DNA from: a virus
Lineage: Duplodnaviria; Caudoviricetes
Length of the DNA: 64,000 nt
IMG/VR virus record: IMGVR_UViG_3300037400_005963
Span: 64,001 to 128,000 of that record
Reading direction: 5' to 3' (one strand)
Shown here: positions 1 through 64,000 of the stretch, one piece after another
Layout of the letters: each line of letters starts with the position of its first letter
How positions within the stretch are numbered: position 1 is the first letter of the stretch
The notes under the pieces: generated by a model
Told to the model about the DNA's origin: nothing
The model's database searches: none
The model's input: the letters and a program-made list of their open reading frames with translations, nothing else
Program-made: the position numbers and the translations under genes

Positions 1-597
1 ATTGTCCTCATCTTCTAGTTTTTCAATCTTAAGATCACCTACTTTTGCAGTTTCCTCTGATTCAATTACCTCAGAGAAAATTCTTTCGCAGAACTCCTGA
101 TCACTAAAGATCTTGCTAACTACAGCATTGTTTGTTATTACGCTAAACTCTCTCTCCTCATCCTGATGTTCTTCATCAGTTTCAACAATAGACTTCTCAT
201 GACCTGCTTCAGGATTGAGACCGCCGCATTCTAGATTAGGAGAAATAACGCAACCTTCTTTGAAATGGTCTTCTACATGTTCGTCAGGAGCACCAACCTG
301 ATTACCCTCATGAACTCCATCCTCTGACGGGTGAAGGAACTTTTCCAGTTGTTCATCCGGAACAGCGATCAAGTCATAGGTATCAGCTTCGTCAGTAGCC
401 TTCTGAGCAATAGTAACTTCACCATTTTCCTTGTCGGTAATAGCAACATCGCCATTGTCGTTAGCTCTTTCATATCTTACTTCTTCGGTATCAACTACGC
501 CATTTTTCTGTGCATTCTTGATATCGTTATCTACTTGATTAGCCAGTTCTTCGTCTTTATTCGAGAACATGACTTCCATAAATCTTGTTAAAGCCAT
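1..597 (-). CDS. Acidic prohead scaffold/core-like protein (runs off the window edge; absent from the ORF track)
   Basis: Open frame from ATG 597 to base 1 (MALTRFMEVMFSNKDEELANQ...), very D/E-rich, with REFS/KIFS/RIFS motifs; lies downstream of the protease in the head operon. Confidence 0.6.
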   Translation of the reverse strand, partial: MALTRFMEVMFSNKDEELANQVDNDIKNAQKNGVVDTEEVRYERANDNGDVAITDKENGEVTIAQKATDEADTYDLIAVPDEQLEKFLHPSEDGVHEGNQVGAPDEHVEDHFKEGCVISPNLECGGLNPEAGHEKSIVETDEEHQDEEREFSVITNNAVVSKIFSDQEFCERIFSEVIESEETAKVGDLKIEKLEDEDN

Positions 598-599
598 TA

Positions 600-1400
600 T
601 TATTTATTAATTATTATTTGATTACCATTTAAAATAATTACACCATTATCTACCAAGATATCTATAATATTCTCGGGAGCATCTGGGTAACGATTTCTTA
701 AGATATCCATGAATTGCTTAATTCCCATACTCTTATTTCCATATTCATAATGAAGATCAGAAATAATACTAGAATCTTCAACCCACGAAGTATCACAGAA
801 CTGACTCTCACGTGGAATAATACCATGAGCTTTCTTAATTAAAATAATGCCCTTTTCTGGTATATTTCCTCCTGCTTCAAGTCGTTCAATTATATCGGGT
901 TTTGGATAATTTCCTTCAACAATATCTTTGTCTAAGTCCATTATCTTAGTAACCTGAACTATTAATTTAGAAAAAGTTTTTTCCATAGCATATGCAGATC
1001 CAGAAATTTCTACTTTATCTCCCTGCATATTAGCAAAACCCTTTTCTAACATATATTCAGATTTATCACTGAATGTTTTTTCAAATTCAGCTTTTGTCAT
1101 TGATTTGCCTGAAAATTCCTTAAGACTTTTCTCATAAGGGCTAAGGAAAATGCTAAACTCTCTTTCCTCTGTTCTAACTGGTTCTGGTACCTGTGGCTCC
1201 GAGTAAGGAATAAACTTAATCCTCATCCTTGTTCCTCCACAGTTTGGGCAAATCATGTGAGAAGGGTGTTCTGCACTTTCAACCTGTGCGCCGCAGTCTT
1301 GACAAATTAAAGTTCTCAACTGCATTCCCTCTTCCCCATTTCTTTCCTCGGAGAATAATTTCTTTCGAGGAGTTGTACTAAATAATTTCAATCTTTTCAT
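600..1400 (-). CDS. Zn-ribbon head-associated protein with six [KR]xFS motifs
   Basis: CQDC...CPNC; KLFS x2, REFS, KEFS, KTFS x2; overlaps the protease stop. Confidence 0.55.
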   Translation of the reverse strand: MKRLKLFSTTPRKKLFSEERNGEEGMQLRTLICQDCGAQVESAEHPSHMICPNCGGTRMRIKFIPYSEPQVPEPVRTEEREFSIFLSPYEKSLKEFSGKSMTKAEFEKTFSDKSEYMLEKGFANMQGDKVEISGSAYAMEKTFSKLIVQVTKIMDLDKDIVEGNYPKPDIIERLEAGGNIPEKGIILIKKAHGIIPRESQFCDTSWVEDSSIISDLHYEYGNKSMGIKQFMDILRNRYPDAPENIIDILVDNGVIILNGNQIIINK

Positions 1401-2656
1401 TCCTTTCCTTCCTCCTCGTTTTCAATGTTTTCTTCTACATCCAAGTTTTCAGGCATGGGTGAAGATCCAAATACTTCATCCACCATTGATTGTGTAAATT
1501 CTGTATATGCCTCTTGAAGTTTCTTCATGCGCATAGGACTGAGATAACCTTTTTTATTTATCTCAATCATTGCCATCTTATAGGGAATCTGCAACTTCTG
1601 GGCTGCTACTCTCACCTGTTTTCCTAAAGAACTGCCACCAATTAAAACATTGATTTGCTTTCCATTAGTTACATCACTAGTAATCTGTTTAAAAATATCC
1701 AAACAGTCAGATGTAAACATGGATTTTAAAATCCTAAGTTCTTCTGGATCCATTCTCTCTTGACCACCTAATTGTTTAACTAATTGTTTGTAGTCTAAGA
1801 AAAGACGACGGAATCTCATTCTTGGTGAGAATTTAGCAAAACGAAGTCTTTCTCTAACTGTTGCAGCAGAGAAGGTCTTTTCTTCCTCCACCTTCTCATC
1901 CGATACTTCCCCAATGAATTCTGCGCTACTATTTGCACTAAATTCCTTTGCTTTAAGGATTGTATATTTTCCTTCTATCTTACTCGACTTAGCAATATCC
2001 TGTACACCGAACTGAGAGAGATCTGAGAAAGTTTTAACCTTCATTCCTTCATATTTAACATCTTCATTTCCCTCAGAAAAAGTCCTAACTCGGTCCTCTA
2101 CATCGGCGATCAAGTTACCTTCATCATCCTCAACAGAAACAACCTGAGCTTTCTTCCAAGAAGGATTAAGAGTTAAATCGAATCCCTTTAGGTTTACCAT
2201 TTTCTTAAGAATATCTCCATTTGTTGTACTATCCCAATATCCTAAGATAACAGCAGAACATCCAATTAAGCAACCACTTGAGAGAAGTCCCTTGAGACGC
2301 TTAATATTCTCTGCTGCTTGAGTATCAAAATTCTTTTCATCTAAAGTTTTAGCATAAGCGTACAACCAACCATCACTACCACATTCAAGACCAGTGACAT
2401 AGTGAGTTGGAGCAGCTTCGCCAACAATTATCATCAAATCATCCTTTCCGACCGTCTTCGATACTGCCGGATTAAGATTTTTCGTACCTGTTCCCACGTT
2501 TCTAGGATAATGACTCATAGTACCAAGCATAGAATGAGAAGCTATGGCATTTTTATAAGTCTCTGTTGCCATAAATTGCTCAACTATCTCTCGGCTTATC
2601 CTACTAGAATCACTTGCGGGTTCATTAAACGAAAGAAGTTTTACTTTAAATTGCAT
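1397..2656 (-). CDS. Prohead (capsid maturation) protease, T4 gp21-like, with C-terminal extension
   Basis: LGTMSHYP, THYVTGL, IGCSAV and FDLTLNPS match gp21-family motifs (LGELxHP, SH, GVSSR, DxVxxPS); position downstream of portal. Confidence 0.8.
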   Translation of the reverse strand: MQFKVKLLSFNEPASDSSRISREIVEQFMATETYKNAIASHSMLGTMSHYPRNVGTGTKNLNPAVSKTVGKDDLMIIVGEAAPTHYVTGLECGSDGWLYAYAKTLDEKNFDTQAAENIKRLKGLLSSGCLIGCSAVILGYWDSTTNGDILKKMVNLKGFDLTLNPSWKKAQVVSVEDDEGNLIADVEDRVRTFSEGNEDVKYEGMKVKTFSDLSQFGVQDIAKSSKIEGKYTILKAKEFSANSSAEFIGEVSDEKVEEEKTFSAATVRERLRFAKFSPRMRFRRLFLDYKQLVKQLGGQERMDPEELRILKSMFTSDCLDIFKQITSDVTNGKQINVLIGGSSLGKQVRVAAQKLQIPYKMAMIEINKKGYLSPMRMKKLQEAYTEFTQSMVDEVFGSSPMPENLDVEENIENEEEGKE

Positions 2657-2793
2657 ATCTTTGTATGAATTATATCATTAAACAACCTGACTGCTAAGTA
2701 CTATATTTAGTCTTAATCTCGCTAGCCAGTAAATCTTTTTTATTTTGGTTCTATATTCTCCAAAGTCAAGGGGAATATAGAAAACTTTTAATG

Positions 2794-3234
2794 CTAAACT
2801 CTTTTCAATAAGCCTTGTGCAAGTGTCGATAATTTCGACTTTTGAAATACGGGTGCATTCGCCCGGACTGCATCAAGCTTGTTTTTTGCTCTATTCTCTA
2901 GCTGTTTTCTAGTTAAACCTAGTTTTTTTAAATTCCTCTGCCTCAAATTTTGTATTTGATATCTAGATTTTCCAGCTCCAGCATTTTCCAAACCTCTTTG
3001 TGCAATCCACCTTGATTGTTGTATATCACCCTTAATTAAATTGTCATTACTACGAAGACCTCCTTTAGATATCGTTTTATAAAAATCATTAGTAGCTTTT
3101 TGCTCACCACTAGCTATTTCCCGTACAGTAAAACGCGTATCCGGACTTTGTGCTAATACCCCAAGGGTTTTCCCCGGTTTATTTCTCATACGAGTTGCAG
3201 CGTTGCTAAATTCCTTATTTCTTAATATTATCAT
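2794..3234 (-). CDS. Basic putative internal head protein (tag MIILRNKEFS)
   Basis: Shared N-terminal motif, K/R-rich, in head operon. Confidence 0.6.
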   Translation of the reverse strand: MIILRNKEFSNAATRMRNKPGKTLGVLAQSPDTRFTVREIASGEQKATNDFYKTISKGGLRSNDNLIKGDIQQSRWIAQRGLENAGAGKSRYQIQNLRQRNLKKLGLTRKQLENRAKNKLDAVRANAPVFQKSKLSTLAQGLLKRV

Positions 3235-3368
3235 ATTTTTAATACCCCTCCTCTAAAGGAAATATCGGGGTGTTTTTATTATTAAACGTTTTATTTCATT
3301 GGATATCTCCCTCTCATTAAAGAGAGAAACTTTAAATTATAGTTTCGGGAGATATATAAACAAGAATA

Positions 3369-3893
3369 TTATCTTGCTTGGTTATGTCTGTACCATTTCT
3401 TCTTGAACTCGTCCTTAGACATTTCACCATCAAGCATAGCGAGACGATCAGCCTTTCTTGCATAGTAATCGTCATAAGTACCGCCGCCACCAGACTTGCG
3501 AATCTTATTTCTAAGTGCTCTGGCACCACGATCACCAAAATAGCCAGCAGCTGTACCTGCAGCAGCACCGCCCATAGCACCAAGAGCTGCACCAGACTTG
3601 CCACCAAGCGCGTGACCAATGATACCGCCATGTACTGCACCAACAGCGCCAGTAATACCACCACGAATTTTTGATGATAATTTACCTTTGCCCTTTTCTT
3701 TTGAAAGATGCTCACGACGTGCTTTACGAAGTTTCTTAATAGTGAGTGGGTTCTTATCTTTTACGTTTGCAATAAGATCTGAATAGTTCAATCCCTCGTA
3801 GTTATCTACAGAGTCTTTCTTTGTGGTAGAAAATAATCTCTCCTCACCATTCTCATCAAGAGCAACACTAAAAACTTTTCTTCTAATATACAT
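3369..3893 (-). CDS. Basic glycine-zipper protein, putative internal head protein (tag MYIRRKVFS...RLFS)
   Basis: GxxxG run GGITGAVGAVHGGIIGHALGG...; first 23 aa nearly identical to 3918..4352. Confidence 0.65.
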   Translation of the reverse strand: MYIRRKVFSVALDENGEERLFSTTKKDSVDNYEGLNYSDLIANVKDKNPLTIKKLRKARREHLSKEKGKGKLSSKIRGGITGAVGAVHGGIIGHALGGKSGAALGAMGGAAAGTAAGYFGDRGARALRNKIRKSGGGGTYDDYYARKADRLAMLDGEMSKDEFKKKWYRHNQAR

Positions 3894-3917
3894 AATTGAT
3901 TTGTTTAGTGGTTTAAA

Positions 3918-4352
3918 TTATTTCTTAAAAACTTTTCTAACGCCCTTCATGATCTTATCGGCAGGCTTTTGGAGACTCTTACCTTGACGCAACATCTTAC
4001 CTGCATCCTTAGAAACATTTTTCATCTTACCAGCAACCTTCAATGCTTTTTCCGCTAATTTAGGGTTGGTCTGAATTTCCTCAAGACGTGCTAATTCTTT
4101 AGAGGTCATACCCTTGACATCACGGTTCAGTAAATTAATAGCCTCACCTAATTGTTGTTTCTTAGCACCGATTTTCTTAGCTCCAGCAATACCAGCTGCG
4201 CCTACACCTGCAAGAGCTCCGGTAGCGATAGCAGCTTTCTTTCCCTTAGGAAGATCCTTCTTCTCTTTAGTAACTACTTCATTTGTAGAAAATAATCTTT
4301 CTTCACCATTCTCGTCAAGAGCAATACTGAAAACTTTTCTTCTAATATACAT
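3918..4352 (-). CDS. Basic putative internal head protein with one Gly/Ala hydrophobic helix (tag MYIRRKVFS...RLFS)
   Basis: AAIATGALAGVGAAGIAGA; leader duplicated with 3369..3893. Confidence 0.65.
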   Translation of the reverse strand: MYIRRKVFSIALDENGEERLFSTNEVVTKEKKDLPKGKKAAIATGALAGVGAAGIAGAKKIGAKKQQLGEAINLLNRDVKGMTSKELARLEEIQTNPKLAEKALKVAGKMKNVSKDAGKMLRQGKSLQKPADKIMKGVRKVFKK

Positions 4353-4454
4353 ATTAAATACACTGTTTAGTTGGGATCTTTTTGTTATATAAATTAAATC
4401 ATTTAGACCCTTATCCCAACTAAATTAAATCTATAATAGAGCCTAAATGAAAAA

Positions 4455-4919
4455 TTATCTTAAATTACTATTTACATTACTTCTTGGCATTCCAACAGGT
4501 TGAATTGCTTTTGGACGAGTTTTATATAAAGAGGTATTTTTAACACCTGCCTCGTTATTATTTCTATTCTCTTCCTTTCTTGCTTGAATTCTTGCTCTAT
4601 TTTGAGCATCCTTCTCTTCCTGCTCCATCTTTTGCATCTGAACCATACTCCTTCGTCTAGATATTTCATCCTTAAGTAGAAGCTGAGACTTTTGATGCTG
4701 AATTTCAATCTGTTGTCGTCTGAGCCTAGCCTGCTCTAACTGAAGGTCTCTCATAGTTAGTTCACCATTGTTGGTATCCCCAACCATTTGCATTTGCTGA
4801 GGATTATTAACTTGAGTAAGAGATGGATTCTTCTGTTGAGCCTGAGCCATCATCGACTGTTCTTGAACAGTTCCTGGGAGAGTATTAACGGCAAATAATT
4901 TACTTCTCTTTATTAACAT
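4455..4919 (-). CDS. Q-rich coiled-coil protein (tag MLIKRSKLFA)
   Basis: ORF track; shared N-terminal motif. Confidence 0.6.
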   Translation of the reverse strand: MLIKRSKLFAVNTLPGTVQEQSMMAQAQQKNPSLTQVNNPQQMQMVGDTNNGELTMRDLQLEQARLRRQQIEIQHQKSQLLLKDEISRRRSMVQMQKMEQEEKDAQNRARIQARKEENRNNNEAGVKNTSLYKTRPKAIQPVGMPRSNVNSNLR

Positions 4920-5190
4920 CCTCTTTTTCCTCCTTTAATCTCTTTTTGAGTTTATGATGAGCATAAGAAGAGACACCTGCCACGCCTAAACCTGCTAGAG
5001 CTGCTGGACCGAGAACTTTATTATGGTGAAGAGTTTTTGTATTTCCCTTAGATTTTAAATACAAATTCATTAGATGCGCTCCACCTGCTATCCCTCCGGT
5101 TGCATACCCGGCAGTTTCAAGGTTTCTAGTTAAATCGAGAAGTTCTTCCCTTCTTTCCCTCTGTTTCTCTTTATCTCTCTTTGTTATCAT
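4900..5190 (-). CDS. Small basic protein with two Gly/Ala hydrophobic segments
   Basis: ORF overlapping the portal stop; degenerate MITKR tag. Confidence 0.55.
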   Translation of the reverse strand: MITKRDKEKQRERREELLDLTRNLETAGYATGGIAGGAHLMNLYLKSKGNTKTLHHNKVLGPAALAGLGVAGVSSYAHHKLKKRLKEEKEDVNKEK

Positions 5191-6875
5191 ATACGTTCTT
5201 CTTCATTTGGTGGAATTAACGTGCTAGGATCAATTCCCTGTTGTTCGCACATTGCACTAAATTTCGCCTGAGCAAAATTAGAGTACATTGTTATAGTTTC
5301 ATCGGTTATCATAGATTCCGTGTTTGGATCGATATCTTTTATTAATCCTTGAATATAACCTAAAAATGATTTTGGATCAATTAAAGGAGTAGCTGCCTCC
5401 ATAACTTGAAGTGCGTTAGTTAAGATACCAGAGATTCCATTAACAAGACCTGATATTGATTCGCTCTGATTGATTTGATTGTTATACTCAACACTAGTTT
5501 TCTCTGATATATGAAGCTGAACACGACCTGGATCTAAATCATCATTATAGAGAATTTTATAAAGATTAATCACCAAATCCTGAACCGACTCTTTTATACC
5601 TACCATAAAACCAGTCACCCTAGAATTAGCTCGTTCTGACTGTTGAAGAATTTGCCATTTCGAACCACTAGTAGAATCAAGTATAGTAGCAGGTATTCCT
5701 AAAGGACTAAGAACCGCAGCTCTACAATTATCAAGAGACTGCATTATATCTAAAAGCTTGTCCGATAATTTGTCTAAGGGAAGCATCGAATTCTTATTTC
5801 CCATAGTTGCATTATAGTCGGGTACAAACTTAGCGGATTGAGATAATGCATTCTCAATAAAAGAGATTGCATCAAACTGGCTTGTTAAGAAAGAGGCTAG
5901 TTCATTTGTATTATTTGCTAACTTAGTAGTTCGAGCACATAGTTCCTTTGCTGTTTCCAAGGGAACTGATTTATCGAACTGAAGTAGAAATAGTTGCGTT
6001 GAACTAAGATCACGAAGAGAAATAAGTGATACTAAGAGCTCTTTTATAATTAACTCTTTTACTTTTAATATTAATGAGTAAAATAAAGGTTCTCCAGCAC
6101 TATATGAATGCTGACTAAGTACTTTTTTTCTATTCGAATTATCTTCCTTCTTTCCAAAAGTCGGCTTTATCTTCTTATCTTGCTTGTTCTTTTCATCCAA
6201 ATCATTAATCAGACGAAGACTGTTTGATCCTAAATTGAAAGCTTCCTCTCTGGGGATTTCATAAATTTTTCCATCTTCTCCCCTGGCTAGGTAAGACTCC
6301 TCCATTTCACCATCTTTATTCCTAGTCTTCTTAGTGACAACAGAAACAGGATCATATAATTCTTCTAATCTAAACTTAAGATGCCCCAGTTCATCTCTCG
6401 ACTTCAAAAGCATCCCAGAGTATTGACCATAGAACACCATCTCTTTTACGTGATCTCTAATATAGGTCAATATATTTAGGTCTTTTATTAAGATCTCATT
6501 AATTCTTTCCGTCTTAGCTTCATCCTGATTGCCTTCCTCATCAACTATTGTAATTAACTGTTTTCCATTATCCTCTAAGAAATTAATTACATAATCAGTA
6601 AAGAAATTAGTGGCTAGCTTAACAACATCTAATAATTGATAACCCTTTAATTCATCAACTCTCTCATAATAGAGGGATAAGAGGTTCGAGGGAGAAGATG
6701 AACCTAATAGTGGACTTCTTCTGTTACCTTGTCCCCACTTTCCCGCTCCACCTGTAGAACCTATCTGAGAGTATCCACCAGATCCACGAAATATGTTAGA
6801 CCTAAGTGGGACTCTGGATGCCCCTACTGCGAAAGAGCCGAATATTTTTTGAAATATTCCTTCACTTTTCTTCAT
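5187..6875 (-). CDS. Portal protein
   Basis: 562 aa between terminase and protease; portal-like segments (KEMVFYG, LYDPVSV, AVLSPLGIPATIL); assigned mainly from size and synteny. Confidence 0.7.
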   Translation of the reverse strand: MKKSEGIFQKIFGSFAVGASRVPLRSNIFRGSGGYSQIGSTGGAGKWGQGNRRSPLLGSSSPSNLLSLYYERVDELKGYQLLDVVKLATNFFTDYVINFLEDNGKQLITIVDEEGNQDEAKTERINEILIKDLNILTYIRDHVKEMVFYGQYSGMLLKSRDELGHLKFRLEELYDPVSVVTKKTRNKDGEMEESYLARGEDGKIYEIPREEAFNLGSNSLRLINDLDEKNKQDKKIKPTFGKKEDNSNRKKVLSQHSYSAGEPLFYSLILKVKELIIKELLVSLISLRDLSSTQLFLLQFDKSVPLETAKELCARTTKLANNTNELASFLTSQFDAISFIENALSQSAKFVPDYNATMGNKNSMLPLDKLSDKLLDIMQSLDNCRAAVLSPLGIPATILDSTSGSKWQILQQSERANSRVTGFMVGIKESVQDLVINLYKILYNDDLDPGRVQLHISEKTSVEYNNQINQSESISGLVNGISGILTNALQVMEAATPLIDPKSFLGYIQGLIKDIDPNTESMITDETITMYSNFAQAKFSAMCEQQGIDPSTLIPPNEEERI

Positions 6876-6964
6876 AAATTTTCAGTATATATTTTACATT
6901 TAGATATCTCCCCCTCATTAAAGAAATAGTCTCTCAGGACAGGGAGAATATAGTTTATTTTTTG

Positions 6965-7075
6965 TTATTTTCCAAACTCACTGAGTCTCTTCTTAGCGTC
7001 TTCAGCAATTTTCTCTTTTGTCTTGAAATCCTCCACTTCTTCCGTGAAAGTTTTCTCTTTTAATTTTCCACACAT
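6965..7075 (-). CDS. 36-aa protein (MCGKLKEKTFTEEV...)
   Basis: Small ORF read by eye, A-rich start context, carries KTFT. Confidence 0.4.
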   Translation of the reverse strand: MCGKLKEKTFTEEVEDFKTKEKIAEDAKKRLSEFGK

Positions 7076-7154
7076 ATCTTTAAAACTTTATTTATTAGTT
7101 TCTGGATCCCCATTTAAGGGAGAACTCTAAGAGCTCGTCCAGAATTTTCTTTAA

Positions 7155-7412
7155 TTAGCCCTTTGCATATACAAAAGAAAGGATAATTAAAAGGCTAACT
7201 ACAATACCAACAGCTGAGTAAATTACACTACCCCAACTGAACTTAGCCTGTGGGTTTCTGGCATCTGCAATGATATCAGCAACTTCTGCTGAAATGCCAC
7301 TACCCAAAACAGCTACGATACCACCTGCAAGGCCGCCACCAGTATGAAAACCAATTACGCCCCAAAACAGGGTAAGTACGAAAAATACAAGTGCTCTTAA
7401 AATTCCGCTCAT
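7155..7412 (-). CDS. Small multi-pass membrane protein (holin-like topology)
   Basis: Two to three hydrophobic helices in 85 aa; function not established. Confidence 0.5.
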   Translation of the reverse strand: MSGILRALVFFVLTLFWGVIGFHTGGGLAGGIVAVLGSGISAEVADIIADARNPQAKFSWGSVIYSAVGIVVSLLIILSFVYAKG

Positions 7413-7421
7413 AACTTAAAA

Positions 7422-7628
7422 TTATTTATTATTATTAAATTTATTAGCATGATAAGCCGCCAAAGCTTTCTCTGCACTTTCCTTGCTAGAATACTTTGGT
7501 TGCCACCACAGCTTTCTATCTATTGCAATAATTCCCCAATTTCCATCGGGTCTTTTTTGAACTACCCCATCATTTTTTGCCTTTTCGAGATCCTCTTTGC
7601 TGACGGGAAGCCTTCTTTTTACTAACAT
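7422..7628 (-). CDS. Hypothetical protein
   Basis: ORF track; MLVKRR start resembles the shared tag. Confidence 0.5.
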   Translation of the reverse strand: MLVKRRLPVSKEDLEKAKNDGVVQKRPDGNWGIIAIDRKLWWQPKYSSKESAEKALAAYHANKFNNNK

Positions 7629-8088
7629 ATTTACTATTTAATAATCTGGCACCATCTATGTACCCTTTAACAACAGTTCTAAATCGATGGGTTGATTTTC
7701 TCAACACATCATCACTCTCAAGCTTATTATTAAGATCTTCAATAGGAGAAATTACTTTATCATCTACTACCTGAATACTTTTTACATATGTATTTCCTAA
7801 AACAGGCTGATATGAGAAAGTTTTAGACATTCTGCTCATCCTGTTAGCTGCCATGGTAGCAAGTCTATTCTCTTTTGTAAGATCACCCATAGGAATAGTG
7901 CTATTCAAATTGCCCGTGCTACTAGTAATATCTGGTGCAGGAGGAATTTTGGGACCTCCGCCAGAGGTAGTATTTATGGCGGCAGCATTAGAGGAATTTT
8001 CCTTTGGGGGAGTTGTTTTCATATTTCCCTTTTCAAAATCCGAAGCAGCCGTTGTAACAGTAAATATCTTTCTCCTTTTTATAATCAT
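7570..8088 (-). CDS. Putative internal head protein (tag MIIKRRKIFT, internal KTFS)
   Basis: Shared N-terminal motif. Confidence 0.55.
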   Translation of the reverse strand: MIIKRRKIFTVTTAASDFEKGNMKTTPPKENSSNAAAINTTSGGGPKIPPAPDITSSTGNLNSTIPMGDLTKENRLATMAANRMSRMSKTFSYQPVLGNTYVKSIQVVDDKVISPIEDLNNKLESDDVLRKSTHRFRTVVKGYIDGARLLNSKYVSKKKASRQQRGSRKGKK

Positions 8089-8663
8089 AGCTCTTTATCT
8101 CTATTCTTTTTATATTTTCGCGCAGCAAGAGTTAAACCAGTGCCGGCAGCAGCTATTGCTAAACCAGTCGGAGCTACTTTTTTCAATTTACTAGCTCTTC
8201 TACTTTCCAGAGTCTTAAAATTTTTCTTAAGATTATCTTCTAAGCCTTGAATATACCCAGCTCTTTGTCCATCTGCCTCAGCCTTCTTTTTTAAGAAGTC
8301 GTTGACTAATCTTCTCCTCTTAAAACCTTTAAAGATTCCTTTAGTATTCTGAAGACTTTCATTTAAATTATTACTTTCTTGAAGTATATTCTTGACGTAA
8401 TTATTTTCGTTTTTTCTTAGTGCATTTGTAGCTTCCTGAACTAGTTTGTTCTTCTTTCGCTGCATCCTTGAATTAACTAAGGCTGTCTTTCCAGTATAAT
8501 ATCCCCCAGCCGCTAAAGCTGTTGCACCAAGTCCAGCCGCAGTCATTTCATTAGTTCTTCTCTTTCTCTTCTTTTGCTCTTCGTAAGGAATATAAGACTT
8601 TCCTAACTCTGCGAGCTTAGTTTCGGAAGTATTAGAATAACTTTTTCGTCTTAACGTTATCAT
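8085..8663 (-). CDS. Basic protein with two Gly/Ala hydrophobic helices (tag MITLRRKSYS)
   Basis: Start moved to the Met giving the shared tag; AAGLGATALAAGG and GLAIAAAGTGL. Confidence 0.6.
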   Translation of the reverse strand: MITLRRKSYSNTSETKLAELGKSYIPYEEQKKRKRRTNEMTAAGLGATALAAGGYYTGKTALVNSRMQRKKNKLVQEATNALRKNENNYVKNILQESNNLNESLQNTKGIFKGFKRRRLVNDFLKKKAEADGQRAGYIQGLEDNLKKNFKTLESRRASKLKKVAPTGLAIAAAGTGLTLAARKYKKNRDKEL

Positions 8664-8723
8664 ATTTATCAATGTAAAGTTTAACGGCTATTTCACTTAC
8701 AATAAAGTAAGATGAAATAGAGA

Positions 8724-9029
8724 TTAATTTTTATTTTCTTTTTTCTTACTAATAAAGTGATTAGCAAGTGCGGCACCTGTACCTATTGCAGCAAGACCAA
8801 TACCTGCATTTCGACCAACCTTTATATTTCGTTTAAGGATCTCTGGACTAATCTTTCCAGCCTTTGCTAAATTCAGGGCAGTCTTCTTAGACGTGTGATA
8901 CATTGATAGTCCGCCTAATCCAGCAGCTCCTACGTAACCTGCAGTTTTGAGGTTTCTCTTTGTGTTTTGCGATAGTCCCTTTTTCTCTTCTTCTCCTAAT
9001 GCAAAACACTTATTTCTTAATACTATCAT
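8724..9029 (-). CDS. Basic protein with two Gly/Ala hydrophobic helices (tag MIVLRNKCFA)
   Basis: Shared N-terminal motif. Confidence 0.6.
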   Translation of the reverse strand: MIVLRNKCFALGEEEKKGLSQNTKRNLKTAGYVGAAGLGGLSMYHTSKKTALNLAKAGKISPEILKRNIKVGRNAGIGLAAIGTGAALANHFISKKKENKN

Positions 9030-9040
9030 TTCTTTTTATT

Positions 9041-10918
9041 TTAAAATATACTTTCTAACATACTCTGAATCGCCTGACCTGATTCTTCTCTGGCTGAACG
9101 ATATAAAGAATTAATAGCAGATAACTGTTTCTTAACACCACCGCCACCTTCTTCTAAGTATTCAGAATATTTCTCATAACAGGCCCAGAGAGAACCAACC
9201 ACTGCATCTGCTATATCTTTTGTACCTGGTTTTTCACCAACTCGATCAGAATAATCAAACTCAAATGAAGAGCTAAATTCTGGATGGTCGATTTTTATGT
9301 GAGACCCATCTTTTCCATTCGACACTATTTTAAGTTCAGAACATTCACGCAAGAGAGTTTTATTATATACCATAGTAGCTCTCTCTGAATTCACAATATT
9401 CTTAAACATAAAATAAGGTTCAGTTGTTTTATCAACGGAAATCACTTTATACTTTATACCCGCTCTTTCACAGCTCTGGAATAAACCGGCGCTAGCAAAA
9501 CCATCGGCACTGACATGAATATCATAATCAAGCGAAAGTCTCTGAACTAACTGGAATAAGTGGTCAAGTGAGGTTTTCTGTCCATCTTTTCTACTTAGAC
9601 CTAAGATAATAGGGAATCTAAATTTAGGGTAAGGTGTTTTATCAAACTTATCCTTACTAATTACTTCCCCATCGTAATGACAGATACTAATACCCGTTAT
9701 ATCCTTCACTAGACCAATATCGAAGTGAATAAATAACGTCAATCCCTTTGGCACACGGAATAGCATGTGTGATATTCTATTATACAGACTATCGGATAGG
9801 TCAAAGAAATCGATGTCCTTTATAATGTCATCACATAAATTAGGAATGGTACAACAATTAACGAGATGAGATATCGAACCGTTGAAGAAGAGTTCCTTCC
9901 CTGAATATGGAAAACCGGCCAAGTCTTGAAGTGACCTAACTGGATCTAACATGAAGTTTCTCTTAACCTGAATTGGACAACTAATTATTCTATCCTTATC
10001 AAGTTCTTTCCTATCTTCTTCCTCTTCGATGACATGCGGAGATCTAACCGAATCACCACGATAGAAATCAAAAGTTAATCCTTCGCTCTCATTATATAGT
10101 TCAGGTCTAGCTACCCAATGTGAAAATTTAGCAAGGAACAATTCATCCTCGGGAACAGCCTCTTCAAATTTATCCGCCACCGAATGATCTGCATCTTTCG
10201 CCGACGAGTCAAGTACCACCGATCCAAAAGTAAAACGTTTGGCAATGAAACGAGATTGATAACGGATCAGAGTTTCACTCATCTTAGACATCGCATCGGA
10301 AGGTTTCCAGAATCCAATCTCACTTAGAACTGAGAAGATTAGCTGAGTACCTATGACGCTACCCACTGCCTTAGGGCCGCTTGAGATAAATCGAATAGCG
10401 GGATTATGATATAAATTCTTAAAATAAGGACTAACATCAAAAATTCCCCTAAAATACTGAACAAAGTCTTTATGAGCCGTTTGTTCATTAGCATGGAAGA
10501 AACCAAATGCCAACTTAACACCACCTGCCAAACCAAGAGATCTAAGACAATCAACACAACAATCAAGTCTATGATAAGTATAAAGACCCATTAATTTTGC
10601 CATAGTTGATTTACCAGATCCAATACAACCACCAAATGACACATATGGAGTTTTTGTTGTAATAGGAGTTGGGTAAATTTCTTTTCCACAGTCTTTCCAA
10701 ATTTGAAAGATTGATTTCCCCTGATTTGTTATTTGTGGTGAACCTAGAAAATAGTCATCACATAAGAATTGTTCAAATGTACAAGGGAGATGATCCATTC
10801 CTAGAAGTTTTGCACCCACTAAGAGTTTTTCACTCTCAGTTAACTTTGTATATTGTGCCTTTATATTCATAGACCCCAAGGACTTTGTAGGGTCCGTGTG
10901 ATCTACAAAATTATTCAT
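9041..10918 (-). CDS. terL: Terminase large subunit
   Basis: Walker A GCIGSGKS; Walker B-like FSVLSE; motif III VLDSS; nuclease IHFDIG and KDIADAV. Confidence 0.85.
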   Translation of the reverse strand: MNNFVDHTDPTKSLGSMNIKAQYTKLTESEKLLVGAKLLGMDHLPCTFEQFLCDDYFLGSPQITNQGKSIFQIWKDCGKEIYPTPITTKTPYVSFGGCIGSGKSTMAKLMGLYTYHRLDCCVDCLRSLGLAGGVKLAFGFFHANEQTAHKDFVQYFRGIFDVSPYFKNLYHNPAIRFISSGPKAVGSVIGTQLIFSVLSEIGFWKPSDAMSKMSETLIRYQSRFIAKRFTFGSVVLDSSAKDADHSVADKFEEAVPEDELFLAKFSHWVARPELYNESEGLTFDFYRGDSVRSPHVIEEEEDRKELDKDRIISCPIQVKRNFMLDPVRSLQDLAGFPYSGKELFFNGSISHLVNCCTIPNLCDDIIKDIDFFDLSDSLYNRISHMLFRVPKGLTLFIHFDIGLVKDITGISICHYDGEVISKDKFDKTPYPKFRFPIILGLSRKDGQKTSLDHLFQLVQRLSLDYDIHVSADGFASAGLFQSCERAGIKYKVISVDKTTEPYFMFKNIVNSERATMVYNKTLLRECSELKIVSNGKDGSHIKIDHPEFSSSFEFDYSDRVGEKPGTKDIADAVVGSLWACYEKYSEYLEEGGGGVKKQLSAINSLYRSAREESGQAIQSMLESIF

Positions 10919-10924
10919 ATTTTC

Positions 10925-11308
10925 TTAAACTACACTATTTAATACACTTTCTCGTATTGCCTTTTTTGCCTTTGCTGAATTTTCTAGCAAGTTTTCCCTA
11001 CAGCGTCTTCTGTGATAGGCTAAATCTTGGGGTCTCATATTCAAAAATCCATGGATTGGCCCTAAAATACGTCTACCCGAATGTATCTTTCCTTCCAAAA
11101 CTCCCTCAGTAAAAGGAAGACGATAAGAAGATTTTATAGCCTTTACATTCCCCTTTCTCCAAAGAAACTCTGTTCTATTTACCATGTCATTATCTAGTCC
11201 CCTTAACTGAACTGCAAGATATCTTCGTTTATCTCTTAGTGCTTTTTGTTGAGCAGGAGTTAATCCCCTGTAGTCAGCAAAAGTAAATAATTTTCTCTTT
11301 ACTATCAT
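10925..11308 (-). CDS. Basic putative internal head protein (tag MIVKRKLFT)
   Basis: Shared motif; weakly similar to 13928..14242. Confidence 0.6.
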   Translation of the reverse strand: MIVKRKLFTFADYRGLTPAQQKALRDKRRYLAVQLRGLDNDMVNRTEFLWRKGNVKAIKSSYRLPFTEGVLEGKIHSGRRILGPIHGFLNMRPQDLAYHRRRCRENLLENSAKAKKAIRESVLNSVV

Positions 11309-11352
11309 AATATATTATTCAAATAAATAAGTCCTAAAACTCCCAAATTTTA

Positions 11353-13143
11353 TCATCTACGGTATGGAATTCGTGGATCAGCATACGAGGGATAATATGA
11401 AGAATATGGATAATTATATCTCAAATACCTTGTAATATCCATAACATATGGTGAATGAGAAAGTCTATTAGATAATAATGGGGCATTTCTTAATTGACGA
11501 CCGCCCCCCATATTAGATCTCGGAGGCCTTGTTTTAATTAAATTTATTAATCGATTAGTAAGCGCATAATCATGACGTCTATCTCCAGTATTAGGATTAT
11601 AGTAACGATTACCGTTAGGATTGCCATATAATCTAGTATTAATTTCCGGCGCAATCCACCTATAAGGAGAAAGATTCATGGCGCCTTTAAGATCTGCATA
11701 ATTCATTGTCAGATAGGCAGAAACCATATTACTACTACCAGCCTTAGGGGCAGAGTTCACGTATTTATGATACCAACCCTTACTTTTGTCTAACAAATTA
11801 AGCGATTCATTAGAGGCCCATTCCCTTGTCCAAGTTTTTGGTTTAAGATTGGCGGCCTTATTCATTTCATGAGCTAGTCTCGGATAATGAATAAGTGGTC
11901 TCGATACGTATTTTTTGAGCGGCTCACGAACATACGGAGTTACAATTTTATTAGTAAAAGGTTGAGCTATTTTTTCCTCAAACAGACCTTTGCCACTATT
12001 TATATATGTCGATCCTTTGCTAGCTAGGTTAGTTACCGTAGGTCTTACTCCACTCGTTAATCCTCGAGCACCAGCTTCCGCATAAAGATATGGCTTTACA
12101 ACAAGCTTATCAACGCCCTTGTTGAACGCGTTCTTTGCATAATTAGTAGCAGCACCGGGAAGACGGGTTAGGATTGCCGCTTGAGCCGGATTTAAAAATT
12201 TTCCAAATTGGGTAGATATCTTACCACCTATATACTTTCTTGCTTGATTAGTATATTTACTAACATATCCACCTGTAGCATCAATGATAGATCCTATTCC
12301 ACTATTTATTTTACTGAATGTATTAGGTGCAATACTATTTCCTAGATAACGCATAGTATTTCCTGTCTGCTTCCAAGCCCATTTACCAAACTTTGGGCCA
12401 AGAATATCAGCCAGGCCTGTTACAGTAGCATCTTTTGCAAATCCGGATAATCCAGTGTCTACTTTTATCTCCTTCATTTCAGAGAGAGACGTATCATTTA
12501 ATATATTACTAAGATACTTTGCCATTTCACGATCAGTGGCTGACCAAGTAGACTGACGCTTTCTCAGATCCGACAAATCTTTGCTTGCCTGTGTTCTAAT
12601 ATTCTCTCTCCACCAATTTTCTCTTTTATCGTAATTAACTCCACGTGTATTATTATATAAATCTTTTCCCCAATGCCAGCCCAAACCAGCAGCAACAGAT
12701 TTTGAATTTTTTGACCAAACTGCTATATCTGCTAAAACATTGATACCCTTATTTGCATAATCAAGCATCGTATGCAAAAATCCCGGATCTTTATATTTAT
12801 TATAGGTCTGATAATATACACTGTTTAAAAGTCCTGCTTTTTTAAGAAGATCCATATTTACCTTCTGATTGGGACTAAATAACTTAGGAGTAGGTACCGC
12901 CGGAGATGATGAACTCGTAGGAAGTTTCAAAGCCCCCCGATTCTTTCCAGGAGTGTTAAAAACAACTTTATTTGTTTTTGGATCTATGTAATAAATCGGG
13001 TTTTGGGGCGCAGCTTTTTTTCTATTCCAAGGTAAATAAGGATTATTGTTGAAACTATTTCTACTGTTATTCATCAGTTGGGCATTTTTCCAAGCCTGAG
13101 TACCTGGGATCGCCCACCCATAAGGATTTCTTGGAACTGCCAT
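11353..13143 (-). CDS. Large, very basic N/P/Y/K-rich protein, possibly virion-internal
   Basis: 596-aa ORF, few acidic residues, no Cys. Confidence 0.5.
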   Translation of the reverse strand: MAVPRNPYGWAIPGTQAWKNAQLMNNSRNSFNNNPYLPWNRKKAAPQNPIYYIDPKTNKVVFNTPGKNRGALKLPTSSSSPAVPTPKLFSPNQKVNMDLLKKAGLLNSVYYQTYNKYKDPGFLHTMLDYANKGINVLADIAVWSKNSKSVAAGLGWHWGKDLYNNTRGVNYDKRENWWRENIRTQASKDLSDLRKRQSTWSATDREMAKYLSNILNDTSLSEMKEIKVDTGLSGFAKDATVTGLADILGPKFGKWAWKQTGNTMRYLGNSIAPNTFSKINSGIGSIIDATGGYVSKYTNQARKYIGGKISTQFGKFLNPAQAAILTRLPGAATNYAKNAFNKGVDKLVVKPYLYAEAGARGLTSGVRPTVTNLASKGSTYINSGKGLFEEKIAQPFTNKIVTPYVREPLKKYVSRPLIHYPRLAHEMNKAANLKPKTWTREWASNESLNLLDKSKGWYHKYVNSAPKAGSSNMVSAYLTMNYADLKGAMNLSPYRWIAPEINTRLYGNPNGNRYYNPNTGDRRHDYALTNRLINLIKTRPPRSNMGGGRQLRNAPLLSNRLSHSPYVMDITRYLRYNYPYSSYYPSYADPRIPYRR

Positions 13144-13144
13144 A

Positions 13145-13840
13145 TTAACTATTCTCCTTTCTAAATAATTTCATAAACTCATCTATGGTTCTTTGTGCAT
13201 CGGGATCACCAAGATCGACATCAGTTTCATCCTCTGCTATTTTCTTTAATTCTAGACTATCACCAGTTATTTCTATTTCATTCTTCAATTGACTAAGTTG
13301 ATCAATATACTGAATTAACTTCTCAACTACTATGAAATAATCTGCACTAGATAATCCTTCATTTCCAAATAATCTCTGTGGATCTAATACCCAATCGATG
13401 GTAAGGGATAGTTTTTGAATTAAATGAAGATATAAGATGGGTTTTATTGATTTATATAGTTTCGATACATATAATTCAAGAATTCGGCGAGATTTATCAT
13501 CACTAACTAGGACTAAGGATTTTGATAAGTCCTGGAGATTTAAATGAAGATTAAGGCCGTATTCTTTATTGTAATTTGATAAAACTTGATTCAATGAATT
13601 TTCCATCTCTTTAACTTTAAGAGATGTTTGATTCTTTGCTATTGCACTCGCATCTAAGATCATATTCTTAGCAGCACTAGGAAGAATTGGTGCTCCAGTG
13701 ACTATTGATTTTAACTCGCCGGGATCCATTTCCTCTACTACTGCATCATCTATATAATCACCTTGGACATCAACCTTCCCTTCTTTTTGAAGCAGTTCCT
13801 TTTTAAATTCAGGATCTGCAAAAGGATTGATTGCTTCCAT
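13145..13840 (-). CDS. Acidic helical protein, possible terminase small subunit
   Basis: ORF is solid; function guessed only from position upstream of terL. Confidence 0.35.
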   Translation of the reverse strand: MEAINPFADPEFKKELLQKEGKVDVQGDYIDDAVVEEMDPGELKSIVTGAPILPSAAKNMILDASAIAKNQTSLKVKEMENSLNQVLSNYNKEYGLNLHLNLQDLSKSLVLVSDDKSRRILELYVSKLYKSIKPILYLHLIQKLSLTIDWVLDPQRLFGNEGLSSADYFIVVEKLIQYIDQLSQLKNEIEITGDSLELKKIAEDETDVDLGDPDAQRTIDEFMKLFRKENS

Positions 13841-13927
13841 ACACTTTAATAATTATTTTATATAATTAGACCTACCCCTCCCATTGAAAGGAAGTCCCAA
13901 AATTAGACGGGGAAGGTTATATATTGA

Positions 13928-14242
13928 TTAGCGCTTACTGTTTCTAAGTACTAGGTTTTTCAATCTAGTGAAACCTTTATTATATTTCTTTGCTATTGAT
14001 CTCTCAGCATCTTTTGCTAAGTTATCATAAAACATTTGAGATCTCCAAGCAGTATTTGCGCGATAATGTGAATCACCAACTTTTTTGGCAATTTGAGCAG
14101 TTTCATTAATGGCTTGTCTAGACTGATTTAAACCCTGTGCTAGATTATTTCTTCTAACCCTTAATTCCTCGGCAGCCTGATTTCCATACCTTTTCGCAAA
14201 ATCTCCATAATTGAAGAATAATTTATTTCTTAATACTATCAT
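13928..14242 (-). CDS. Basic putative internal head protein (tag MIVLRNKLFF)
   Basis: Shared N-terminal motif. Confidence 0.6.
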   Translation of the reverse strand: MIVLRNKLFFNYGDFAKRYGNQAAEELRVRRNNLAQGLNQSRQAINETAQIAKKVGDSHYRANTAWRSQMFYDNLAKDAERSIAKKYNKGFTRLKNLVLRNSKR

Positions 14243-14637
14243 ATTAATCCCTCCTGCAATGCTTGTCGTCTAGCAGCATTTAAACTTCTCTTATTTTGAA
14301 CAGCAATGGTATTTTTCCCCATTCCATCAACTACCTTACTTAATCCATTCTGTGTACCATTCTGGATATTTCTAGCAGCCTCTCGAATATTTTTTATAGT
14401 ATGTCTTGCTTGAACTCTATCTGCAATTCCCTCAATATTGTTTAATGAATTGCTTATATTTCTTTGACCGCCTCTTTTTAAACCAGCAACAACACCACGA
14501 AGACCCCTTCGACTACCTGGCTCTAATGCAGTTTGTTCTAGGGAAGGCAATAATTTAAGCCCATACTTTAGATTTGCTTTCTTTAATGCCCCTCTTCTAG
14601 CTGCACAGGTAAAATTTTTATTTCTCAGTATAATCAT
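14239..14637 (-). CDS. Basic putative internal head protein (tag MIILRNKNFT)
   Basis: Shared N-terminal motif; first gene of the operon. Confidence 0.6.
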   Translation of the reverse strand: MIILRNKNFTCAARRGALKKANLKYGLKLLPSLEQTALEPGSRRGLRGVVAGLKRGGQRNISNSLNNIEGIADRVQARHTIKNIREAARNIQNGTQNGLSKVVDGMGKNTIAVQNKRSLNAARRQALQEGLI

Positions 14638-14665
14638 CTTTCCTCTATTAAATTTTGTAGTTAAA

Positions 14666-14815
14666 TAAAAGGTGTCTCAATGCAGGAGTCGGGTGAAAAA
14701 GGGAATAACCTATATCCCTAATCCAATTCCTCAAGCTAGACCTGCATTGGACACTCCCCTGAAAATCTATGATTTCATATTGTAGAGGAAAAAATGAAAA
14801 ATATATGTTTCCTCT
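14666..14815 (-). ncRNA. Structured leader or small RNA upstream of the head operon
   Basis: Phage promoter at 14825-14815; hairpin AGAGGAAA/TTTCCTCT; long stem 14672-14686/14741-14754 followed by a short U-run. Confidence 0.45.
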
Positions 14816-14825
14816 GTATATAAGG
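14815..14825 (-). promoter_or_regulatory. Phage promoter (CCTTAT-N4-R) pointing into the head operon
   Basis: CCTTATATAC-A on minus strand; matches the recurrent motif. Confidence 0.6.
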
Positions 14826-15135
14826 AAAAATTAAAAATAAGGGAAAAAAGATGGGGGATTTAACGTTAAAAAATGTTTCAAATGTTAATAAAACATAGAA
14901 TTTAGCATCTAAGTGTTAAAATGGAAGAAAAGTTTTATCAAGTTAGGAGAAACCCCGAAGAAGAATTTAAGGAAATTTCGGGTAATTTAGGGACAAAATT
15001 AAAAAGAAAACTGGAGATTTAATAAAAACAAAATCTAAAATTAAGAGATTTTGTCCAGATTCCGATAAAATGAATTCAATAGAGGAAATTTGTAGAGAAA
15101 TATAAATATAGTTAAATTTTTATTTTCCTCACTTT

Positions 15136-15146
15136 CCTTATATATA
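15136..15146 (+). promoter_or_regulatory. Phage promoter; predicted start is the A of the ATG (leaderless)
   Basis: CCTTAT-ATAT-ATG. Confidence 0.6.
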
Positions 15147-15439
15147 TGATACAGCCAGGAAAAAATATAATTTATGATTCAAGTCAAGAAAGAGTAAGTT
15201 TAGAATATCTTTTAGCTCATACCAATAAAAGATATAGTGAACTCTTAAAAACTATTAAGCATGTAGATACAAGTTTAAACTTACAGGGAACTACTTGGAG
15301 AATACAAGGCTATATTCCCCTAGAAGACTTCAAAGATATCGGTGGGGGATTGAGTTTAATTTTAAAATTCTCTGCTTACATCGGAATAACAAAAGAGGGA
15401 TTAGAAATATGGTCACTGGAACTAGAATATGTCCCGTGA
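15146..15439 (+). CDS. Hypothetical protein
   Basis: ORF track. Confidence 0.6.
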   Translation: MIQPGKNIIYDSSQERVSLEYLLAHTNKRYSELLKTIKHVDTSLNLQGTTWRIQGYIPLEDFKDIGGGLSLILKFSAYIGITKEGLEIWSLELEYVP

Positions 15440-15452
15440 TACCCTTATAAGT

Positions 15453-15528
15453 AACAGATAGTTTCATTTTAGGTAAATTTGTAAAACTAACTCGGATCTG
15501 AGAAAGATGTGAGTTAGTTATTTTTTTT
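15453..15528 (+). ncRNA. Candidate antisense sRNA 1 (32-nt anti-start segment + GAGAA-loop hairpin + U-tract)
   Basis: Own promoter 15443-15453; stem AACTAACTC/GAGTTAGTT, inner ATCT-GAGAA-AGAT; no ORF. Confidence 0.65.
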
Positions 15529-15612
15529 CTATCCGCTAAATCTAAAATCCTATCATACCCTTATATGCAGAGATAATTAAAACTTATTATATTAATGAAA
15601 CTTTTTTATTAA

Positions 15613-16944
15613 ATGAGCAAAAAAACATCAACAAAGAAGAGTTATGTTTACTTGGCAGCAGAGGTAGATAAAAAAGGCAACCACATACACTACAAGATCG
15701 GTTGCTCTACCCAAGTAGAAAAGCGAGTAAATGGAAAAATCACGAGTGACAACGGGAATGACATCATCCTGTTGAAAAAGAAAGAAGGTGATCGCGAATT
15801 AGAGAGATACCTGATCTACACTCGATATAAAAAGTATCGAATCCACGGAGAATGGTTTTTACCAGATAAATTTATTTTCGCGGATTTTGATTCGGTCATC
15901 AAACCAGACGATGCAAAAGTTCTTATTGAGAATTATGAAAATGCACTGGACGAGAGTGGCCGAAGGCAGAAAGTTGAAAAAATTACTAAGATCTCCAAGA
16001 GAGAGATCAAGAAAGTGATGAAGAACTGCGGAGGATACACGTTGAAGCTTGAGGGCGGAGCACGTCATTTTATTGACATTAAGAAAGCCGTCAAGAATAA
16101 CGTTCCCCTGCTTACACCTTCATACAACCGCGTGCACGGTCCCGATCAACAGAGGACCGGCAAGAGTATAAGTCTGTATGGATCACAAGGTCCACTGATG
16201 GTTATTACGCCTATCATGGCGGATGCAGCCGGAATAGAATACAGACATTTTGATGGAACCAAGTGTTCCGCATCAGATAAGAAGACAGGTTTGGTCATCG
16301 TCGATGGTAATGGACGAGTAGATTACTTACTCAAAGTCCCATTTGAATATTGGCCAAAAACCTTAATCGCGAGCTTTCCTGTAGAAGATTGTTTGGGCTA
16401 TTACGATATTGCAAAAATAATTCAGGAAGTTAACGTAAACACGAAGCCCTGGCATACCGCAGATTATAATTTAATGAGAGCGATTGAAAGGGGCCCACAT
16501 CCGATGTTTGATTCAATCCAAGAAGCAAGAGCTAAAGGATATCCTTATAGCACAGCTTGTATAATCTATACGCTGAGGGATAATATTAAGAAGAGCACTA
16601 TTCTTGGAACGAAAGACAACGACGAACTTGCTGAAAACTATAAATACGCATTAATCGTCCACGAAGAGATGGTTAAGAAGTTTGGCGAGGGAAAAGACGG
16701 AGTGATTAAATCCATTAAGATATCTAAGTTAATTAGAGATCAATGGAATAAGTTTGTGGCATCTAGCGATGCCGATACAGCAACTAAGAGGATCTGTGAG
16801 TTCATAAGATCCATTTCTAAAGATGTAGTTGAGAGAATGCGAGAAGCAACTCCAACGACTACCAAGGAAGGGTTGAGAGTAACTCGAGATGAGGTACGTG
16901 AAAAAGAATTTTCGGTTGCCTTTGATATGTTCATTCATAAATAG
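15613..16944 (+). CDS. T5orf172-type GIY-YIG domain fused to a ParB/Srx-like domain
   Basis: YVYL...YKIGCS...VEKRV...LERYL...GEWF at the N-terminus; YNR...VIVDGNGR centrally. Confidence 0.7.
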   Translation: MSKKTSTKKSYVYLAAEVDKKGNHIHYKIGCSTQVEKRVNGKITSDNGNDIILLKKKEGDRELERYLIYTRYKKYRIHGEWFLPDKFIFADFDSVIKPDDAKVLIENYENALDESGRRQKVEKITKISKREIKKVMKNCGGYTLKLEGGARHFIDIKKAVKNNVPLLTPSYNRVHGPDQQRTGKSISLYGSQGPLMVITPIMADAAGIEYRHFDGTKCSASDKKTGLVIVDGNGRVDYLLKVPFEYWPKTLIASFPVEDCLGYYDIAKIIQEVNVNTKPWHTADYNLMRAIERGPHPMFDSIQEARAKGYPYSTACIIYTLRDNIKKSTILGTKDNDELAENYKYALIVHEEMVKKFGEGKDGVIKSIKISKLIRDQWNKFVASSDADTATKRICEFIRSISKDVVERMREATPTTTKEGLRVTRDEVREKEFSVAFDMFIHK

Positions 16945-16966
16945 ATCTTCTAAAGTTTAGCTTAAG

Positions 16967-17000
16967 GAAGGAGGGATTCGTATTATCCCCCTTCTTTTTC
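16967..17000 (+). terminator. Intrinsic terminator
   Basis: GAAGGAGGGAT/ATCCCCCTTC then a T-run. Confidence 0.75.
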
Positions 17001-17062
17001 TTTCCCCCTACACCCTTATATGCAGAGATAATTAATAATTTACTAATAAAAACAAAAATACT

Positions 17063-17296
17063 ATGACGACAACAATTAATCTAATTGCAGCCGGAGCTGC
17101 CGGTGCACACGTTGGTCAATACAGTGTTGCCAATAAGAAGGATCTCATTCTTGCTATTCAACAGGGATGGGATTATGCCCAAAGCGATCCCTCAATGTGG
17201 GACGCTCAGGAGATGGAAGTCCACGTTCCTGGTAAGGGATACGTAGGAAGTGATTGGAACATCCCAGCAATCTGTGAGAAGCTGGGACTTGAATAA
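17063..17296 (+). CDS. Hypothetical protein
   Basis: Own promoter (17014) and terminator (about 17298-17330). Confidence 0.7.
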   Translation: MTTTINLIAAGAAGAHVGQYSVANKKDLILAIQQGWDYAQSDPSMWDAQEMEVHVPGKGYVGSDWNIPAICEKLGLE

Positions 17297-17565
17297 AAAA
17301 AGTGGGGAATTAACTCCCTTCTTTTTTTATTTCACTCATGAGGGTTTTGAAAGAAAACCACAATACTAAGGAGTTTCCCTGAGCGAAAGCAATAAAAAAA
17401 TAAAAAGAATTCCTATCTATCTCAGACTGGAATTCTACTTTGGCAAACATTAGAAAAAATTTTCAATGATTCTTCATATATAAGAGTATGAAGGGATTTA
17501 ATTACGAAGTCGAGTTTTCCGATAATGAACCTCACCTCGAAGCTCAAGCGAGAGAGGTGATGGTG

Positions 17566-17747
17566 AATAGGAAAATGAGTTAAATGAAGAGGTTCTAACG
17601 AGACTTTGAGTGAAACGAAAAGGGGAGTAGGTTCTCTGAATGAATTATAAAGAAAAGAATTATAATATTCCATTCAAAGAACCTTAACAGATCCTCATTT
17701 CATTCGGATCCTTATAAGAACCTTTTCATTCAACTCTTCCTTCTATT
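17566..17747. other. Four-way cruciform, candidate replication origin element
   Basis: Arms 17566-17596/17717-17747 and 17629-17642/17671-17684; side hairpins with GAGTGAAACGA (top strand) and GAATGAAATGA (bottom strand) loops; AT-repeat at about 17830-17855. Confidence 0.55.
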
Positions 17748-17971
17748 TTTCTTATCTGTCCTCTTTGAGAGAGGCCAGGAAAAATATCAGAAAGAGGCTT
17801 CGCGAATAAAATAAAAAGATTTTCTAAAAAATATGATATATATATATTATATAAGTATTTCCCTCAAAGTTCCAATAAAATTAGAAAAATTTACTAAAAA
17901 AGGAGGTCATTTCCTAATACATAATTAGGGATACTCCTAACTTAATTTGATTAATTTTTAATATAAATTTT

Positions 17972-19984
17972 ATGAACAAAACAGTAATACAAATACCGAA
18001 GGGAATAAGATACATCTCGGATTTTGAAGAAAAGTATGGATTTCACTTAGAAGAATACCCATATATTTTAGATAAAAAATTGCCAGGTTGTGGGTTTACT
18101 ACTTGGGTTCTCACTAACTCTCAAAATATCATTCTAGCTAGTCCTAGAAAGATGTTAATGAGAAATAAAAAGGATCAGTTAGGCGATAGTATTTTCTTAG
18201 TAAATCTTCAATCGGTTGAACTAGATATAGACAAGGATTTAAATAAAAATACAAAAAGTAGTCAATCCAATAATTATATTCCAGTTTATGATAGAGCAGA
18301 ATTAAAAGCAAATCTATCAGAGTATATGTTGAAACGACAAGCAAAACAACTCCCTTGGAAAATAGTAGTAACTTATGATTCTTATCGAAAAGTAAAGGAA
18401 CTTTTGGAGGAGTTAAATATATTTCAAGAGTTCTATACTATCGTCGATGAGATGCAGAGTTTATGGGTTGATGTACGTTTTAAGCCTAGCACTGAGATAG
18501 AGTTTGTTGAATTACTAAAGACTGTTCAAAGGGTATGCTATGTTTCTGCTACCCCCATGATGGAAGAATATTTAGATTTAGTAGACTATTTCAATGTATT
18601 ACCTTATCATGAATTCGATTGGATTACCTTGGAACCGGATAGAGTAAAGGTTCCTAATATAATACCTAGAACACTTAAAAGCATTAACTTAGCTGCAAAA
18701 TCTATTATCCTTCCATATAAAGAAGGAAAATTTGAAAGTAAACTTCTGGAGAATCCTGAAACGGGGGAGATGGTAAATATAGAGTCTAGGGAGGCAGTTA
18801 TATATATTAATTCTGTCACTAATATAATAGGTATCATTAAAGCCTGTGGATTAAAACCGGAAGAAGTAAATATTCTCTGCTCTGATACACCTAATAATGT
18901 AAAAAGAATTGAAACTAGATTGAATAAAAAGAGACAGGGAATAATATATAGCATTGGTCGTGTTCCTACTAGAAATGAACCTAGGAAGATGTTTACTTTC
19001 TGCACCAGAACTGTTTATCTTGGGGCTGATTTTTACAGTGACAATGCTAGGACATTTATTTTCAGTGACGCCAATATAGATACATTAGCAGTGGATGTTG
19101 TTCTCGATCTTCCTCAAATCTTAGGTAGACAAAGGTTAATAGAAAATCCATGGAAAGATGAAGCGACTATCTATGTAAAGCCGACTATGAGATATAAAGC
19201 GATGAGTGAAGAAGATTTTAATAAAGAACTAGAAAGAAAATTAAAAGAAACACAGGATTTATTGACTTCTTATGAGAACACTCCCGATGACGCAAAGTTA
19301 AGTTTAGTTAGTCGTCTTGAAACTATAGCTAAAGATTATAATTATCGAGATGACTATGTATCCGTCAATCGTCACGCAGGATCTCAGCCAGTCCCTGTCT
19401 TTAATAATCTTGTTGCTATTGCAGAGAAAAGAGCCTTCGATATTCAACAAAAGGATTATGTTGATCGTGTTATGATTCTTAATAGAATAGCATCCAGTGG
19501 TTTTAATATAGTTACTAGACATAATGATACAATTCAAGATTTTCTTTATAGGCTTAACGAAATAAAGGGAACACGAAATAGACTCGAATTCATCTGTAAT
19601 AACTGTTCTAAGTTTTCTAAATCAGAACAGGAGGCTATTTTTGCCGAAATTTCAACCTTTTATAGAAACTTTTATTTGGGATTAGGTCCAGACAGATGTA
19701 AAGCGCTTAGTTATAATTATACACTTCTAAATAAAGAGTATAATACTAAGTTCTTTGATGTGGATTTAGTGAAGGAAAAGATTTTAGGAAAATTTCTAGA
19801 GGGGAGTAAATATTCGACGTCGAATATAAAATCAATCCTAAAAGATCTCTACTCTGAATTAGGTTATAAAAAGACACCTAAAGCCAGTGATCTAGAGGAG
19901 TATTTTGAATTGAAAAAGATTAAGACTAAAGATCAATCTGGGAAATGGGTTAATGGTTTTGAATTATTAAAAAAGAGACTGTGA
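17972..19984 (+). CDS. Superfamily-2 helicase-like protein (origin-binding/UL9-like type)
   Basis: KLPGCGFT (variant Walker A), IVDEMQ, VSATP, TVYLGADF, QILGRQR. Confidence 0.75.
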   Translation: MNKTVIQIPKGIRYISDFEEKYGFHLEEYPYILDKKLPGCGFTTWVLTNSQNIILASPRKMLMRNKKDQLGDSIFLVNLQSVELDIDKDLNKNTKSSQSNNYIPVYDRAELKANLSEYMLKRQAKQLPWKIVVTYDSYRKVKELLEELNIFQEFYTIVDEMQSLWVDVRFKPSTEIEFVELLKTVQRVCYVSATPMMEEYLDLVDYFNVLPYHEFDWITLEPDRVKVPNIIPRTLKSINLAAKSIILPYKEGKFESKLLENPETGEMVNIESREAVIYINSVTNIIGIIKACGLKPEEVNILCSDTPNNVKRIETRLNKKRQGIIYSIGRVPTRNEPRKMFTFCTRTVYLGADFYSDNARTFIFSDANIDTLAVDVVLDLPQILGRQRLIENPWKDEATIYVKPTMRYKAMSEEDFNKELERKLKETQDLLTSYENTPDDAKLSLVSRLETIAKDYNYRDDYVSVNRHAGSQPVPVFNNLVAIAEKRAFDIQQKDYVDRVMILNRIASSGFNIVTRHNDTIQDFLYRLNEIKGTRNRLEFICNNCSKFSKSEQEAIFAEISTFYRNFYLGLGPDRCKALSYNYTLLNKEYNTKFFDVDLVKEKILGKFLEGSKYSTSNIKSILKDLYSELGYKKTPKASDLEEYFELKKIKTKDQSGKWVNGFELLKKRL

Positions 19985-20006
19985 CACCCATAGAATCCTT
20001 ATATAT

Positions 20007-20075
20007 GAAGCATATTCACTTTGTTAATACAATTTCCTAACCAAACCTGAGATGGGCTAGGTTAGGTCTTTTTTT
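20007..20075 (+). ncRNA. Candidate antisense sRNA 2 (29-nt segment + GAGAT-loop hairpin + U-tract)
   Basis: Own promoter 19997-20007; stem CCTAACC/GGTTAGG, inner CCT-GAGAT-GGG; no ORF. Confidence 0.6.
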
Positions 20076-20142
20076 GTCCCTCCCATACCCTTATATATGT
20101 GATAATTAAATTATTCTAAAAACAAACTAAAAAATAAGAAAA

Positions 20143-20706
20143 ATGAAAGAAGAATTAGCTTGGAAAATTTATAATTTTATAAATTCCTGGAAAGCAGGCA
20201 AGTTTGGAGAAATTAGCCTACAAGAGGCTTTAGACTCAAATACAGACTTTGACATTACAATTATGGGGTCAAGTATGTTGCGAGTAATTCCTTTTAAAGA
20301 ACTACTGGATTTAGTCGCAAACGTGGATTATATAGTTCACGAATCTTATCCTATTCGCTTTAAAGTAAAAAATAATGAAGAGATAGTTAATTACGAGTGT
20401 GGTATAGCTGTTTGTGACAAAAACGTAAGTGAAGATTTAATAAATGACGAACTAGAAGCACAGTATTTAACTCGTCTTGAAAATATAAAAGAGAGATCTG
20501 TACTATTGGCACAGAATCCTGATGACATGTACTATGAAGAGATAGAGAAAGACTTGAGAGAGAAATGTAATATAACGGACGATTCCATTATTATCTTTGA
20601 AGATGATGTGAGTTTTACGGGAGAAAGGCCGTACTTACTTTATGGATCAAATAAAGAATTACAGTTAATTTATGACCCGGATGACGACGAAGATATTGAG
20701 TCTTGA
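20143..20706 (+). CDS. Acidic hypothetical protein
   Basis: Promoter 20089, terminator about 20708-20749. Confidence 0.7.
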   Translation: MKEELAWKIYNFINSWKAGKFGEISLQEALDSNTDFDITIMGSSMLRVIPFKELLDLVANVDYIVHESYPIRFKVKNNEEIVNYECGIAVCDKNVSEDLINDELEAQYLTRLENIKERSVLLAQNPDDMYYEEIEKDLREKCNITDDSIIIFEDDVSFTGERPYLLYGSNKELQLIYDPDDDEDIES

Positions 20707-20796
20707 TAGGAGAAGAGGAGAGGGTTTAAACTTCTCCTTTTCTTTTTTTCATCCCCACATATCCTTATAAATGAATTAATTATAAATATTTTACAC

Positions 20797-21183
20797 ATGA
20801 AAGAAGATTTTATATACAAATTTAGTGAGGAAGATTATTTTCAGAATCACATAGATGTTTGTCATCTGAAGGAAGTTTACACGTTCGATAAGTACCTCCC
20901 AATCGATAAGATTCTTGAGATCTTCGAGGGAATTAAGAAAGAGTGGGAAGGAAAAGATGCAGAGTTTTGTTTCGATTTCTACGATACCGATGACAGTGTG
21001 ACGCTTAGTGCTAAATACTGGGAACCGGAAACAGAGGAACAATTCACTAATAGACGAGCGAAAGAACTTTTTGATAAGCAGCAGGAGATTAATAAATTGA
21101 AATATCTAATGCTGACTTATCCAGATTATGCAGAAAATTTTATGAAAACTATTAAATCTGAGAAAGATGAAGATAACAATTAA
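20797..21183 (+). CDS. Hypothetical protein
   Basis: First gene after promoter 20763. Confidence 0.65.
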   Translation: MKEDFIYKFSEEDYFQNHIDVCHLKEVYTFDKYLPIDKILEIFEGIKKEWEGKDAEFCFDFYDTDDSVTLSAKYWEPETEEQFTNRRAKELFDKQQEINKLKYLMLTYPDYAENFMKTIKSEKDEDNN

Positions 21184-21352
21184 ACTTCAGGTTGAAATGG
21201 AATTCGACAGCTCTTTATCAGCTTTCCTTGATTTTGACGAACCAGGGAAAGAGGAGTTAAAAGAGATGGTAAAAGATTCCGTTGAGGATTATTTCTTATC
21301 TGAATGCATTGGCTATCAGAATGAGAATAAACTTAAAGTAACTGTGACGTAA
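21167..21352 (+). CDS. Hypothetical protein
   Basis: ORF track, overlaps neighbours. Confidence 0.55.
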   Translation: MKITIKLQVEMEFDSSLSAFLDFDEPGKEELKEMVKDSVEDYFLSECIGYQNENKLKVTVT

Positions 21353-21615
21353 TGGTCCTATACTTTATAATATCCCTGATAAACGTATTCTTACATATAG
21401 TTAGAAGTATTTTAGTAATTAAAGCAGGAAAATTCGTAGCTTCTCTGTCTAATTGCATCTGTTATACCTTCTCGGCTGTGGTAATAAAATTCATTGCCGA
21501 AAGTGACTTAATGGTTGCAATAATAGTACAGGCGACAACTAACTTCTTTGGTTGTTACTTAGCTATGATATTCTGCGATAAAATATTAAAGAAAAAACAC
21601 AATGAAGAATTTTAA
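21352..21615 (+). CDS. Small three-helix membrane protein
   Basis: Hydrophobic segments; TAATG coupling. Confidence 0.6.
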   Translation: MVLYFIISLINVFLHIVRSILVIKAGKFVASLSNCICYTFSAVVIKFIAESDLMVAIIVQATTNFFGCYLAMIFCDKILKKKHNEEF

Positions 21616-21913
21616 AGATTTTAAAGAGCGATTGAAAGTATGTTGGCATGTGCTAACTAAACAGAATTACGCATTTTTTGCAGTAAATGAAAATGCACTG
21701 GTCTTTGATGATAATGGTAACTACGATCACGTTCATGAAAGTGGAGTAGCGTCATATTCAAGTGTCCTTAACTCTTGGTTTTATAAGACTAGTGATGGAA
21801 AAAAGAAAACCTTCGGGTGGTTTTTCTGGGGATCTATTAAAGATTTCGCACAGTCGGAGGAACAAAAATACGAAGAGTCCGATGGAAACAGACGATCTGA
21901 AGAATCTGATTGA
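21602..21913 (+). CDS. Hypothetical protein
   Basis: ORF track. Confidence 0.6.
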   Translation: MKNFKDFKERLKVCWHVLTKQNYAFFAVNENALVFDDNGNYDHVHESGVASYSSVLNSWFYKTSDGKKKTFGWFFWGSIKDFAQSEEQKYEESDGNRRSEESD

Positions 21914-22232
21914 TGAACTTTGGGAACGACGACAATCTGAGCCGAAAACATCAATAAAGATCGAAGATGGCGAGGAAGAGAGTAGATTAAAAGTTATCTA
22001 TGCCGCAGGAGTGATTGATTACTTGATAAAGAGTAGTAAAGAAAATCGAATTCGTGAAGAGAAGATCATTCAAGCTACCTGCGATTGGATAAGGAAGCAT
22101 GATTATTTTGGAAAAGATCATGCTAAAACAGTAATCGAAGTCTACAAAAATTACATTCGAGAGATAATTAATTGTCTATTGAATGAAATTAAAGTACAAG
22201 GAGATCTAAGAGATGATAAGGAAAGACGATGA
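21882..22232 (+). CDS. Hypothetical protein (start moved to METDDL)
   Basis: The track start overlaps the upstream gene by 150 nt. Confidence 0.55.
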   Translation: METDDLKNLIDELWERRQSEPKTSIKIEDGEEESRLKVIYAAGVIDYLIKSSKENRIREEKIIQATCDWIRKHDYFGKDHAKTVIEVYKNYIREIINCLLNEIKVQGDLRDDKERR

Positions 22233-22341
22233 ATATTTCGGACTATCATAGAAAACAAAACGAAAGAGAAGAACGGCAGGGATTATCTTGCTTAGGTTGG
22301 ATTTTCCTTGCTTTCCTAGTATACTGTTTAATTATATTATT

Positions 22342-22572
22342 ATGAAAAATAAAAAGAAAAGAGATAGAGGAATAGCTTTTGGAAAGATATGGACAAAAGA
22401 GGATGATGGATTTTGGAGTATCGAATTCCGCTTCCTACCTAGCATCACATTATATCTGAACGGCTATAAATTTAAAGGCGGCGTTGATGATTATCAGCTT
22501 ACCTTTAGTTGGCTGTTATGGTATGTACAGCTCTACTCATTTGAAGTAGAAGATTGGGAGGACGAGGTATGA
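22342..22572 (+). CDS. Hypothetical Trp-rich protein (start moved to MKNKKK)
   Basis: A/T-rich start context. Confidence 0.55.
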   Translation: MKNKKKRDRGIAFGKIWTKEDDGFWSIEFRFLPSITLYLNGYKFKGGVDDYQLTFSWLLWYVQLYSFEVEDWEDEV

Positions 22573-22657
22573 ATGATTACAAAAAGATCATTAAGTGTAT
22601 AGGATTTTTCCTCTTGGGATTATTAATTGGTTATTTAATAATTAATCTAATAATATT

Positions 22658-23464
22658 ATGACAGAAGAAGAAAGAAAATTAGTACTTAAGGATATATGTT
22701 CGAGGTTACCGTATGATATTATTGTTAAAGATGAGTATGGCGACTATATAGAAGTAAACATCTATACAGCAAATCTTGAACATTTAATAGATAGAGTGTC
22801 AGAAGGTATTGTTAAAATGGTTCTTCGCCCAATGTCAAGCATGACGGATGAGGAAAAGAAAGAATTTGAAGAGATTTTTAAAGGTTCTTTTCAATATTTC
22901 AATAGCAGTATAATATCTGACAGCCGAATATATGATAGAAATGAGGCAGTATTTGTCGGAGAGGAAAAATGTGGAGAACTTATTGATTGGCTCAATAAGA
23001 AAATGTTTGATTTCAGAAGACTTATCCTTAAAGATCTTGCATTAAGTACAGAAGAGTATAACCCTTATGTTGAAAATAAAGATATGAAACAAGAACATAA
23101 ATTTAAAGTTGGTGACCGAATTACTAATGGTCGATATACAAGACTTGTTGTGGGTATTAATTCTGATCATCCTTGGTATATGTTCAAAGATGGCACATCA
23201 AAGCGTATAAGGGATATTGATAAAAAATATTATCTAATAGAAAATAAAGATTTAAAGACTATGGATAAAGAAACCGCACTCCAGGCAGCAAATCTTATGT
23301 ATGACATTGAACATACCGAAGAATTAATTGATGATCTTAACGATATGATAGCAACTAAGGAGTATTTAAATACTACTTCCTATCTCGTAAGAATTCTCAG
23401 TGATGCTTGTCAGAGATGTAGAGAGTATAAAAAACAATTAGAAGAAGAACTTGAAAAATTATAG
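22658..23464 (+). CDS. Paralog family A protein fused to two further modules
   Basis: KDICSRLPY...LRPMSSMT...KMFD...KDLALSTEEYNPY, then a KFKVGD module, then MDKETAL...EELEKL. Confidence 0.7.
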   Translation: MTEEERKLVLKDICSRLPYDIIVKDEYGDYIEVNIYTANLEHLIDRVSEGIVKMVLRPMSSMTDEEKKEFEEIFKGSFQYFNSSIISDSRIYDRNEAVFVGEEKCGELIDWLNKKMFDFRRLILKDLALSTEEYNPYVENKDMKQEHKFKVGDRITNGRYTRLVVGINSDHPWYMFKDGTSKRIRDIDKKYYLIENKDLKTMDKETALQAANLMYDIEHTEELIDDLNDMIATKEYLNTTSYLVRILSDACQRCREYKKQLEEELEKL

Positions 23465-23466
23465 AT

Positions 23467-23685
23467 ATGACGGAGAAAGATAAAAAAGCAAAACAGAGAG
23501 TAGACGATGAAGTAGATCTTAGAATAAAAATATCTAAACTTCTAAGAGACTTCTCGAAAAAATACGATGTTGAATTAACTCACATTGATATAAGAAAAAA
23601 TGAGTTCTATCCAAGTACATCGGGTTCACAACCTCCGATGTATGTTATGGATCTATACTGGAGATTCGATTATCTTGGTCATTAA
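23467..23685 (+). CDS. Hypothetical protein
   Basis: ORF track. Confidence 0.55.
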   Translation: MTEKDKKAKQRVDDEVDLRIKISKLLRDFSKKYDVELTHIDIRKNEFYPSTSGSQPPMYVMDLYWRFDYLGH

Positions 23686-23699
23686 AGAAGAAACTTTAT

Positions 23700-24140
23700 A
23701 TGAAATCAGAAGAAAGCATGAAACTAGAAGAAAAAGAACTATTACTTCGAGACCTTTGTGGGAGATTACCTTATCAAGTTAAAGTAAGTGTAAATGGCGG
23801 TAAAGAGCCATGGACTTTAAGGGGCATGTTTGAAGGTGATCATACTGGTATGGTGTTAATTTTAGAGCCGCCATTTCCATCAAAAGATGTGTATCCAAAA
23901 ACATCAAATTGGCAGTTATCACAATGTAAACCCTACCTCCGTCCAATGGAAAGTATGAAGTTGGAAGAATATTATGAACTTGAAGAATTAGTTAGAACAG
24001 AAAATTCAAATTTAAATCTTGATGATACTACTGCAAGAGTTACAATTGACTGGTTCAACAAGAATATGTTTGATTACCGAGGTCTCATTCCTAAAGACCT
24101 TGCATTAAGTACAGAAGAGTATAACCCTTATAAAAAATAA
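23700..24140 (+). CDS. Paralog family A protein
   Basis: DLCGRLPY...PYLRPMESM...MFDYRGLIPKDLALSTEEYNPY. Confidence 0.75.
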   Translation: MKSEESMKLEEKELLLRDLCGRLPYQVKVSVNGGKEPWTLRGMFEGDHTGMVLILEPPFPSKDVYPKTSNWQLSQCKPYLRPMESMKLEEYYELEELVRTENSNLNLDDTTARVTIDWFNKNMFDYRGLIPKDLALSTEEYNPYKK

Positions 24141-24144
24141 AATT

Positions 24145-24621
24145 ATGGGAAAAGAAGTTAAAATAACCCCTCCAGAGGGATATGAAATTGATAAAGAAAA
24201 CTCTACTTTTGAGTGTATTAAATTTAAACCTGTTGCAAAAAAGAAGTGGAGAGGTGCTTATGACTCATTAGTTAGCGGATATCTTATAGAGACTGATTCT
24301 AATATACGTCATTGGACAGATCTTAGTGAAGGTGGCGAGAATATTAATATCTTTGCTACCGAGAAACAAGCCAAGTCTGCCCTTGCTATGGCACAAATTA
24401 GTCAAATCATGGCTAATGATGATAGATTTGGTGGTGTTGTTACTGAAGAAGAGTGGAAAGATACAACTCTTAAATTTGTAATTAATAGAGTAAGAAACAC
24501 AATAAATAAAGCTGCTTTTGGAGATAGCTATGAGTTTCTTTCTTTTCACACTCAAGAACAACGTGATTTATTCCTCGAAGAAAACGAGGACTTGATTAAA
24601 GATTATTTAATGATTGATTAA
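24145..24621 (+). CDS. Hypothetical phage protein
   Basis: ORF track. Confidence 0.65.
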   Translation: MGKEVKITPPEGYEIDKENSTFECIKFKPVAKKKWRGAYDSLVSGYLIETDSNIRHWTDLSEGGENINIFATEKQAKSALAMAQISQIMANDDRFGGVVTEEEWKDTTLKFVINRVRNTINKAAFGDSYEFLSFHTQEQRDLFLEENEDLIKDYLMID

Positions 24622-25051
24622 TATGAGACCAAGAGAATTAATGATTGGAGATTATGTCATTCGTAAGAATGTACCGAATGAAATCTTGATAGTTGACACG
24701 ATAGATTCAATCAGAGATATAGTGTATCTTGATTTGGATGGGTTGGGTATAACTGAAAAGATAGAAAACATTGAACCTATTCCGCTCACAGCTGAAATCC
24801 TTGAGAAGAATGGGTTTACAGGAGGTGAGTATAAAAGTTGGACGGGAGACGTTTGGTACTTAGAAGAGGAGGGATTCAGAAAAATAGGCTTGACTATGAG
24901 CAGAAAAGAGTCAACGTTGTGGGGAGAGAAAATAAAACCCCTCTATCCAGATTCTATCGGCCATAAGTTTGCAGTACCAAATATCAAATTTGTTCATCAA
25001 CTTCAACACTCGCTAAGGCTGTGTGGTATTAATAAGGAGATTGAGATATGA
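24614..25051 (+). CDS. Paralog family B protein (loosely YopX-like)
   Basis: ELMIGD...IEPIPLT.EILEKNGF...VHQLQHSLRLCGINKEI. Confidence 0.7.
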   Translation: MINMRPRELMIGDYVIRKNVPNEILIVDTIDSIRDIVYLDLDGLGITEKIENIEPIPLTAEILEKNGFTGGEYKSWTGDVWYLEEEGFRKIGLTMSRKESTLWGEKIKPLYPDSIGHKFAVPNIKFVHQLQHSLRLCGINKEIEI

Positions 25052-25227
25052 AACTATTACAAATTATTTGTGGATTATTTGGACATAAGTGGGCATTCTA
25101 CACTAAAGGACAGATGTGTAAGCGATGCGGCAAAAAGAAAAACATGGATAAATGGTACTACGAAATTAAAGAAGACAATAAACAAAACGAACAGATTATT
25201 AAACTTCAAGATTATGGAGAAATTTAA
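25048..25227 (+). CDS. Small Cys/His protein, DUF1660-like (not in track)
   Basis: MKLLQIICGLFGHKW...CKRCG. Confidence 0.55.
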   Translation: MKLLQIICGLFGHKWAFYTKGQMCKRCGKKKNMDKWYYEIKEDNKQNEQIIKLQDYGEI

Positions 25228-25978
25228 TGTAGCAAATTTTTTAGAGAACGCTCCTATAGGACTTGTACTATATTCAAAGTTCTTAGGTGAGCAGGTAGAG
25301 TTCAATAAGGTTATTCTTCATGAGTTCTCAGAGTATGAAGGTTCTCAGCATATCATTGAGTGTCTCAAGTATGATAATGATGGCAATCTTGATGATGAGA
25401 AGGTATTCTTTGATGCTTATGGGAGAATTAAGACAAGTTTCTACGGGAATATCATTGGTACTGATGTTGACCTGATGCCTGACGATGTAAATGAATGGAA
25501 TGATGCTGGTATCTGCGCACTTATTAGTGAAAATTCTATGTGTGTCGACAAGGTGCTCATGGATAGGTTTGACCCAGATGATGATTTAGAATCTCCTTGG
25601 TTCATTGGTAATACTGCTATGTGGAGTTTTGATAATGCATTCGACAATGACTGGTCAAGTGTAAGATTCCATAAGTTTGACTTTAGCAATGTTCGCTTTG
25701 CCACTGAAGAGGAGACTCAAGAATTTTTTGATATATTACATAAGTATGGTTCTGATTTCAAGGATGGTAAGCCAATTAAAGATGGTAAGGATGCTGAACC
25801 AGAATGCAGAAATGCTGATAAAGAACAATTCTTTAATGCGCTGACCGATATATGTGACGCTTGGAAAGGAACAATTCCTGACCATGACTTCCAGGAAGTA
25901 CTATTCAAATTTGATACAGAGGTGGTTTTACCGGAACTTAAGAAAGCATTTGGTTGGAACTCTGAAATCATAAAATAA
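25214..25978 (+). CDS. Acidic hypothetical protein (start moved to MEKFNV)
   Basis: ORF track. Confidence 0.65.
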   Translation: MEKFNVANFLENAPIGLVLYSKFLGEQVEFNKVILHEFSEYEGSQHIIECLKYDNDGNLDDEKVFFDAYGRIKTSFYGNIIGTDVDLMPDDVNEWNDAGICALISENSMCVDKVLMDRFDPDDDLESPWFIGNTAMWSFDNAFDNDWSSVRFHKFDFSNVRFATEEETQEFFDILHKYGSDFKDGKPIKDGKDAEPECRNADKEQFFNALTDICDAWKGTIPDHDFQEVLFKFDTEVVLPELKKAFGWNSEIIK

Positions 25979-25988
25979 AGATTGAGAT

Positions 25989-26225
25989 ATGACATTTATA
26001 ATTATTTCATTAGCAATTGGTGTTGCATATTTTGGCCTTTACTGGTTAATTTCAGAGGAGATTAAAGACCATAAATATGAAGTTATGAATAAGCTCAAAT
26101 TGATTGAGAAACAGAATAATCTGTTACGAGAAGAAGTCAACGAGTTACGATCCCAGCTTGATGACACGTGGACAGATGTAAAGGTGATTAAGAATAATGT
26201 TAAGAATAATATTAATAAGGAATGA
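25989..26225 (+). CDS. Membrane-anchored coiled-coil protein
   Basis: N-terminal TM helix plus heptads. Confidence 0.6.
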   Translation: MTFIIISLAIGVAYFGLYWLISEEIKDHKYEVMNKLKLIEKQNNLLREEVNELRSQLDDTWTDVKVIKNNVKNNINKE

Positions 26226-26398
26226 CACAAGAACAAAAAGAAAAAATACGCAATATATTATATAATAACAAGTGTATTGCTGATTATAAAGAAGAAGATC
26301 CCTTTGTTGGAATATACTTCAGTGACTTGATTGACTTATTAGAAGATTATAAACTTGACTTAATAAATGCGATAGATTATGAACCAAGACCAATTTAA
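26222..26398 (+). CDS. 58-aa hypothetical protein (not in track)
   Basis: MTQEQKEKIR..., ATGA overlap. Confidence 0.5.
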   Translation: MTQEQKEKIRNILYNNKCIADYKEEDPFVGIYFSDLIDLLEDYKLDLINAIDYEPRPI

Positions 26399-26416
26399 TG
26401 AAATAAAGATTGAGAT

Positions 26417-26656
26417 ATGAAACTTATAACATATATATATGCTATAATTATATGTTCTATATTATCTCTTATTGTAATAATGCTTCTTATTATCGGCTTT
26501 CCATTTGCTGTTATTGTTGAAGTTATAACTTTTATTAAAGAAGCTATTTCAGAGGATGGATTTGAACATGGTGTTTGGCTTAAGCTATGTAAAGATTGTT
26601 TTATGTACATTAAACACGTGTATTGTTTAATTATTAATAGTCCTTATGAAGATTAA
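26417..26656 (+). CDS. Membrane protein
   Basis: Long hydrophobic N-terminus. Confidence 0.55.
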   Translation: MKLITYIYAIIICSILSLIVIMLLIIGFPFAVIVEVITFIKEAISEDGFEHGVWLKLCKDCFMYIKHVYCLIINSPYED

Positions 26657-26659
26657 GAT

Positions 26660-27043
26660 ATGAAAAGTTATACTAACATAGAAGAATCAAAGAAGTTGGC
26701 TGAGATACTGCCACCTGAGAGTGCAGATATGTGTTGGGGCATAAGTGATGAAACATTAAAATGGAAAACATTTCCATATTTATTGCCTTGGCGTGATTAT
26801 ACAGCAAAGGAACATTATCTTCCCTGTTGGTCACTTGCTGCACTGCTTGACCAATTAGATGATGTGATATGTGACAAAAATGGATATGAATATAAATTAG
26901 AGATCATTAAAGAAGGTGTGCAGTATTATTTAGTTTATGAGGGGATGCTTGATGCTGCATGTTATGAAACTTCTGTATTTGATGATCTCATTGATGCTTG
27001 CATTGAAATGATTTTTATACTTAAAGAAAAAGATTTAATATGA
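26660..27043 (+). CDS. Paralog family C protein
   Basis: T.IE.SKKL...ADM.W...P.WSLAALL...LKEKDL, shared with 27216. Confidence 0.7.
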   Translation: MKSYTNIEESKKLAEILPPESADMCWGISDETLKWKTFPYLLPWRDYTAKEHYLPCWSLAALLDQLDDVICDKNGYEYKLEIIKEGVQYYLVYEGMLDAACYETSVFDDLIDACIEMIFILKEKDLI

Positions 27044-27215
27044 AGATAAAATACATGAAAGGTAAAAGAAACAGATATAAATTTCCAATAGGTATTTATA
27101 TTTCTAAAATTCCTATTTATCCTTTAAATGATGGTAAGATTGAAAGTTATCATAAAAATATGAGAACAATAAACTTTAGAATTAAAAGAAATGTTTATAC
27201 TATTTTTATAAAAAT

Positions 27216-27566
27216 ATGAACAAGATTTGCACAGACATAGAACAATCTAAGAAACTTATTGAGTTAGGCATTGATGTCAATACTGCGGATATGATGTGGG
27301 ATGATTGGAGTCTTATTGATGAAGGATGGAAATCAATTGTTGGTTACTATCCTGAAATCGAAAAAGATTATGGAAGAAAATGCTATCCTGCTTGGTCGCT
27401 TGCGGCATTGCTTGAACAATTTGAAGATACAGTGGGATTAGCAAAAGATTATGGATTATGGTTTTGCTATGATAACAGAAAATCATATTGTTCAAAGCAT
27501 TATGATAACCCTGTTGATGCTGCTGTTGAAATGTTTAATAAACTCAAAGAAAAAGATTTGTTATGA
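27216..27566 (+). CDS. Paralog family C protein
   Basis: Same motifs as 26660..27043. Confidence 0.7.
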   Translation: MNKICTDIEQSKKLIELGIDVNTADMMWDDWSLIDEGWKSIVGYYPEIEKDYGRKCYPAWSLAALLEQFEDTVGLAKDYGLWFCYDNRKSYCSKHYDNPVDAAVEMFNKLKEKDLL

Positions 27567-27739
27567 AACCAGAAGAAGAAATCAAACAAGAACAGGATAA
27601 TATTGCCCGTGCTAGAATTATGGCATGTAAACAGTGCAGATATTATTATACTGGATGCATGTTTTTTGGCTGTTGTGCAATTTATAATTATCATATGCAA
27701 CAGATTCATGAACTTGAAAAAGAAAGAAAATCAAAATGA
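27563..27739 (+). CDS. Small Cys-rich protein (not in track)
   Basis: MKPEEEIK...CKQC...C...CC; ATGA overlaps on both sides. Confidence 0.5.
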   Translation: MKPEEEIKQEQDNIARARIMACKQCRYYYTGCMFFGCCAIYNYHMQQIHELEKERKSK

Positions 27740-28137
27740 CAAGAGAAGAAAAAGACTTGGTACTCCATGACCTCTGTGCGAGGTTGCCTTATAGGGTAAT
27801 TGGAGAATATTCTTGGAAAGGAAATGAACCTTATAATAGAGAATTAACAGGTTCTCTATTTGACGAATTAAAATCTTCATGGGATTCGACGGAAGACAGT
27901 GAATTTTTGCCTTACCTCCGTCCAATGTCAAGTATGACCGAGGAAGAGAAGAAAGAATATCAATCTCTATGTGTAATACATTCTGACCATGATGCTGATG
28001 ATAATGTCACTTATTATTATTTTGATACCGTTGAGTCGTTTGACTATCTTAATAAGAATATGTTTGACTACCGAGGTCTCATTGATAAAGACCTTGCATT
28101 AAGTACTGAGATATATAACCCTTATTATAAAGATTGA
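27736..28137 (+). CDS. Paralog family A protein
   Basis: DLCARLPY...PYLRPMSSMT...MFDYRGLIDKDLALST. Confidence 0.75.
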   Translation: MTREEKDLVLHDLCARLPYRVIGEYSWKGNEPYNRELTGSLFDELKSSWDSTEDSEFLPYLRPMSSMTEEEKKEYQSLCVIHSDHDADDNVTYYYFDTVESFDYLNKNMFDYRGLIDKDLALSTEIYNPYYKD

Positions 28138-28140
28138 ATT

Positions 28141-28344
28141 ATGGATGATGATTGGAACGTTAAACAAATTGTAGGTTTTGTGCTTATGATTTTCAGTGGG
28201 TTGGTAGGACTTGTAGCACTTATAGTTCTCTTATGCAAATTTTTAAGAGGAGAAATTGTTGGAGGTATATTGCTTGTGTTGATGATGATAACAGGAATCT
28301 ATCTCTGGAAGAAAGGTTCAAAAGAAAATAATAAAAAAGATTGA
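28141..28344 (+). CDS. Small two-helix membrane protein
   Basis: Two hydrophobic helices, basic tail. Confidence 0.6.
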   Translation: MDDDWNVKQIVGFVLMIFSGLVGLVALIVLLCKFLRGEIVGGILLVLMMITGIYLWKKGSKENNKKD

Positions 28345-28347
28345 GAA

Positions 28348-28557
28348 ATGGTAAGCAAAGAAAAACGAGATGAGGTTTTTGAACATAACAAACCTTATCT
28401 GAAGGACAAGGATACAATGGAAGACTTGCTTCCAATCTGTGAGAGGTGTGAACAATGGTGTGGCAAGGAGCACGACTTTGAGGATTGCCGAAATCAACCA
28501 TGTTTTGAACTGTGGTTGAGTAACGAATACTTGGAGTGGTGTGAATCATTTAAATAA
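28348..28557 (+). CDS. Small Cys-rich protein
   Basis: CERCEQWC...C...C. Confidence 0.6.
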   Translation: MVSKEKRDEVFEHNKPYLKDKDTMEDLLPICERCEQWCGKEHDFEDCRNQPCFELWLSNEYLEWCESFK

Positions 28558-28577
28558 TCCCAATTAAAATTGATATT

Positions 28578-29636
28578 ATGGACTACGAAAGAAAATACAA
28601 AGAGGCTCTTGAGAGAGCATCAAAGATTTGTAATAGTGATTTTGAACCAAATGATAAATCAATATTATGTTCTATTATCTTCCCCGAACTCAAAGAGAGC
28701 GAGGACGAGAAGACAAGGAAAGACCTTACTGAATTTATTAAGAGTGCTTCAGGTGGATTCTTAAACTCTACAATACCGTGCAAAACATTCGGAGAATGGC
28801 TCGAATGGCTTGAAAAGCAAGGTAAAAAGTCTGTAAATATAGATGTTGAATCTATGGTAAGTTCATATGAACAAAGACTTGAAAGTCAAGGTGGTACAAA
28901 GTATACTCCTCTTGTTAATATGCGCTTAACTGCTTTTAGACATGGTGTTGAAAATGTATTAGATGAACTAAATTTAAAGAAACTTGAAAAGCAAGCTGAA
29001 AAAAAGCCTGCTGATAAGGTTGAACCAAAGTTTAAGGTTGGTGATTGGATTATTGCCACCGGTGAAGTGGTTTATCAAATAAAAGATATTCAAGGTCCAA
29101 ATGTTACTCTTATAGAGCCAAACGGAGATGAAAGTATTTTTGACATAAGTGTTTTAGATGACGCAAAGTTATGGACAATCGCTGACGTAAAAGATGGCGA
29201 TGTGCTTGTTGATGAGGACAATAACATAGGTCTTTATTTAGAAGAAAAGGATGATGTATATTGGCATTCTTGCATTTATCTTGGTTGCGATAATTGTCTT
29301 CGTGGCTTTAGTATAGGCGGTTATCATAAGCATAAAAATACTAAACCAGCAACTAAAGAGCAACGTGACCTGTTATTTCAGAAAATGAAAGAAGCGGGTT
29401 ACGAATGGGACAGTGAGAAGAAAGAATTGAAGAAAATTGAGCCAAAGAAAGTTAATGCCAATAAGGTAATTAATTGGGTTAATCCCGATAAGGTAATTGA
29501 ATGGCTGAAAGGTAGGATAAGAGAGACGAAAGAATATTTTGGTGAACATGGTGTATATTACGATACCCATTTGACATTACCTTATAGTTCTATTGAAGAC
29601 CTTATTAATGATTTTAAGGAAGATTTCGGACTATGA
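28578..29636 (+). CDS. Modular hypothetical phage protein
   Basis: FPELKESEDE, KFKVGDW, WTI.D.KDGDVL, PATKEQRDLLF segments. Confidence 0.7.
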   Translation: MDYERKYKEALERASKICNSDFEPNDKSILCSIIFPELKESEDEKTRKDLTEFIKSASGGFLNSTIPCKTFGEWLEWLEKQGKKSVNIDVESMVSSYEQRLESQGGTKYTPLVNMRLTAFRHGVENVLDELNLKKLEKQAEKKPADKVEPKFKVGDWIIATGEVVYQIKDIQGPNVTLIEPNGDESIFDISVLDDAKLWTIADVKDGDVLVDEDNNIGLYLEEKDDVYWHSCIYLGCDNCLRGFSIGGYHKHKNTKPATKEQRDLLFQKMKEAGYEWDSEKKELKKIEPKKVNANKVINWVNPDKVIEWLKGRIRETKEYFGEHGVYYDTHLTLPYSSIEDLINDFKEDFGL

Positions 29637-30040
29637 CAGAAGAAGAATTAATGATTGGTGACCTTGTACAAGTAAATGACGAAGTATGTAAGGTTATATC
29701 AATATCGTATTTTGACATTGGGATATCTGACAGTAAAGAAGATTTCTACAATGAGCATATTGATAACATTAAGCCCATTCCTCTTACCACAGAAATCTTG
29801 GAGAAAAACTTCGACTCCGAGAAAGTTGACTTCGAGGGACGTCATATCAGCACACGATACACTGACCGCAATGAGTTCCGTGACATCGTGATTGCTGAAT
29901 ATACTGACGGGATGTGGGAAGTTAAGATTGACGATGTAGATTTCAGTGACCCTCCGACCTGGAAGGTATATGTCTGTGACGTCCACGAATTGCAACACGC
30001 ATTGAGACTATGTAGTATTAATAAAGAAATTAAATTATGA
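29633..30040 (+). CDS. Paralog family B protein
   Basis: ELMIGD...IKPIPLT.EILEKN...VHELQHALRLC. Confidence 0.7.
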   Translation: MTEEELMIGDLVQVNDEVCKVISISYFDIGISDSKEDFYNEHIDNIKPIPLTTEILEKNFDSEKVDFEGRHISTRYTDRNEFRDIVIAEYTDGMWEVKIDDVDFSDPPTWKVYVCDVHELQHALRLCSINKEIKL

Positions 30041-30309
30041 AAAAGAAAAAAGACGACAAAACACTTGGATTGCTGGTATGGGCAATTGTTAGTGCCATCA
30101 TAATCGGCTTTTGCTGGTCGTGTGTAGAGAAGAACGCTGACGGCTCCATCCCCCTTAATAAGAACACAGAGGGCAGTTATTCATTGTCCGAATACCGTCA
30201 AATCGTTATTGACTCTTGTGAATATATCGAGGCGAACTATGCTCTATCTCATAAGGGAAATTGCAAGTTCTGTGCTGAGAGAAGAAAGAAAGAGCTTAAA
30301 GAAGAATGA
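30037..30309 (+). CDS. Membrane/lipoprotein with HKGNCxxC tail
   Basis: N-terminal hydrophobic helix ending in Cys. Confidence 0.6.
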   Translation: MKKKKDDKTLGLLVWAIVSAIIIGFCWSCVEKNADGSIPLNKNTEGSYSLSEYRQIVIDSCEYIEANYALSHKGNCKFCAERRKKELKEE

Positions 30310-30402
30310 TATGACACCAGAAGATGAAGACAAATATTATGATTATTTTAGATATTGGTCAAAGGAACTTAGAAAAGATATTTTAAAAGAGTTATTAAAA
30401 AT

Positions 30403-30879
30403 ATGAATCAAGAAGTTAGACAAAAGTTAGTAGAGAGATGGGTAAATCCCGAGGATGTACAGTATCTAGATGAGGCTATTGAGAGCATCAATAAGCGTCG
30501 TAGTAAACAATATCAACATAAGTATGATATTACCAAGCCTCAGAAAACAAAGAGGTGGGAATACGTCTTCACCGAGAATGATGACCCCTATGATGCAGAT
30601 ATTGATGTTACCGTTGATCACGCCATCACAATGCTAAATCAGTTTAAGACAAAAGGTTATCCATATGTTGGATATGAGGACGAAGAACTAATTGTATATC
30701 GATATGAACTTGAAGCTGCAAGTGAATGGGCAAAGAAGATTAAAGGTGACATCTTACGAGAAATCAGTTCTGTTAAGAAGAGCCACAACACTCGTGAACA
30801 GAAGGTTGCTAAGATTGAAAAATTAGAGAAACAAATAGAAGAACTTAAAAAAGAATTAGAACAAGATAAAGATTCTTAA
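30403..30879 (+). CDS. Hypothetical protein with C-terminal coiled coil
   Basis: ORF track. Confidence 0.6.
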   Translation: MNQEVRQKLVERWVNPEDVQYLDEAIESINKRRSKQYQHKYDITKPQKTKRWEYVFTENDDPYDADIDVTVDHAITMLNQFKTKGYPYVGYEDEELIVYRYELEAASEWAKKIKGDILREISSVKKSHNTREQKVAKIEKLEKQIEELKKELEQDKDS

Positions 30880-31057
30880 TTATGAGTGAGCAGCAGAAAG
30901 ATATGTTAATTGCTTGGTTTGATAATATAAAGCAGATGGCAGATAAGAGACCAAGTAATGACCTGAAAGAAGTATTAGAAGCAATTAGTACCTATGCAGA
31001 GATGTGTAAGGGAGATGTTAAGAATATGTTTTACTCTGACAATTTATCGTAGAAATT

Positions 31058-31303
31058 ATGACAGAAAAACAATTTGAAAAGGCACTTAAATTAAGTAATG
31101 CGCTTAATTTAATCAATAAGACTTTAGAAGTTGTACCAGTTCTTAATCCCTCGGGTACTACAAATCACGTTGATCTGCGTTTTACTGATACTTGCGAGAA
31201 TAAAATTATTGCAAAATTAGCATACGACTTATTTCCAGAAGAATTCAAGGAATTACTATATAGGAAGAAAAAAGAACTAGAAGAAGAATTCAAAAAATTA
31301 TGA
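31058..31303 (+). CDS. Hypothetical protein
   Basis: Resembles the last module of 22658..23464. Confidence 0.6.
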   Translation: MTEKQFEKALKLSNALNLINKTLEVVPVLNPSGTTNHVDLRFTDTCENKIIAKLAYDLFPEEFKELLYRKKKELEEEFKKL

Positions 31304-31482
31304 CAGAAGAACAAAAGAACTTAATAGTAATTAGGTATGAGATCGAGAAAAGAATCGAGCTCTATGAGACAGAAAGAAGAGAAGAAGGTTTGTCTCAAAT
31401 AGATAAAATAAGTCTTGGTGCTAGAATTGCTGCACTTCAAGAATTACTAGTTTTCATAAAAGGATTAGATAAGACTAATTAA
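31300..31482 (+). CDS. Hypothetical protein
   Basis: Followed by terminator GGAGGGCC/GGCTCTCC. Confidence 0.55.
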   Translation: MTEEQKNLIVIRYEIEKRIELYETERREEGLSQIDKISLGARIAALQELLVFIKGLDKTN

Positions 31483-31530
31483 GGGAGGGCCAAAATAAGG
31501 CTCTCCATTTCTTTTTAAATTCTTATATGT

Positions 31531-31607
31531 GATAAAAAAATTTTTTTCATTTCATTCTTATTTATCTAGTTCATGTTCGGGAGGAATGTGAACTAGATTT
31601 TTTCTTT
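31531..31607 (+). ncRNA. Candidate antisense sRNA 3 (33-nt segment + 15-bp hairpin, GGGAG loop)
   Basis: Promoter 31521-31531; ATCTAGTTCATGTTC-GGGAG-GAATGTGAACTAGAT; U-tract; no ORF. Confidence 0.7.
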
Positions 31608-31661
31608 CAAACCCTTATATATAGAGAGAAATAACATTTATTTTAATAAAAAAACAAAATT

Positions 31662-32519
31662 ATGATTACAAACAGAATGAGTTATGAGGAAATCTTAGAA
31701 GAAATAAAAAAAGATTTCCCTAATCAAAGAGAGTTTATTAAGAAACTCAGTTATCAATTTGATAAGACCTTTAATAGGAAGACTCAAATGCAGTCAAGAA
31801 TAAAAGGTCTTCGGAAAAGAGGAATCTACAACATCAATGTAGATCTTATTCCCCTAATGCACTATAAATTTAAAAGTGCTAGAGGAAATCAATATTACGC
31901 ACTGCACTTAGTAAGATTAGATGCAGAGTATGGCGAAACTAGAATTTTTGCGGTTCTTCCACCCAAAACATCAAGTGGAATCGGAGAATATGCAAAATTA
32001 AATCTAGATCCAATGACGGGTTATATTGGGATCGGATATATTATAACTTCCCATTACATTGATCGAATCCGTCAGAGGTGTGAGAAATTAAAAAACATTT
32101 CATCAGACCTAGATGATATTTTAACTGATGCCCCCAGTAATAGTGAGATAATAGATTACTTCTCATCTCAAATATCTGCGGACAGAGAAATAAAGGTATC
32201 TAATACTCTAGGTCTTAGGAGAGGACTTTGTATATTTGATTCTTCACAATTTAAAGATCGGGAAACTCTTATTCCTACTCTGAAACTTGGATATGTAGGA
32301 ATAGACATAATAAGTCCTGAAAATATACCGGGATGTATCTTTATATACCGAACTTATATTCAAGAGCCGAGAAAAAGACAAAAGGCTCAATTAAAGGAAT
32401 ATAGGGAGATAAAAGAGACTTCCAAGGAAGAGAAGCAGTATAAATATGTGAAGGAAAATTATAAAATGTACGATTTCCTAATCGAAAGAAAACGTTTAAT
32501 GGAGGAGAATGGGGATTAA
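31662..32519 (+). CDS. Hypothetical protein
   Basis: Own promoter 31613 and terminator. Confidence 0.7.
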   Translation: MITNRMSYEEILEEIKKDFPNQREFIKKLSYQFDKTFNRKTQMQSRIKGLRKRGIYNINVDLIPLMHYKFKSARGNQYYALHLVRLDAEYGETRIFAVLPPKTSSGIGEYAKLNLDPMTGYIGIGYIITSHYIDRIRQRCEKLKNISSDLDDILTDAPSNSEIIDYFSSQISADREIKVSNTLGLRRGLCIFDSSQFKDRETLIPTLKLGYVGIDIISPENIPGCIFIYRTYIQEPRKRQKAQLKEYREIKETSKEEKQYKYVKENYKMYDFLIERKRLMEENGD

Positions 32520-32549
32520 TTTCCCATTTCCTTTTATTTCCTTATAGTT

Positions 32550-32626
32550 GAATAAGATTTTTACATTTCATTTTTGTTTACCTAGTTCATGTCCGAGAGG
32601 GATGTGGACTAGGATTTTCTTCCTTT
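32550..32626 (+). ncRNA. Candidate antisense sRNA 4 (31-nt segment + 14-bp hairpin, GAGAG loop)
   Basis: Promoter 32540-32550; CCTAGTTCATGTCC-GAGAG-GGATGTGGACTAGG, homologous to sRNA 3 with pairing-preserving changes. Confidence 0.7.
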
Positions 32627-32688
32627 TATACCCTTATATATAGAGAGATAATTAAATATATTAATAAAACAATTAAAAGAAAAAGATT

Positions 32689-33651
32689 ATGAAGCCGAAC
32701 AAGAGTATGGTTTTTTGTCCATCCGCGAGGAAACAGAAAATCAAATTTGATTCCAAAGAAGCGGCCGAACGCTTTATTAGTTGGAATGGAAAAGAAATTC
32801 TAAATGAGAATGGTTATGCACCCAGAAGAGTTTATTATTGTTCTGCCTGCGGGAGTTGGCACGTAACAAGCTCTTCTAAGAAAGAAAGAAGAAACATAGA
32901 CCAGGATAGGGAACTTAGTAATAGGGTTCTTCTGCCCGGTATATTTAAGTGCAGACCTAATAATAATGTTTTGGTTCCATTATTCTCGAAAATTATAAAA
33001 TTAGCCGTGAGGGCACTCGATCTTGGTTATTTGGATCAAAAAGAAAGGGCCCTTTTTAGGTGTAGGGAATCAATGGGATTAATAGAGAAAACAGAAAGAT
33101 TGGGAAAAATATTAAGTGTAAAAAATAAATTTCTGACTAGGTGTAATACATTTCGTCAGATTCTTCAGCAAATAGAAGAAGCCCTTAATGAATCCCCGAT
33201 CGATAAATCAAGATTAGATGAATTAATGACCTTGATTTGTTGGACAATTGAGAGATGTGGAAGAAATAATTTTTCATATTCTCCCTACAATACTGGAGGT
33301 CATGACTTTAAGGTGACTCCATCAAACATAGATGAAGTCTTAAAGAACCTTCAGGAAAAAGAAAAAGAGAAAGAAAGAGAAGAACAACTATCTAAAGAAA
33401 TTAATATGTTGATCCCAGCCGCAGAAATGTGTATTAATTATGGGAAATACAATCAAGCTAAATCTAATATTAGTGATTCAATTTCTAAAGCAATGAAATT
33501 AAGTGTTCCAGAAAAAAGAATACAATATATTTCACGCTGTTTAAAATTAATTATAAAAAAGAATTGGATCCCTAAGGAAGAGCTTGAAGAGCTTTTTAAG
33601 GGGACGGAGTATGAATCCTCACTGGAGGAGCTCATAAAAAAATATACATAG
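32689..33651 (+). CDS. Protein with N-terminal Zn-finger-like domain
   Basis: FCP...YYCSACGSWHVTS. Confidence 0.7.
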   Translation: MKPNKSMVFCPSARKQKIKFDSKEAAERFISWNGKEILNENGYAPRRVYYCSACGSWHVTSSSKKERRNIDQDRELSNRVLLPGIFKCRPNNNVLVPLFSKIIKLAVRALDLGYLDQKERALFRCRESMGLIEKTERLGKILSVKNKFLTRCNTFRQILQQIEEALNESPIDKSRLDELMTLICWTIERCGRNNFSYSPYNTGGHDFKVTPSNIDEVLKNLQEKEKEKEREEQLSKEINMLIPAAEMCINYGKYNQAKSNISDSISKAMKLSVPEKRIQYISRCLKLIIKKNWIPKEELEELFKGTEYESSLEELIKKYT

Positions 33652-33658
33652 TTGTTTA

Positions 33659-33694
33659 ATCTAGCTTACGGAAACGTGGGCTAGATTTCTTTTT
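33659..33694 (+). terminator. Intrinsic terminator with GAAA loop
   Basis: ATCTAGCTTACG-GAAA-CGTGGGCTAGAT then a T-run. Confidence 0.75.
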
Positions 33695-33726
33695 ATTTCC
33701 TTATAAGTGAATTAATTATAGAATAA

Positions 33727-33957
33727 ATGAAATATCGAATAAGAAAAATTAGAAATAAGGTTTACGTAGTAGAGAAAAAACCCTTCCTAGGTTGCTGGGA
33801 AAATGCTATAGGTGATGAATCTCTTACCTGGCCATCGATAGAAGATTGTCTTCATTGGATCAGGTGTAGACTTGGTTATTCTAAGGGAACACTCAAAATA
33901 GGTTATATAGAAAATTTATACTATAATAAATATTCAGGACGCTATGAAGAATCGTAA
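33727..33957 (+). CDS. Hypothetical protein
   Basis: After promoter 33699. Confidence 0.55.
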   Translation: MKYRIRKIRNKVYVVEKKPFLGCWENAIGDESLTWPSIEDCLHWIRCRLGYSKGTLKIGYIENLYYNKYSGRYEES

Positions 33958-34726
33958 ATTAAATCGAGTTGAAAGAAAAATTAAGGGATGGTTAGTGGAA
34001 AATATTGCATTACCACTTATCAGAAATCATGAAAAAGATAGCCCCTTGATTAAACACTATTTAGATGAGGGTGGACAAAACAGAGACATAATTGATCTCT
34101 TGGCTGTTTTTGGCACACAGGGACATTCAGGATCATCAGCTCCCCTTACTGCTCGGTTATTCGAAAAGGCTGCTATGTTTAAGATACTATCGCCGCTGAA
34201 ATTTACCGATAATGAATTCGGAACATTGCATGGTGATTCTCAACAAAATAGACGAATGAGTTCTGTTTTCAAAGATACAGATAAATCTGGCACTGAGAGG
34301 ATTTATGACATCGATGCAATCACCTGGACAGAGAAATCAGGAAAACGTTTTGACATGAATGGGGAAGATTTCTTTGATTGTGATTATGCAAAGATGGGTT
34401 ACGGTTTTCATGGCGGTTCAGTTATGGTATATTCTAAGATCAATGATACCTGGCGCTGTCTTGGTTCTCGACAGGAGATTATTAATCGTGAAACCTTTAT
34501 GGGAAAGAATCAAGTTCGTGTCCCCGTCATAGAAATAGATGATTCCAGTGATACGAAGAATGACTATGTATGTTACTTCACATTAGAAGAGTATATTCCT
34601 CAGAACTTTTATCTAGATTATCAGTTTATGGAACGAGATAAGGATGAGGAATATGGAAAGATGTTAGAGATTTGTAAGAAACATAAAAACTCATTAATCG
34701 AGGCTTTACAAGATGGCAGCAATTGA
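33944..34726 (+). CDS. Phage protein, paralog of 58665..59414
   Basis: QGHSGSS...KILSPL.F...QN.R.S...DIDAITW...TFMG. Confidence 0.7.
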   Translation: MKNRKLNRVERKIKGWLVENIALPLIRNHEKDSPLIKHYLDEGGQNRDIIDLLAVFGTQGHSGSSAPLTARLFEKAAMFKILSPLKFTDNEFGTLHGDSQQNRRMSSVFKDTDKSGTERIYDIDAITWTEKSGKRFDMNGEDFFDCDYAKMGYGFHGGSVMVYSKINDTWRCLGSRQEIINRETFMGKNQVRVPVIEIDDSSDTKNDYVCYFTLEEYIPQNFYLDYQFMERDKDEEYGKMLEICKKHKNSLIEALQDGSN

Positions 34727-35576
34727 TAAAATTTATGTGAATTCTTTCGAACAATACGAAGAATTTAGAGATTGGTGTAAAAAACAGCCTCCTCTTAAGG
34801 ATAAATATGGACGTGAGGCAAAGATAACGCAGTACTTATATTTCTGGAGAAAGGAAGATCTTAGTGATAGGAAGTACAGTGATTTTCCAATATTTAATGC
34901 ACCTTGTTATGTAGATGCATACATCATTCGAAACTGTCCCCTCGATTATATTCAAAGAGGTCTAATGCTAAACTATGGATATAAAACCGAGGAAGATATC
35001 AAAGAAATGTTTGAGACAGTTAAGAGCCGTACTCCAGAAGAACAAAAACGAATCAATGAGGCAAAAGCTAATAATGTTTATCCTAACCCCCTTTCTAATT
35101 ATTGGTGGGTAGATCTAGACGACTTTGATATTGCAGAGGATGGAAAAATATCTCTTAAGAAGAAAGAAAAATCAACTTATGAGAAGATTTTAAATGGGGA
35201 ATTATATAACTCCCCCAAAAGAAGTGGGATTGAAGTCGGAACTCATTTTACAATGATTAAATCTCCCACTGCCTGGGGATATAATAAGTTTGAAAAGCCT
35301 CTTAGAGGAACTTGGTTCATCGATGTAGAAAGTCCTACTGGAAAATACGATTTCCTATGGTTTCATCAAACTTCAAAGAAAAACTTTGGTAGTGGAACCT
35401 GGGATTATGTGGACGAGTTTGTAGATGATCCCTACGGGTCCTCTTCGAGTGCTAATATCCAAACTATTCGATCACTTAGACGACGAATTAAAGAGTGGAA
35501 ATTGCCAATTGGTACTAGGATTATTGCAACCGGACGATATGAGTATGAAAGATATGAATTTATTGTTAGAAAATGA
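34713..35576 (+). CDS. Hypothetical protein
   Basis: ORF track. Confidence 0.65.
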   Translation: MAAIDKIYVNSFEQYEEFRDWCKKQPPLKDKYGREAKITQYLYFWRKEDLSDRKYSDFPIFNAPCYVDAYIIRNCPLDYIQRGLMLNYGYKTEEDIKEMFETVKSRTPEEQKRINEAKANNVYPNPLSNYWWVDLDDFDIAEDGKISLKKKEKSTYEKILNGELYNSPKRSGIEVGTHFTMIKSPTAWGYNKFEKPLRGTWFIDVESPTGKYDFLWFHQTSKKNFGSGTWDYVDEFVDDPYGSSSSANIQTIRSLRRRIKEWKLPIGTRIIATGRYEYERYEFIVRK

Positions 35577-36286
35577 GATGTAGAATTATTTCATTCTTAG
35601 TGAGTTTGATATTATCGATCTCTAATATTAATGCAAATGATACTATTCCACTAATTAATGATTCTACTCCAATATCTCTCCCTAAGGAAAATATAAATTG
35701 GGGAAGGTTAGGGTTTCATACAGGAATGTTCATTGGTTGTGGTGGAGTTATGATGATAGTTCTTGAAGCACTCCCCGAGAATGCTACAGCTTGGAATAAA
35801 ACTGAACTTCGTGAAACTCCTGTATTTCAGCGATGGAAAGATCATGTAAAGAAAGGACCTGTTATCGATAAAGATAGACCAGCCTTTAATTATATTCTTC
35901 ATCCTTATGCGGGAGCGGTCTATTATCAAGCAGCTCGGGGTAGTGGGTGTAATTGGTGGCAGTCATTCCTATACTGTACCTTCGTTAGTAATGTACTGTG
36001 GGAATATGGATTTGAAGCATTTAATGAAATCCCTTCTATCCAAGATCTCTTAATTACACCTATAATTGGTAGTGCATTTGGAGAAGGATTTCATCTCTAT
36101 AAAAAGAAAATTCTTAAAAACGATTATCGAGTATTAGGCAGTCGTTTTCTAGGAAAGACCATTTGTTGGTTTATTGATCCCTTCAATGAATTTGGAAATG
36201 TGATCTTCCAAGAAAAGGATAGAGTTACATCTACGTTCTTAGTATCAAATAATCAAAAATTAATAACATTAAGAATTAAAATATGA
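35573..36286 (+). CDS. DUF3943-like exported membrane protein
   Basis: Signal peptide; NYILHPYAGAVYYQAAR...WEYGFEAFNEIPSIQDL...GE. Confidence 0.7.
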   Translation: MRCRIISFLVSLILSISNINANDTIPLINDSTPISLPKENINWGRLGFHTGMFIGCGGVMMIVLEALPENATAWNKTELRETPVFQRWKDHVKKGPVIDKDRPAFNYILHPYAGAVYYQAARGSGCNWWQSFLYCTFVSNVLWEYGFEAFNEIPSIQDLLITPIIGSAFGEGFHLYKKKILKNDYRVLGSRFLGKTICWFIDPFNEFGNVIFQEKDRVTSTFLVSNNQKLITLRIKI

Positions 36287-36332
36287 AAGTAAAAAAGAAG
36301 ACTTCAATTAATATTAAAAAAGCACTTGAGAG

Positions 36333-36398
36333 ATGAAAATAAATGAGCTTCAACATATCTTCAGAGTATGTGGAGTAGATAGAGAGATTAAGACTTAA
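36333..36398 (+). pseudogene. C-terminal remnant of a family B gene
   Basis: MKINELQHIFRVCGVDREIKT corresponds to the family B tail HELQH.LRLCGI.KEI. Confidence 0.6.
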
Positions 36399-36492
36399 AA
36401 TAGAAGTATCCTGGCGGTACTTCTTTTATTTTGTTCATTTATAGATACTTAGGCCGGAGAAAACCTAATATATGAATTAAATTGAAACAGCT

Positions 36493-36597
36493 ATGGTATT
36501 TATAGATATTAAAGATCTAATTGCAATTGTAGTTTTGTGTATATGTGTAATTTTAATTTGTATTAAAACATATAAAGATAAAAGAAAAAATGACTAA
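36493..36597 (+). CDS. 34-aa single-pass membrane peptide (not in track)
   Basis: After promoter 36464; LIAIVVLCICVILICI. Confidence 0.5.
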   Translation: MVFIDIKDLIAIVVLCICVILICIKTYKDKRKND

Positions 36598-36979
36598 CGA
36601 AGAAAGAGATCTCCTGATACAGGATATATGTGGGAGGTTGCCGTATAGTGTAGCAACCGAATATAATGGAGAGTTTTATGAGATCCTTGGTTATGTTCAC
36701 GGAAAGGTAGTGGTAGCAAAGCCCTTCTCTTCAATTTCGATGCCAATTGATATCGAATCCTGTCGACCAATTCTTCGAGAGATAAAAGATCTATGTGGAG
36801 AAGAAAAAAGAAAGTTTGATGACCTAGTACGTTTCGCAGAGAGTAATAAAGATTCTCACGTCATCTTAGATTTCTTAAACTCGATACATGTAGATTATCG
36901 AGAGCTTATTCCTATGGGATTAGCTAGAAAAATGGATGAAGTTAAATGTCCAGATTGGTATGGGAGGCTCGAGAATTAA
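36590..36979 (+). CDS. Paralog family A protein (divergent)
   Basis: DICGRLPY...RPILR...DYRELIPMGLA. Confidence 0.7.
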   Translation: MTNEERDLLIQDICGRLPYSVATEYNGEFYEILGYVHGKVVVAKPFSSISMPIDIESCRPILREIKDLCGEEKRKFDDLVRFAESNKDSHVILDFLNSIHVDYRELIPMGLARKMDEVKCPDWYGRLEN

Positions 36980-37394
36980 AGGACCGGGAATAAAACATTT
37001 CCAGGTAGGAGATTGGATATATTCTGATTCAGATATACCAGTTAGAGTGGAGATAGTAAGAAGAACCTATTTATGTTATTCTCCTGATGGGGGAGTTACT
37101 TTTGAATATGTTTTTCAACCCTCGCCTATTCCAATAACTCCTGAGATTATGAAGAAAAATGGATTTGAATCAAAATATGACGCTACTTCAACTCTCCATG
37201 ACATGATTTTTAATCTAACTGATGGTACTTACTTAGATGTAGGAAACGGTGATGTTTTTGCAACGTATTCTGAATATGATTCCGATATGAGTAGGTGGGT
37301 TGAAAACGAGTTGCTTTTTTGTGCTATTTCTTATGTCCATGAACTTCAACATCTTCTTCAATTACTTAAAATAAATAAAGATATTAAAATATGA
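36936..37394 (+). CDS. Paralog family B protein (divergent)
   Basis: VGDW...PIPITPEIMKKNGF...VHELQHLL. Confidence 0.7.
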   Translation: MKLNVQIGMGGSRIKGPGIKHFQVGDWIYSDSDIPVRVEIVRRTYLCYSPDGGVTFEYVFQPSPIPITPEIMKKNGFESKYDATSTLHDMIFNLTDGTYLDVGNGDVFATYSEYDSDMSRWVENELLFCAISYVHELQHLLQLLKINKDIKI

Positions 37395-37912
37395 CACTTA
37401 AAGAAATCGAGAAAAAATTTCCATTTTCTGGGAAAGACGGACCTTGTAAAGATTGTGCATATTTAAATATATGTACTAGTATATTGCCAGGACTAGTTAA
37501 ACCTAAAAGATGTGGTGGTCCTTTCGTAGTAGAGGATTTGAATAAATTTAAGGCAGTGATGGAAGAATTAATTGAAAATCAAAAAGATATTCCGCCTGAG
37601 ATTGCAAAAATAGTACAAGATAATTTTTGGGACTTAATAGATGATAAGGAGACGAAGCCAGAAATTAACCCGGAACGAGAAAGAATAGTAAACAGTATAG
37701 GATATAATGCTGCCAAGAATGCAATTAACTACTATAATACAGTAGTTCTGGACGATAATGTAGTAGACGCATATGAAGAGGGTGCTTCATTTGGCTATAC
37801 TTTCGCTATTGGTAAGGTTTGTCGTTGGCTTAAGAAAAATATTAACTCTTATCCAACCCCTATTCCTGTTGATAAGTTAATTGAGGATATTAAAAAAGCA
37901 TTAGATGAATGA
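37391..37912 (+). CDS. Hypothetical modular protein
   Basis: ORF track. Confidence 0.6.
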   Translation: MTLKEIEKKFPFSGKDGPCKDCAYLNICTSILPGLVKPKRCGGPFVVEDLNKFKAVMEELIENQKDIPPEIAKIVQDNFWDLIDDKETKPEINPERERIVNSIGYNAAKNAINYYNTVVLDDNVVDAYEEGASFGYTFAIGKVCRWLKKNINSYPTPIPVDKLIEDIKKALDE

Positions 37913-38121
37913 TGATAACCCTTAAAGAGTGTTGTGCTATCTGTGAATTTTATAAGAATCATAGAGAAATAAGAAAGTGTCCCCTCGAGAAAGTATATTC
38001 AACTGCATCTGGGTGTGGGTGTGATGATGCGGAAGAGTTTGCAAAGTATAGGGTGACCTGTGATGCTTTTAAATTAAACAAATTATTTAATACCGATAAT
38101 AAGAATGGAAAATCTACTTAA
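37909..38121 (+). CDS. Small Cys-rich protein
   Basis: CCAIC...C...CGC...C. Confidence 0.55.
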   Translation: MMITLKECCAICEFYKNHREIRKCPLEKVYSTASGCGCDDAEEFAKYRVTCDAFKLNKLFNTDNKNGKST

Positions 38122-38251
38122 TGACCTAGTTTACATCTTATACTGGATAATTGGAATAGCTTTCATGCTAATTGTTATAGTAGGAGCATATAAATTAGTT
38201 AAAGCGATTATTAAAGATTTTAAAAATAAAAAAGATAATGACTCCGATTGA
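38105..38251 (+). CDS. 48-aa single-pass membrane protein (not in track)
   Basis: MENLLNDLVYILYWIIGIAFMLIVIVGAY... Confidence 0.5.
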   Translation: MENLLNDLVYILYWIIGIAFMLIVIVGAYKLVKAIIKDFKNKKDNDSD

Positions 38252-38329
38252 GAGTCATTTTTTTTATCCCATTATCCCCTTATAAGTGTAAGTAAAAAGT
38301 ATATTATAATAAACAAATTAAATAATAAT

Positions 38330-38779
38330 ATGAAAGCATTTTATCGATACCTAGAACAATTAGGTAGAATTAAGTTATTAATTGAATTATTTAAGTTAAA
38401 AAGTGTAACCTGTGAGTTGGATATATACAATACCAACAAAACAGCAGCTCTTAGGTTGAAGTGGCATGCACCTTGGCCGGATAAACTGAGAAGGCAGTCT
38501 GAATTGGCGGCCATTGAAGATATTCTAAGTTCAAAGGATGCAGAAGAATTCGATGACACCTTAACGGAACACGAGCTCTTATTCCTAAATGCATGGAAAC
38601 ATGAGACTGTTTGGGTTAATTATAAGATGAGATTTGAAAAACCTGAGGATTACACAGTTTATCTGAAGGATCTATCTCAGGAGGAATGGATTGCACTTAG
38701 AGACTCAATAAAGGAGTACTTAGTTAAGGAGGATGACGAAGTTCTTAAACATTATATTTCCTTAACATCTACAAAATAA
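38330..38779 (+). CDS. Hypothetical protein
   Basis: Promoter 38278, terminator about 38780-38809. Confidence 0.65.
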   Translation: MKAFYRYLEQLGRIKLLIELFKLKSVTCELDIYNTNKTAALRLKWHAPWPDKLRRQSELAAIEDILSSKDAEEFDDTLTEHELLFLNAWKHETVWVNYKMRFEKPEDYTVYLKDLSQEEWIALRDSIKEYLVKEDDEVLKHYISLTSTK

Positions 38780-38873
38780 AAAAGAGACCGATTAAAGGTC
38801 TCTTTTTTTCCTTCCTTCTTTAACGTCGGAGGAATAAAAATAAAATAGGGGACCATATTGATCCCCTGTTTTT

Positions 38874-39230
38874 TTAATCGATCAAGATTTCAATTTCCTT
38901 TCCATCTGATCCCTTAGGCAACTCTACTTCGAGTATACCGTTTTCTAATTTGGCTTTAATGTCTTTTCTTTTTATTCCCCTGGGAAGGCGGTATTTATTA
39001 TTGATTCCCGCATTAAACTTTCCTTCGGTTTCCTTCTTTCCTTTGATGATGAGGAAATCACCTTCTACTCTAGTATCAAGTTCGTCTTTCTTATATCCCC
39101 AAGCCGATACACGGAGAAGATATTTATCGTTGTCTTCCTCTACTCTGTAACTTGATGCCGGAAGACCAAACATCTGATCAAACATATCATTAAAAGTACC
39201 CATAATATTATTAAATTTTATAAGATTCAT
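38874..39230 (-). CDS. Small heat-shock protein (Hsp20/alpha-crystallin)
   Basis: YRLP...IKAKLENGILEVELPK; start may be the Met at 39203. Confidence 0.9.
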   Translation of the reverse strand: MNLIKFNNIMGTFNDMFDQMFGLPASSYRVEEDNDKYLLRVSAWGYKKDELDTRVEGDFLIIKGKKETEGKFNAGINNKYRLPRGIKRKDIKAKLENGILEVELPKGSDGKEIEILID

Positions 39231-39248
39231 TTTTCTATTATATAGGTT

Positions 39249-39351
39249 TACAATAATTATGCCAATCCCGAGAAATTCTTATATATGACAAAATTTCAGA
39301 TATAAAATGTCAAAGTGGCAGAGAAATTTTAAAATAACTGACATAATGACT
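39249..39351 (-). promoter_or_regulatory. Sigma54-like promoter plus TGNCA-N3-TGNCA-type repeats upstream of hsp20
   Basis: TTGGCATAATTATTGTA (GG-N10-GT) on minus strand at 39265-39249; repeats at 39286, 39308 and 39339. Confidence 0.45.
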
Positions 39352-39371
39352 GATAACAAATTAATAAAAAC

Positions 39372-40469
39372 ATGTTAAACTTTTTTGAACTACAAGACAT
39401 CGTACTTCTTCCTTCAGTGGTAAATCAAGGTCACCCCGGAGGAAAAGTAAATTTTGAGGTAAAAGACTTAGGAGATTTGACAGGAATACCTAATTCATTG
39501 CCCATCTTCGCAAGTCCAATGGAGGCCATTATTAATAGTGGAAATGTTAAAACTTTCATAAATAATGGAATAAAACCTGTTCTCCCCGGCACTGAATCAT
39601 TAGATATACGACTTCAATATTGTTCTTGGATATACTGTGCATTTTCCTTGAATGAAGTTGAAGATTGTTTTTTGAAGAATAAGAGAAGGGGTGATAGACA
39701 ATTTCATATTTGTATAGATGCAGGTAACGGACATGATGTTGGAGTATTAAATATGGGTCTTGAGCTACGAAAAATGTATGCCGATCAAGTATGCTTAATG
39801 GGAGGAAATGTTGGAATTCCCGAAGTATATAAGGACTACTCAAATGCTGGATTTGATTACATGAGAGTAGGAATATCAAGTAGTTCTGTAGTTGATAAAG
39901 AAAAGTACGGGTTTCACTATCCTATGGCATCTCTTTTGGATGATATTAAAACTTATCGTTTTTCAGGTGCCGGCAAAGGACTAAGACCTGTGAAAGTAAT
40001 AGCAGATGGAGGAATAAATTCATTCTCTTCTATCGTAAAAGCAATTGCATGTGGAGCAGATTATGTAATGCTAGGAAGAGAGTTTGCTAGAACCATTGAA
40101 GCCGCCGGTGGAATATTTAAAAAACAGAAAACGAAAGACGGCGGGAAAGAATTTGTTCAAATCAACCCCGGTTCCATACAAGGATGGGAGGGTGGTAGAG
40201 CAAAAGCCGAAGGTCTTCAGAGGTGGTACTATGGAAATACTACAAATGAGATACGAACAAAAAGAAAAACGCAGGAAGATCAAGAGGCCTATGAAAATGG
40301 TTTTGCTGGATATGTAGTAAATGATTCAACTAGGGATTGGATTTACATAGATTATTCCTTAGATGAATGGGTTGACGATTTTAAAGAATGTGCTTACTAT
40401 GCATTTATGATGACTAACTCTTTAACCTGGGAAGAGTTTAAGAAAAATGCAAAATACGGAACTCACTGA
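39372..40469 (+). CDS. IMPDH/GMP-reductase family TIM-barrel protein lacking the catalytic Cys
   Basis: DIVLLP, IDAGNGH, MGGNV, VIADGGI, KAIACGADYVMLG; loop reads VGISSSSVVDK. Confidence 0.85.
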   Translation: MLNFFELQDIVLLPSVVNQGHPGGKVNFEVKDLGDLTGIPNSLPIFASPMEAIINSGNVKTFINNGIKPVLPGTESLDIRLQYCSWIYCAFSLNEVEDCFLKNKRRGDRQFHICIDAGNGHDVGVLNMGLELRKMYADQVCLMGGNVGIPEVYKDYSNAGFDYMRVGISSSSVVDKEKYGFHYPMASLLDDIKTYRFSGAGKGLRPVKVIADGGINSFSSIVKAIACGADYVMLGREFARTIEAAGGIFKKQKTKDGGKEFVQINPGSIQGWEGGRAKAEGLQRWYYGNTTNEIRTKRKTQEDQEAYENGFAGYVVNDSTRDWIYIDYSLDEWVDDFKECAYYAFMMTNSLTWEEFKKNAKYGTH

Positions 40470-40494
40470 TATCGCGTCAAACCCTTATATGTGT

Positions 40495-40722
40495 ATGAAA
40501 AAGAAAACAAAAAAATTGAATTGGAAAAACGTTTTAATAGGAGCACTAGGTATAACAACTGGAGTTCTCCTAATAAAAAACAGAAATTTAGAGAAAACAG
40601 TTAGTGGACTCACTGCCGTAAACGAGAATAACAAGGATCTTATCAGGGGCCAAGAAAGGGCTATCCGGGGATTAAGTTATGGGCTCGGAAAAGAAGTGGG
40701 TTCAAAATATTATAAACATTAA
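40495..40722 (+). CDS. Single-pass membrane/coiled-coil protein (start moved; near-leaderless)
   Basis: Promoter 40483-40493 lies inside the track ORF's 5' end. Confidence 0.6.
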   Translation: MKKKTKKLNWKNVLIGALGITTGVLLIKNRNLEKTVSGLTAVNENNKDLIRGQERAIRGLSYGLGKEVGSKYYKH

Positions 40723-40733
40723 AAATAAAAATC

Positions 40734-41690
40734 ATGGAGGAGAACAAAAACAACATGAAAAACGAGGGAAAGAAAAATTCTAAACCTCGTAAGCCCAATA
40801 ATGATCTTGGAATCATGAGGGTATTGTGGGCCATATTTAATATGATGGCTCGAAAAAGAGATCGGTTTCACCTGTTGAAACCAGAGGAGTTGGATACAAT
40901 TTCTAACTCACTAGATCTTTGTGAATGTCAACGACTTCGTAAATCAATTGTTGAAGATCACTATTTTAAGAAACTGAAAAAATTGGACATACCTGTTCCA
41001 AAACTAATTCTTGAACCCATTCAGGGGTCTCGAAGAACCAAATTGGGCATTGAGGATGATCCAGTAAAAATTTTGAAGGAGATACATAAATATGTTTCGG
41101 TTAAATATCCTAATGAAAATTGGGTACTCCCCGAAGACATCGTTATCTTCGACAAAAAAGAAGAAGAAAAGGTAGAGGAAAATAAGCCAACTGTAAAGGA
41201 GGCCAATATTACTGCCAAACGACCTTTCGGTCGAAAACAATTTGCGATAGCCGCACTTCTTAGTGAATTGGGACCAAAGTCGCAAAAAGAAATCGGTGAG
41301 TTTTTATTCTATAGTGTTAACTTTTGTTTTAATAGGTTATCACCAGAAGACTTAAATTACCGAGAGTTCAAGGTTCTTTCCGATGGAAGGATTAAATTTG
41401 TGGGAGAGTTAGAGAATCTTCCCTACAATCCTAAAAACATCATTGAAGAACCGTGGTGGATTTCAGATCCAGCTAAAATAAAAGTATTTGAGAAATATTT
41501 CCGTGTTCAACGTGAGAGGGTTGAAAATATTATTATCATCCATCGTGATGATAGTATTAGAACTCGACGAATTCTTGCAAAAATAATTGATTCTTCCGAT
41601 TATCCAATCGGAAAGCCAAATCTGGCTAATGAATTGAAGGCTGGACTAGTCGACTGTATCTTAATTGATGCAGAAGAGCTTCTAAAATAA
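40734..41690 (+). CDS. Hypothetical protein
   Basis: ORF track; terminator about 41710-41740. Confidence 0.7.
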   Translation: MEENKNNMKNEGKKNSKPRKPNNDLGIMRVLWAIFNMMARKRDRFHLLKPEELDTISNSLDLCECQRLRKSIVEDHYFKKLKKLDIPVPKLILEPIQGSRRTKLGIEDDPVKILKEIHKYVSVKYPNENWVLPEDIVIFDKKEEEKVEENKPTVKEANITAKRPFGRKQFAIAALLSELGPKSQKEIGEFLFYSVNFCFNRLSPEDLNYREFKVLSDGRIKFVGELENLPYNPKNIIEEPWWISDPAKIKVFEKYFRVQRERVENIIIIHRDDSIRTRRILAKIIDSSDYPIGKPNLANELKAGLVDCILIDAEELLK

Positions 41691-41823
41691 TAGGATTTTC
41701 AAATACTAGAAAGAAAGGGGACAATTCCCTTTTCTTTTTGGCCCGGAATTTAAAACGCCTTTATTTCCTTATATATGTGATAGTTAAAAAAAATATTAAC
41801 AAACAAATTTTTAAACAAACACT

Positions 41824-42021
41824 ATGGAGAATCCAGAAGTTAAGCAACAGAGTTGTTGCAAGAAAAAATCATGGCGTAGTAATGCCATAGAAAAAGTTGT
41901 TATTTTTGGGTTTGGCTGTCTCACTACATACTGCTGCCTTAACCCAAACAAAGTAAAAAATCAACTTGACAAAGTGAAGGGCTACTTCCAAAAGGGCCAG
42001 AAAGGAGGAGAGAACGCATGA
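41824..42021 (+). CDS. Small single-pass membrane protein
   Basis: After promoter 41767; DK.KGYF shared with 42018. Confidence 0.6.
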   Translation: MENPEVKQQSCCKKKSWRSNAIEKVVIFGFGCLTTYCCLNPNKVKNQLDKVKGYFQKGQKGGENA

Positions 42022-42224
42022 AGAATAGAGACGCAGCAAGGTGGATCGTAACGGGTTGCGCCGTTCTTGCCACAGGAAAATATCTTGGAATCGGCGAGAA
42101 GATTTGCAGAACCTCAAAAGGTGCTTTTGATAAATTAAAGGGTTACTTTAAAAAAGCAGAAGATACCGCAGAAGAGGTTATTGAAGAGGTCAAGGAAGAA
42201 ATAACAACTTCTGATAAGGATTGA
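42018..42224 (+). CDS. Small single-pass membrane protein
   Basis: ATGA overlap; DKLKGYF. Confidence 0.6.
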   Translation: MKNRDAARWIVTGCAVLATGKYLGIGEKICRTSKGAFDKLKGYFKKAEDTAEEVIEEVKEEITTSDKD

Positions 42225-42311
42225 TCAACAATCCCCAGTTCTCCCCACGTTGAGAGGAACTTTACATTAGTTCCTCTTTTTTTTATTTTCCCGATATTTC
42301 CTTATACTTGT

Positions 42312-42473
42312 ATGACGCGACAAAAAATTAAGAAATTATTTACTGCATCAGCAGTGAGTTTAAGTAAATTGTCATGGGACCTATCTAAGGTCTTATTAGT
42401 AACCGGATCAGCAGCAATTTTTATAGCAATGATAGCTGATTCTATAAAAATAAAAGAAGATGGAGAACTCTAA
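42312..42473 (+). CDS. 53-aa membrane peptide (not in track, near-leaderless)
   Basis: CCTTAT-ACTT-GT-ATG; VLLVTGSAAIFIAMIA. Confidence 0.5.
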   Translation: MTRQKIKKLFTASAVSLSKLSWDLSKVLLVTGSAAIFIAMIADSIKIKEDGEL

Positions 42474-42618
42474 TGTTTTTAGAAAGGTTATGGGTTCAGG
42501 ACTAGGCTCTGCAATTAATGCGGTAGCTATACTCGGGTTAGTAACTCATCTAGTGAGTTATATATATGACCTAACTAATTTAAAGAAATCACCTTCTCCT
42601 CCTAGGAGGGAAGACTAA
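42460..42618 (+). CDS. 52-aa membrane peptide (not in track)
   Basis: MENSNVFRKVMGSGLGSAINAVAILGLV... Confidence 0.5.
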   Translation: MENSNVFRKVMGSGLGSAINAVAILGLVTHLVSYIYDLTNLKKSPSPPRRED

Positions 42619-42652
42619 TTAACATAATTATTAATTCTTTAAATACGGGAGA

Positions 42653-43717
42653 ATGAAACAGAGTGTTTTAATTTGGACCGGAGCAGCGATAACCGCGACA
42701 GGTCTAATTGGCATCGGTTACAAACTTCTTAAAAAAGACAAGAAAAAGAAGTTTTTTACCGAAAAAACTGACACAAATGAGGGCGGACAAGATCAGCCCG
42801 GAGTAAAAACAACCAAAAAGAAAATTGCACGACCTGAATTCGAAAAGAAAGAATTGGTTGATAAGCGCAATTTTATTAACAAATTGTTTGATGAGTTGAT
42901 TGAGAATGGATCAATGGATCCAGAAGATCTTAATCAACCGAATGAAAGAGTTCCATCTATTATATTCCGTCAGGTTTATGATTGGGAACAGAAACGTGAT
43001 AAGCTCGATATTTTGTTTGAAATTCCAAAGGGAAGTTATCTTAAAGGTATTCGAGTATTTGTAGAAGAGTCTGGCGAAGAGAAGGAATATCCACTGCCCG
43101 GAAAAAACATGAATGCGGGACAGTTCATAAAATTCCTATCGAGAGAGTATCTGACCAATCTGGTTAAAGATACGTTGCCACTCTATAAGGATAAAGTATT
43201 TGTTAGGCTTGATGGTTATTACTACGTATCCTACACAAAGGTAGATCCAGAGAACGGAGAAGAAGATTATGGATATAAAATAATTCCGGTTAATATGAGG
43301 AGATTAAAAGGATCCTCAGATACAGACTCACGTTCACTAAGTAACCATCTATTTAAGGTATTTGATGCCATTGTCAATGAAAAACGGGAATTCATCGAAG
43401 ATCAGTTTCTAGTAAGTAAGAAAAATGATCAATTTCGTGATAAGGATATTGATGATGTACTATTTGCAGTTCGTTTATCACTGTTCATAGCAGATGACGA
43501 ACATCCGTTTGGAATAACTCCAACTGGAGCAAGTAATCTAATTGATGAACTTCTCCAAATAGTTATACCAGGACGAAATACCTTTAGCTATGAAAATATG
43601 ATCTTCTTTGATCCAGATTATGAGGAAAAAGAAGAGTTAATGATCTATGCACGTAAAGAACAAGGTAACCTGTCAAAATTGGTACCTTACCCTTACAATG
43701 TAGACGATGAAGATTAA
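42653..43717 (+). CDS. N-terminally anchored hypothetical protein
   Basis: TM helix followed by a poly-Lys run. Confidence 0.7.
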   Translation: MKQSVLIWTGAAITATGLIGIGYKLLKKDKKKKFFTEKTDTNEGGQDQPGVKTTKKKIARPEFEKKELVDKRNFINKLFDELIENGSMDPEDLNQPNERVPSIIFRQVYDWEQKRDKLDILFEIPKGSYLKGIRVFVEESGEEKEYPLPGKNMNAGQFIKFLSREYLTNLVKDTLPLYKDKVFVRLDGYYYVSYTKVDPENGEEDYGYKIIPVNMRRLKGSSDTDSRSLSNHLFKVFDAIVNEKREFIEDQFLVSKKNDQFRDKDIDDVLFAVRLSLFIADDEHPFGITPTGASNLIDELLQIVIPGRNTFSYENMIFFDPDYEEKEELMIYARKEQGNLSKLVPYPYNVDDED

Positions 43718-43725
43718 AAGTTTAT

Positions 43726-43764
43726 AAAAAAGAGAGAATAGCTTTAGACTATTCTCTTTTTTTT
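43726..43764. terminator. Bidirectional intrinsic terminator
   Basis: A-run/GAGAATAG...CTATTCTC/T-run between convergent genes. Confidence 0.75.
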
Positions 43765-43961
43765 CAACACTTTATTCGAAGAACTTTTTTGCCCAGTTTC
43801 CCTTTATATACTATGATATCGAATTGTTCCATATCTTTCATTAAGAAGCCAACAGAACTTAATTTTATATCGTCTAGAGTGATTTCTTTTTCTGGTTTAT
43901 TTTTTCTACATTCCAGATCATCATCATTCACAATTAAAGCTTTTAAACTTCTTCTTTCCAT
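43764..43961 (-). CDS. Hypothetical protein
   Basis: ORF track. Confidence 0.55.
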   Translation of the reverse strand: MERRSLKALIVNDDDLECRKNKPEKEITLDDIKLSSVGFLMKDMEQFDIIVYKGKLGKKVLRIKC

Positions 43962-43972
43962 CTCAATATAGT

Positions 43973-44605
43973 TTATAATTCTATTGTTTTCCCCGAATCT
44001 AGATCAATTCCCCTAGCACCGGGTCTCTCAAGCAAACTTTTTTCGATATGAGGGCGAAGAAATGTAAAAGAGTCTTGCGGATATTTCCCAATCATTCCTT
44101 GAATCATGAAACTCTTCATCTGATAGGAGAGATAATAAAGGGGATCGTTTTTTACTCGATGTCTAATATTATCCCAAAGTTTTCCTATAATTTTCCCAAG
44201 AGTTTTTGTTTCCGGTAGATATTTGAAGTTCTTTGCTTCTTCCTCTATTATCATTAAAATTTTTCTAATGATAGTTATTACTGTATCTGCCCCACTAAGT
44301 CTTCTTCTCGTCAATCTTTTATATTCACTGATTATTAGTGGTTTGTATAAGTATAGAATTTTACAAAGTACTTCAGTCTCTTTTATGGTTCTTCCTGTAT
44401 ATACTTTTTTAAACGTTGAATCTATGTTTGCTAAATATGTTTTAACTATTCCCTTATATCTATCTTCTTCTTTCATGAGACGTTCTAACTCCACTACTAA
44501 AAAATCAACTATATTCAATAAACCTAATGCATAAAGATCGATTGATATAGTTATGTTTGGATCGACACGTCTCATGAGTTCTTCTACTTTTACTGTCGTC
44601 TTCAT
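43973..44605 (-). CDS. Hypothetical helical protein
   Basis: ORF track. Confidence 0.65.
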   Translation of the reverse strand: MKTTVKVEELMRRVDPNITISIDLYALGLLNIVDFLVVELERLMKEEDRYKGIVKTYLANIDSTFKKVYTGRTIKETEVLCKILYLYKPLIISEYKRLTRRRLSGADTVITIIRKILMIIEEEAKNFKYLPETKTLGKIIGKLWDNIRHRVKNDPLYYLSYQMKSFMIQGMIGKYPQDSFTFLRPHIEKSLLERPGARGIDLDSGKTIEL

Positions 44606-44683
44606 AACTATATTATTTTTTATAAATTATACTTCTCTTATAAGAGCTTTAGAAGCTAATTCCCCCTATTTCCTTATTTATGT

Positions 44684-45190
44684 ATGTTAGATAATAATTC
44701 AATGATAGAATTGGCCCTTTGTTGGGTAAAGAAAACTAAACTGTATAAGGAACTACTAGAAATAAATACTAAGATTCACGATATTATTGTGGAGCTTGGT
44801 ACGAAAGATCTACCTAAAGATTTCAATAGTGATCTCGAACTCTATACTCAACGAAGCATCGATCCCTATTATACCAGGGCACATACTTGTTGGGATTTAC
44901 GAAATAAATTAGATGGATTTAGTATTGATTTTACGGACATTGATTATCCTATTCCAGTTGTAGTTACGCAAGGAGACAGAAATTGGTGTCATAATGAGAA
45001 ATATTACTATAGAGTTGGAAAAAGAAAGTTAGCACCGCTATTGAGGAGATATGAAGATATTATGATAGATATTGAGAAAAATTATAATATATTTCGAGAA
45101 GCTTTAGAATTGTATTCTGGGGAATTAACCTATTCAGATGTAAAACAAGCATTGAACCTAAAAAAATTAGATGAAGATGATACTGACTAA
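44684..45190 (+). CDS. Hypothetical protein (near-leaderless)
   Basis: CCTTAT-TTAT-GT-ATG. Confidence 0.65.
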   Translation: MLDNNSMIELALCWVKKTKLYKELLEINTKIHDIIVELGTKDLPKDFNSDLELYTQRSIDPYYTRAHTCWDLRNKLDGFSIDFTDIDYPIPVVVTQGDRNWCHNEKYYYRVGKRKLAPLLRRYEDIMIDIEKNYNIFREALELYSGELTYSDVKQALNLKKLDEDDTD

Positions 45191-45926
45191 TTGTGATAGA
45201 TCACTTCTTGCAAGAAAATTTCTTGAGCAGGTTGAATTTGGTAAAAAGTGTTCCGAGTTAAGTAATCTTAGGAATAGTATAAAAAATTTAGCAGAGAAGC
45301 TTTTAATACGAAATCTTTACTCTGAAGATGAGGTTAAATATATAGAAAATAATTCTCAGTTTATTTCAAGCTTTGATGTTACCATTGATTTAGTAACGCT
45401 TCGTATATCAAAGAACGAAATTAGCTTTCCCAGTCCAGAATTTACCGGCGGAAAAGATCCGTATTTGCCTTATTCCGATAAACGATTTTCTGAATCTATT
45501 AGGGTTGGGATTCCTAAATTAGAGCGACTGGAGGAATCAATAAGAAAAGGAAATAAAAGCGCTTTTGATTTCCCAATGACGCGGGAAGATAAATTTATTT
45601 TCAGAGAAATTCAGAACTTATTTATAAAGTTTCTTAACATTGCTTGGGAGATTAGAGACATAAGAAGTAGTTATTTTCAAGGTTGGACAGGCTATCAATA
45701 TAATTTTAGTGAATCGTTTAGCTATACTGAAGGAAGTTTATACTCAGATTCATTTCTTAAACCGAATGGAGTAAATACAACAGATCAATTAAAAAATAGA
45801 TTCCCCGAACTCTATGTTGAACTTATAAAAAGTAAATCCGAGGAACAAGAACTTCCTAATCCTGGCGAGAATAAGGAAAAAATATTAAATCGACTCAAGA
45901 AACTAACAATGTTCCTAGATAGATAA
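45171..45926 (+). CDS. Hypothetical protein
   Basis: ORF track. Confidence 0.65.
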   Translation: MKMILTNCDRSLLARKFLEQVEFGKKCSELSNLRNSIKNLAEKLLIRNLYSEDEVKYIENNSQFISSFDVTIDLVTLRISKNEISFPSPEFTGGKDPYLPYSDKRFSESIRVGIPKLERLEESIRKGNKSAFDFPMTREDKFIFREIQNLFIKFLNIAWEIRDIRSSYFQGWTGYQYNFSESFSYTEGSLYSDSFLKPNGVNTTDQLKNRFPELYVELIKSKSEEQELPNPGENKEKILNRLKKLTMFLDR

Positions 45927-45973
45927 AATAAAAGTAGAGAGATATTTAAATTATATCTCCCTACTCTATTTTT

Positions 45974-46627
45974 TTATAATCTGTAACCACAAGTACACTG
46001 ACTTCCCTTAGATATTCCATAATTTTGTGTAGTGCCTAATTGATAGTCATTAATATCATATTCCTCGTCTTGTGGATAAATGCCACTACTCCAGGCTTCC
46101 CAATCCTTATAGGTTTCTCCAGTTGAACCACAGCAACAAGCGCAGCCCTGTGATACCGGTTCTACCAGTAAGCCTGCATACATAAGTTTAAGTCTAGTAA
46201 CTAAGCAGCTCATTACATTTGTCCAAGAGAATATAAATCTATCCCTTGAATATATTATGTAATCGCCCTCTTCCTCATTAGACTCTTCTTCCTCTGTATC
46301 ATCCTGGTCGTCTAAAGTTTCCTCTTCTGTAGGAATTTCTTCATCATATACTCCTACTTCTGTGGCTAGTGTGTCGGCTTGAAGTGCAACAATAAGATCT
46401 GCTCCGTAATCAAATAGTTCAAAGATGGTATTCAGCTTTTCAAGAATATCTGCATCATCGCCAAGTAGAACTAATTTTTTATCAACGAATTCTAATATTT
46501 TTGTTATATAAGGAGCTAGTTCAGGTCTTACGTGATAATCTACTGCACCTAAGCCAAGTCGTTTCATTAAATCAGATAGAGCTACTTTATACTGTAGATA
46601 TCCTTCATCTGCATTCCATTTTATCAT
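45974..46627 (-). CDS. Acidic protein with Cys clusters
   Basis: Poly-D/E tract; CACCC; CTC. Confidence 0.6.
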   Translation of the reverse strand: MIKWNADEGYLQYKVALSDLMKRLGLGAVDYHVRPELAPYITKILEFVDKKLVLLGDDADILEKLNTIFELFDYGADLIVALQADTLATEVGVYDEEIPTEEETLDDQDDTEEEESNEEEGDYIIYSRDRFIFSWTNVMSCLVTRLKLMYAGLLVEPVSQGCACCCGSTGETYKDWEAWSSGIYPQDEEYDINDYQLGTTQNYGISKGSQCTCGYRL

Positions 46628-46630
46628 AAT

Positions 46631-46993
46631 TTACCACTCTCCTCCGTCTATTATTGTAGCTTGATCTCCTGCTTTCCATTTCCAGGTTTTATTCCAGTCA
46701 TTTGGATCAGTGGAAGTAAATATATACTCTTCCCAACCATTTTCTCCTAAGAATCTAAGTTTAACGCCCGGATACCTTCTTTCTCCCGGTACTTTAGGTA
46801 AAACAGATTCTAATGTATATCTCTTAGTAAAATTATTTTCTTCAACGTTTGGATTAATATACTCTCGAAGAAAATCGTTAACTACTCTAGAGTTTGAATT
46901 TACCGCAGTATTTATATTATTCATATCCTGACTGCTAAGATTTTGACCTGGTGAGAAAGAATTTATTCCCGTGCCATTTGTTATGTGTCTCAT
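46631..46993 (-). CDS. Probable virion/tail-associated protein
   Basis: RRYPGVKLRF...WEEYIF...W module and IDGGEW end resemble phage fibre-associated proteins (recalled, not searched). Confidence 0.45.
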   Translation of the reverse strand: MRHITNGTGINSFSPGQNLSSQDMNNINTAVNSNSRVVNDFLREYINPNVEENNFTKRYTLESVLPKVPGERRYPGVKLRFLGENGWEEYIFTSTDPNDWNKTWKWKAGDQATIIDGGEW

Positions 46994-46996
46994 ATA

Positions 46997-47164
46997 TTAA
47001 ATTAGTACAATAGAATCTAATCGACAATTATCTAATTTACCTCGTTCTGCGGAATACTTTGGCATCTTAGATTTGAACCATTCTAGTGAAATTTCACGTC
47101 TAGGTCCTTTTGCCTGACGAGCGAGGGTGGTCATATTTTCAATTTTCCTTACAACCCTAGCCAT
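46997..47164 (-). CDS. 55-aa basic protein (not in track)
   Basis: MARVVRKIENMTTLARQAKG... Confidence 0.45.
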   Translation of the reverse strand: MARVVRKIENMTTLARQAKGPRREISLEWFKSKMPKYSAERGKLDNCRLDSIVLI

Positions 47165-47441
47165 CGCTTTCTCTAACTTTTAATATATATAAATCGGCTA
47201 AGATAAATGAATCTTTTGGACAATCATCTAGATAAACTACTGCGAAACATTTTCCATCAACAGATATACGAAACTTGACATCAACTACAGTATATACTCG
47301 ATTCGATATTCCTTTCCAGTTAGTTCTTCCAGTTATCCTTCTTATTTTAACTTTAGCGCCAATCAATTGATGATAATCTATTACACCACTCGTTTCATCC
47401 CAATCAATTAAGCGCTCATCATCTTTACAAAAACCCTTCAT
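47157..47441 (-). CDS. Hypothetical protein
   Basis: ORF track. Confidence 0.6.
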   Translation of the reverse strand: MKGFCKDDERLIDWDETSGVIDYHQLIGAKVKIRRITGRTNWKGISNRVYTVVDVKFRISVDGKCFAVVYLDDCPKDSFILADLYILKVRESDG

Positions 47442-47899
47442 TCTCCTTTTGCTAATTTATCTACGTAATTATTCCATTTTGCTTTTGGATCCATTATACT
47501 TTTAGGTTGATGTCCCTTTACCCAACGAAAGTCTATAATTCCTTTTAATTTTTTTGATTCTATTTCTTTATTAATTAAAGAATAAAGGATTTTTATATAA
47601 GGTTTATTGATCTTCCATTCATTTTTTAACCATTTCCCCACGCCCTCATAGTCAGTATATACTATAACTTCCTTAGCGTTCTTAGGAATATTAAATTTTC
47701 TAAGGGCCTGTAAAACTCCCATCATTTCAGTCGTCGGGTTACTAACATCTGAGGTCTTAATAATTTCTTTTAGGTATTTAGGAGTTAATTCTAGGGAGAA
47801 TTCATCTACTAGATTTCCAGAAATTAACATAACCCCACCACAGCCTAAACGACCAGTGGTTTTAAAATGCGATCCATCAGTAAAAATCTCTACATTCAT
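47438..47899 (-). CDS. rnhA: Ribonuclease HI
   Basis: FTDGS, NPTTE, YTDY, WVKGH, NNYVDKLA: complete catalytic set. Confidence 0.9.
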   Translation of the reverse strand: MNVEIFTDGSHFKTTGRLGCGGVMLISGNLVDEFSLELTPKYLKEIIKTSDVSNPTTEMMGVLQALRKFNIPKNAKEVIVYTDYEGVGKWLKNEWKINKPYIKILYSLINKEIESKKLKGIIDFRWVKGHQPKSIMDPKAKWNNYVDKLAKGE

Positions 47900-48327
47900 A
47901 TTTCTATTTGTCTATTTACATCTGAATATTCGAACGGTGGAAGTTCTGGGAAAATTTTTCTTAATTCTTTTGTCCCAATCTCACAGATATCTCCAAGAGT
48001 ATTCAGTGCGTCTGCCTTTTCAATAAAATTTTGACAAAACCTAGTCATTAGATATATTATCTTACTAGGATCATCCTGAATATTTTTTTGTTTTTCATGG
48101 AGAACTCTATTCCCGTGATTTTCTGAAAATTTTTGAAATAGATCAATCCATTTCCAAGGAATTAGAAGTGATGTTCCTGAGTATAGATAATACACAAGAT
48201 ATCCAGAACTATTCATCCTTCCAACGGTTAATTCTCCTATTTGCCTATCAATATCTTTCTCCGGGCCGTTTTTTGTTTCCTGATAACCCAGTTGAATAAA
48301 TTCCTGTAATAATTGTATTAAATTCAT
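47896..48327 (-). CDS. Hypothetical protein
   Basis: ORF track. Confidence 0.6.
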   Translation of the reverse strand: MNLIQLLQEFIQLGYQETKNGPEKDIDRQIGELTVGRMNSSGYLVYYLYSGTSLLIPWKWIDLFQKFSENHGNRVLHEKQKNIQDDPSKIIYLMTRFCQNFIEKADALNTLGDICEIGTKELRKIFPELPPFEYSDVNRQIEI

Positions 48328-48575
48328 TTGATAGTTATATAAAAATTTATCAATGCATTATCCGTTAGAACTACCGTTAATGTTTCTCTAAATACTTCAT
48401 ATCCAGTGGAGTCGCATAATTGTTTTTTATAGCCAACTAGATCTAGAAAGTTATCTAAATCTTCTTGAAGATAAAAAGTAATTGATAAGGCTCCATTAGA
48501 TATCGCGTAAGTAACAAAAACGGAATAGGGATATATCTCGTGTTTTTCTAGATACTCAATAACATCTTCTACCAT
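48324..48575 (-). CDS. Hypothetical protein
   Basis: ORF track. Confidence 0.6.
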   Translation of the reverse strand: MVEDVIEYLEKHEIYPYSVFVTYAISNGALSITFYLQEDLDNFLDLVGYKKQLCDSTGYEVFRETLTVVLTDNALINFYITIK

Positions 48576-48994
48576 TCTATTTCTTTTATTTTATTAATTA
48601 ATAAGCCAGAAGAATTCAAAATGTCTCGTAATACTGACCTATGACAGATTTCACTGTTACTTCCATAACCTAGTAACACTACCGCCTTAGCATTACATAT
48701 ATTTCTTAAATTTTCTAGTCGTTTTATTATTGACTCTGATGTAATGTGTTTAATCTCTTCTCTGTACTTCTCTTTGAACTCCTCAATATTTATTTTTTGA
48801 TCCCTTTTTGCTTGGTAGAGTTCATTACTGGGGGATAGGTCTCTTAAGTGAATAACACTATCACTATATCCCCCAATTAGTTCGGAGTTTCTAATGTTTC
48901 TAAGAACGAAAGTAGGAAGAATTTCATTTTGTTTAAACATCTTCATGGTTAGCGGCGACACAAAAGATGTATAAATTAATAGATTGCTGCTCAT
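48569..48994 (-). CDS. DUF488/YeaO-like protein
   Basis: LSPSNEL...FKEKYREE...VVLL...CHRSVL. Confidence 0.7.
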   Translation of the reverse strand: MSSNLLIYTSFVSPLTMKMFKQNEILPTFVLRNIRNSELIGGYSDSVIHLRDLSPSNELYQAKRDQKINIEEFKEKYREEIKHITSESIIKRLENLRNICNAKAVVLLGYGSNSEICHRSVLRDILNSSGLLINKIKEIEW

Positions 48995-49399
48995 TTAAAA
49001 ATTATTTCCTCCAAATTTCCTATACGCGGATCTAAATCCCGTAGCACTAGCTAATCCACTACTCGGCTTCTTTTTCTTTTCTCCACCCTGTTGCTGTCCG
49101 TTTCCCGAACCATTAAACCTTTGTGAAGATACCTGAAAACCACTAGGAGCCTGATTGAGTCTTTTTACCAGCTTAAGATTTCCCTCTATTATTCCTTTCA
49201 TGGTGTATGAATCGATGTGATATGATATATTCGGACTTTTAAGAATGTCCTCCTGAATCATTCCGGAATCTAAGAGAAATTTATTTAAAATACAGAGAGC
49301 CTCAGTTAAATTAGCAGAAACCATTAAGGAATCTGAACTGGGCTCGTATATTTTAAAGTACTGTTTTTGTGGATCGAAGTTTATTACAATTTCTATCAT
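48995..49399 (-). CDS. Hypothetical protein
   Basis: ORF track. Confidence 0.6.
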   Translation of the reverse strand: MIEIVINFDPQKQYFKIYEPSSDSLMVSANLTEALCILNKFLLDSGMIQEDILKSPNISYHIDSYTMKGIIEGNLKLVKRLNQAPSGFQVSSQRFNGSGNGQQQGGEKKKKPSSGLASATGFRSAYRKFGGNNF

Positions 49400-49755
49400 C
49401 TCCTGCCACCAACGGGACCTTGGCCTGGATTACCGTGTCCTCCTCCATGACTTGGGGGAGGAGTTGAAGGTCTTACCCCATGATTCCCTCCGTGTGATGG
49501 AGGTGGGGGAGTAATTCCACCGGGTCTGCCTGGACGACCTGGGTTATGTGGCCTTCCGGGGGGAGGTGGTGGTGTAGGTCTATAGTGTCTGTGATAATAG
49601 TAATAGGGTCTAATTGGGTGGTAGTATCTATATCCGCCTAAATAAATAGTAGTTTGTGGAACTGGATCTACAACATCAACGTATAGTTCATCACTACAAC
49701 CACAGAATAGGATTCCTACAAAAAGAATCGCTAATGTAATCATTAACTTTTTCAT
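49396..49755 (-). CDS. Pro/Gly/His-rich lipoprotein (start moved to MKKLMI)
   Basis: Signal peptide ending LFCGC; PPPPSHGG repeats. Confidence 0.65.
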   Translation of the reverse strand: MKKLMITLAILFVGILFCGCSDELYVDVVDPVPQTTIYLGGYRYYHPIRPYYYYHRHYRPTPPPPPGRPHNPGRPGRPGGITPPPPSHGGNHGVRPSTPPPSHGGGHGNPGQGPVGGRR

Positions 49756-50207
49756 AACATTATTAAAATTCCTATGATTATTCCTAATATCCCACCAGCA
49801 CCGCCAGCAAACCAAGCTTTCTTTTTTGCTTTTTTATTTTCGGTTGCTAACTTATCATTCTGATTAGATAAGTTAACATTTTCTGTAGCTAATTGGGTAG
49901 CTTGTTCGATGTAGTAGGCCTCTTTTTTCTTTTCTCTCTCTTCTTGTGCTACTATAATAGAATCTTTTAGACAAAGCCTAGTTGAATCTATTTTAGCAGC
50001 TTCCCTTAGAAGACCATTCTCCTTCTTGGTCCATTCAAATTCTTCAATAATTCCATTAATGGTTGATAAATTTTTTGGAGTAATTTGAACTAATGTATCT
50101 CCATTTATGACAACCTTTTCCTGCGCATTCCCCAGAAAAGTAAAAGAAAAGAGGAATACGACAAAGATAAATATTTTCTTACTCTTCATCTTCATACTTA
50201 TCTTCAT
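49752..50207 (-). CDS. Exported coiled-coil protein with C-terminal TM helix (spanin-like)
   Basis: Signal peptide, heptads, GGAGGILGIIIGILIML. Confidence 0.5.
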   Translation of the reverse strand: MKISMKMKSKKIFIFVVFLFSFTFLGNAQEKVVINGDTLVQITPKNLSTINGIIEEFEWTKKENGLLREAAKIDSTRLCLKDSIIVAQEEREKKKEAYYIEQATQLATENVNLSNQNDKLATENKKAKKKAWFAGGAGGILGIIIGILIML

Positions 50208-50520
50208 ATTCTTCTAGTTTATTTCTTAAATATATTATACCACTATCAAGAGGCAATTTTTTAATACTATCTGCCTTGATATATTTTATCTTGGTTATAA
50301 CTTTAATGTTATCTCTTACTTTTTCCGCTTTTCCTTTCTCTTTTATTTCAGTCTTCCATAAAGTATCTATTTTATTTTGCTCTTTAATATAGACTGTATC
50401 TGGAACTACTACAGGCGGAATAGAAATCGGTTTTGACCGATTGAAGACATATTTATCCATTAATACGCCTAGGCCAAAACCGATTAGTAATATAATAATT
50501 ATACTAAGAATCTTTTTCAT
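50179..50520 (-). CDS. N-terminally anchored protein (spanin-like partner)
   Basis: TM helix; overlaps the previous gene. Confidence 0.5.
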   Translation of the reverse strand: MKKILSIIIILLIGFGLGVLMDKYVFNRSKPISIPPVVVPDTVYIKEQNKIDTLWKTEIKEKGKAEKVRDNIKVITKIKYIKADSIKKLPLDSGIIYLRNKLEEYEDKYEDEE

Positions 50521-51073
50521 TTACTAAAATTCCGATCCGATATTCTGTATCGGATTCTTTCTTATAGTTTACTTTGAGATGATATATCTTAAAATCATCT
50601 CCCAAATCCTGGATGGCATGAATATCCCAGCCCTCTGTGGAATCTAGCTGACTTTTAAGATACATTAATCGTCTAAGTCGTTTTCCCAAGATGTTCATTT
50701 CTGCTGCATTAGCTGATAAGAGTTGTTCGTTTAGTTTTTTAATCAACTCCTCCGTTTCTTCTAAATTCAACAGCTTCTCTTGAGTTTCGCCGATTCCATA
50801 TTGAGTGGGTGTTTCACTAGTAACGGTATTAATGAAAATACCGTCTCTTTTCTCACTCTTTATTTCAACCAGCTTCGCGGTGTATTTATCACAGACGTTT
50901 ATTGCATTTGTTATATTATTTAGCTGATCTAGCGAAGTTGTCATACCAAGACTGACAAATACTCCAGTTGGCTGAACAAACTCCTCTCCATCTAAACTGT
51001 TAATATAAAATGTCTTAAACTTCGATTGATAAAACATACTAACTAGTTCATATACTTTTTCTCTACTTACCAT
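50504..51073 (-). CDS. Hypothetical protein
   Basis: ORF track. Confidence 0.65.
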   Translation of the reverse strand: MVSREKVYELVSMFYQSKFKTFYINSLDGEEFVQPTGVFVSLGMTTSLDQLNNITNAINVCDKYTAKLVEIKSEKRDGIFINTVTSETPTQYGIGETQEKLLNLEETEELIKKLNEQLLSANAAEMNILGKRLRRLMYLKSQLDSTEGWDIHAIQDLGDDFKIYHLKVNYKKESDTEYRIGILVNEKDS

Positions 51074-52836
51074 GATGAATAACTGTTATTGAAATTTTTC
51101 ACAACTATATTTTTGAACTTTTGATTATAGTTGCTTCTTCCGTAGTTAAATCCCCAGAGAGAATAATCTCCCATGGATTTTTCTTCCTCTGCCCACTCTT
51201 GCAAGTAGTCTTCAAAGTCAGACACAATTACGAGAGTTGCACTATTATCGTAGTGTTCTTTAAAATATTTTATACCTCTAGCTAACCTAGTTCCTCCACC
51301 TACATGGATTCTTGGAATCGAATTTTTTGGGTCAATATCTTTAATATGCTCTCCCAGACCTGTATTCCAAGAGATAATATCGTATTTTAATCCACGACCG
51401 GTTCCACATTTTCTCATCTTCTTAGCGATAGTATTTAGAATTCTATCAACTAAGCGAGTATCCATAGAGCCTGAGATGTCAATTAAATATACAATCTTAG
51501 GATCGTAGACCATAGTTACTTGACTACTCATCGACGGCGCAATTACTTTTCGATTTATTCCACGATTATAATTCTTCATTACATCACGGACGATCTCTCG
51601 CTTAACTACTTTATTCTTGTAGTTTCTAATTACTTCATCGATCGCTTCGTCAACTGGATCTAGAGTTTTGTTAACCTCCCTTAAGAAATCTCCGCCAGGA
51701 CCATTTCCACAACCTGTTCCTCCACAGGCAGTAATTTGACCTAAGGATCTTTTCACGTCGGTTGAATCTCTTTCCTCAGTTCCATGATCTATTCTTCTTC
51801 CCTGTCGCTGAAGATCTTTTAATTCAGATGATCCAGCTTTTCCACCAGAGTTAGAATCGTCATGTTTTCCTAAAGAGTCAATGATCTCATCAAAACTAGG
51901 ATCTTTTCCCTTTCCGTCCTTGTCCTGACCTTGTCCCTTGCCGGGTTGTTTCTCTGTCATTCCCAATTGCTGGAGAAGTTCATCTAATCCCGTAGAAGCA
52001 TTACCATTTCCGAGTTGCTCCAACATATTCTTCACATCCTCGGAAGAAATATTCTGAGTATCACCACTACCTCCCATCTTAATGCTAACCAGCATTTTAA
52101 CGAATTGATCTAGATTTTTAATTATCATAATCAAATATTCTGGGTAAGATAGTTCATCGGAGAAAGGAGATCCATCTGGATGATGATAGCGATTTGGTAA
52201 TATAAGTTTGATTTTAGACTCTTCCTTCATTTGGTTGAGTTTATCTTCAATTGCTTTTTTTAATACCTCTTCCTCTACTTTATCTTTTAATTCCTCAAGG
52301 ATTTCCGTTCCAGTGTCTGGCAAGATACTAGTAAGTTCTGCCTCCATCTCTTCAATATCTTCGTTGCTAAGAATCTTGGTGTTTACTTCCATATCCATAG
52401 CAATATTATGAAGACTATGATTTAAGATAGGATCATCGATTACTTTTTCGATTAATTTTTCAGCGAAATCAATTCCACAGTTTTTATTGATCTGATCTAT
52501 TAATTCGCCTCGGTATAGCTTGAATACATTACATATTCTTCTATCAAGTTCCTCATGTAAACCATCTAGGTGACCTAAGTAGATATGCCCTAATTCGTGA
52601 AGTTTTATCCTGTAATCTGTATGCTCCAATCCAGTTGTATTGCATACCACATTATAGACAATCAGTTCACGACCGGAATCGATATCAATTGTTTTAAATC
52701 GATATGAATAACCTAAGTCCGGTTTCTGAGGAGAGAACTTTCCATCAGTCTTCACTCGCAACGAGTTTCCAAATCTGTTATAAGCACTCGTTACGAAATT
52801 TTCAACTATTTCCAGTTCTGAATATTTTCTTTTCAT
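51067..52836 (-). CDS. Zincin-like metallopeptidase + VWA domain protein
   Basis: HELGH..LGH, NIAMDMEVN; MIDAS DISGS, GGGT, VSD. Confidence 0.85.
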   Translation of the reverse strand: MKRKYSELEIVENFVTSAYNRFGNSLRVKTDGKFSPQKPDLGYSYRFKTIDIDSGRELIVYNVVCNTTGLEHTDYRIKLHELGHIYLGHLDGLHEELDRRICNVFKLYRGELIDQINKNCGIDFAEKLIEKVIDDPILNHSLHNIAMDMEVNTKILSNEDIEEMEAELTSILPDTGTEILEELKDKVEEEVLKKAIEDKLNQMKEESKIKLILPNRYHHPDGSPFSDELSYPEYLIMIIKNLDQFVKMLVSIKMGGSGDTQNISSEDVKNMLEQLGNGNASTGLDELLQQLGMTEKQPGKGQGQDKDGKGKDPSFDEIIDSLGKHDDSNSGGKAGSSELKDLQRQGRRIDHGTEERDSTDVKRSLGQITACGGTGCGNGPGGDFLREVNKTLDPVDEAIDEVIRNYKNKVVKREIVRDVMKNYNRGINRKVIAPSMSSQVTMVYDPKIVYLIDISGSMDTRLVDRILNTIAKKMRKCGTGRGLKYDIISWNTGLGEHIKDIDPKNSIPRIHVGGGTRLARGIKYFKEHYDNSATLVIVSDFEDYLQEWAEEEKSMGDYSLWGFNYGRSNYNQKFKNIVVKNFNNSYSSW

Positions 52837-52838
52837 CT

Positions 52839-54359
52839 TTAGAATGATTTAATCTCAGCTGTCGATTCAACAAGAGCGGCCTGAGTTTTCATCAGTAATC
52901 TCTTAATAGTCTTTATCTTAAATAAAACTTTTCTGAGCTTTATATGGGTATTAGTAACAGAATCTTTGGCAGTTCTATCATAACCACGCTTTGGATCATT
53001 AACGAGACTATCTACTTCTGTTGCTAATGTTGCAATTAAATTCCAGTAAACGACATCACCTGCATATTGTTCTACAGTAACTGGACAAACTGATTCAGCT
53101 GATGCATCTGGATTAACTTTGTACTTAGAGATTCTCTGAGAAGATTTAATTAAGCAACCGTTAATTTTGCTTACTAAATCAGAATCAATAGGTCTCTCTA
53201 TACTCTTTAATTCACCATCTGATTTAAGCTCGTTTAATTTATTGATGACTGCATTAAGAACTGGTGCTTCTAATACGGTAGAATCACTTACAATATTATC
53301 CTTGAAGAAATTCTCGTACTCGGGAAGTTTATTATTATTCATTTTCTCAATGTCTCCAATCACCTCAGCCATAGAATCATAGTAATCCTTAGCTACTCTA
53401 GATTTCTTTACTTCACCGTTATCGTCTCTACTAAGTGCTAGTCCAACAAGACCATTAACCATGTTCAAGTAGTTCTTAGAAATGATTCCATCTTTTCCGA
53501 AACAGATGAATGAAGCAACAGTAACGTCACGTAAATAGTTCAGAGTACGATATGTAATGAATCCGGGTAAGGTTTCATCACCATCCAAGTCTGAGTATAT
53601 ATTAGACAATTCAGTAACTTTTGGATTGAATACTTTATCACCAGATGTCATAAGTTGTTCCGTTACTAACTTAATCTGTCTTTCGATATATTCTCCGATT
53701 TTATCTACGTTCTCCTTAGTATATTCCTTTTCCTGTTCGTCCATTTCCTTCATGGCCTTTATCAAAGTATCTTTCAGGTCCTTTCTATTTCCACTAATAG
53801 AACCAGTATACTTGCAAAGGAACATGTCTAAGTCATTCTTTTCAGGCACAATGTTATAAATACAAAATCTATTCATCAATGGTGGAAGCATTATCATTGA
53901 ATTGCTCAGGTTATTAGCATAGTTACCCGCTGATACAATCAATGTGCTCTCTGGTAATCTTTCTCGACCTACCATTCTCTCAAACACCAGATGAAGAAGT
54001 GCTGCCTGAACGTAGTCATTCGCAGTTGTAATCTCATCCAAGAACAAAAGACTCTTCTTTCCCTTTGCGTCATTATCCAAGATATCCTGGAACCAATCTG
54101 GACGTAATCTAATTGTAGATCTATCGACTGATGTATCCGTTGGTGCAATTGGATAACCGAGAATACTTTCGGGACTCTCAGAGTTACCTCTTACCAAGAT
54201 CAATTCATATCCTCTTACCTCAGAGAATAATTCAACTGTCTTAGTCTTACCAATACCTGGATTACCTACTAACATAAAGGGACATTCATCCTTTACTTTC
54301 TCTGCCACTTTCAACGCGGCAAAAATTTGCATGTTAATTGAATTGTTCAAATTTGCCAT
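52839..54359 (-). CDS. MoxR-type AAA+ ATPase
   Basis: GNPGIGKT, LFLDE, SAGN, PLMNRF. Confidence 0.85.
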   Translation of the reverse strand: MANLNNSINMQIFAALKVAEKVKDECPFMLVGNPGIGKTKTVELFSEVRGYELILVRGNSESPESILGYPIAPTDTSVDRSTIRLRPDWFQDILDNDAKGKKSLLFLDEITTANDYVQAALLHLVFERMVGRERLPESTLIVSAGNYANNLSNSMIMLPPLMNRFCIYNIVPEKNDLDMFLCKYTGSISGNRKDLKDTLIKAMKEMDEQEKEYTKENVDKIGEYIERQIKLVTEQLMTSGDKVFNPKVTELSNIYSDLDGDETLPGFITYRTLNYLRDVTVASFICFGKDGIISKNYLNMVNGLVGLALSRDDNGEVKKSRVAKDYYDSMAEVIGDIEKMNNNKLPEYENFFKDNIVSDSTVLEAPVLNAVINKLNELKSDGELKSIERPIDSDLVSKINGCLIKSSQRISKYKVNPDASAESVCPVTVEQYAGDVVYWNLIATLATEVDSLVNDPKRGYDRTAKDSVTNTHIKLRKVLFKIKTIKRLLMKTQAALVESTAEIKSF

Positions 54360-54433
54360 TTTTCTTTAATTAAATTTTAAACATTATCAACTATAAGATT
54401 TTAAGGGGGATTAGAAATTACTTTTAAATATTT

Positions 54434-54563
54434 AAAAAAGTCGGAGATTTAGCTAAGAGTAGTTCAAGAATAAATAATTATTCAAGTGCACCTAACCACT
54501 CTTAACGTATCTCCTAGATATTCTAAAAATGAATATCGAATCCGCACTATAGCGAAATTCCTC
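54434..54563 (-). ncRNA. Structured ~130-nt small RNA candidate
   Basis: Promoter 54573-54563; hairpins CGC/GCG and GATATTC/GAATATC, long stem GGAGAT..TAAGAGTGGTT/AACTACTCTTA..ATCTCC, U-tract; the next gene has its own promoter at 54398. Confidence 0.5.
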
Positions 54564-54690
54564 ACATATAAGGAAACATTCAACCATTTAGAGGTGAATT
54601 GTGGATTTGAAATGGAAGAAAATCAGATAAAGTCCTATGTATCACCTTATTAGTAATAATATATAATTTCAAAACACAATAATATAAATA

Positions 54691-55455
54691 ATGAAGGAAG
54701 ATGAGTTAAAAAAAGATGGCGCTACTATTTATTGTATAATACAGCTAGCCTTTATTAATAATGTATTTCCAGACCTTTTTCATGAACTACAGAAAATTTC
54801 AGATAAAACTGAAGATTTAGATAAGAGTGTAGATCAAGTAGATGAGATGACTAATTCTGCTATGTCTGAAGTTTGTTTAGTAATGAAGTGGGGGAAAACC
54901 TTTTGTTTTTATGGTAGTAAGGGAAAAGCCGGAAGAACGAAAGCTTATGATACAAATTGTGGTGATTATAAGCCTGCTGCAGTTTTTAGCAGTTTAGATT
55001 CTAGAATAGAAGGAAAAATTCATAAAATATTAAGCGAACATCAACGTTCTGGTATTTTATACGGGAAAGGAATGATATTAGGAGAAAAAGTTGAATTTTA
55101 CAATGTAAACAAAAGTCTTTGGAGATTTTTGATTTATTTGATTAGAATATATAATAAAGGGAAAGGAAGAAAAGACTTAATGTCGTTCATTGACAATGTT
55201 TATAATGTATACGAAGCTTTTTCATATGAACCGGGAATAAAATTAAGTCTAGATTGTGCAGGAATTAAACTATCCAGCATTAGCGATGAATGTCTAAACG
55301 GTTGTATTAATATTAGAAAGAGAGCTCTTAAGATTATTGAAAAAATTCCAGGAGTAATGTCAAAGGTAGAAAATTGTATCAAAGAAGAAATTAAACTATG
55401 CGATGAAGAATCAAATAGGAGACAGATAAATAAACAAAAGGAGATTACTGATTAA
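54691..55455 (+). CDS. Hypothetical protein
   Basis: Promoter 54645. Confidence 0.65.
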   Translation: MKEDELKKDGATIYCIIQLAFINNVFPDLFHELQKISDKTEDLDKSVDQVDEMTNSAMSEVCLVMKWGKTFCFYGSKGKAGRTKAYDTNCGDYKPAAVFSSLDSRIEGKIHKILSEHQRSGILYGKGMILGEKVEFYNVNKSLWRFLIYLIRIYNKGKGRKDLMSFIDNVYNVYEAFSYEPGIKLSLDCAGIKLSSISDECLNGCINIRKRALKIIEKIPGVMSKVENCIKEEIKLCDEESNRRQINKQKEITD

Positions 55456-55590
55456 AGTAATCTCTTTTTCTTTAAATCCTTCGCCTAGTGAAGTAGTTCT
55501 CAACTGGTAATACTAGTATTCGATATAGTATTACAACTATTATAAAGATCGGAACTAATATCATTAATAGAAGTATAATCGGTACTTTCT

Positions 55591-55836
55591 TCATATTCCT
55601 TCATTAGTATCGCCTAAGCAATAACTCTTTTCTTGTTTATTAAGTTCTCTTAAGATTTTAATAGAATCTAATCGATCTTGCTGTTTTCTTCGAAATTCCC
55701 TATATTCTTGTATTCCGATAGTTTTTTCAATAGTGTCATTATTACATTCAGTAATAGCACAATTGGTCTCGCGTTGTTCACAGTTGCAAGAAATGCAAAT
55801 CAATAATAAAATAGTAAAAATAATTGTCTTTTTCAT
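55591..55836 (-). CDS. Small lipoprotein
   Basis: MKKTIIFTILLLICISC; promoter at 55874. Confidence 0.6.
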   Translation of the reverse strand: MKKTIIFTILLLICISCNCEQRETNCAITECNNDTIEKTIGIQEYREFRRKQQDRLDSIKILRELNKQEKSYCLGDTNEGI

Positions 55837-55929
55837 GTCTTTAAATTTTTGTTATCTTATTTATATATATAAGGGGATATCGGGCTAAATTATTTTTCCG
55901 TCCATATTTAACATAATACCCTTATATAT

Positions 55930-56917
55930 AGATAGATAAGTATATTAATATTTATCTGATCCACGTATCTGAAACGAATGATACTAACTTATATAAGCAT
56001 ACTAAAGGTGACTTGCGGGAACTTATATAAGGACAGCTGATTAAGGTGGAAATCAGGTTCGTTTGGGCGAACAGAAAATAGGCAAGTGCGTATAAAGAAT
56101 TTAGTTATGGAGAATTATACGTATAGGCCCAAAGCGTTAAAGGTTATGGAGACAAATTATTAGAGGCCCAGAATGCAACTAAACAATTATATTTATATAT
56201 GTTGCATAGGGCTTTATATAAAAATAAATAAATAAAAATAAACAGTTAAATTCGGAGAGAATTTAACATCGGCAATATGCGAAGAGGTGAAGAACTTCTT
56301 AGTGCAGTGCCAAAACCGAAGTAACTTAGATATCTAGGTGAACTTTGAAATGAGATTGATGAATTAACTGTATTATTCACTTTCTCAGAGTAGGAGGTCG
56401 GCGATATTTAGGGAGAAGAAATACAGCTTCTTATTATAGGAGAGTCTATATAGATCGAAGAGATACTTGCGAGGCCTATAATTAAATATCACAAATCCCA
56501 AGGAGAGAAACCTTAGGTAATATAAACTTTTATGAGACAATAACAAAAAAAAAACAATAACTATGAAAAATTTTAAACTTTACCAAGCGATTTGCTTGGT
56601 GCTGATGGCGGTATTTTATATTGCCGCAGTGTGGTCACATAATGAAGTGGCTACAAATATTGATTTAGCCCTTTTCGGGGCTTCATTCGCAGGCGTAATT
56701 ACCTGCCAAATCCTCAAATATAAAAAGAGGATTTCTTAAAAAAAACAACGGGTCTCCATACGTAAGTGTGGGGCCCGTATCTTAACAACCTTTATAACAC
56801 GTAACCTAAGAGGAATAAAATAACTTTTAGAACACAGGATTACCGGAGAGCGCTGCTCAAGACCGGTGCTCCCGCCCGTGTGAAGATATTGATACATTTA
56901 CTGTATCTTTATTTTTT
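55930..56917 (+). ncRNA. Large structured RNA candidate (~990 nt) with an embedded small ORF
   Basis: Promoter 55920-55930; 630 nt without an ORF but with many hairpins and pseudoknot-compatible pairings; terminator-like end 56891-56917. Confidence 0.6.
56563..56739 (+). CDS. 58-aa two-helix membrane protein (not in track)
   Basis: MKNFKLYQAICLVLMAVFYIAAVW...LALFGASFAGVITCQILKYKKRIS; strong A-rich start context. Confidence 0.6.
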   Translation: MKNFKLYQAICLVLMAVFYIAAVWSHNEVATNIDLALFGASFAGVITCQILKYKKRIS

Positions 56918-56975
56918 CAGTTTTCTAAGTACTTACTCCCTTATAATTGTAGAATTATAAAAATAATAATATATA

Positions 56976-57344
56976 ATGAAAAGAAATAAGTTAGATAATT
57001 TAATTGCGAAGTTGGTGAAAGAATTAGAGGCTTCGGAAGAATATCAAGATTTCAAAGAAGAAGTTTATGATACTTTGAAAAAAACGGTGGAAGAATATAG
57101 GGAAGGATCAAACGATACAATTGAGGAGATGTATGAAGAAATCTCATATCCGCCAATAGAAAGTATAAATTCATATGCTCAATCACTTACGGGTTTACTA
57201 GTTAAAGAAAATATATTAGACCCAAATAAACTAACAGATGAAGATAGAATGTATATTTCAGATCAGATTGCTTTATATTGGATAGAGGTAAGAAAAGAAA
57301 TGTGCAAAAAAATCTTGGGAATAAAAAAGAAAGGTGGAAATTAA
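56976..57344 (+). CDS. Acidic hypothetical protein
   Basis: Promoter 56939. Confidence 0.65.
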   Translation: MKRNKLDNLIAKLVKELEASEEYQDFKEEVYDTLKKTVEEYREGSNDTIEEMYEEISYPPIESINSYAQSLTGLLVKENILDPNKLTDEDRMYISDQIALYWIEVRKEMCKKILGIKKKGGN

Positions 57345-57358
57345 TTCCACCCTTATTT

Positions 57359-57553
57359 TTACTTTTTCTTTTTTACTTTATTTATGTCTTTAATTAACTT
57401 ATCATTAAGCGTATTCATTGCTTTGTAAAGTTTATCCCAAGATTTCTCATATTTAGTTCCTCGAAGATGCATACCTCCATGAATCATTTCATTTCCGCCC
57501 CTCATTATATGTTTCTGGGCAGATCTCAATTCTTGTTCATTTAACTCAATCAT
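57359..57553 (-). CDS. Hypothetical protein (start moved to MIELNE)
   Basis: ORF track. Confidence 0.55.
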   Translation of the reverse strand: MIELNEQELRSAQKHIMRGGNEMIHGGMHLRGTKYEKSWDKLYKAMNTLNDKLIKDINKVKKKK

Positions 57554-57633
57554 ACTATAAATAAAGTAATAAATAAAGTTTATAAAAATAGAGAGTACAA
57601 TATTTAGCATATTAGTACTCCCATTTAATTAAT

Positions 57634-58638
57634 TTATCTTACTACAACCGTTACGATTTGATGTCCAGTTGCTCCAAGACCTTCTGTAGATCCAATAGTT
57701 ATTCCGCGATTATACAAATAATCTGCAACAGCTTGAGCTCGTTCATTAGAGATTCTATCATTAGCTGCATCTGTACCGGGATAACTAGCTTCACCCTTAA
57801 TATCAACTACTACATTAGTTGGAATCTGATCCAATACGTTCATAGCTGCATTATCAAGGGTAGATTTGCCGTAATCAAATGCAACAACATATGTTTTGAT
57901 GGGTGCTTCGATCACACGATCCTTGTAAACAATCTTCTCTACTACTTGAGTAATAGTTTCAGGCTGTCTACTGCGGAGCTCATTTATCTGAGCATTTAGA
58001 AGATCTACTTCCTCTTGTGTATATTTATAGGGGCAAAGCTTAAACTCCTTGCCAAACTTATAACTAACACCAGCCATCAATCCATACCAAGCATTTCTAG
58101 AATCAAATCTTGGATAGGCGCCTGTTCTAGTACGAGTTAAGTTATAATTCAACTCTGGCACAATGTTAAGTTGGAATTTTGGAGTTAAATTAATATTAAA
58201 CTCAAGTTGCATCTTAGTAGATAGATCATTAGTTGGATGTTCTGAATAAAATCCATGTACCCAACCCGGTCCTACTGCTGCAACAACCTCGAACTTATCA
58301 GGGGTTCCTCGGAAACCATGAAATAGGTTGTTAAAATTTAACTTAGCTAAGGCGGAAACATTTACAAAGTTAACTACATGACCAGTCTGGAATGCACCAT
58401 ACTTTGATCCATTTTCCCAACCCATAGTACCATCAATTGCAACTCCAAAAGTAGGAGTAATCCAATGTGCATATTGCAATGAGGTTCCAGCTTGGATAGT
58501 GTGTCCCCAGTCTTCATAACCATTACAACCTGGGTGCATTAATGCAGTTACACCACCCTTAAGTGTTACTACTTCTTCTGCTCTTGCCATAGTAAACATG
58601 CTAACTAAGGCAATCAAACATAAAATAAACTTTTTCAT
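57634..58638 (-). CDS. OmpA-family outer-membrane protein (Bacteroidales type)
   Basis: Signal peptide, beta-barrel-like N-domain (GPGW, GVSYKFG), coiled linker, OmpA_C (FDYGKS...GEAS...N..IS.ERAQAVADYL). Confidence 0.85.
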   Translation of the reverse strand: MKKFILCLIALVSMFTMARAEEVVTLKGGVTALMHPGCNGYEDWGHTIQAGTSLQYAHWITPTFGVAIDGTMGWENGSKYGAFQTGHVVNFVNVSALAKLNFNNLFHGFRGTPDKFEVVAAVGPGWVHGFYSEHPTNDLSTKMQLEFNINLTPKFQLNIVPELNYNLTRTRTGAYPRFDSRNAWYGLMAGVSYKFGKEFKLCPYKYTQEEVDLLNAQINELRSRQPETITQVVEKIVYKDRVIEAPIKTYVVAFDYGKSTLDNAAMNVLDQIPTNVVVDIKGEASYPGTDAANDRISNERAQAVADYLYNRGITIGSTEGLGATGHQIVTVVVR

Positions 58639-58664
58639 TCTTTTAAATAAATTTTTTTAATTGT

Positions 58665-59414
58665 TTATAATAACTCTTCTATTAGGATATCAAGGTGTTT
58701 TCCACACCATTCTATTTCCTTCATGTATTTATCTATATATTGGGGTTTTAATTTTTCAGAATCTGTTAATATATAATCTTTATAAAACCTTTGTGGAATT
58801 TCTGATTTTAATGTAAAATAGAAACTACTATCTTTATTATCAGGATCATATATTTCCATACAGTTACATTCTACTGTATTATCACCCATAAATGTTTTCT
58901 TATTCATGACAAGGTTTCCGGACCATACGGGAGTTATTTTATCCAGATCCTTGTCATAAATTAGACATATACCGGAAAAAGTAGACTGAGGATTATCATA
59001 CTCAAAAGACTTGGTTTTCAAATTATATTTTGTTCCGTTTACTTTCCAGGTAATTGCATCTATATCCACTACCATATTTTCTCTAAGATATAGAAATATA
59101 TTACTTAGTCTTTTATTTTGTCTAATTAATTCTCCGATCGTTTCAAATTCGGGTCCCCATTCATCATCTTCAAATGTTAAAGGTGATAGGATTTTATATC
59201 TAGCTGCTCTATTAAATATAGACAATGAGGGATAAAGACTAGTTCCCGTGTGTCTTTGCAAACCCAGCAGACCAAGTAGATCTAATACATTCTTATCCAC
59301 TTTACTAGTGTCCGTTCCTAGTTCATTCAGATAATGTTTTACAAAAGAACTATCTCTATAAGCTCTCCTCATGATGGGAAGCGCAACTTTCTCAAATAGA
59401 TATTTTTTAATCAT
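58665..59414 (-). CDS. Phage protein, paralog of 33944..34726
   Basis: KILSPLTF, QNKRLS, DIDAITW, TFMG. Confidence 0.7.
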   Translation of the reverse strand: MIKKYLFEKVALPIMRRAYRDSSFVKHYLNELGTDTSKVDKNVLDLLGLLGLQRHTGTSLYPSLSIFNRAARYKILSPLTFEDDEWGPEFETIGELIRQNKRLSNIFLYLRENMVVDIDAITWKVNGTKYNLKTKSFEYDNPQSTFSGICLIYDKDLDKITPVWSGNLVMNKKTFMGDNTVECNCMEIYDPDNKDSSFYFTLKSEIPQRFYKDYILTDSEKLKPQYIDKYMKEIEWCGKHLDILIEELL

Positions 59415-59652
59415 TTGTTTCTTTTTCGTTTTCCTTAAATTCTTTTAAATCTCGTTTCACTACACTAAGTCCATTTTCAATCATCTCTAAATACTTATCA
59501 TATTCTTCTCCCTCTAGTTTGAAATCGGACTCGAGTTTTTCTTTAAGGAATTCAAGATTTTTGATATTCTCTTCACAAGAATTAATATCTATACATGTAT
59601 CAGAACTGATACAACCAGCTATTAATATATTCAATATGTTATTACTTTTCAT
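59407..59652 (-). CDS. Hypothetical protein (start moved to MKSNNI)
   Basis: ORF track. Confidence 0.55.
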   Translation of the reverse strand: MKSNNILNILIAGCISSDTCIDINSCEENIKNLEFLKEKLESDFKLEGEEYDKYLEMIENGLSVVKRDLKEFKENEKETND

Positions 59653-59674
59653 CAAATATAAGAAAAAAAGGGGG

Positions 59675-60244
59675 TTATACCCCCATTTTATATAGTTTTC
59701 CAGACCATTTTCCTTGTCCGAAGTCACGTCGATTGGGTGAAATGAGTATGTCTATTCGATTTCTCCATCTTTTGTTCATCGTATCATGAACATAATAGAT
59801 GCCGTTGATAGTTGGATCATCTGATACTACTTTAACCCTGTCTCCATATTTAACCCTTTTTGATTTTATTAGGTCCTGGGAAACTGCAATCCATCTAAGA
59901 TTGCCCGAATTTAGGGAGTTCAAATTAATTTTACTCCCATCGGCTGTGATCAATGGATCAGAGTCACATTGACCTACTACCGGCTGATATAATGTAATGC
60001 CTATATCAGCAATCAACTTTTCATTTTCTTTCTTAGTTACTTGTTGTTTAGGCATTTTGGTTTCTTGCCTCTCTTTGGTAACTGTTGTAGTAGAAGTTGA
60101 CTTTCCTACTCTAGTCTCCGTTGCCTTTATTTCTCCTACTGGAATAACAGTGGCAATGCTTTTTTCCTCTCTTGGTAAGAGGAACATATACATAAACATA
60201 ATTCCCCAGATTACCAAGAAAACTTTTTCAGGTTTCATTCTCAT
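59675..60244 (-). CDS. Membrane-anchored 3D-domain (MltA-like) peptidoglycan-active protein
   Basis: TLYQP...ITADG...IAVS.D...YGD.V...VHDTM...RIDIL; a promoter at 60323-60313 places the start at 60244. Confidence 0.8.
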   Translation of the reverse strand: MRMKPEKVFLVIWGIMFMYMFLLPREEKSIATVIPVGEIKATETRVGKSTSTTTVTKERQETKMPKQQVTKKENEKLIADIGITLYQPVVGQCDSDPLITADGSKINLNSLNSGNLRWIAVSQDLIKSKRVKYGDRVKVVSDDPTINGIYYVHDTMNKRWRNRIDILISPNRRDFGQGKWSGKLYKMGV

Positions 60245-60336
60245 TTTACTTGTTTTTTCTGTTTTTAAATTAAAAGAGACGGATTGTTTACCGTCTCTAC
60301 AGTTAATAATCTCAAATATAAGGGTTTCGTGGGATA

Positions 60337-61272
60337 TCATTCATAGATATATTTCCCGTCTAAGAGATTATAAATATCGATATAATCTATTCCAACAATT
60401 TTTGCAGCCCTTATATCACGATCTGATAATCCCCACCGTCCTGAGTGAACCCCTATGTATACAACTTCATCGGGATTACACACAATATTTCCCGGCTTAT
60501 TAGGATCTTCAAGAACACTACTTAGAATTCTATCCTTGGGTGTATGTTGCTGCATCTGTTTCAAAACATGACAATCACCTAATGGAATTCTAAGATAAGT
60601 TGTTATACTACATACTATATATTCTAGTGCTACTCTCGCTAAATATTTATCACCTAAGCCTGGCACTAATTCATTCGAGGGAAATATTATATATACTTTC
60701 TCTGGATTGAAGCTAGCTATTTTTTCCCAGACCTTAAAATTTGGTTTCAGGTCAAACATAGCTCTCGGCAACAATCCAGGTTTTCCATTCGAGTCATAAG
60801 ATTCTACTAAACAATCTAAAGCATCGCATACTACAATACGTTTTCTTTTATTATTGATAGTATAATCTATTTTTTGCTGACTCTGATAATTGTTTCCAGT
60901 ATTTCCACTTCCCCAGGGAGTACTTGGTTGATTATTACTCCCACTTCCACTACTTCCCCAACTTGACCAGGAAGGTGTAGATTGACTTTGCGATTTTTGC
61001 TGCTGTTCCCATGGGGCTAATCCGCTACTATTTCCGGAACCAAACCTAGAACCACTATTAAATGACGGTGTAAAAGGTGCATCCATTTTTATTGTTGTAC
61101 TTATATTTTCTTGATGTTGTTGATTATTTAATATTGCCTCAATTCTTGCATCCTCATCGGATTCATTAGTCTCTTCAATTTCCTCCAATGGATCATCATC
61201 TTCTGGATGTCCAGTATAATCTGGTGGAATCAAATTATCATTCTCTTCTTCAATCTTGTTCGTTCTTTCCAT
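60337..61272 (-). CDS. Disordered N-terminus + degenerate HAD (PNK 3'-phosphatase-like) domain
   Basis: VVCDALDCL and YIGVHSGR...SDRDIRAA..VGI.Y resemble HAD motifs I and IV. Confidence 0.55.
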   Translation of the reverse strand: MERTNKIEEENDNLIPPDYTGHPEDDDPLEEIEETNESDEDARIEAILNNQQHQENISTTIKMDAPFTPSFNSGSRFGSGNSSGLAPWEQQQKSQSQSTPSWSSWGSSGSGSNNQPSTPWGSGNTGNNYQSQQKIDYTINNKRKRIVVCDALDCLVESYDSNGKPGLLPRAMFDLKPNFKVWEKIASFNPEKVYIIFPSNELVPGLGDKYLARVALEYIVCSITTYLRIPLGDCHVLKQMQQHTPKDRILSSVLEDPNKPGNIVCNPDEVVYIGVHSGRWGLSDRDIRAAKIVGIDYIDIYNLLDGKYIYE

Positions 61273-61735
61273 TTAAATTTGTTTTTTGAAGTAAGTCATG
61301 AAGAATACATCCTGAATAATCTGATGTGCAATTTTTAAAATCATCTCTGTATCGATCACAGATATCACAACAGATTGTTCTGATTACATCTTTTATATCC
61401 ACATAATGTCTTTTGATTATTCTCTGAAAACCCTCAACATCTGCCATATTATCTTCAATCGTTCCCTTCTGAGGAACATATCCGATACTGCTAGTGTAAT
61501 AATCCTCTTGAGTATAATCATCTTTCACCCCAATACAGAAATCTTGAAATGTTTTATTCTCATCGTCTAAGAATTCTGGATGTGGAAGTTTACTACAGAC
61601 ATTTATTCCATATGGACATTCCTTATCACATACTAAAATTTCAACGTCTTCATCCGGTATAACGGGTCTAAACATAAATTCTTTTTCCCCATCCGAATTT
61701 TTCACAATAACTTTTTTATATTTTTTTAAACTCAT
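61250..61735 (-). CDS. Cys-rich hypothetical protein
   Basis: Two Cys clusters. Confidence 0.6.
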   Translation of the reverse strand: MSLKKYKKVIVKNSDGEKEFMFRPVIPDEDVEILVCDKECPYGINVCSKLPHPEFLDDENKTFQDFCIGVKDDYTQEDYYTSSIGYVPQKGTIEDNMADVEGFQRIIKRHYVDIKDVIRTICCDICDRYRDDFKNCTSDYSGCILHDLLQKTNLNGKNEQD

Positions 61736-61836
61736 AACTTTTATTTATTTTCTCTTATAAGGATTTATTGACCTTTTGATATTTCTTCAGATATAAGGAT
61801 AAAACCCTAATAAATAGAATATTAAAGATTTTTAAA

Positions 61837-62391
61837 ATGAAATATAAAGTTTTAGAAAAATTAAAGTCTATACCGTATAGTGATAATCAAGTAGATATGC
61901 TAGAGACTTTATTTGATATTGATCCAAGTCTTCATAAAAGATATGAAGATATTCTGCAGAAACTTTATCAAAGCTGGGTAGATTTCGGAAACGACTGGGA
62001 TAAGAAATATGATGCACTTATGGAGGAAATAAAAAACAGTCATTGGGAAAATACTAGAAATCAGCTATATGATGCATTAGACCATCAGTTTTCACGAGAT
62101 CCAAAAATAGTGACAGCAGAGTATCTAACTGGACTTAAAAATACTGGAGATCTATATTTATCCAGTAATATCACGCTGAGAAAAACTGATGAACCTAATA
62201 AGTACGTTTTAGATACCGAACTAAAATTTAGAGAAATAGTTTCGGATGATAATGGTGCTCTTATTGGAATCGATTTTCTCGGAATAATATTCATTACAAT
62301 TGGTTTTAAGTTTATGGGGAAATTTCTAGAAAAACTAGAAAAAATAGAAAATACTATTTACTTTAAGTTTATTGATGACGATGACAGATAA
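61837..62391 (+). CDS. Hypothetical protein
   Basis: Promoter 61806. Confidence 0.65.
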   Translation: MKYKVLEKLKSIPYSDNQVDMLETLFDIDPSLHKRYEDILQKLYQSWVDFGNDWDKKYDALMEEIKNSHWENTRNQLYDALDHQFSRDPKIVTAEYLTGLKNTGDLYLSSNITLRKTDEPNKYVLDTELKFREIVSDDNGALIGIDFLGIIFITIGFKFMGKFLEKLEKIENTIYFKFIDDDDR

Positions 62392-62941
62392 AAAAAATTA
62401 TAGTAAGTTGGGACAGAAGTTAGCTTATCTTCTAAGACATGATACTAATTATGAATTTCCTTCAGAGGGCTGGAGGGAATCGGACGACCTAATAAAGAAT
62501 CATGGTTTTACTTTAGAGGACCTTAAGGAAATAGTGAGAAATGATAATAAAGGTCGTTTCGAGTGGAAAGATGGAACCTATACCGGTATTCGTGCAATTC
62601 AAGGACATAGCATCAGTAAAATTAGAATAAAATATCCTCGAACTGATCCACCTGAAGTTTTATACCACGGCACTAAAGTATCTAATCTAGAAAGTATTTT
62701 TGCTGGTGGTATAAGCAGTATGGAAAGGTTATATGTTCATCTATCTGATAACCCCGAAACTGCATTTAAAGTGGCCAACAGAAAAAATAAAACCAGAAAA
62801 ATATCTGGACCTGGGATTGTTTTAGAAGTAGATGCAAAGAAGATGATTTCTGAAGGATATGCATTCTATCTAACTTCTAATGGAGTTTGGTTAACGAGAT
62901 TTGTACCGAGTAAATTTATAAAAATTTTAACAACAGAATAA
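62381..62941 (+). CDS. kptA: RNA 2'-phosphotransferase (Tpt1/KptA family)
   Basis: LLRH, KGRF, IRAIQGHS, LYHGT, R.YVHLS, NGVWL. Confidence 0.9.
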   Translation: MTDKKNYSKLGQKLAYLLRHDTNYEFPSEGWRESDDLIKNHGFTLEDLKEIVRNDNKGRFEWKDGTYTGIRAIQGHSISKIRIKYPRTDPPEVLYHGTKVSNLESIFAGGISSMERLYVHLSDNPETAFKVANRKNKTRKISGPGIVLEVDAKKMISEGYAFYLTSNGVWLTRFVPSKFIKILTTE

Positions 62942-62943
62942 TT

Positions 62944-63294
62944 ATGATACAATCGAAAGAATTAACGCTAGGCTGTACAATTTTAGTCGACGGAATAGAA
63001 TATCAAGTAAATTCCTTACCTTTACCTAAAGAAATTGAGGAGAAGGCAGAGGGAATACCTATAACGAGAGAACTTCTTCTTGAAATGGGTTACGAAGACA
63101 AGAAAAATGATGTCATTGAGGATGAACTTGAATTAGATCTCCCCAGTGGAAATTTTGCAACAGTCTTTAAATTCAAGGATGACGAAGATTGGGTACTCCA
63201 TTTAGATGATAAATTTAGGATGTCATTAGGTGGAAGAAGTTGGTTGAAGTATTATCATGAAATTCAAGCGCTCCTATCACTCCTAGATAAATAA
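62944..63294 (+). CDS. Paralog family B protein (divergent)
   Basis: EL.LG...GIPIT.ELL..MG...YHEIQ. Confidence 0.6.
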   Translation: MIQSKELTLGCTILVDGIEYQVNSLPLPKEIEEKAEGIPITRELLLEMGYEDKKNDVIEDELELDLPSGNFATVFKFKDDEDWVLHLDDKFRMSLGGRSWLKYYHEIQALLSLLDK

Positions 63295-63668
63295 TGGAAG
63301 AAAGAAAATTACTATCAGAATTCACCACAGAGGAATTAAGAAAGGAGTTAAGAAGGCGAAGAAAAAAGCCCACTTCAATTACCCCTAGGTGGTTAGAATG
63401 GAAAGGGGAGGTAATTAAAATTCACGAGTGGGGAAAATATAAACAATATACCTATACAGTGAAAACAGAAGATCCCCGAGTGCCAGACAAGGAGAAAACT
63501 CAAACCTATCCCATTAAACGAGGATGTATAAAAAAAGAATTCAGACCTAAAGTGGGAGATACCGTACTTCTTTCTCTAAGATATACAAAGAAAATGAAAG
63601 AGGGAAAACAGCCAATCTGGTGGGGACTTGGAAAAATTAAAGAAATAATAAAAAATAAGGAGGATTAA
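63294..63668 (+). CDS. Basic hypothetical protein
   Basis: TAATG coupling; terminator follows. Confidence 0.6.
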   Translation: MEERKLLSEFTTEELRKELRRRRKKPTSITPRWLEWKGEVIKIHEWGKYKQYTYTVKTEDPRVPDKEKTQTYPIKRGCIKKEFRPKVGDTVLLSLRYTKKMKEGKQPIWWGLGKIKEIIKNKED

Positions 63669-63731
63669 GTCCTCCTTTTTGTTCTGAAATATAAAAAAAT
63701 ATGGTTATTATCCCGAAAAATTCTTATACAT

Positions 63732-63911
63732 GAGCATGACTGAGTTTTTTGTTAATACTCTAGTGAAAGTTGTGGTACAATTTGCGAAAATTCATTCTCA
63801 TTCATAGTTGTAATAGATTTTTCATAATATAAAATTTGGTTAGGTTAATAATTGGTTTCTTTCTCAGTTAGTGGTTGTTAATGTTTTGTGTTGTTTTTCT
63901 CAGTCATGCTC
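63732..63911 (+). ncRNA. Clamped U-rich RNA with tandem anti-start-codon segments
   Basis: Promoter 63722-63732; perfect 13-bp ends GAGCATGACTGAG/CTCAGTCATGCTC starting at the predicted TSS; no ORF. Confidence 0.65.
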
Positions 63912-63923
63912 GATATTTAAAAC

Positions 63924-63965
63924 AAAATAAGGAGACTTTTTAGGTTCTCCTTATTTCTTTTTTTT
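63924..63965 (+). terminator. Intrinsic terminator
   Basis: AAATAAGGAGA/TCTCCTTATTT then a T-run. Confidence 0.75.
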
Positions 63966-64000
63966 ATTTTTCTATTAAGATGGGGAATAAGTTTCTACTG

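Follow-up and report, generated by a model that had tools for sequence, protein, structure and literature searches.

Otherwise unrelated small proteins of a giant gut phage share an N-terminal peptide that is probably a variant of the T4-type capsid-targeting tag

Ten small proteins encoded in the window, which is the whole 64 000-nucleotide stretch analysed here, start with a common peptide. This N-terminus is probably a targeting-plus-cleavage tag of the T4 type, with a changed cut code, for the phage's own gp21-type protease. A first-pass annotation had also interpreted the peptide as a T4-like capsid-targeting sequence, belonging to a system that was independent of T4 and larger. The capsid-targeting interpretation is the best supported, via the recurring cut motif, a protease with the gp21 fold and the basic character of the tagged proteins. 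However, the system is not independent, as the protease is a structural and profile relative of T4 gp21 and the genes follow the T4 order, and it is therefore more appropriately described as a diverged version of the T4 system.

The shared N-terminus

The ORFs with the tag (101–192 aa) are all on the minus strand and are listed in Table 1 together with the surrounding genes. The consensus of the ten N-termini is M-[I/L/Y]-[I/V/T]-[L/K/R]-R-x-K-x-[F/Y]-[S/T/A], and all ten of the coordinates and N-termini originally listed were found to be correct. In one case (8663), the start assigned by the ORF caller is a TTG three codons upstream, and the tag appears when translation is read from the ATG. 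Most of the tags have a length of 9 or 11 residues, and some are followed by tandem extra sites within an acidic spacer. The regions following the tag are unrelated to one another in BLAST comparisons, as had been noted, with the exception of the ORFs starting at 3893 and 4352, which have the next 15 residues in common.

Table 1. Features of the head module in the window. For the ten tagged ORFs, the higher coordinate is that of the ATG; an apostrophe marks the predicted cut.
Position	Strand	Length (aa)	N-terminus	Description
1..597	-	982		N-terminal 199 residues of scaffold-like protein, pI 4.1; continues beyond the window edge
600..1400	-	266		Acidic zinc-ribbon protein; six [KR]-x-F-S sites, two in the first 16 residues
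1397..2656	-	419		Prohead protease; gp21/assemblin-fold domain, residues 1–165
2794..3234	-	146	MIILRNKEF'S	pI 11.4, hydrophilic
3369..3893	-	174	MYIRRKVF'S	Second site EERLF'S 12 residues on; glycine-zipper 2TM segment
3918..4352	-	144	MYIRRKVF'S	Second site as in 3369..3893; Gly/Ala-rich segment
4455..4919	-	154	MLIKRSKLF'A	
4900..5190	-	96	MITKRDK	Degenerate tag without Phe-Ser; Gly/Ala-rich
5187..6875	-	562		Portal protein; conserved Q-K-I-F-G at residues 9–13
7570..8088	-	172	MIIKRRKIF'T	pI 10.1 with the tag removed; single internal site following residue 91
8085..8663	-	192	MITLRRKSY'S	Net charge +24; C-terminal segment Gly/Ala-rich
8724..9029	-	101	MIVLRNKCF'A	
9041..10918	-	625		Large terminase subunit; 25–28 % identity over ~90 % of length to annotated terminases
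10925..11308	-	127	MIVKRKLF'T	pI 10.8
11353..13143	-	596		Very basic (net charge +51), untagged at the N-terminus; single site following residue 89
13928..14242	-	104	MIVLRNKLF'F	Atypical residue following Phe; pI 10.5
14239..14637	-	132	MIILRNKNF'T	pI 11.6; opens the minus-strand virion block

The codons used for the tag vary synonymously (ATT or ATA for Ile, CTG, TTA or CTA for Leu, AAA or AAG for Lys, TTT or TTC for Phe, and AGC, AGT or TCT for Ser) and the 70 nt upstream of the tagged starts show no mutual likeness. Together, these observations point to selection at the level of the peptide.

Across the remaining 49 kb of the window, a loose form of the tag pattern was found only in three short junk frames (9–34 aa). 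In the whole 156-kb record, there are approximately 28 tagged ORFs, all on the virion strand, and the tag system continues upstream of the window. The earlier count of about ten is thus too low for the whole system, and the claim that the system is larger than that of T4 is borne out by these tags and by the 24 found in a complete relative. In the record, [KR]-x-[FY]-[STAG] is present within the first 13 residues of 25 of the 67 ORFs in the structural block but of only 4 of the 125 ORFs elsewhere, all four lacking the hydrophobic prefix.

The motif that ends the tag has Lys or Arg at P3, Phe or Tyr at P1 and Ser, Thr, Gly or Ala at P1', and does not include Glu. The last four residues of the tag recur in the acidic scaffold-like proteins, in the linker of the protease and near the N-terminus of the capsid protein. 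The form [KR]-x-[FY]-S was found 60 times in the structural block (20±4.5 in shuffled sequences) and 15 times outside it (17.5±4.1 in shuffled sequences). The three-fold excess is limited to the structural block.

The head module and its protease

The tagged genes lie among those for the terminase, portal and protease, as the first-pass annotation had stated. The order in the head module is portal, small proteins, protease, acidic multi-site proteins and capsid protein, which equals the order of T4 genes 20-67-68-21-22-23. The protease, portal and terminase were all unrecognised in Pfam, PHROG and PDB sequence searches.

The protease was identified only by fold search and hhalign; none of 24 homologues matched a Pfam entry, and the search of PDB sequences also returned no match for the family. 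When an AF2 model was searched with Foldseek, the top three matches were to T4 gp21 (5JBL), and the alignment to 5JBL (VIA) has a Z score of 10.0 and an rmsd of 2.9 Å, with 133 of 165 residues aligned. The next-best fold matches (VIA) were herpesvirus assemblins, with Z about 7. The hhalign comparison with T4 gp21 gave an E value of 2.4e-4 and a probability of 43 %, and residues H49, S134 and D160, numbered from this alignment, fall in the same columns as gp21 H85, S140 and D168, the catalytic residues of gp21. All three are invariant in the 24 homologues. The protease family comprises roughly 230 clusters. An H/S/D triad that aligns with the gp21 triad is also present in SPN3US gp245 (PMC5694885).

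The protease linker, which is otherwise variable and is followed by a C-terminal helical domain, has conserved [KR]-x-F-S sites at four positions, after residues 193, 210, 239 and 262. The K-L-F-S near the N-terminus of the protease may not be a cut site, as distant homologues have K-L-F-N/D at this position and the AF2 model places it in a beta-strand. The characterised proteases of the gp21 family (T4, phiKZ, 201phi2-1 and SPN3US) all cut after Glu (PMC5694885), and a Phe/Tyr cut code, as predicted here, would therefore be unprecedented in this family.

Among the remaining head proteins, those that resemble scaffolds are strongly acidic (pI 4.1–5.6). The 982-aa protein has 17 copies of [KR]-x-[FY]-S, and the zinc-ribbon protein is probably a core protein that gets cut up. 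The probable capsid protein includes two copies of the motif near its N-terminus, after residues 38 and 60; in T4, 65 residues are lost from gp23 in processing (PMC9958956). The portal assignment is based on a model of low confidence (pLDDT 53), with the portals of P1, T4 (gp20) and G20c as top fold matches, and hhalign found no match between the portal alignment and T4 gp20.

The tagged proteins

The tagged proteins have a median pI of 10.2, compared to 5.0 for structural proteins without a tag, and most tagged proteins have zero or one internal site. When the ten cargo proteins and ten larger tagged proteins from the record and from the complete relative G001 were compared to PHROG and Pfam, the sole match was the glycine zipper in the ORF at 3369..3893 (PF05433, score 26.3 bits, cut-off 24.2 bits). 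Apart from this match, the cargo appears from sequence comparison to be without recognisable function.

The ORF at 3918..4352 has diverged from that at 3369..3893 beyond the tag and second site. The Gly/Ala-rich part of the protein encoded at 8724..9029 is homologous to inner stretches of longer tagged proteins in relatives. For the ORF at 2794..3234, there was neither a Pfam or PHROG match nor a homologue among the fetched loci of relatives. The untagged 596-aa basic protein is possibly also cargo, with a long propeptide.

Relatives

The phage is an uncultured giant gut phage, and its clade is predicted to infect Bacteroides/Phocaeicola (PMC12880540). The description of this clade, called Jug, mentions neither tags nor proteomics nor N-terminal processing (PMC12880540).

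In a search for the motif across the genome and relatives, tags were confined to the virion module in both the record and G001, and all 16 of the diverse loci examined (protease identity 34–59 %) were motif-bearing. Per 21 kb, each of these loci has 7–15 ORFs in a common orientation whose first 14 residues include the cut motif, a count that takes in homologues of the portal, protease and scaffold. In G001 (353 kb), the 24 true tags are all located between 251.6 and 293.8 kb, in 42 kb of virion genes, and the tag is missing from about 400 non-virion genes.

The cargo set differs between relatives. A natural gene fusion in the relative L006, described below, fits the targeting-plus-cleavage model, as K-T-F-T persists at the point where the window has a tag. 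Tags are better conserved than the mature parts. Across the 24 homologues of the ORF at 3369..3893, mean pairwise identity is 92 % in the tag versus 44 % in the remainder, and the identities in the four sets compared are 92, 69, 58 and 53 % in the tag versus 44, 21, 45 and 30 %, respectively, in the mature part. Judged by terminase and capsid similarity, the nearest cultured phages are the E. coli phage IME392 and its kin, but their head module includes neither tags nor the motif, and hence they cannot serve as a cultured proxy.

Comparison with known systems

The capsid-targeting sequence (CTS) of T4, found on IPI, IPII, IPIII and Alt and cut by gp21, is also an N-terminal peptide of approximately 10 residues on otherwise unrelated proteins. 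As here, the T4 internal proteins are mostly small and basic, the end of the CTS is a protease cut motif that is also found in the scaffold and the capsid protein, and cargo sets vary between relatives. The gp21 protease fold and the order of the head genes are also common to both. However, the tag sequences are unlike, and where T4 has [LI]-x-Glu as its cut motif, the motif here is [KR]-x-[FY] with Ser, Thr, Ala or Gly after it. As the motif found here does not contain Glu, we regard this system as a variant rather than a member of the T4-type CTS system. It also differs in the number of tagged genes per genome, about 24–28 compared to a handful in T4, and in having several tag classes and tandem extra sites in an acidic spacer.

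Proteases of the gp21 family are also known in the jumbo phages phiKZ (gp175), 201phi2-1 and SPN3US (gp245), where sites for C-terminal self-processing, the processing of many internal proteins and the redundancy of sites within propeptides are further points of likeness. However, these enzymes cut after Glu (S/A-x-E, A-x-E), whereas the motif here is Glu-free, and their propeptides are mostly 111–254 residues, far longer than the tags described here. The herpesvirus assemblins, such as the HCMV protease, share the fold and cut between Ala and Ser. The Ser at P1' corresponds to the preference for Ser behind the aromatic residue in the present motif, and SPN3US gp245 also favours Ser at this position. 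However, assemblin is an enzyme of eukaryotic viruses with Ala rather than an aromatic residue at P1, and has no associated family of short N-terminal tags.

Alternative explanations

The N-terminus could instead be a propeptide that is only removed, with no role in targeting. Basic cargo would then be drawn in by the acidic scaffold, and the hydrophobic and basic residues would merely aid the grip of the protease on a site near a free N-terminus. The opposite charges of the cargo and the scaffold-like proteins would fit this, as would the presence in the same block of the untagged 596-aa basic protein with its single site. In addition, in the relative L006, homologues of 4455..4919 and of the upstream ORF 4900..5190 are fused, and the junction retains the four-residue motif, as K-T-F-T, but not the hydrophobic part. 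However, positions P9–P4, the hydrophobic and basic M-I-I-L-R part, are conserved over 191 distinct tags and distinguish these systematically from the presumably cut internal sites, which lack such a prefix, lie in a Glu-rich context and have only P3, P1 and P1' in common with the tags. Removal of nine residues would also lack an obvious purpose unless the peptide had acted before the cut, and T4 provides a direct precedent in which the N-terminal part of the CTS is for targeting and its end for processing (PMC9026906). Cleavage without targeting is conceivable but, on balance, rather improbable.

Tag classes vary with map position, the MIILRNK class being found near the terminase and portal, and the MIKFRQK and MATYxLKRK classes past the capsid gene, toward the giant tail-region genes; MYIRRKVFS- represents a further class. 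This change of class, together with the location of some tagged genes near tail genes and the glycine-zipper or Gly/Ala-rich, membrane-like segments in several cargo proteins, might indicate that the tag addresses a destination other than the head, namely the tail or baseplate, the cell membrane or a replication compartment. We consider this unlikely, as every class ends in the motif found in the scaffold, the protease linker and the capsid N-terminus, the prohead protease acts, as a rule, only inside the prohead, and the tags do not include a hydrophobic core of signal-peptide length.

There is very little to recommend the idea that the N-terminus is a leader removed by a protease unconnected with the head, of host or other origin, either a Prp-like enzyme or a phage ClpP homologue. 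The leaders cut by Prp from ribosomal protein L27 and from the capsid and scaffold proteins of the S. aureus phage 80alpha are, like many tags here, nine residues long, with Phe ahead of the cut and a small residue behind it, and the tags superficially resemble MLKLNLQFF'ASK (PMC9405229). However, Prp is a host cysteine protease without internal sites, and the (D/N)-L-Q-(F/L)-F core of its motif, ML-x-x-(D/N)-L-Q-(F/L)-F'A-(S/H)-K-K (PMC9405229), is missing from the tags. The dozens of internal sites in the scaffold, protease and capsid proteins suit head maturation and not a ribosomal protease. A search for PF04327 (Prp) gave no match in the 156-kb record; of the control genomes, only those of B. 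subtilis, T. maritima and L. lactis were positive, and Bacteroides thetaiotaomicron, which belongs to the same set, was negative. The phyla known to have Prp (Firmicutes, Fusobacteria, Synergistetes, Spirochaetes, Tenericutes and Thermotogae; PMC9405229) do not match the predicted Bacteroides/Phocaeicola host (PMC12880540). The Prp/L27 explanation was dropped. A ClpP-family protein is encoded by complete relatives, but in G001 the gene is 115 kb from the virion module, and ClpP was judged unlikely to be the processing enzyme because of this map position.

Finally, although the tag codons are very A/T-rich, it is scarcely credible that they serve only to aid initiation in a host without Shine-Dalgarno pairing, with the peptide as a by-product, and an mRNA-level explanation was rejected on the codon variation, which is free and includes both AGY and TCN for Ser, the tag also being missing from the non-virion genes of G001 and the same four residues being found at conserved internal positions.

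Proposed mechanism and implications

In the targeting-plus-cleavage model, Lys/Arg-x-Phe/Tyr followed by Ser (or Thr, Ala or Gly) would be recognised and cut by the gp21-type prohead protease that the phage itself encodes, with the scissile bond most likely between the aromatic and the small residue. The preceding segment, Met-Ile-Ile/Val-Leu-Arg, is most likely what anchors the protein to the acidic core during assembly. The small, strongly basic and partly Gly/Ala-rich tagged proteins would be built into the prohead alongside the acidic scaffold. The protease would then chop the acidic multi-site proteins to small peptides, which would exit the head, while the cargo would lose just its tag of 8–11 residues. 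Because only the tag is taken off, the mature basic proteins would remain in the head with the DNA, and may exit with it at infection.

More tentatively, a broader scheme could hold, though we would not yet lean towards it, in which the specificity of a gp21-family protease has changed from cleavage after Glu to cleavage of the bond that joins an aromatic residue to Ser, and the clade has developed around this code an addressing system with several tag classes, which loads 25–30 proteins into the head. The cargo would then consist of fast-evolving basic and glycine-zipper proteins delivered into Bacteroidales cells, and the nine-residue tag would serve as a transferable signal for loading in these phages.

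If the targeting-plus-cleavage model is correct, the cut-site code would be the first other than 'after Glu' in the T4/phiKZ head-protease family. The T4 CTS has already been used to load proteins into capsids, and the tag would be a short natural equivalent for capsids of the kind described here. The head-internal proteome of abundant uncultured jumbo phages of the human and animal gut would become readable from sequence, and approximately half of the head-module genes would encode packaged cargo, whose members would be candidates for roles in host take-over, DNA condensation or envelope penetration.

Distribution of the motif and the predicted cut site

The motif [KR]-x-[FY]-[STAG] was found within the first 13 residues of 25 of the 67 structural-block ORFs in the record versus 4 of 125 ORFs elsewhere, and none of these four carries the hydrophobic prefix. 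Relative to counts obtained by shuffling each protein, the core [KR]-x-[FY]-S was over-represented in the structural block (60 observed, 20 ± 4.5 expected) and not in the remainder of the record (15 observed, 17.5 ± 4.1 expected). Control motifs, e.g. [DE]-x-[FY]-S and [KR]-x-[LI]-S, were not enriched.

There are 17 copies in the large acidic protein, six in the zinc-ribbon protein and two in the probable capsid protein, after residues 38 and 60; the T4 capsid protein gp23 loses 65 residues (PMC9958956). The protease itself has four copies in a poorly conserved, low-pLDDT linker joining its two domains, where the motif residues are invariant and their surroundings variable, and distant homologues (E about 1e-40 to 1e-56) have two to seven copies each. 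The proteases of T4, phiKZ, 201phi2-1 and SPN3US process themselves and cut scaffold and cargo, always after Glu (PMC5694885). The distribution seen here, over protease, scaffold-like proteins and cargo, matches their cutting pattern, and from these sequences we infer that [KR]-x-[FY]-S is the cut site for a phage head protease. The cut would fall between the aromatic and the small residue, because in the tags compared the position after F/Y tolerates only Ser (54 %), Thr, Gly or Ala, as P1' would. Ser is also favoured at P1' for SPN3US gp245, and assemblins cut between Ala and Ser.

Composition of the tag

Aligned on the aromatic residue, the tags read M-I-I/V-L/F/K-R/K-x-K-x-F/Y-S. Only P3, P1 and P1' are shared with the 46 internal sites, which have a Glu-rich context from P10 to P4. 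Among 191 distinct tags from the record, a complete relative and 16 further loci, propeptides are most often 9 or 11 residues long, and P9 to P5 are hydrophobic and basic throughout. A role in cleavage without targeting is possible, as is a tag that addresses proteins to a destination other than the head. For the 10-residue capsid-targeting sequence (CTS) of T4, mutagenesis assigned targeting to the N-terminal part and processing to the end (PMC9026906). By analogy, a targeting-plus-cleavage tag with the same division of functions fits the sequences found here.

The protease and the head module

A model of the protease (pLDDT 74) was built from a 24-sequence alignment. Its best three Foldseek matches are chains of T4 gp21 (5JBL), and in VIA it aligned with gp21 over 133 residues (model residues 1-164; Z 10.0, rmsd 2.9 Å), followed by herpesvirus assemblins with Z about 7. 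Alignment to T4 gp21 (NC_000866) by hhalign (E 2.4e-4, probability 43 %) pairs H49, S134 and D160, invariant in all 24 homologues, with H85, S140 and D168. As no Pfam profile matched the protease, its assignment to the family is based on fold, triad and context. A ClpP homologue is encoded in complete relatives and could be imagined to remove the tag, but there its gene lies far from the virion module, and we consider this unlikely.

In relatives of the 'Jug' type (gut jumbo phages; L036:10001-11575 and L023-L055), two gaps of about 145-150 nt break the protease gene into three in-frame pieces of 152, 217 and 58 codons, in line with the report of small introns and a 'fragmented' prohead protease in such phages (PMC12880540).

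The order portal, five small proteins, protease, zinc-ribbon protein, acidic protein and probable capsid protein mirrors that of T4 genes 20-67-68-21-22-23. Sequence methods gave no identification for the portal. Its residues 9-13 form a Q/E-K-I/M/L-F-G motif, kept in all relatives examined, that may be a further cut site removing ~12 residues.

Features of the head module and neighbouring genes
Feature	Position	Strand	Size	Basis or remarks
Large terminase	9041-10918			25-28 % identity to annotated terminases over ~90 % of length
Portal	5187-6875			Foldseek on AF2 model (pLDDT 53, poor); top matches almost all portals (P1, T4 gp20, G20c, HK97)
Head protease	1397-2656			Fold, triad, context
Acidic zinc-ribbon protein			266 aa	Next after protease
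Acidic protein			982 aa	pI 4.1; between zinc-ribbon and capsid genes
Probable capsid protein			473 aa	Weak matches to annotated capsid proteins
Acidic protein	13145-13840	-	231 aa	Two genes upstream of terminase gene, separated from it by a 596 aa basic protein and tagged ORF 10925-11308; N-P-F-S/A at residues 5-8, conserved in relatives, cut-motif-like but with Asn at P3
Untagged protein	7155-7412	-	85 aa	Amid head genes; two strongly hydrophobic segments; conserved in relatives (80 aa ORFs in loci L006 and L007)
MUG113/T5orf172 domain protein	15613-16944	+	443 aa	First plus-strand gene past the strand switch

Tagged ORFs and predicted cargo

The window spans bases 64001-128000 of a 156.5 kb record, and its bases 1-14637 lie within a long minus-strand block (GC skew). 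The ten tagged starts listed in the first-pass annotation are all ATG codons of minus-strand ORFs (101-192 aa) with the N-termini quoted, and a loose tag pattern retrieved only these and three junk frames (9-34 aa) from the entire window. However, about ten was too low a count, as ~28 virion-block ORFs are tagged in the whole record, which derives from an uncultured virus (completeness 42 % by CheckV). Further tag classes, MIKFRQKEY-S/T, MA-I/T-YILKRK-x-F/Y-S/T and MLVKRTK-x-F-G, occur upstream of the window.

The 70 nt preceding the tagged starts are unrelated to one another. Different synonymous codons are used in the tags, Ser being encoded as both AGY and TCT; hence the conserved unit is the peptide and not the DNA, and a cause at the mRNA level is excluded. 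A Prp/L27-type leader was rejected: its core motif is absent from the tags, no Prp was found in either the record or the control genome of a Bacteroides, and the phylum predicted to contain the host is not known to have this protease.

The sequences after the tag do mostly differ, being unrelated by BLAST except for the next 15 residues of ORFs 3893 and 4352. The MYIRRKVFS family to which these belong (3369-3893, 3918-4352 and homologues) has an acidic spacer after the tag that holds, depending on the relative, one to three extra [KR]-x-[FY]-S sites. Two small minus-strand ORFs, 7422-7628 and 4900-5190, have tag-like starts (MLVKRR- and MITKRDK-) lacking the aromatic-Ser end, and these may be either tags that have decayed or a class that is left untrimmed.

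The median pI is 10.2 for tagged and 5.0 for untagged structural proteins. Most tagged proteins have no or one internal site and so would survive maturation nearly whole, while the acidic proteins would be cut to pieces of 10-150 residues. Mildly hydrophobic segments rich in Gly/Ala occur in four of the window's ten tagged proteins, and one of these segments scores as a glycine-zipper 2TM domain; the other six proteins are purely hydrophilic. No enzyme domain was detected in any tagged protein tested.

Tags in relatives and relationship to the T4 system

Related loci were fetched via the terminase (7 loci, 65-80 % identity) or the protease (51 loci, 34-59 %). In 16 diverse loci, the cut motif is present in the first 14 residues of 7-15 of about 17-29 co-directional ORFs per locus, a count that covers, besides true tags, the homologues of portal, protease and scaffold. 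Hardly any such ORFs occur on the minus strand. In the complete, terminally repeated 353 kb relative, all 24 true tags lie on one strand at 251.6-293.8 kb, and the other roughly 400 genes include only 12 loose matches, without the prefix. The motif is thus not as common among non-structural genes, a check that the first-pass annotation had set. No such tags were found in the nearest cultured phages.

In locus L006, a single ORF (5568-6230) joins homologues of 4900-5190 and 4455-4919, with K-T-F-T at the joint, as a cleavage site would predict. In the window these two ORFs occupy different frames with a 20 nt overlap, and the fusion raises the question of whether a joint protein is ever produced from them.

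Where homologues exist, the tags are 92, 69, 58 and 53 % conserved versus 44, 21, 45 and 30 % for the sequence that follows, and for four of the ten predicted cargo proteins the fetched loci contain no homologue at all. Judged from these comparisons, the predicted cargo repertoire is fast-changing, like the internal protein genes of T-even phages (PMC9026906).

The proposal of an independent and larger system holds for size, with ~28 tags. It is not an independent invention, because its logic follows the T4 CTS and its protease is related to gp21. The description of the 'Jug' phages, which belong to this clade, mentions neither tags, proteomics nor N-terminal processing (PMC12880540). What is new relative to the T4 CTS is the predicted cut code (no Glu, and an aromatic residue at P1), how many genes carry a tag, the presence of several tag classes, and the clade.

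What the first reader, a model, noticed from the sequence alone, without database searches (positions are those of the whole stretch)
15453..32626. Family of guide-like phage sRNAs: variable ~30-nt anti-start-codon segment + conserved G(A/G)GAN hairpin
Seen: four stand-alone units (15453-15528, 20007-20075, 31531-31607, 32550-32626), each made of a phage promoter, a 29-33-nt U-rich segment, a hairpin with a 5-nt loop (GAGAA, GAGAT, GGGAG, GAGAG) and a U-tract, followed by a separate promoter for the next gene. The reverse complements of the 5' segments read like A-rich Bacteroidetes translation starts: ttacaaatttacctaaaATGAAACTATCTGTT (MKLSV), aaattgtattaacaaagtgaatATGCTTC, aaataagaatgaaATGAAAAAAATTTTTTTATC (MKKIFLS, like a signal-peptide start) and taaacaaaaATGAAATGTAAAAATCTTATTC (MKCKNLI). 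I found no matching gene start in this window. Hairpins 3 and 4 differ by pairing-preserving changes. Inference: a modular, reprogrammable antisense system (variable guide plus constant protein-binding handle, with a boxB-like pentaloop) silencing host mRNAs such as defence or receptor genes. Caveat: CAT is common in AT-rich DNA.
Basis: partly seen in the sequence, partly recalled or inferred. Interest (0 to 1): 0.9.

Follow-up and report, generated by a model that had tools for sequence, protein, structure and literature searches.

The report
Family of small phage RNA genes
An uncultured giant phage carries at least five tiny gene-less units, each with its own promoter and terminator, that probably make related RNAs of about 70 bases; one is kept almost unchanged in related phages, but nothing shows that they are programmable guides against host genes.

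Summary
The four units are real. Each has a promoter site as good as those in front of the phage's genes, then 29-34 T-rich bases, a strong hairpin with a T-run, and a second promoter for the next gene. I found a fifth unit at 17397-17498 (-) and one in a distant relative. Family traits are the promoter, the size (66-73 nt) and a G-R-G-A-N pentaloop: 10 such terminator hairpins in 530 kb against about 1 expected.

The u3 RNA body is unchanged outside its loop (0 of about 60 positions) in a phage whose neighbouring gene is 82% identical in DNA, while the unit's flanks differ at about 8 of 32 positions. Something selects this sequence.

The "variable guide plus constant handle" reading is only partly supported. 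u3 and u4 are homologous along their whole length. u1, u3 and u4 share one octamer, TTTCATTT, rather than each carrying its own anti-start. u2, u5 and the relative's unit do not look start-like in antisense. No phage target beats shuffled controls. The host is unknown, the loops are not boxB-like, and relatives lack u2 or the u3/u4 unit.

Best reading: accessory small-RNA genes carried in mobile promoter/terminator cassettes, target unknown. No expression data could be obtained. This scan has noted similar ORF-less units in other large phages.

The parts
15430..15528 (+). Unit u1. P1 promoter with CTTATA at 15444, starting 4 nt after the stop codon of ORF 15146-15439. Predicted RNA about 15453-15528. 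The 5' arm contains TTTCATTT at 15462. Hairpin 15485-19 with loop GAGAA, then a run of 8 T.
   Evidence: P1 17.1 bits. Identical in two other samples apart from T-run length.
15546..15577 (+). P2 promoter of the 443-aa gene (15613-16944; T5orf172/MUG113 domain).
   Evidence: 26.2 bits
19984..20075 (+). Unit u2. P1 (CTTATATATGAAG) 13 nt after the stop codon of the 670-aa gene. RNA about 20007-20075. Hairpin 20036-20066 with loop (U)GAGAU, then a run of 7 T. It is the weakest member.
   Evidence: z = -0.69; -11.4 kcal/mol; 13.4 bits. Absent after the 85%-identical homologue in L009.
20076..20107 (+). P2 promoter of the 187-aa gene (20143-20706).
   Evidence: 27.3 bits
31484..31506 (+). T1, the ordinary terminator of the upstream operon. 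It lies before the P1 of u3.
31508..31607 (+). Unit u3. P1 with CTTATA at 31522. RNA about 31531-31607. The 5' arm is A7 then T7 then CATTTCATTC. Hairpin 31564-31598 with 15 pairs and loop GGGAG.
   Evidence: 23.8 bits. The RNA body is 92-95% identical in L029, L031 and L032, and the 5' arm matches at 33/33 or 32/33 positions.
31600..31631 (+). P2 promoter of the 285-aa gene (31662-32519).
32527..32626 (+). Unit u4. P1 with CTTATA at 32541. RNA about 32550-32626. TTTCATTT at 32566. Hairpin 32581-32613 with 14 pairs and loop GAGAG. It is a paralogue of u3 and sits at the position of the relatives' unit, upstream of the 320-aa gene.
   Evidence: 24.7 bits. A 2-T insertion in the 5' arm occurs in a 99%-identical strain.
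32619..32650 (+). P2 promoter of the 320-aa gene (32689-33651).
   Evidence: 29.2 bits, the top site
17397..17498 (-). Unit u5, newly found. P1 (CTCTTATATATGAAG, C at 17484), then about 35 nt, then hairpin 17406-17436 with loop GAGAT, then TTTTTATTTT. It overlaps the 3' end of the predicted but unverified 83-aa ORF 17422-17673 (-).
   Evidence: 24.3 bits
54435..54586 (-). A longer ORF-free unit of the same design. P1 with CTTATA at 54572, then about 130 nt, then a terminator, then P2 (54397) and the ATPase gene.
   Evidence: (12.3 bits)

Best explanation
u1 to u5 are stand-alone small-RNA genes of a giant phage. The phage is probably a Bacteroidota phage: GC is 34%, leaders are A-rich with no Shine-Dalgarno sequence, and it carries a DUF3943 gene.

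Each unit is read from the same promoter class as the neighbouring early or accessory genes. Each ends at its own intrinsic terminator, giving an RNA of about 66-73 nt. The RNA has an unstructured U/A-rich 5' arm of about 30-35 nt followed by a 13-15-bp hairpin with a G-R-G-A-N pentaloop. For u1, u2 and u5 the hairpin also terminates the upstream gene, as in 3'-UTR-type sRNAs that have their own promoter.

The units sit in terminator-plus-promoter cassettes at the joints where gene content differs between relatives. They therefore travel as ORF-less cassettes.

Shown:
- motif-level promoters and terminators
- absence of ORFs
- family traits
- selective conservation of the u3 RNA body

Inferred: the RNA acts in trans through its single-stranded 5' arm. 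The most likely mode is pairing with A-rich translation-start regions. UUUCAUUU in u1, u3 and u4 is complementary to AAAUGAAA, and GibS works this way in Bacteroides (PMC7366714). The target, whether host or the unseen 58% of the phage, is unknown.

My odds are about 0.45 that these are functional trans-acting RNAs, and about 0.25 that the mechanism is pairing at start regions.
For: - P1 sites score like real gene promoters, and the motif is kept in relatives.
- The hairpins with T-runs are strong.
- No ORF of 50 aa or more overlaps the units, and no Rfam family matches.
- G-R-G-A-N pentaloop terminators number 10 in 530 kb. The reversed-loop control gives 1. About 1.2 are expected among the 256 terminator hairpins with any 5-base loop. 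Other intergenic terminators mostly have A/T-rich loops of about 7 bases.
- u3 against L029: 0 changes in about 60 non-loop RNA positions, against about 8 in 32 positions of the P1 core and the tail after the hairpin (counted). The neighbouring gene is 82% identical in DNA and 68.5% at third codon positions.
- u3 and u4 keep the stem through compensatory changes.
- The same architecture, with loop GGGAT, occurs in a relative whose 670-aa homologue is only 45% identical.
- TTTCATTT occurs three times on the + strand of 14.6-45 kb, all inside units.
- TTCAT is enriched in seven further ORF-free units: 7 occurrences against 2.65 expected, p = 0.01.
Against: - There is no transcript evidence.
- No target was found. 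Phage start regions pair no better than with shuffled arms, and there is no near-perfect match in 401 Bacteroidota genomes.
- Only u3 has informative orthologues. u1 is known only from near-identical strains.
- The units are missing in L009 and L033.
- u2 is weak in both promoter score and fold.
- A 2-base insertion in the u4 arm in a 99%-identical strain shows that this arm tolerates change.
- Some of the extra units used for motif enrichment were picked by other first readers for CAT-containing sequence, so that test is not fully independent.
Confidence: 0.45

Rival explanations
1. The units are empty PeSL-like regulatory cassettes. The early region is built from terminator-plus-promoter composites that serve as recombination joints. 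A P1-to-T2 unit is what remains when the ORF between two composites is lost. Any short transcript is then a by-product with no role of its own.
For: - About 25 terminator/T-run/CCC/CCTTATA composites flank the small genes.
- The units sit exactly where relatives differ. The 285-aa gene occurs only in this phage, relatives have different genes upstream of the unit, and L009 has a different gene after the 670-aa homologue.
- The unit is absent in L033.
- PeSLs behave this way in T4-type phages (PMC2839356, PMC4122927).
Against: - A leftover should drift, yet the u3 body shows 0 changes in about 60 positions while its own promoter core and tail differ at about 25% and third codon positions nearby differ at 31%.
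- This reading leaves the shared pentaloop and the octamer unexplained.
Confidence: 0.22
2. The units are cis-acting control modules. Transcripts from P1 normally stop at T2. A phage or host factor that recognises the 5' element and the pentaloop allows read-through into the next gene, which would then have two modes of expression (nut-like or attenuator-like).
For: - Every unit lies directly upstream of a gene.
- A linear element followed by a pentaloop hairpin recalls boxA plus boxB.
- The late gene at 14637 (-) also has a promoter followed by a long leader with a terminator.
Against: - A full-strength P2 follows every unit, so read-through is not needed.
- The downstream genes are unrelated.
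- The hairpin is itself the terminator, with a 13-15-bp stem.
- Only 1 of 4 loops fits GNRNA.
- L033 expresses the same gene from P2 alone.
Confidence: 0.1
3. The units are protein decoys or sponges. The UUCAU-rich arm or the G-R-G-A-N loop titrates an RNA-binding protein, such as a host translation factor, an RNase or a defence sensor. This would fit the counter-defence genes nearby.
For: - The recurring short motifs are shared while the flanking sequence varies.
- A Tad3 (Thoeris inhibitor) domain gene lies 1.3 kb downstream of u4.
- The 63.7-kb RNA carries several UCAUU copies.
Against: - No candidate binding protein was identified.
- The whole u3 arm is conserved, not only the motif.
- The motif statistics are modest (p = 0.01-0.02).
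Confidence: 0.1
4. This is a reprogrammable guide-plus-handle system in which each 5' arm is an independent antisense guide to a host start codon and the hairpin is a constant protein-binding handle.
For: - Arms differ between members, while the promoter start and loop context can be identical. u2 and u5 share TATATGAAG and CTGAGAU but have unrelated arms and stems.
- u1, u3 and u4 look start-like in antisense.
Against: - u3 and u4 arms are homologous.
- One shared octamer explains the start-likeness.
- u2, u5 and the L013 unit are not start-like.
- The stems are not constant.
- The loops are not boxB-like.
- No target and no handle-binding protein were found.
Confidence: 0.06
5. The units are tiny protein-coding genes read from NTG at +7 to +9 of the promoter. 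For example, the u3-type unit would give MIKKFFSFHSYLSSSCS.. (18-19 aa).
For: - The frame is open in u3 (GTG start) and in L029, L031 and L032 (ATG start). The one arm substitution is synonymous, TTA to TTG (read).
- u2 has an 11-codon ORF.
Against: - NTG at that position is part of the promoter consensus itself.
- u1 has no ORF.
- The u4 frame runs through the terminator, and the 2-base insertion in L008 breaks it.
- The stop codons lie inside the hairpin.
Confidence: 0.03

Closest known systems
GibS and other trans-acting sRNAs of Bacteroides thetaiotaomicron (PMC7366714)
   Same: Both are intergenic, AT-rich small RNAs. GibS uses a conserved single-stranded seed in its 5' portion to pair with translation-start regions that lack a Shine-Dalgarno sequence.
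   Different: GibS is chromosomal, has validated targets and is a single gene. These units are phage-borne, form a multi-copy family, have no known target, and are not shown to be expressed.
Small non-coding RNAs found by RNA-seq in large lytic phages: LUZ7 sRNA1-3 (PMC9163698) and phage K snc001-007 (PMC9241854)
   Same: They are ORF-less phage transcripts in intergenic space. The LUZ7 ones are defined by their own start sites and terminators. Their function is mostly unknown.
   Different: Those were detected as transcripts. No family sharing a loop and an arm motif is described in the passages I read.
PeSL promoter/stem-loop cassettes of T4-type phages (PMC2839356, PMC4122927)
   Same: Both are repeated composites of an early promoter and a stem-loop. 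They flank small accessory genes and mark insertion/deletion joints between relatives.
   Different: PeSLs use sigma-70 promoters and flank ORFs. Here a cassette encloses a conserved ORF-less 70-nt body. Recombination was not observed directly.
Phage lambda nut site (boxA plus boxB with the N protein)
   Same: Both have a linear element followed by a hairpin with a purine-rich pentaloop.
   Different: boxB has a 5-bp stem and a GNRNA loop and is not a terminator. Here the stems are 13-15 bp with T-runs, 3 of 4 loops end in U or G, and no boxA or N-like protein is known.
Short phage antisense RNAs: lambda OOP, P22 sar, P1/P7 c4 (from my own knowledge)
   Same: They are RNAs of about 70-77 nt, some made from a dedicated promoter and terminator, that act on ribosome-binding regions.
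   Different: OOP and sar overlap their target on the opposite strand. No gene lies opposite u1-u4, and no trans target was found.

Membership tests
Trans-acting base-pairing sRNA gene | Own promoter and own intrinsic terminator, with no ORF | tested here: met
   Promoter matrix scores of 13-25 bits. Hairpins with T-runs. No ORF of 50 aa or more. This is motif-level evidence only.
Trans-acting base-pairing sRNA gene | Single-stranded seed conserved above the neutral rate | tested here: met
   Met for u3 only: the arm matches at 33/33 and 32/33 positions against 68.5% identity at neighbouring third codon positions. u1, u2, u4 and u5 have no informative orthologues.
Trans-acting base-pairing sRNA gene | Identifiable complementary target | tested here: not met
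   190 phage start regions and the whole 156-kb record give nothing better than shuffles. 401 Bacteroidota genomes give no near-perfect match. The host and 58% of the phage genome are unseen.
Trans-acting base-pairing sRNA gene | A discrete transcript | not testable with these tools
Lambda-type nut/boxB | GNRNA pentaloop on a short stem that does not terminate | tested here: not met
   The loops are GAGAA, GAGAU, GGGAG and GAGAG. The stems are 13-15 bp and are followed by T-runs.
PeSL-like mobile regulatory cassette | Repeated promoter-plus-stem-loop composite in an accessory-gene region | tested here: met
PeSL-like mobile regulatory cassette | Located at insertion/deletion joints between related phages | tested here: met
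   Joints at u3/u4 and u2
PeSL-like mobile regulatory cassette | Recombination products (mini-circles) | not testable with these tools
   Needs inverse PCR on infected cells.
Cis-antisense phage RNA (OOP or sar type) | Overlaps its target gene on the opposite strand | tested here: not met
   No opposite-strand ORF of 50 aa or more at u1-u4. The reverse strand gives only 9-11-codon frames (read).
crRNA-like RNA or RNA anti-CRISPR (solitary repeat) | Hairpin equals a host CRISPR repeat and is the same in every unit | tested here: inconclusive
   The stems differ between u1/u2/u5 and u3/u4, which argues against a single repeat mimic. Host repeats could not be compared.

The most novel reading that the evidence does not exclude
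The phage makes a family of anti-start RNAs. Their U-rich arms, built around a UUUCAUUU core, occlude AAAUGAAA-type start regions of host mRNAs or of the phage's own late mRNAs. The conserved G-R-G-A-N pentaloop recruits a dedicated protein partner. This would be a phage-encoded, multi-member translational take-over system in a host phylum that lacks Shine-Dalgarno-based initiation.
Probability: 0.1. Interest if true: 0.8.

Novelty: new variant of a known kind. Interest (0 to 1): 0.45.

Why it matters
Small RNAs of lytic phages are being seen more often, but almost none has a known role. I know of none described for giant phages of Bacteroidota. This case offers a compact, multi-copy family with clear promoters and terminators, a family-specific loop, and one member under unusually strong sequence constraint. 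That makes a good entry point for experiments on phage RNA regulation where translation starts without a Shine-Dalgarno sequence. It also shows that promoter/terminator cassettes, known as shuffling joints in T4-type phages, can carry an RNA gene instead of an ORF.

Tried and rejected
- Sequencing runs.
- Phage database. A megablast search of the phage collection found nothing.
- Relatives through the 596-aa protein (11353-13143) and the 320-aa protein in viral contigs: none.
- Relatives through the 670-aa protein are mostly 37-47% identical, too distant to hold the units.
- Exact 21-base piece of u3 in viral contigs. It matched two contigs with the same sequence around the match, from an unrelated phage, where it lies opposite a gene's first codons. 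I read this as chance level.
- Host identification. The IMPDH-like gene gave only 29-53% matches in unrelated taxa.
- 187-aa protein. The representative search gave relatives of at most 51% identity over most of the protein, and only a short N-terminal stretch matched at 56-77%. No u2 orthologue could be fetched. Two contigs with the exact protein had no DNA available.
- Pairing of each arm with its own downstream leader is not significant. The u1 9-base match has p = 0.13.
- The 17.7-kb segment against the start region of the Zn-ribbon gene gives -29.8 kcal/mol, but 8 of 250 shuffles reach this and its promoter scores below 8 bits. It is a lead only.
- Micro-ORF reading: rejected (see rival explanations).
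- A covariance model was not built. MAFFT misaligned u2 and the L013 3' arm, and the descriptor scan already answered the question.

Full report
**Setting.** The window is bases 64001-128000 of a 156.5-kb virus record that CheckV rates 42% complete, so this is a giant phage. GC is 34% and leaders are A-rich with no Shine-Dalgarno sequence. Late structural genes run leftward up to 14.6 kb. From there small genes of mostly unknown function run rightward.

**The promoter class.** CCTTATA is over-represented, with 40 copies against 15.0 +/- 3.6 expected. It is the core of a longer motif: TCCC, then 6 bases, then CCTTATAnnTGA. That motif sits just after terminator T-runs and 27-94 nt before start codons throughout 14.6-63.7 kb and again at 69.9-90 kb. 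Relatives keep the motif at the same places. It partly resembles the Bacteroidetes -7 element TAnnTTTG quoted in PMC7366714. Which polymerase reads it is unknown.

**Check of the observation.** All four units are as described. A weight matrix built from 26 gene-proximal promoters, none of them a unit's own promoter (P1), places the P1 sites of u4, u5 and u3 at ranks 16-18 of all positions on both strands (24-25 bits). u1 scores 17.1 and u2 13.4, all within the training range of 13-29 bits. The hairpins fold at -11 to -21 kcal/mol and are followed by T-runs. u2 is the weak member: its whole-unit z-score is -0.69 and its loop is ambiguous. The predicted RNAs are 66-73 nt long.

**Family traits and new members.** Other intergenic terminators in the record mostly have A/T-rich loops of about 7 bases, while the four units have GAGAA, (U)GAGAU, GGGAG and GAGAG. 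I scanned 530 kb (this record plus the loci from relatives) for hairpins with at least 9 pairs, a G-R-G-A-N pentaloop and a T-run.
- The scan gave 10 hits. The reversed-loop control gave 1. Terminator hairpins with any 5-base loop numbered 256, of which about 1.2 would be G-R-G-A-N by base composition.
- The hits include u1, u3 and u4, the three orthologues of u3, and two hits, in L033 and L022, that I did not examine further.
- One further hit is a new unit, u5, at 17397-17498 (-). Its promoter start (TATATGAAG) and loop context (CTGAGAU) match u2, but its arm and stem are unrelated to u2.
- Another is a unit in L013, a relative whose 670-aa protein is only 45% identical. It has the full layout: P1, about 40 nt, a hairpin with loop GGGAT, a T-run, P2 and a gene.
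- u5 overlaps the end of a predicted 83-aa ORF. u1 and u2 start 4 and 13 nt after a stop codon. In these three the hairpin therefore also ends the upstream gene.

**Conservation.** The 285-aa gene between u3 and u4 has only a 99%-identical homologue. The 320-aa gene has homologues at 62-83% identity.
- Three of their contigs (L029, L031, L032) carry a unit directly upstream of that gene. The unit is of the u3 type.
- From GATAAAAAAA to the end of the stem, L029 differs from u3 only at two loop positions (GGGAG against GAGAT). L031 and L032 add one change at the base of the stem and one U-A to U.G change.
- The arm matches at 33/33 or 32/33 positions and the RNA body is 92-95% identical. The adjacent gene is 76-82% identical in DNA, and 68.5% at third codon positions for L029.
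- Within the same block, the P1 core differs at 3 of 13 positions and the tail after the hairpin at about 5 of 19 (counted). So the constraint falls on the RNA body, not on the cassette as a whole.
- u4, which sits at the orthologous position and shares P2 with the relatives, is only 76% identical to u3. It keeps the stem through two compensatory changes.
- The genes flanking u3 and u4 are not paralogues, so the unit itself was duplicated.
- The units are dispensable. L033 (62% identical) has only a terminator and P2 at that site. L009 (85%-identical 670-aa homologue) has another gene abutting where u2 would be.

**The anti-start idea.** I scored the arms in antisense with the phage's own start-site matrix.
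- u1, u3 and u4 reach p = 0.02-0.05 against shuffles. u2 does not (p = 0.24-0.40).
- u5 (p = 0.16-0.22) and the L013 unit (p = 0.56-0.58) do not either.
- The signal comes from one shared octamer, TTTCATTT. It occurs three times on the + strand of 14.6-45 kb, all in u1, u3 and u4. Across the whole record most other copies lie opposite genes, and one more lies in the promoter-proximal leader at 14.8 kb (-).
- The shorter TTCAT is enriched in seven further ORF-free units: 5 of 7 units against 2.2 expected (p = 0.023), and 7 occurrences against 2.65 (p = 0.010, dinucleotide shuffles). Some of those units had been picked by other readers for CAT-containing sequence.
- The motif is complementary to AAAUGAAA, the consensus start context here.

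**Targets.**
- Against 190 predicted phage start regions, no arm pairs better than shuffled arms. The fraction of shuffles reaching the observed energy is 0.18-0.58.
- Exact complementary words of 10-13 bases in the 156-kb record do not exceed the shuffle expectation.
- The arms' own downstream leaders give nothing.
- A 23-base piece of u3 has no perfect match in 401 Bacteroidota genomes. The best match has 1 mismatch, and by my rough tally the reversed control gives about half as many hits.
- The host could not be named.

**Interpretation.** The promoters, the terminators, the family-specific loop and the selective conservation of the u3 body point to real small-RNA genes whose sequence matters. 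Their position at variable joints and their patchy presence point to carriage in mobile promoter/terminator cassettes like the PeSLs of T4-type phages. Pairing of a single-stranded 5' seed with start regions that lack a Shine-Dalgarno sequence has precedent in Bacteroides. ORF-less small RNAs are known from RNA-seq of large lytic phages.

The guide-plus-handle system, the boxB analogy and the silencing of host defence genes are not supported by anything I could test. A purely by-product reading does not explain the conservation pattern. A protein-decoy role cannot be excluded.

This scan has noted similar ORF-less promoter-to-terminator units in other large phages. I did not check those notes.

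Noticed in passing
window 33944-34726 (+): This 260-aa protein has a Tad3 (type I Thoeris inhibitor) domain (E = 1.8e-20). It lies 1.3 kb downstream of u4, so this region carries counter-defence genes.
   Followed up: partly
window 35573-36286 (+): DUF3943 domain (E = 1.8e-38). From memory this family is largely confined to Bacteroidota, which fits the presumed host phylum.
   Followed up: no
window 14638-14830 (-): An early-type promoter (CTTATA at 14824) drives a leader of about 180 nt. The leader has TTTCATTT in a hairpin loop, then a long hairpin with a T-run, directly before the first late-region gene (14637, -).
   Followed up: partly
window 63723-63962 (+): A promoter (17.5 bits) is followed by an ORF-free RNA of about 180 nt. 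The RNA is closed by a 13-bp terminal stem (GAGCATGACTGAG / CTCAGTCATGCTC), holds several TCATT copies, and ends at a terminator at 63919-63962.
   Followed up: partly
window 17690-17810 and L009:1-120: This intergenic stretch is about 93% identical between phages whose adjacent 670-aa protein is 85% identical. Its + strand segment 17720-17757 is complementary (10 exact bases, -29.8 kcal/mol) to the start region of the Zn-ribbon gene 600-1400 (-). 8 of 250 shuffles do as well.
   Followed up: partly
L006:8131-8302 and L007:8106-8235: At the position of u2, just after the 670-aa homologue, distant relatives carry tandem ORF-free repeats of 86-94 bases, each with a CCAAAAAA...TTTTGG inverted repeat.
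   Followed up: partly
window 15137, 42301, 44673 (+) and genome position 87243 (-), beyond the window: Several promoters have the gene's ATG only 7-13 nt after the C of the CTTATA/CTTATT core. This suggests leaderless or near-leaderless mRNAs.
   Followed up: no
window 20143-20706 (+): The first ~35 residues of the 187-aa protein match at 56-77% (most near 70%) to many otherwise unrelated small proteins in the 1.8-billion-protein library. This looks like a shared N-terminal module.
   Followed up: no
window 15596-15613 (+): The leader of the 443-aa gene holds a 5-codon upstream ORF (ATGAAACTTTTTTATTAA). Its start is complementary over 9 bases to the u1 arm. This is not significant (p = 0.13).
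   Followed up: yes

What the first reader, a model, noticed from the sequence alone, without database searches (positions are those of the whole stretch)
55930..56917. ~1-kb ornate RNA with pseudoknots that wraps around a small membrane-protein ORF
Seen: one promoter-to-terminator unit, about 80% non-coding in a gene-dense genome. Local hairpins include GTATC/GATAC, CTGATT/AATCAG, GTTCG/CGAAC, ATGCAAC/GTTGCAT, GTTAAATTC-GGAGA-GAATTTAAC, a GTAA-capped hairpin at 56748-56778 and ACCGG/CCGGT. Loop pairings include TTTGGGC 56062-56068 with GCCCAAA 56127-56133, and GTGGA with TCCAC. Complementarities spanning the ORF are TATGGAGAC 56145/GTCTCCATA 56752, AAAGGTT/AACCTTT 56787, CTTAGGT 56512/ACCTAAG 56804 and GCGGGA 56015/TCCCGC 56870. 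Known: phages carry large ornate ncRNAs (GOLLD, ROOL) of unclear function. Inference: a new large ncRNA or ribozyme-derived class, or an elaborate switch controlling a toxic membrane peptide.
Basis: partly seen in the sequence, partly recalled or inferred. Interest (0 to 1): 0.8.

Follow-up and report, generated by a model that had tools for sequence, protein, structure and literature searches.

The report
New large knotted RNA of gut jumbo phages
A giant cattle-gut phage and its relatives, including the abundant human-gut "Jug" phages, carry a roughly 590-base protein-less gene whose RNA folds into an elaborate, evolutionarily conserved shape held by several knots; it matches no catalogued RNA family, is found in RNA libraries, and does not wrap around the small membrane-protein gene next to it as first thought.

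Summary
Real and new, but smaller than described. The conserved unit is a non-coding RNA of about 590 nt, from about 55940 to 56520 on the + strand. It is not the 1-kb unit that encloses the ORF.

Nine homologues were found in related jumbo phages, including Jug phages. On six of them, 94.7% of pair cells form pairs and 74 of 130 pairs carry compensatory double changes (0 of 500 shuffles reach this).

Four tertiary contacts were examined:
- A third pseudoknot (ACUUGC 56011 with GCAAGU 56082) covaries at every position across nine sequences.
- A 7-bp kissing loop shows one compensatory change, in the Jug sequences.

No Rfam 15 family matches. Contigs from RNA libraries of four independent studies cover the RNA but not its flanks.

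The four complementarities that span the ORF are near chance level. Their 3' partners are missing in seven of nine homologues.

Small membrane-protein genes follow the RNA in most phages, but they are not one family.

One hairpin-pseudoknot module resembles the pistol ribozyme core, but it lacks P3 and has a different strand topology.

Function is unknown. My best guess is a fold-dependent RNA particle of the ROOL/GOLLD/OLE kind.

The parts
55893..55931 (+). Promoter-type motif: TTTTTCCGTCC (55893-55903), a spacer, then CCCTTATATATAG (55919-55931)
   Evidence: It is conserved upstream of the RNA in all homologues. About ten copies of CCTTATATATR with a T-rich upstream part occur in the 156-kb record, including a divergent partner at 55874 on the - strand. 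RNA-library contigs begin at 55943-55963. Its function as a promoter is inferred.
55960..56137 (+). 5' domain: a triple-pseudoknot fold.
- Hairpins: P1 55965-69/55980-84; Pa 55988-97/56022-31; P3 56037-42/56051-56; P4 56057-61/56068-72; P5 56088-91/56119-22.
- Pseudoknots: PK-A 55960-64/56046-50; PK-B 56011-16/56082-87; PK-C 56062-67/56128-33.
- Invariant single strands: AAAGGUG 56004-10, GGGAA 56017-21, AAAAUAG 56075-81, GCGU 56134-37.
   Evidence: Pair counts are: PK-B has 4 of 6 pairs with double changes and 100% of cells paired; PK-C has 2 of 6; PK-A has 2 of 5. An anchor-based check over nine sequences gave 6 of 6 bp (PK-B) and 7 of 7 bp (PK-C, 5 in L071) in cognate partners. A blind helix scan recovered the same helices. 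In four RNA libraries, whole contigs span 55943/50/54/63 to 56136/37/37/42.
56138..56244 (+). Junction and variable middle: a conserved single-stranded motif UUAAAGGUUAUGGAGACAAAUUA (56138-56160), a variable hairpin insert (GAGGCCC..ATGCAAC/GTTGCAT..GGGCUUU) and an A-rich linker
   Evidence: Length and sequence vary between homologues. The span is 107 nt here and longer in L068, which also carries extra inserts in the 5' domain. The AAAGGUU..GGA(G/C)ACA motif is kept in 7 of 9.
56245..56517 (+). 3' domain.
- P7 56245-53/56259-67.
- P8 56271-74/56308-11, with an inner hairpin 56282-88/56294-300.
- P9 56324-29/56334-39.
- P10 56340-46/56393-99, with 56351-55/56383-87 and 56360-64/56375-79.
- Kissing loop CUGUAUU 56368-74 with AAUACAG 56420-26.
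- P11 56403-10/56483-90, with 56413-18/56427-32 and 56433-40/56475-82.
- Terminal hairpin P12 56497-503/56511-17, with the conserved loop AGAGAAA.
   Evidence: Helices 9-22 mostly have 3-9 pairs with double changes. The kissing loop is invariant in the six close sequences. It is CUGUAUA/UAUACAG in the Jug sequences, one compensatory change. P12 is followed by a run of 8-10 U in L045, L047 and L062, but only UUUU here. RNA contigs cover 56174-56471 (X14) and 56286-56540 (X16).
56528..56562 (+). Leader of the small ORF: UUUUAUGAGACAAUAAC followed by an A-rich tract
   Evidence: The GA(G/C)ACA(A/U)UAA motif lies 27-37 nt before the AUG of most small ORFs downstream of the RNA in L043, L068, L070 and L071. 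One copy also sits inside the RNA at 56149. This is the only clear leader-type copy in the 156-kb record.
56563..56739 (+). 58-aa gene for a protein with two hydrophobic segments. It neighbours the conserved RNA and is not part of it.
   Evidence: ORF. An orthologue of 59 aa is present in L043, with many third-position-type differences. No PHROG or Pfam function was found. No RNA-library contig lay on it, which is not evidence of silence.
56740..56917 (+). 3' trailer of the ORF: GTAA-capped hairpin 56748-78, conserved block ACCTTTATAACACGTAACC (56787-56805), hairpin ACCGG/CCGGT, and a terminator-like GATAC/GTATC plus T-run (56891-56917)
   Evidence: It is shared only with L043, at about 76% identity over the ORF-plus-trailer alignment. 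There the first hairpin is replaced by a GGGTCT/AGACCC plus T-run terminator, and the last hairpin covaries as GAATA/TATTC. It is absent from the other seven homologues.

Best explanation
Window positions from about 55940 to about 56520 (+) are the gene of a previously uncatalogued, two-domain structured non-coding RNA of about 590 nt. It reaches about 750 nt in the Jug phages.

Shown:
- It is ORF-free and lies directly behind a conserved promoter-type motif. That it is transcribed from this motif is inferred from the RNA-library contigs, which start 12-32 nt downstream of it.
- It is conserved in at least seven distinct sequence lineages of related jumbo phages.
- Its helices, three pseudoknots and a loop-loop contact are maintained by compensatory changes.
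- It appears in RNA libraries where the flanking DNA does not.

Inferred:
- It works through its three-dimensional fold, as an RNA particle or RNP acting during infection. This is the same kind of thing as the phage-borne ROOL and GOLLD RNAs or OLE RNA, possibly self-associating through its conserved 7-bp loop-loop complementarity. It does not work by antisense pairing or by folding back over the neighbouring ORF.
- The compact 5' domain (55960-56137) probably accumulates as a separate nuclease-resistant piece of about 190 nt. Read-through past the weak terminal hairpin would feed the small membrane-protein gene(s) downstream.
For: Coding and known families:
- No ORF under any stop reassignment.
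- No Rfam family at gathering score in the window, and none at E <= 10 in the 1.4 kb apart from chance-level hits. The ROOL model finds nothing in the whole record.

Strand and fold:
- The + strand folds at z = -10.7, the - strand at -4.3.
- G-U pairs fixed in all sequences (for example columns 224/268 and 575/594) fit only the + strand.

Homologues:
- L043, L044/L061, L045, L047/L048 and L062 were found by nhmmer.
- L068, L070 and L071 were found with covariance model R1 in whole phage records.
- 17 IMG/VR Jug contigs carry an exact 31-nt piece of the 3' domain.

Structure:
- 130 pairs, 94.7% of cells paired, 74 pairs with changes on both sides. None of 500 shuffles reaches this, and slid controls give 35-41% paired with 10-16 such pairs.
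- PK-B and PK-C are fully complementary in cognate partners across nine sequences, with 7 and 4-5 different helix sequences respectively.
- A blind scan of the nine-sequence alignment recovers the same helices.

Expression:
- Contigs of four bovine-gut RNA libraries from four studies lie on 55943-56142. Two of the libraries also cover 56174-56540.
- The same runs gave no contig on 54832-55839 or 56560-57560. That pattern is hard to explain by DNA carry-over.
Against: - Function is not shown, and no partner, target or activity was found.
- The RNA evidence is from assembled contigs, which cannot give ends, strand or level.
- The common contig stop at 56136-56142 is only a weak hint of processing.
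- The set is nine sequences in about seven lineages, which is too few for an R-scape-type test.
- Small membrane-protein genes follow the RNA in most loci, so a cis-acting role is not excluded.
- ROOL and GOLLD usually sit near tRNA genes. No tRNA is near here or in the related loci.
Confidence: 0.55

Rival explanations
1. Cis-acting leader. The 590-nt fold is a sensor or attenuator placed before an operon of small membrane proteins. The terminal hairpin P12 acts as a regulated terminator, so the RNA decides whether transcription or translation continues into those genes.
For: - In 7 of 9 loci the first ORF 40-90 nt behind P12, on the same strand, is a hydrophobic protein of 36-74 aa. L068, L070 and L071 carry arrays of them.
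- P12 has a U-run in three lineages and a weak one elsewhere, and its loop AGAGAA is conserved, which is unusual for a plain terminator.
- In one RNA library a contig of a strain variant runs 56 nt past 56540.
- A leader motif (GAGACAAUAA) recurs inside the RNA.
Against: - The downstream genes are not one family. L062 has an acidic 86-aa ORF, L047 a 163-aa one and L043 a 153-aa one directly behind the RNA.
- No alternative pairing competes with P12.
- Leaders this large and this knotted are not known for such genes.
- Where there is a strong U-run the RNA looks like a stand-alone gene.
Confidence: 0.22
2. Ribozyme with a rearranged pistol-type core. Four parts of the RNA would rebuild the pistol active site: P4 with PK-C, the AAAAUAG linker, the strand after the linker (PK-B), and UAG..GCGU. 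The invariant AAGGUG just 5' of the partner strand (56005-56010) would be the substrate. The RNA would cut itself or another RNA.
For: - The Rfam Pistol model gives the only ribozyme hit, at 16.8 bits (E = 0.36 on 141 nt), on 56057-56111.
- Read against the Rfam consensus line, every strongly conserved pistol block has an invariant counterpart here: UCG..CGA of P1, a fully paired 6-7-nt loop pseudoknot, the AAAUA linker, a covarying helix that starts right after the linker, UAG before and GCGU after the 3' pseudoknot strand, and GGU next to the partner strand.
- Pistol ribozymes occur in phages and in the Bacteroidota bacterium Alistipes (PMC4604425).
Against: - No P3 hairpin with the strictly 2-nt junction could be found, and candidate pairings do not covary (read).
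- The partner strand of the P2-like helix lies upstream, inside a hairpin loop. This is neither the pistol topology nor a simple circular permutation.
- The score is half the gathering score. There is no Pistol hit in L068, L070 or L071.
- RNA-library contigs of four studies run uninterrupted across 56008/56009.
Confidence: 0.1
3. One transcript of about 1 kb has 5' and 3' parts that pair across the ORF, a fold-back of the kind in hok mRNA, to lock translation of a toxic membrane peptide.
For: - UUAAAGGUU-AUGGAGAC (56138-56153) can pair with AACCUUUA (56787) and GUCUCCAU (56752) on either side of a hairpin.
- A 19-nt block around AACCUUUA is the best conserved part of the trailer in L043.
Against: - The complementarities are near chance level.
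- The trailer is absent from seven of nine homologues, although the 5' partner motif is conserved in them.
- The change in L043 is uncompensated, and a 153-aa ORF is inserted there.
- Two of the four 5' partners are used by covarying local helices.
Confidence: 0.03

Closest known systems
ROOL and GOLLD RNAs (Rfam RF03087 and the GOLLD family; cryo-EM in PMC12286853)
   Same: - Phage-borne, 580-800 nt, with many pseudoknots.
- Conserved domains joined by a variable or disordered linker.
- A conserved kissing loop. In ROOL a loop contact first read as tertiary turned out to be between molecules.
- Function unknown. ROOL env-120 also comes from cow rumen.
   Different: - No sequence or structure match.
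- Not next to tRNA genes.
- The hosts are phages of Bacteroidales (host as predicted in PMC12880540).
- Oligomerisation is untested.
Pistol self-cleaving ribozyme (Rfam RF02679; PMC4604425)
   Same: - A 5-bp hairpin with UCG..CGA, whose 6-7-nt loop pairs fully with a downstream strand.
- An A-rich AAAUA(G) linker, and a covarying helix that starts right after the linker.
- UAG before and GCGU after the pseudoknot strand, and GGU beside the partner strand.
   Different: - No P3 and no 2-nt GU junction.
- The partner strand is upstream, inside another hairpin's loop.
- An extra hairpin (P5) is inserted.
- The module is embedded in an RNA of about 590 nt.
- The score is below the family cut-off, and there is no sign of cleavage in the RNA contigs.
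OLE RNA with its membrane protein OapA (PMC11332333, PMC12054373; the gene adjacency is from my own knowledge)
   Same: An ornate RNA of about 600 nt whose gene sits next to a gene for a membrane protein. OLE is held at the membrane as an RNP.
   Different: - No match to the OLE model.
- The small membrane proteins here are not conserved as one family.
- No binding has been shown.
- It is encoded by a phage, not by Bacillota.
hok/sok-type mRNAs with fold-back inhibition (from my own knowledge)
   Same: A small hydrophobic ORF with long structured untranslated parts.
   Different: The 5'-3' pairing is not conserved, no antisense RNA gene was seen, and the structured part is an independent conserved RNA.

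Membership tests
Pistol ribozyme (RF02679) | Score at or above the Rfam gathering score (34.5 bits) | tested here: not met
   16.8 bits on 56057-56111. No hit in L068, L070 or L071.
Pistol ribozyme (RF02679) | P1 hairpin whose loop forms a pseudoknot with a downstream junction, supported by covariation | tested here: met
   P4 56057-61/56068-72 with PK-C 56062-67/56128-33. Four to five different complementary versions occur in nine sequences.
Pistol ribozyme (RF02679) | P2 and P3 stems with the pseudoknot strand between their left shoulders, and a strictly 2-nt (GU) junction between their right shoulders, where cleavage occurs (PMC4604425) | tested here: not met
   A P2-like helix exists (PK-B), but its partner lies upstream in a hairpin loop. 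No covarying P3 was found, and GGU is followed by one more unpaired G.
Pistol ribozyme (RF02679) | Self-cleavage | not testable with these tools
   Only assembled RNA contigs are available. They run across the candidate site.
ROOL (RF03087) | Match to the family covariance model | tested here: not met
   No match at E <= 10 in the 1.4-kb stretch or in the whole 156-kb record. In that second search the control genomes also gave nothing.
GOLLD, OLE, HEARO, raiA, group I and II introns, RNase P, tmRNA, 6S (all Rfam 15 families) | Match to any family model | tested here: not met
   cmscan of 4227 families found nothing at gathering score in 64 kb. Permissive filters on 55700-57100 gave only chance-level hits (snoRNA, CrcZ on the A-rich leader, Pistol at 16.8 bits).
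Large ornate phage ncRNAs as a kind (not a sequence family) | More than 500 nt, non-coding, many covarying helices and pseudoknots, phage-encoded, expressed | tested here: met
Type I toxin mRNA with fold-back inhibition | Conserved 5'-3' pairing enclosing the toxin ORF | tested here: not met
   The pairing is near chance level and the partner is missing in 7 of 9 homologues.

The most novel reading that the evidence does not exclude
The RNA and the small basic-tailed membrane proteins encoded right behind it form a membrane-anchored RNP. This would be a phage counterpart of the OLE RNA-OapA particle, in which the knotted 5' domain (with its pistol-like core) is the working part. A variant of this reading is that the RNA self-assembles through its loop-loop complementarity into a multimer, like ROOL and GOLLD.
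Probability: 0.15. Interest if true: 0.85.

Novelty: new variant of a known kind. Interest (0 to 1): 0.74.

Why it matters
Large, intricately folded RNAs without a known job are rare. OLE, GOLLD, ROOL, HEARO and raiA are the main examples, and each has repaid study with ribozyme-like complexity, RNA-only cages or RNA-guided enzymes.

This one adds a class from a different host group: phages of Bacteroidales. It sits in the Jug phages, which were reported to make up about 1.1% of human gut metagenome reads and to be highly transcribed (PMC12880540). That paper does not contain the words ncRNA, non-coding, structured RNA, intergenic or Rfam.

The RNA has a compact triple-pseudoknot domain of about 180 nt. 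That size suits crystallography or cryo-EM, and several sequence blocks resemble the pistol ribozyme core. This makes a concrete question testable: was a small ribozyme fold reused inside a large RNA?

For genome annotation, it explains a gene-free gap of 0.6-1.2 kb in these phages.

Tried and rejected
- Alternative genetic codes (TAG=Q, table 4, TAA=Q) opened no frame.
- GenBank phages: blastn 'distant' found no match.
- Single-protein scans of viral contigs with the ATPase and the 58-aa ORF found nothing.
- The 40 Jug loci fetched through the ATPase alignment have no RNA homologue beside the ATPase. In Jug phages the RNA lies elsewhere.
- The exact pattern GTTCGTYTRGGCGAACAGAAAAT gave 0 hits in viral contigs.
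- More distant ATPase relatives (P0009, P0011, P0015, P0017, P0003, P0006, P0008) have no homologue within the flanks.
Most Jug records are not held for CM search.
- The 3'-domain model R2 gave only marginal hits in G001, G003, G004, G005 and G008. The best one (G004, 24 bits) lies in coding sequence with no 5' domain nearby, so I rejected it.
- A pistol-like P2 between 56080-83 and 56308-11 was considered. The local hairpin 56271-74/56308-11 fits better in L047, L044 and the Jug sequences, so I rejected it (read).
- A P3 between GUUAUG (56143) and CAUAC (55998) shows no covariation, so I rejected it.
- No RNA-library contig lay on the ORF, the trailer or the flanks. For the ORF and trailer I take this only as 'not seen'.
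- PHROG and Pfam searches of the neighbours and small ORFs gave no function bearing on the RNA.
- There are no tRNA genes nearby.
- Literature searches found no description of this RNA.

Full report
**What is at the coordinates.**
The window is bases 64001-128000 of a 156.5-kb IMG/VR virus record estimated to be 42% complete, so it is a jumbo phage. Runs that hold the stretch are bovine-gut metagenomes.

Between the divergent 81-aa ORF (55591-55836, - strand) and the 58-aa ORF (56563-56739, + strand) lie 726 bases with no frame. That holds under table 11 and under TAG, TGA or TAA reassignment.

As RNA, the + strand of 55930-56917 folds at -285.5 kcal/mol, z = -10.7 against dinucleotide shuffles. 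The - strand gives only z = -4.3.

Rfam 15 gives nothing at gathering score in the whole window. At E <= 10 there are only chance-level hits:
- a CrcZ hit on the A-rich leader of the ORF;
- a 16.8-bit Pistol hit at 56057-56111.

**Homologues define the real unit.**
The MoxR-type ATPase 1.6 kb away has many relatives. Contigs that encode its closest relatives (60-97% identity) all contain a homologue of window bases from about 55911 to about 56560, and of nothing beyond that. These are L043, L044, L045, L047 and L048/49. One scan of JGI metagenomes with a conserved pattern added L061 (the same as L044) and L062.

A covariance model of the 5' domain (R1), run on whole IMG/VR records, found more distant copies at another genomic place:
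- in two near-complete Jug-type phages (L068 in a 367-kb record, L071 in a 363-kb record);
- in a 47-kb fragment (L070).

An exact 31-nt piece of the 3' domain occurs in 17 IMG/VR Jug contigs. These fall into three variants. One of them joins an L071-like 5' domain to an L068-like 3' domain.

Other large phages with a related ATPase gave no credible match. This includes two complete records of 401 and 306 kb.

The ORF and the 178-nt trailer are shared only with L043. There a 153-aa ORF is inserted between the RNA and the small ORF. So the conserved element is the RNA alone, about 590 nt here and about 750 nt in L068.

**Structure.**
RNAalifold on six sequences predicts 118 pairs, 65 of them with compensatory changes. 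I then removed a few local pairs and added four tertiary helices. That structure has 130 pairs in 22 helices:
- 94.7% of cells are paired and 74 pairs have changes on both sides;
- no shuffle out of 500 reaches this;
- sliding the partners by 1-3 columns drops pairing to 35-41% and such pairs to 10-16.

- UUUGGG(C)/(G)CCCAAA becomes UCUAGGC/GCCUAGA, GCUUGGC/GCCGAGC and UCAGAAC/GUUCUGA in other lineages.
- UCCAC/GUGGA becomes UCAU/AUGA in L044.

The six bases after the invariant AAGGUG (ACUUGC, 56011-16) pair with the six bases after the AAAAUAG linker (GCAAGU, 56082-87). This helix has seven different, always perfectly complementary sequences in nine homologues. It is the top hit of a blind scan, with 6 of 6 pairs covarying.

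In the 3' domain, two hairpin loops carry CUGUAUU and AAUACAG. They are invariant in the close set and read CUGUAUA/UAUACAG in the Jug phages.

Several G-U pairs are fixed in all sequences. They would be A-C mismatches on the other strand, so the RNA is the + strand.

**Expression.**
Only assembled contigs of older runs were available. In four bovine-gut RNA libraries from four studies, whole contigs lie on the 5' domain:
- X14: 55954-56136
- X16: 55950-56137
- X18: 55943-56142
- X20: 55963-56137

Two libraries also cover the 3' domain: 56174-56471 (X14) and 56286-56540 (X16). None covers 54832-55839 or 56560-57560. The OmpA-like gene at 57634-58638 is covered in three of the four.

That patchy pattern argues for RNA rather than carried-over DNA. 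Contigs of L044-like relatives are present as well.

The shared stop just after the last tertiary helix (GCG/U at 56136-37) is a weak hint. It suggests the knotted 5' domain persists as a trimmed, nuclease-resistant piece. Raw reads are needed to test that.

The contig starts fit a transcript beginning about 10 nt after the conserved motif CCCTTATATATAG. That motif precedes the RNA in every homologue. It occurs about ten times in the record, including in front of small RNA genes noted by other readers.

**The ORF-spanning pairings.**
They exist as letters but do not stand up:
- There are 20 complementary 7-mers between the RNA and the trailer, against 9.0 +/- 4.5 in shuffles. Many are A/T runs.
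- A third of shuffles reach a 9-mer.
- CTTAGGT is the 3' strand of the covarying terminal hairpin. GCGGGA overlaps pseudoknot B and the invariant GGGA.
- The conserved motif UUAAAGGUUAUGGAGACA is kept in seven of nine homologues, of which five have no trailer.
- The single change in L043 (GAGAC to GACAC) is not compensated.

**Context.**
In seven of nine loci the first same-strand ORF behind the RNA is a hydrophobic protein of 36-74 aa. Three loci have arrays of such genes. These proteins are not recognisably one family and match no functional PHROG.

Most of these ORFs are preceded, 27-37 nt before the AUG, by GA(G/C)ACA(A/U)UAA placed just after a hairpin. One copy of the same motif lies inside the RNA, right behind the 5' domain. 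The 156-kb record has only this one clear leader-type copy. This links the RNA and the small genes in some way: a shared processing or start signal, or a shared binding site. I could not tell which.

**What it resembles.**
- By kind, it belongs with the large ornate phage RNAs ROOL and GOLLD. These also have conserved domains around a variable linker and conserved kissing loops, some of which turned out to be intermolecular (PMC12286853). It is not a member of either family, and it is not near tRNA genes.
- The adjacency to membrane-protein genes recalls OLE RNA.
- The module P4, PK-C, linker, PK-B strand and UAG..GCGU resembles the pistol core block by block (Rfam consensus; features in PMC4604425).
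- Against pistol membership, the P3 stem and the 2-nt junction are missing and the strand order differs. The score is half the cut-off, distant homologues give no Pistol hit, and RNA contigs cross the would-be cleavage site.
- I therefore treat the pistol likeness as a lead, not as membership.

**Verdict.**
This is a real, expressed, conserved and uncatalogued large structured RNA of Jug-type jumbo phages. Its function is open.

I put about 55% on a fold-dependent RNA particle acting in trans, 22% on a cis-acting leader of the small membrane-protein genes, 10% on a pistol-derived ribozyme and 3% on the fold-back switch. The remaining share goes to none of these.

Noticed in passing
window 56149-56158 and 56534-56543; L068, L070, L071, L043 (positions): The motif GA(G/C)ACA(A/U)UAA, often extended to ..UAUUAACAA, sits just after a hairpin and 27-37 nt before the AUG of most small ORFs behind the RNA. 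One copy lies inside the RNA, right after the 5' domain. It could be a shared processing site, start site or protein-binding site. It is rare elsewhere in the 156-kb record.
   Followed up: partly
window 55862-55931: A divergent pair of the phage's promoter-type motif (CCTTATATAT on both strands, at 55874 on - and 55920 on +) drives the 81-aa ORF and the RNA in opposite directions. About ten such motifs occur in the record, several of them before ORF-free small RNA units.
   Followed up: partly
L043 3322-3783 (- strand of the locus): In the 92%-identical relative, a 153-aa ORF with no Pfam family is inserted between the RNA and the small membrane-protein gene. This shows that the two are separable.
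   Followed up: partly
L087 455-1093, against L071 and L068: The Jug phage copies are mosaic. The commonest variant has the 5' domain of the L071 type and the 3' domain of the L068 type, which suggests recombination in the variable middle.
   Followed up: partly
window 56079-56092 against 56124-56137: UAGGCAAGUGCGU and UAGGCCCAAAGCGU are near-repeats 45 nt apart, and both end in GCGU. The Rfam Pistol model aligned the first one, but the covarying pseudoknot uses the second.
   Followed up: no
window 56787-56805: The block ACCTTTATAACACGTAACC in the ORF's trailer is 18 of 19 identical in L043, while its surroundings are about 70% identical. It loosely resembles the CCTTATATA promoter element, so the last roughly 110 nt could be a separate small transcription unit with its own covarying terminator.
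   Followed up: no
window 58665-59414 (-) and 57634-58638 (-): A Tad3-like protein (anti-Thoeris family PF25185, E = 1e-13) and an OmpA-domain protein lie 1-2 kb downstream. The OmpA gene is covered by contigs of three RNA libraries.
   Followed up: no
window 54417-54692: RNA-library contigs of relatives touch the ORF-free stretch where another reader noted a small structured RNA (54434-54563). The pieces are short and run on into unlike sequence.
   Followed up: no

Follow-up and report, generated by a model that had tools for sequence, protein, structure and literature searches.

In Bacteroides, the small RNA GibS acts through unstructured seeds of 30–50 nt that pair around start codons (PMC7366714). 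GibS and other trans-acting sRNAs of B. thetaiotaomicron (PMC7366714) are stand-alone promoter-to-terminator units in a Bacteroidota-type expression setting, with long, weakly structured single strands that could pair around A-rich starts, and in these respects they resemble the phage RNA unit described here, the ends of which are held together by a long-range helix (the clamp). GibS differs in having a free 5' seed and a conserved sequence, whereas the 5' end of the clamped RNA is locked to a 3'-proximal arm, its interior is near-neutral and its gene belongs to a phage; the two have no sequence or Rfam relationship.

Phage regulatory sRNAs, such as that of lambda, are likewise short, phage-encoded, non-coding transcripts, presumably acting on host or phage expression during infection. 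The lambda sRNA and other reviewed phage sRNAs are reportedly Hfq-dependent, enterobacterial and have mapped targets, whereas the clamped unit belongs to an uncultured jumbo phage of the gut whose promoters resemble those of Bacteroidota, and its closed-loop layout is unusual. To our knowledge, Bacteroidota hosts are without Hfq and mostly without Shine-Dalgarno pairing, and we know of no Hfq-type requirement for either the GibS-type sRNAs or the clamped unit. The small RNAs of Bacteroidota phages are almost unexplored, and the present case, from an uncultured jumbo phage, is an RNA gene supported by comparison. Its architecture is unusual, with a clamp that joins distant ends around an extended U-rich loop without structure, and makes it a tangible starting point for work on the handling of host RNA by such phages.

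A terminal helix that joins both ends around a body of 100–200 nt is shared with Y RNA/YrlA, 6S RNA and the msr-msd RNA of retrons. The Y RNAs differ from the clamped unit, which lacks a tRNA-like module (no such element was detected by ARAGORN) and an Rfam match, and no Ro (TROVE) match was found in the viral record, which represents 42% of the genome. A 6S RNA was rejected because the unit does not form a rod with a central bubble and has no Rfam match. The perfectly paired 13-bp arms do correspond to the terminal inverted repeats (a1/a2) of retrons, but this assignment was also rejected, as there is no RVT_1 match in the 156.5-kb record (an incomplete genome), the neighbouring genes are not reverse transcriptases, and no stable msd hairpin is present. 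Searches of Rfam 15 at the gathering threshold gave no match in the window or in nine related loci, and permissive thresholds gave nothing relevant; the best sub-threshold matches fall on the upstream terminator. Within the same phage, the nearest likeness is to units of ~70 nt consisting of a promoter, a U-rich segment and a hairpin, which have the same promoter motif, U-rich and C-poor 5' segments with U-run and CAU words, their own terminators, and no ORFs. In these shorter units the 5' segment is free and the terminator loop is conserved, whereas the clamped unit is three times longer and carries the long-range clamp, and nhmmer detects no relationship between the two.

Layout of the clamped unit

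The window, i.e., the whole 64,000-nt stretch of DNA that was analysed, corresponds to bases 64001–128000 of a 156.5-kb viral record (35% G+C; estimated to be 42% complete). The clamped unit sits in a 306-nt gap that separates two convergent genes. On one side is a plus-strand operon that ends at 63668 and consists, according to the ORF list, of a 184-aa ORF, a gene for a Tpt1/KptA RNA 2'-phosphotransferase, a 116-aa ORF and, as its last gene, a 124-aa ORF (63294–63668). On the other side is the minus-strand gene for a BspA-type leucine-rich-repeat protein of 1239 aa, the 3' end of which occupies 63975–64000 and which continues beyond the window. Each side of the gap has its own terminator hairpin, neither assigned to a strand: that at 63657–63677, a 9-bp stem followed by a T run, closes the upstream operon, while that at 63925–63965 is an intrinsic terminator with a stem of about 11 bp, one bulge and a U tract, and also serves the convergent minus-strand gene.

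A promoter-like motif from the genome-wide motif list (TCCC, 8–10 nt, (C/T)CTTATA, 2 nt, TG) lies at 63711–63732 on the plus strand. In the copy at the unit (TCCC, about 9 nt, CTTATA, 2 nt, TG), the last base is also the first base of the clamp. About 25 further copies are found in the phage, 21–50 nt upstream of start codons. The motif is followed by the 5' arm of the clamp (63732–63744), a U-rich and C-poor interior (63745–63898), the 3' arm (63899–63911) and the intrinsic terminator. The arms form a perfect inverted repeat of 13 bp; the interior of 154 nt (U 49%, C 8%) is judged from its composition and fold z-scores to be weakly or not stably folded. These features bear out most of the layout given in the original prediction, made from the letters of the window: a perfect 13-bp stem enclosing ~155 nt of U-rich sequence and followed by a terminator, without a real ORF. 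The motif does end on the first clamp base, but the placement of the stem exactly at the start of transcription is no more than a prediction. By analogy with Bacteroidota -7 promoters, transcription could start at that base or as far as some 4 nt into the arm. The Bacteroidota -7 box is TAnnTTTG (PMC7366714) and the phage motif is similar to it; if the motif acts as such a box, about 4 nt of the arm may be left out of the transcript, and the clamp in the RNA would then be 9 bp, not 13.

In 1000 dinucleotide shuffles of the 306-nt gap, none reached a repeat of 13 bp, and the entire 156.5-kb record has only two perfect inverted repeats of at least 13 bp with a spacing of 60–300 nt. The other of these (57373–57385/57558–57570) is AT-rich and flanks an 83-codon minus-strand ORF. 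When the whole 180 nt are folded, the z-score is -3.9 and the clamp is present in both the MFE and centroid structures. Rich in G+U and poor in C, the plus strand has a folding energy of -42.5 kcal/mol, and the minus strand one of -25.2 kcal/mol. Two copies of a 9-nt word, which takes in the first bases of the 3' arm, are present in the RNA (63859–63867 and 63895–63903), and the 5' arm could alternatively pair with the internal copy over 6–7 bp; this copy is missing in the related lineages L038 and L015, and so is probably not a conserved switch.

Conservation of the clamp and drift of the interior

Relatives were metagenomic contigs reached through homologues of the 124-aa protein. The unit is present in five related metagenomic lineages, once per genome (nhmmer E-values of 1e-20 to 1e-36), with identities of the 124-aa protein to that of the window of 94% (L014), about 80% (L038 and L015) and 66% (L016/L020; L020, from a metagenome scan, is almost identical to L016). 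In every relative having the unit, it lies directly 3' of the 124-aa gene, even where the downstream gene is different. In each copy the promoter motif stands 3 nt ahead of the first arm and the second arm is followed by a terminator; the promoter-to-clamp distance is the same in L014, L015, L016/L020 and L038. The hairpin that closes the upstream operon is kept in L014, L015 and L038 but is missing from L016/L020, in which the promoter and the stop codon overlap; an equivalent of the terminator that follows the unit is present in L016/L020. Other searches returned no copies: near and distant DNA searches of the phage collection and an exact-pattern scan of viral contigs for the clamp were without a match, viral-contig scans guided by the 124-aa, Tpt1 and BspA-type proteins retrieved only distant or unrelated loci, and an nhmmer profile found no paralogues in the whole phage record or in any of the fetched loci.

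Two differences between lineages bear directly on the clamp. L015 and L038 share one compensatory change, from G-C to A-U, at arm position 11, and L016/L020 carry a perfect 12-bp arm pair of wholly different sequence at the same place and promoter distance, derived in part from about 24 extra nt on the 5' side. A compensatory change and different arms at one place indicate that it is the pairing that is selected, not the sequence of the arms. Judging from these comparisons, the end clamp is under selection and the unit is a genuine gene for a non-coding RNA that represents a new family. Two other origins were considered and rejected: a chance repeat, on the grounds of the compensatory change and the replaced arms, and a MITE or other small mobile element, as the unit is single copy, its flanks are without target-site duplication, and the arms vary at one fixed locus.

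The junction itself raises the question of a role in cis or at the level of DNA, where the unit would be a promoter-terminator insulator of the converging operons, or an inverted repeat recognised by a DNA-binding or recombination protein, and the RNA would have no role. In favour of this, the unit occupies the very point where the two operons converge, with a terminator on either side, its interior sequence is under almost no constraint, and the arm complementarity extends into the last base of the promoter, which may be absent from the RNA. We consider such a role improbable: the unrelated clamp of L016/L020 speaks against a sequence-specific DNA site, the strong strand asymmetry, like the dedicated promoter and terminator, is what one expects of a transcript, and the occurrence as a single copy without target-site duplication also argues against it. 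With its own phage-standard promoter motif and strong intrinsic terminator, the unit is, by all appearances, a stand-alone gene. It had been allowed at the outset that the region might prove to belong to a minus-strand gene, as its 5' UTR or a remnant; however, the minus-strand gene ends at 63975, which lies upstream of the unit when read along that gene, and in relatives this place is taken by other genes.

Conservation across the locus is uneven. Between the window and L015, the arms are 92% identical, with the compensatory change as the sole difference, and the spacer plus terminator are 95% identical (100% in L014), while the adjacent gene is 77% identical over all positions and 63% at third codon positions. 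The interior is 64.5% identical with 33 gap columns, so that it evolves at about the rate of third codon positions, and any seed must be short. Across homologues, the interior keeps its composition (U 47–51%, C 5–10%), its length class (123–154 nt) and short U-rich blocks flanking the arms. Among the four close relatives, only the U tracts beside both arms and a central U-rich block are invariant, and these blocks are not retained in L016. Relatives had been expected to keep the clamp and swap the interior; the clamp is indeed kept and the interior changed, but by scattered indels of 1–14 nt and near-neutral substitutions rather than by exchange of whole modules. For example, 7 nt are missing in L014 within one of the segments claimed to be anti-start, and 10–24 nt are missing elsewhere in L038 and L015. 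Without the arms, the interiors of five homologues are no more stable than shuffles on either strand (z from -1.1 to +1.6). RNAalifold proposed internal A-U/G-U helices between the arm-adjacent U tracts and internal A-rich stretches, and these were rejected because they show only one-sided A/G changes opposite U and were matched in 129 of 500 shuffle controls.

Short ORFs occur at the locus and could in principle specify a small protein. A plus-strand ORF of 25 codons (63730–63807, from the ORF list) overlaps the promoter and 5' arm, with its ATG right at the promoter, and plus-strand ORFs of 25, 31 and 16 codons are found in L014, L015 and L016, respectively; L015 also has a minus-strand ORF of 50 codons. 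However, the frames of the plus-strand ORFs differ relative to the common blocks, their lengths vary, their substitutions are mostly non-synonymous, and the minus-strand ORF is restricted to L015. A small-protein gene is therefore highly improbable and the 25-codon ORF was judged to be a non-gene; with no ORF conserved, the alignments indicate that the unit is non-coding.

Candidate modes of action

The original prediction had gone further, and interpreted the interior as an array of independent anti-start-codon segments in tandem, forming a multiplexed antisense RNA that is retargeted by swapping of its interior. The reverse complement does hold three ATG-centred A-rich stretches, and other short U-rich units of the phage bear similar U-run and CAU words. 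However, CAU is at chance frequency and is not conserved: there are 4 in the window interior against 2.3 expected (P = 0.14), and 4, 4, 3, 1 and 3 in the five interiors against 1.3–2.3 expected (all P at least 0.09), with one copy in L015. Exact complementarity to the phage genome extends to words of 13–14 nt at most, which equals the chance expectation. Two of the four longest words (13 nt) coincide with true start codons of the phage, at window 22342 and at genome position 8586, but a 13-nt match to a start region was also found in 12 of 60 shuffled RNAs.

Pairing was further assessed against 179 start regions of the phage (-25 to +15). Mean and minimum duplex energies and the counts of long helices were within or below the shuffle distributions, and the start regions paired no better than windows inside genes. 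The best single site, which scores -21.3 kcal/mol and precedes a 61-codon ORF at window 21167, was rejected as a target, since it was matched by 4 of 25 shuffles and the pairing segment of the RNA is deleted in L038 and L015. Duplex predictions against the flanking genes at seven loci revealed no recurrent local target. The reverse complement resembles start regions because the RNA is U-rich and the genome A-rich. With one segment partly deleted in L014, whose 124-aa protein is 94% identical, and with indels that are not module-sized, a guide array directed at start codons of the phage is not borne out, and the multiplexed reading as a whole is quite unlikely.

Tentatively, and well short of confidence, we favour a regulatory sRNA that acts in trans through its U-rich single strands, pairing with A-rich leaders. 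An independent promoter and terminator without a conserved ORF, as found here, is a feature of sRNAs as a class. The transcript would run from about 63732–63736 to about 63960, roughly 230 nt, with a helix of 12–13 bp between its predicted first bases and a site about 50 nt before its 3' end. The clamp would bury the 5' end, close the loop and stabilise an otherwise unstructured RNA. Acting in trans, with the conserved U tracts adjacent to the arms and the central U-rich block as the best candidates, the U-rich stretches may pair with the A-rich leaders and starts of mRNAs, in the way of long-seed Bacteroides sRNAs like GibS. Such pairing would probably be generic or aimed at host targets, and not a designed array of start-codon guides. 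An sRNA gene is supported by the clamp that no shuffle reproduced, the compensatory change, the replaced clamp, the gene-type promoter motif, and a terminator that is 95–100% identical against 64% for the interior. An RNA at the same position in a sister clade also counts in its favour, having the layout of a classical pairing sRNA, with a single-stranded leader and then a closing stem. Counted against pairing are the drift of the interior, CAU words that are neither enriched nor conserved, and a complementarity to the 179 start regions of the phage itself that does not rise above chance. We regard the unit as a solid new RNA family and not as a new mechanism; should the clamp stabilise an unstructured RNA, it might provide a scaffold for expressing antisense RNA in gut Bacteroidota.

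A drifting interior that retains its composition and its lack of stable fold would also suit a protein-binding or decoy RNA, in which the clamp presents a long, flexible, U-rich single strand to a single-stranded-RNA-binding protein, and composition and length matter rather than exact sequence. The partner could be the basic OB-fold protein encoded immediately upstream or a host factor, for instance S1 or an RRM protein. Protein-sequestering RNAs of the CsrB/RsmZ-like class display a short binding motif many times in single-stranded context; in the clamped RNA, the words GGUU, GUUA and GUUG are mildly over-represented (about 9–10 seen against 3–4 expected; GGUU/GUUA about 2.5-fold above shuffles; z about 3), an enrichment that is not robust and is lost on correction for 256 words.

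The 124-aa protein itself (pI 9.9) was modelled by AlphaFold2 (pLDDT 86) as an Arg/Lys-rich N-terminal helix and a five-stranded OB-fold barrel, with IF1, eIF1A, S17, RsgA and the OB domains of ligases as best fold matches. The scores are middling (Foldseek E about 0.02; VIA Z 7.0–7.8, i.e., below 8), and the list of OB matches also has domains that do not bind nucleic acids, such as those of baseplate spikes and proteasomal ATPases. As modelled, the protein fits an RNA-binding partner of the clamped RNA, and the unit stays beside its gene where the downstream gene differs, but this linkage may be no different from plain inherited gene order among related phages. Most stand-alone sRNAs of bacteria and phages act by base pairing, which also counts against a protein-binding role, and we hold that role to be rather unlikely; pairing with A-rich leaders is the most likely mode of action and is slightly favoured over it. 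A composite of the two is more doubtful still: the clamped loop would serve as a scaffold for about 150 nt of unstructured, fast-evolving U-rich RNA and, together with the upstream Arg-rich OB-fold protein, would form a phage ribonucleoprotein for the capture of A-rich translation-initiation regions, or of a host factor that binds single-stranded RNA, at an early stage of infection. If true, it would represent a host-takeover device specific to phages of Shine-Dalgarno-poor Bacteroidota.

Several other features of this gene neighbourhood were observed. A protein-atlas search with the 124-aa protein returned unnamed clusters only, and an identical protein is present on a contig of 202,678 bp, so that a longer assembly of the phage is public. 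The Tpt1/KptA gene (62372–62941, plus strand; Pfam E = 1e-36) is in the same operon as the 124-aa OB-fold gene, and no RtcB, RNA ligase or Ro (TROVE) genes that would explain a 2'-phosphate substrate were found in the 156.5-kb record (42% of the genome). A 311-aa protein (60337–61272, minus strand) has a low-complexity N-terminal half rich in Ser, Gly, Asn and Gln, and a C-terminal domain without Pfam or PHROG match.

RNA units at operon ends in related phages

In the sister clade of the 124-aa protein (L023–L030), a promoter overlaps the stop codon of the gene and is followed by an RNA of about 146 nt. Its 5' leader of 23 nt is invariant and single-stranded; its closing stem is long, carries compensatory changes and also serves as the terminator. 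The leader and the conserved 5' part of the clamped RNA have a short block in common, a similarity that is not significant. In L019, too, a long-range stem encloses about 130 nt, with a promoter before it and a terminator after it. The nhmmer profile of the family misses these positional analogues in L019 and L023–L030. At the ends of operons in this group of phages, short RNA units with a promoter and a terminator are evidently frequent.

More distant relatives carry the 124-aa gene family in an operon headed by a reverse transcriptase (RVT_1) of about 372 aa (L031:1–2231 and L034:1–1896), and this operon is followed by a promoter and an sRNA-like unit of about 100 nt that is different from the clamped RNA. 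The sister clade also has a conserved, ORF-poor stretch of about 400 nt (L023:2430–2850, L025:2440–2860 and L029:2215–2640) that is promoter-driven, contains many complementary blocks, and is without an Rfam match; its counterpart may be the long non-coding region at window 55900–56950. In the P0004 lineage (L017:1165–1460 and L018:1290–1590), the gap after the 124-aa gene contains a promoter motif on the opposite strand, which is predicted to yield a U-rich RNA of about 190 nt running back to the terminator of the gene.
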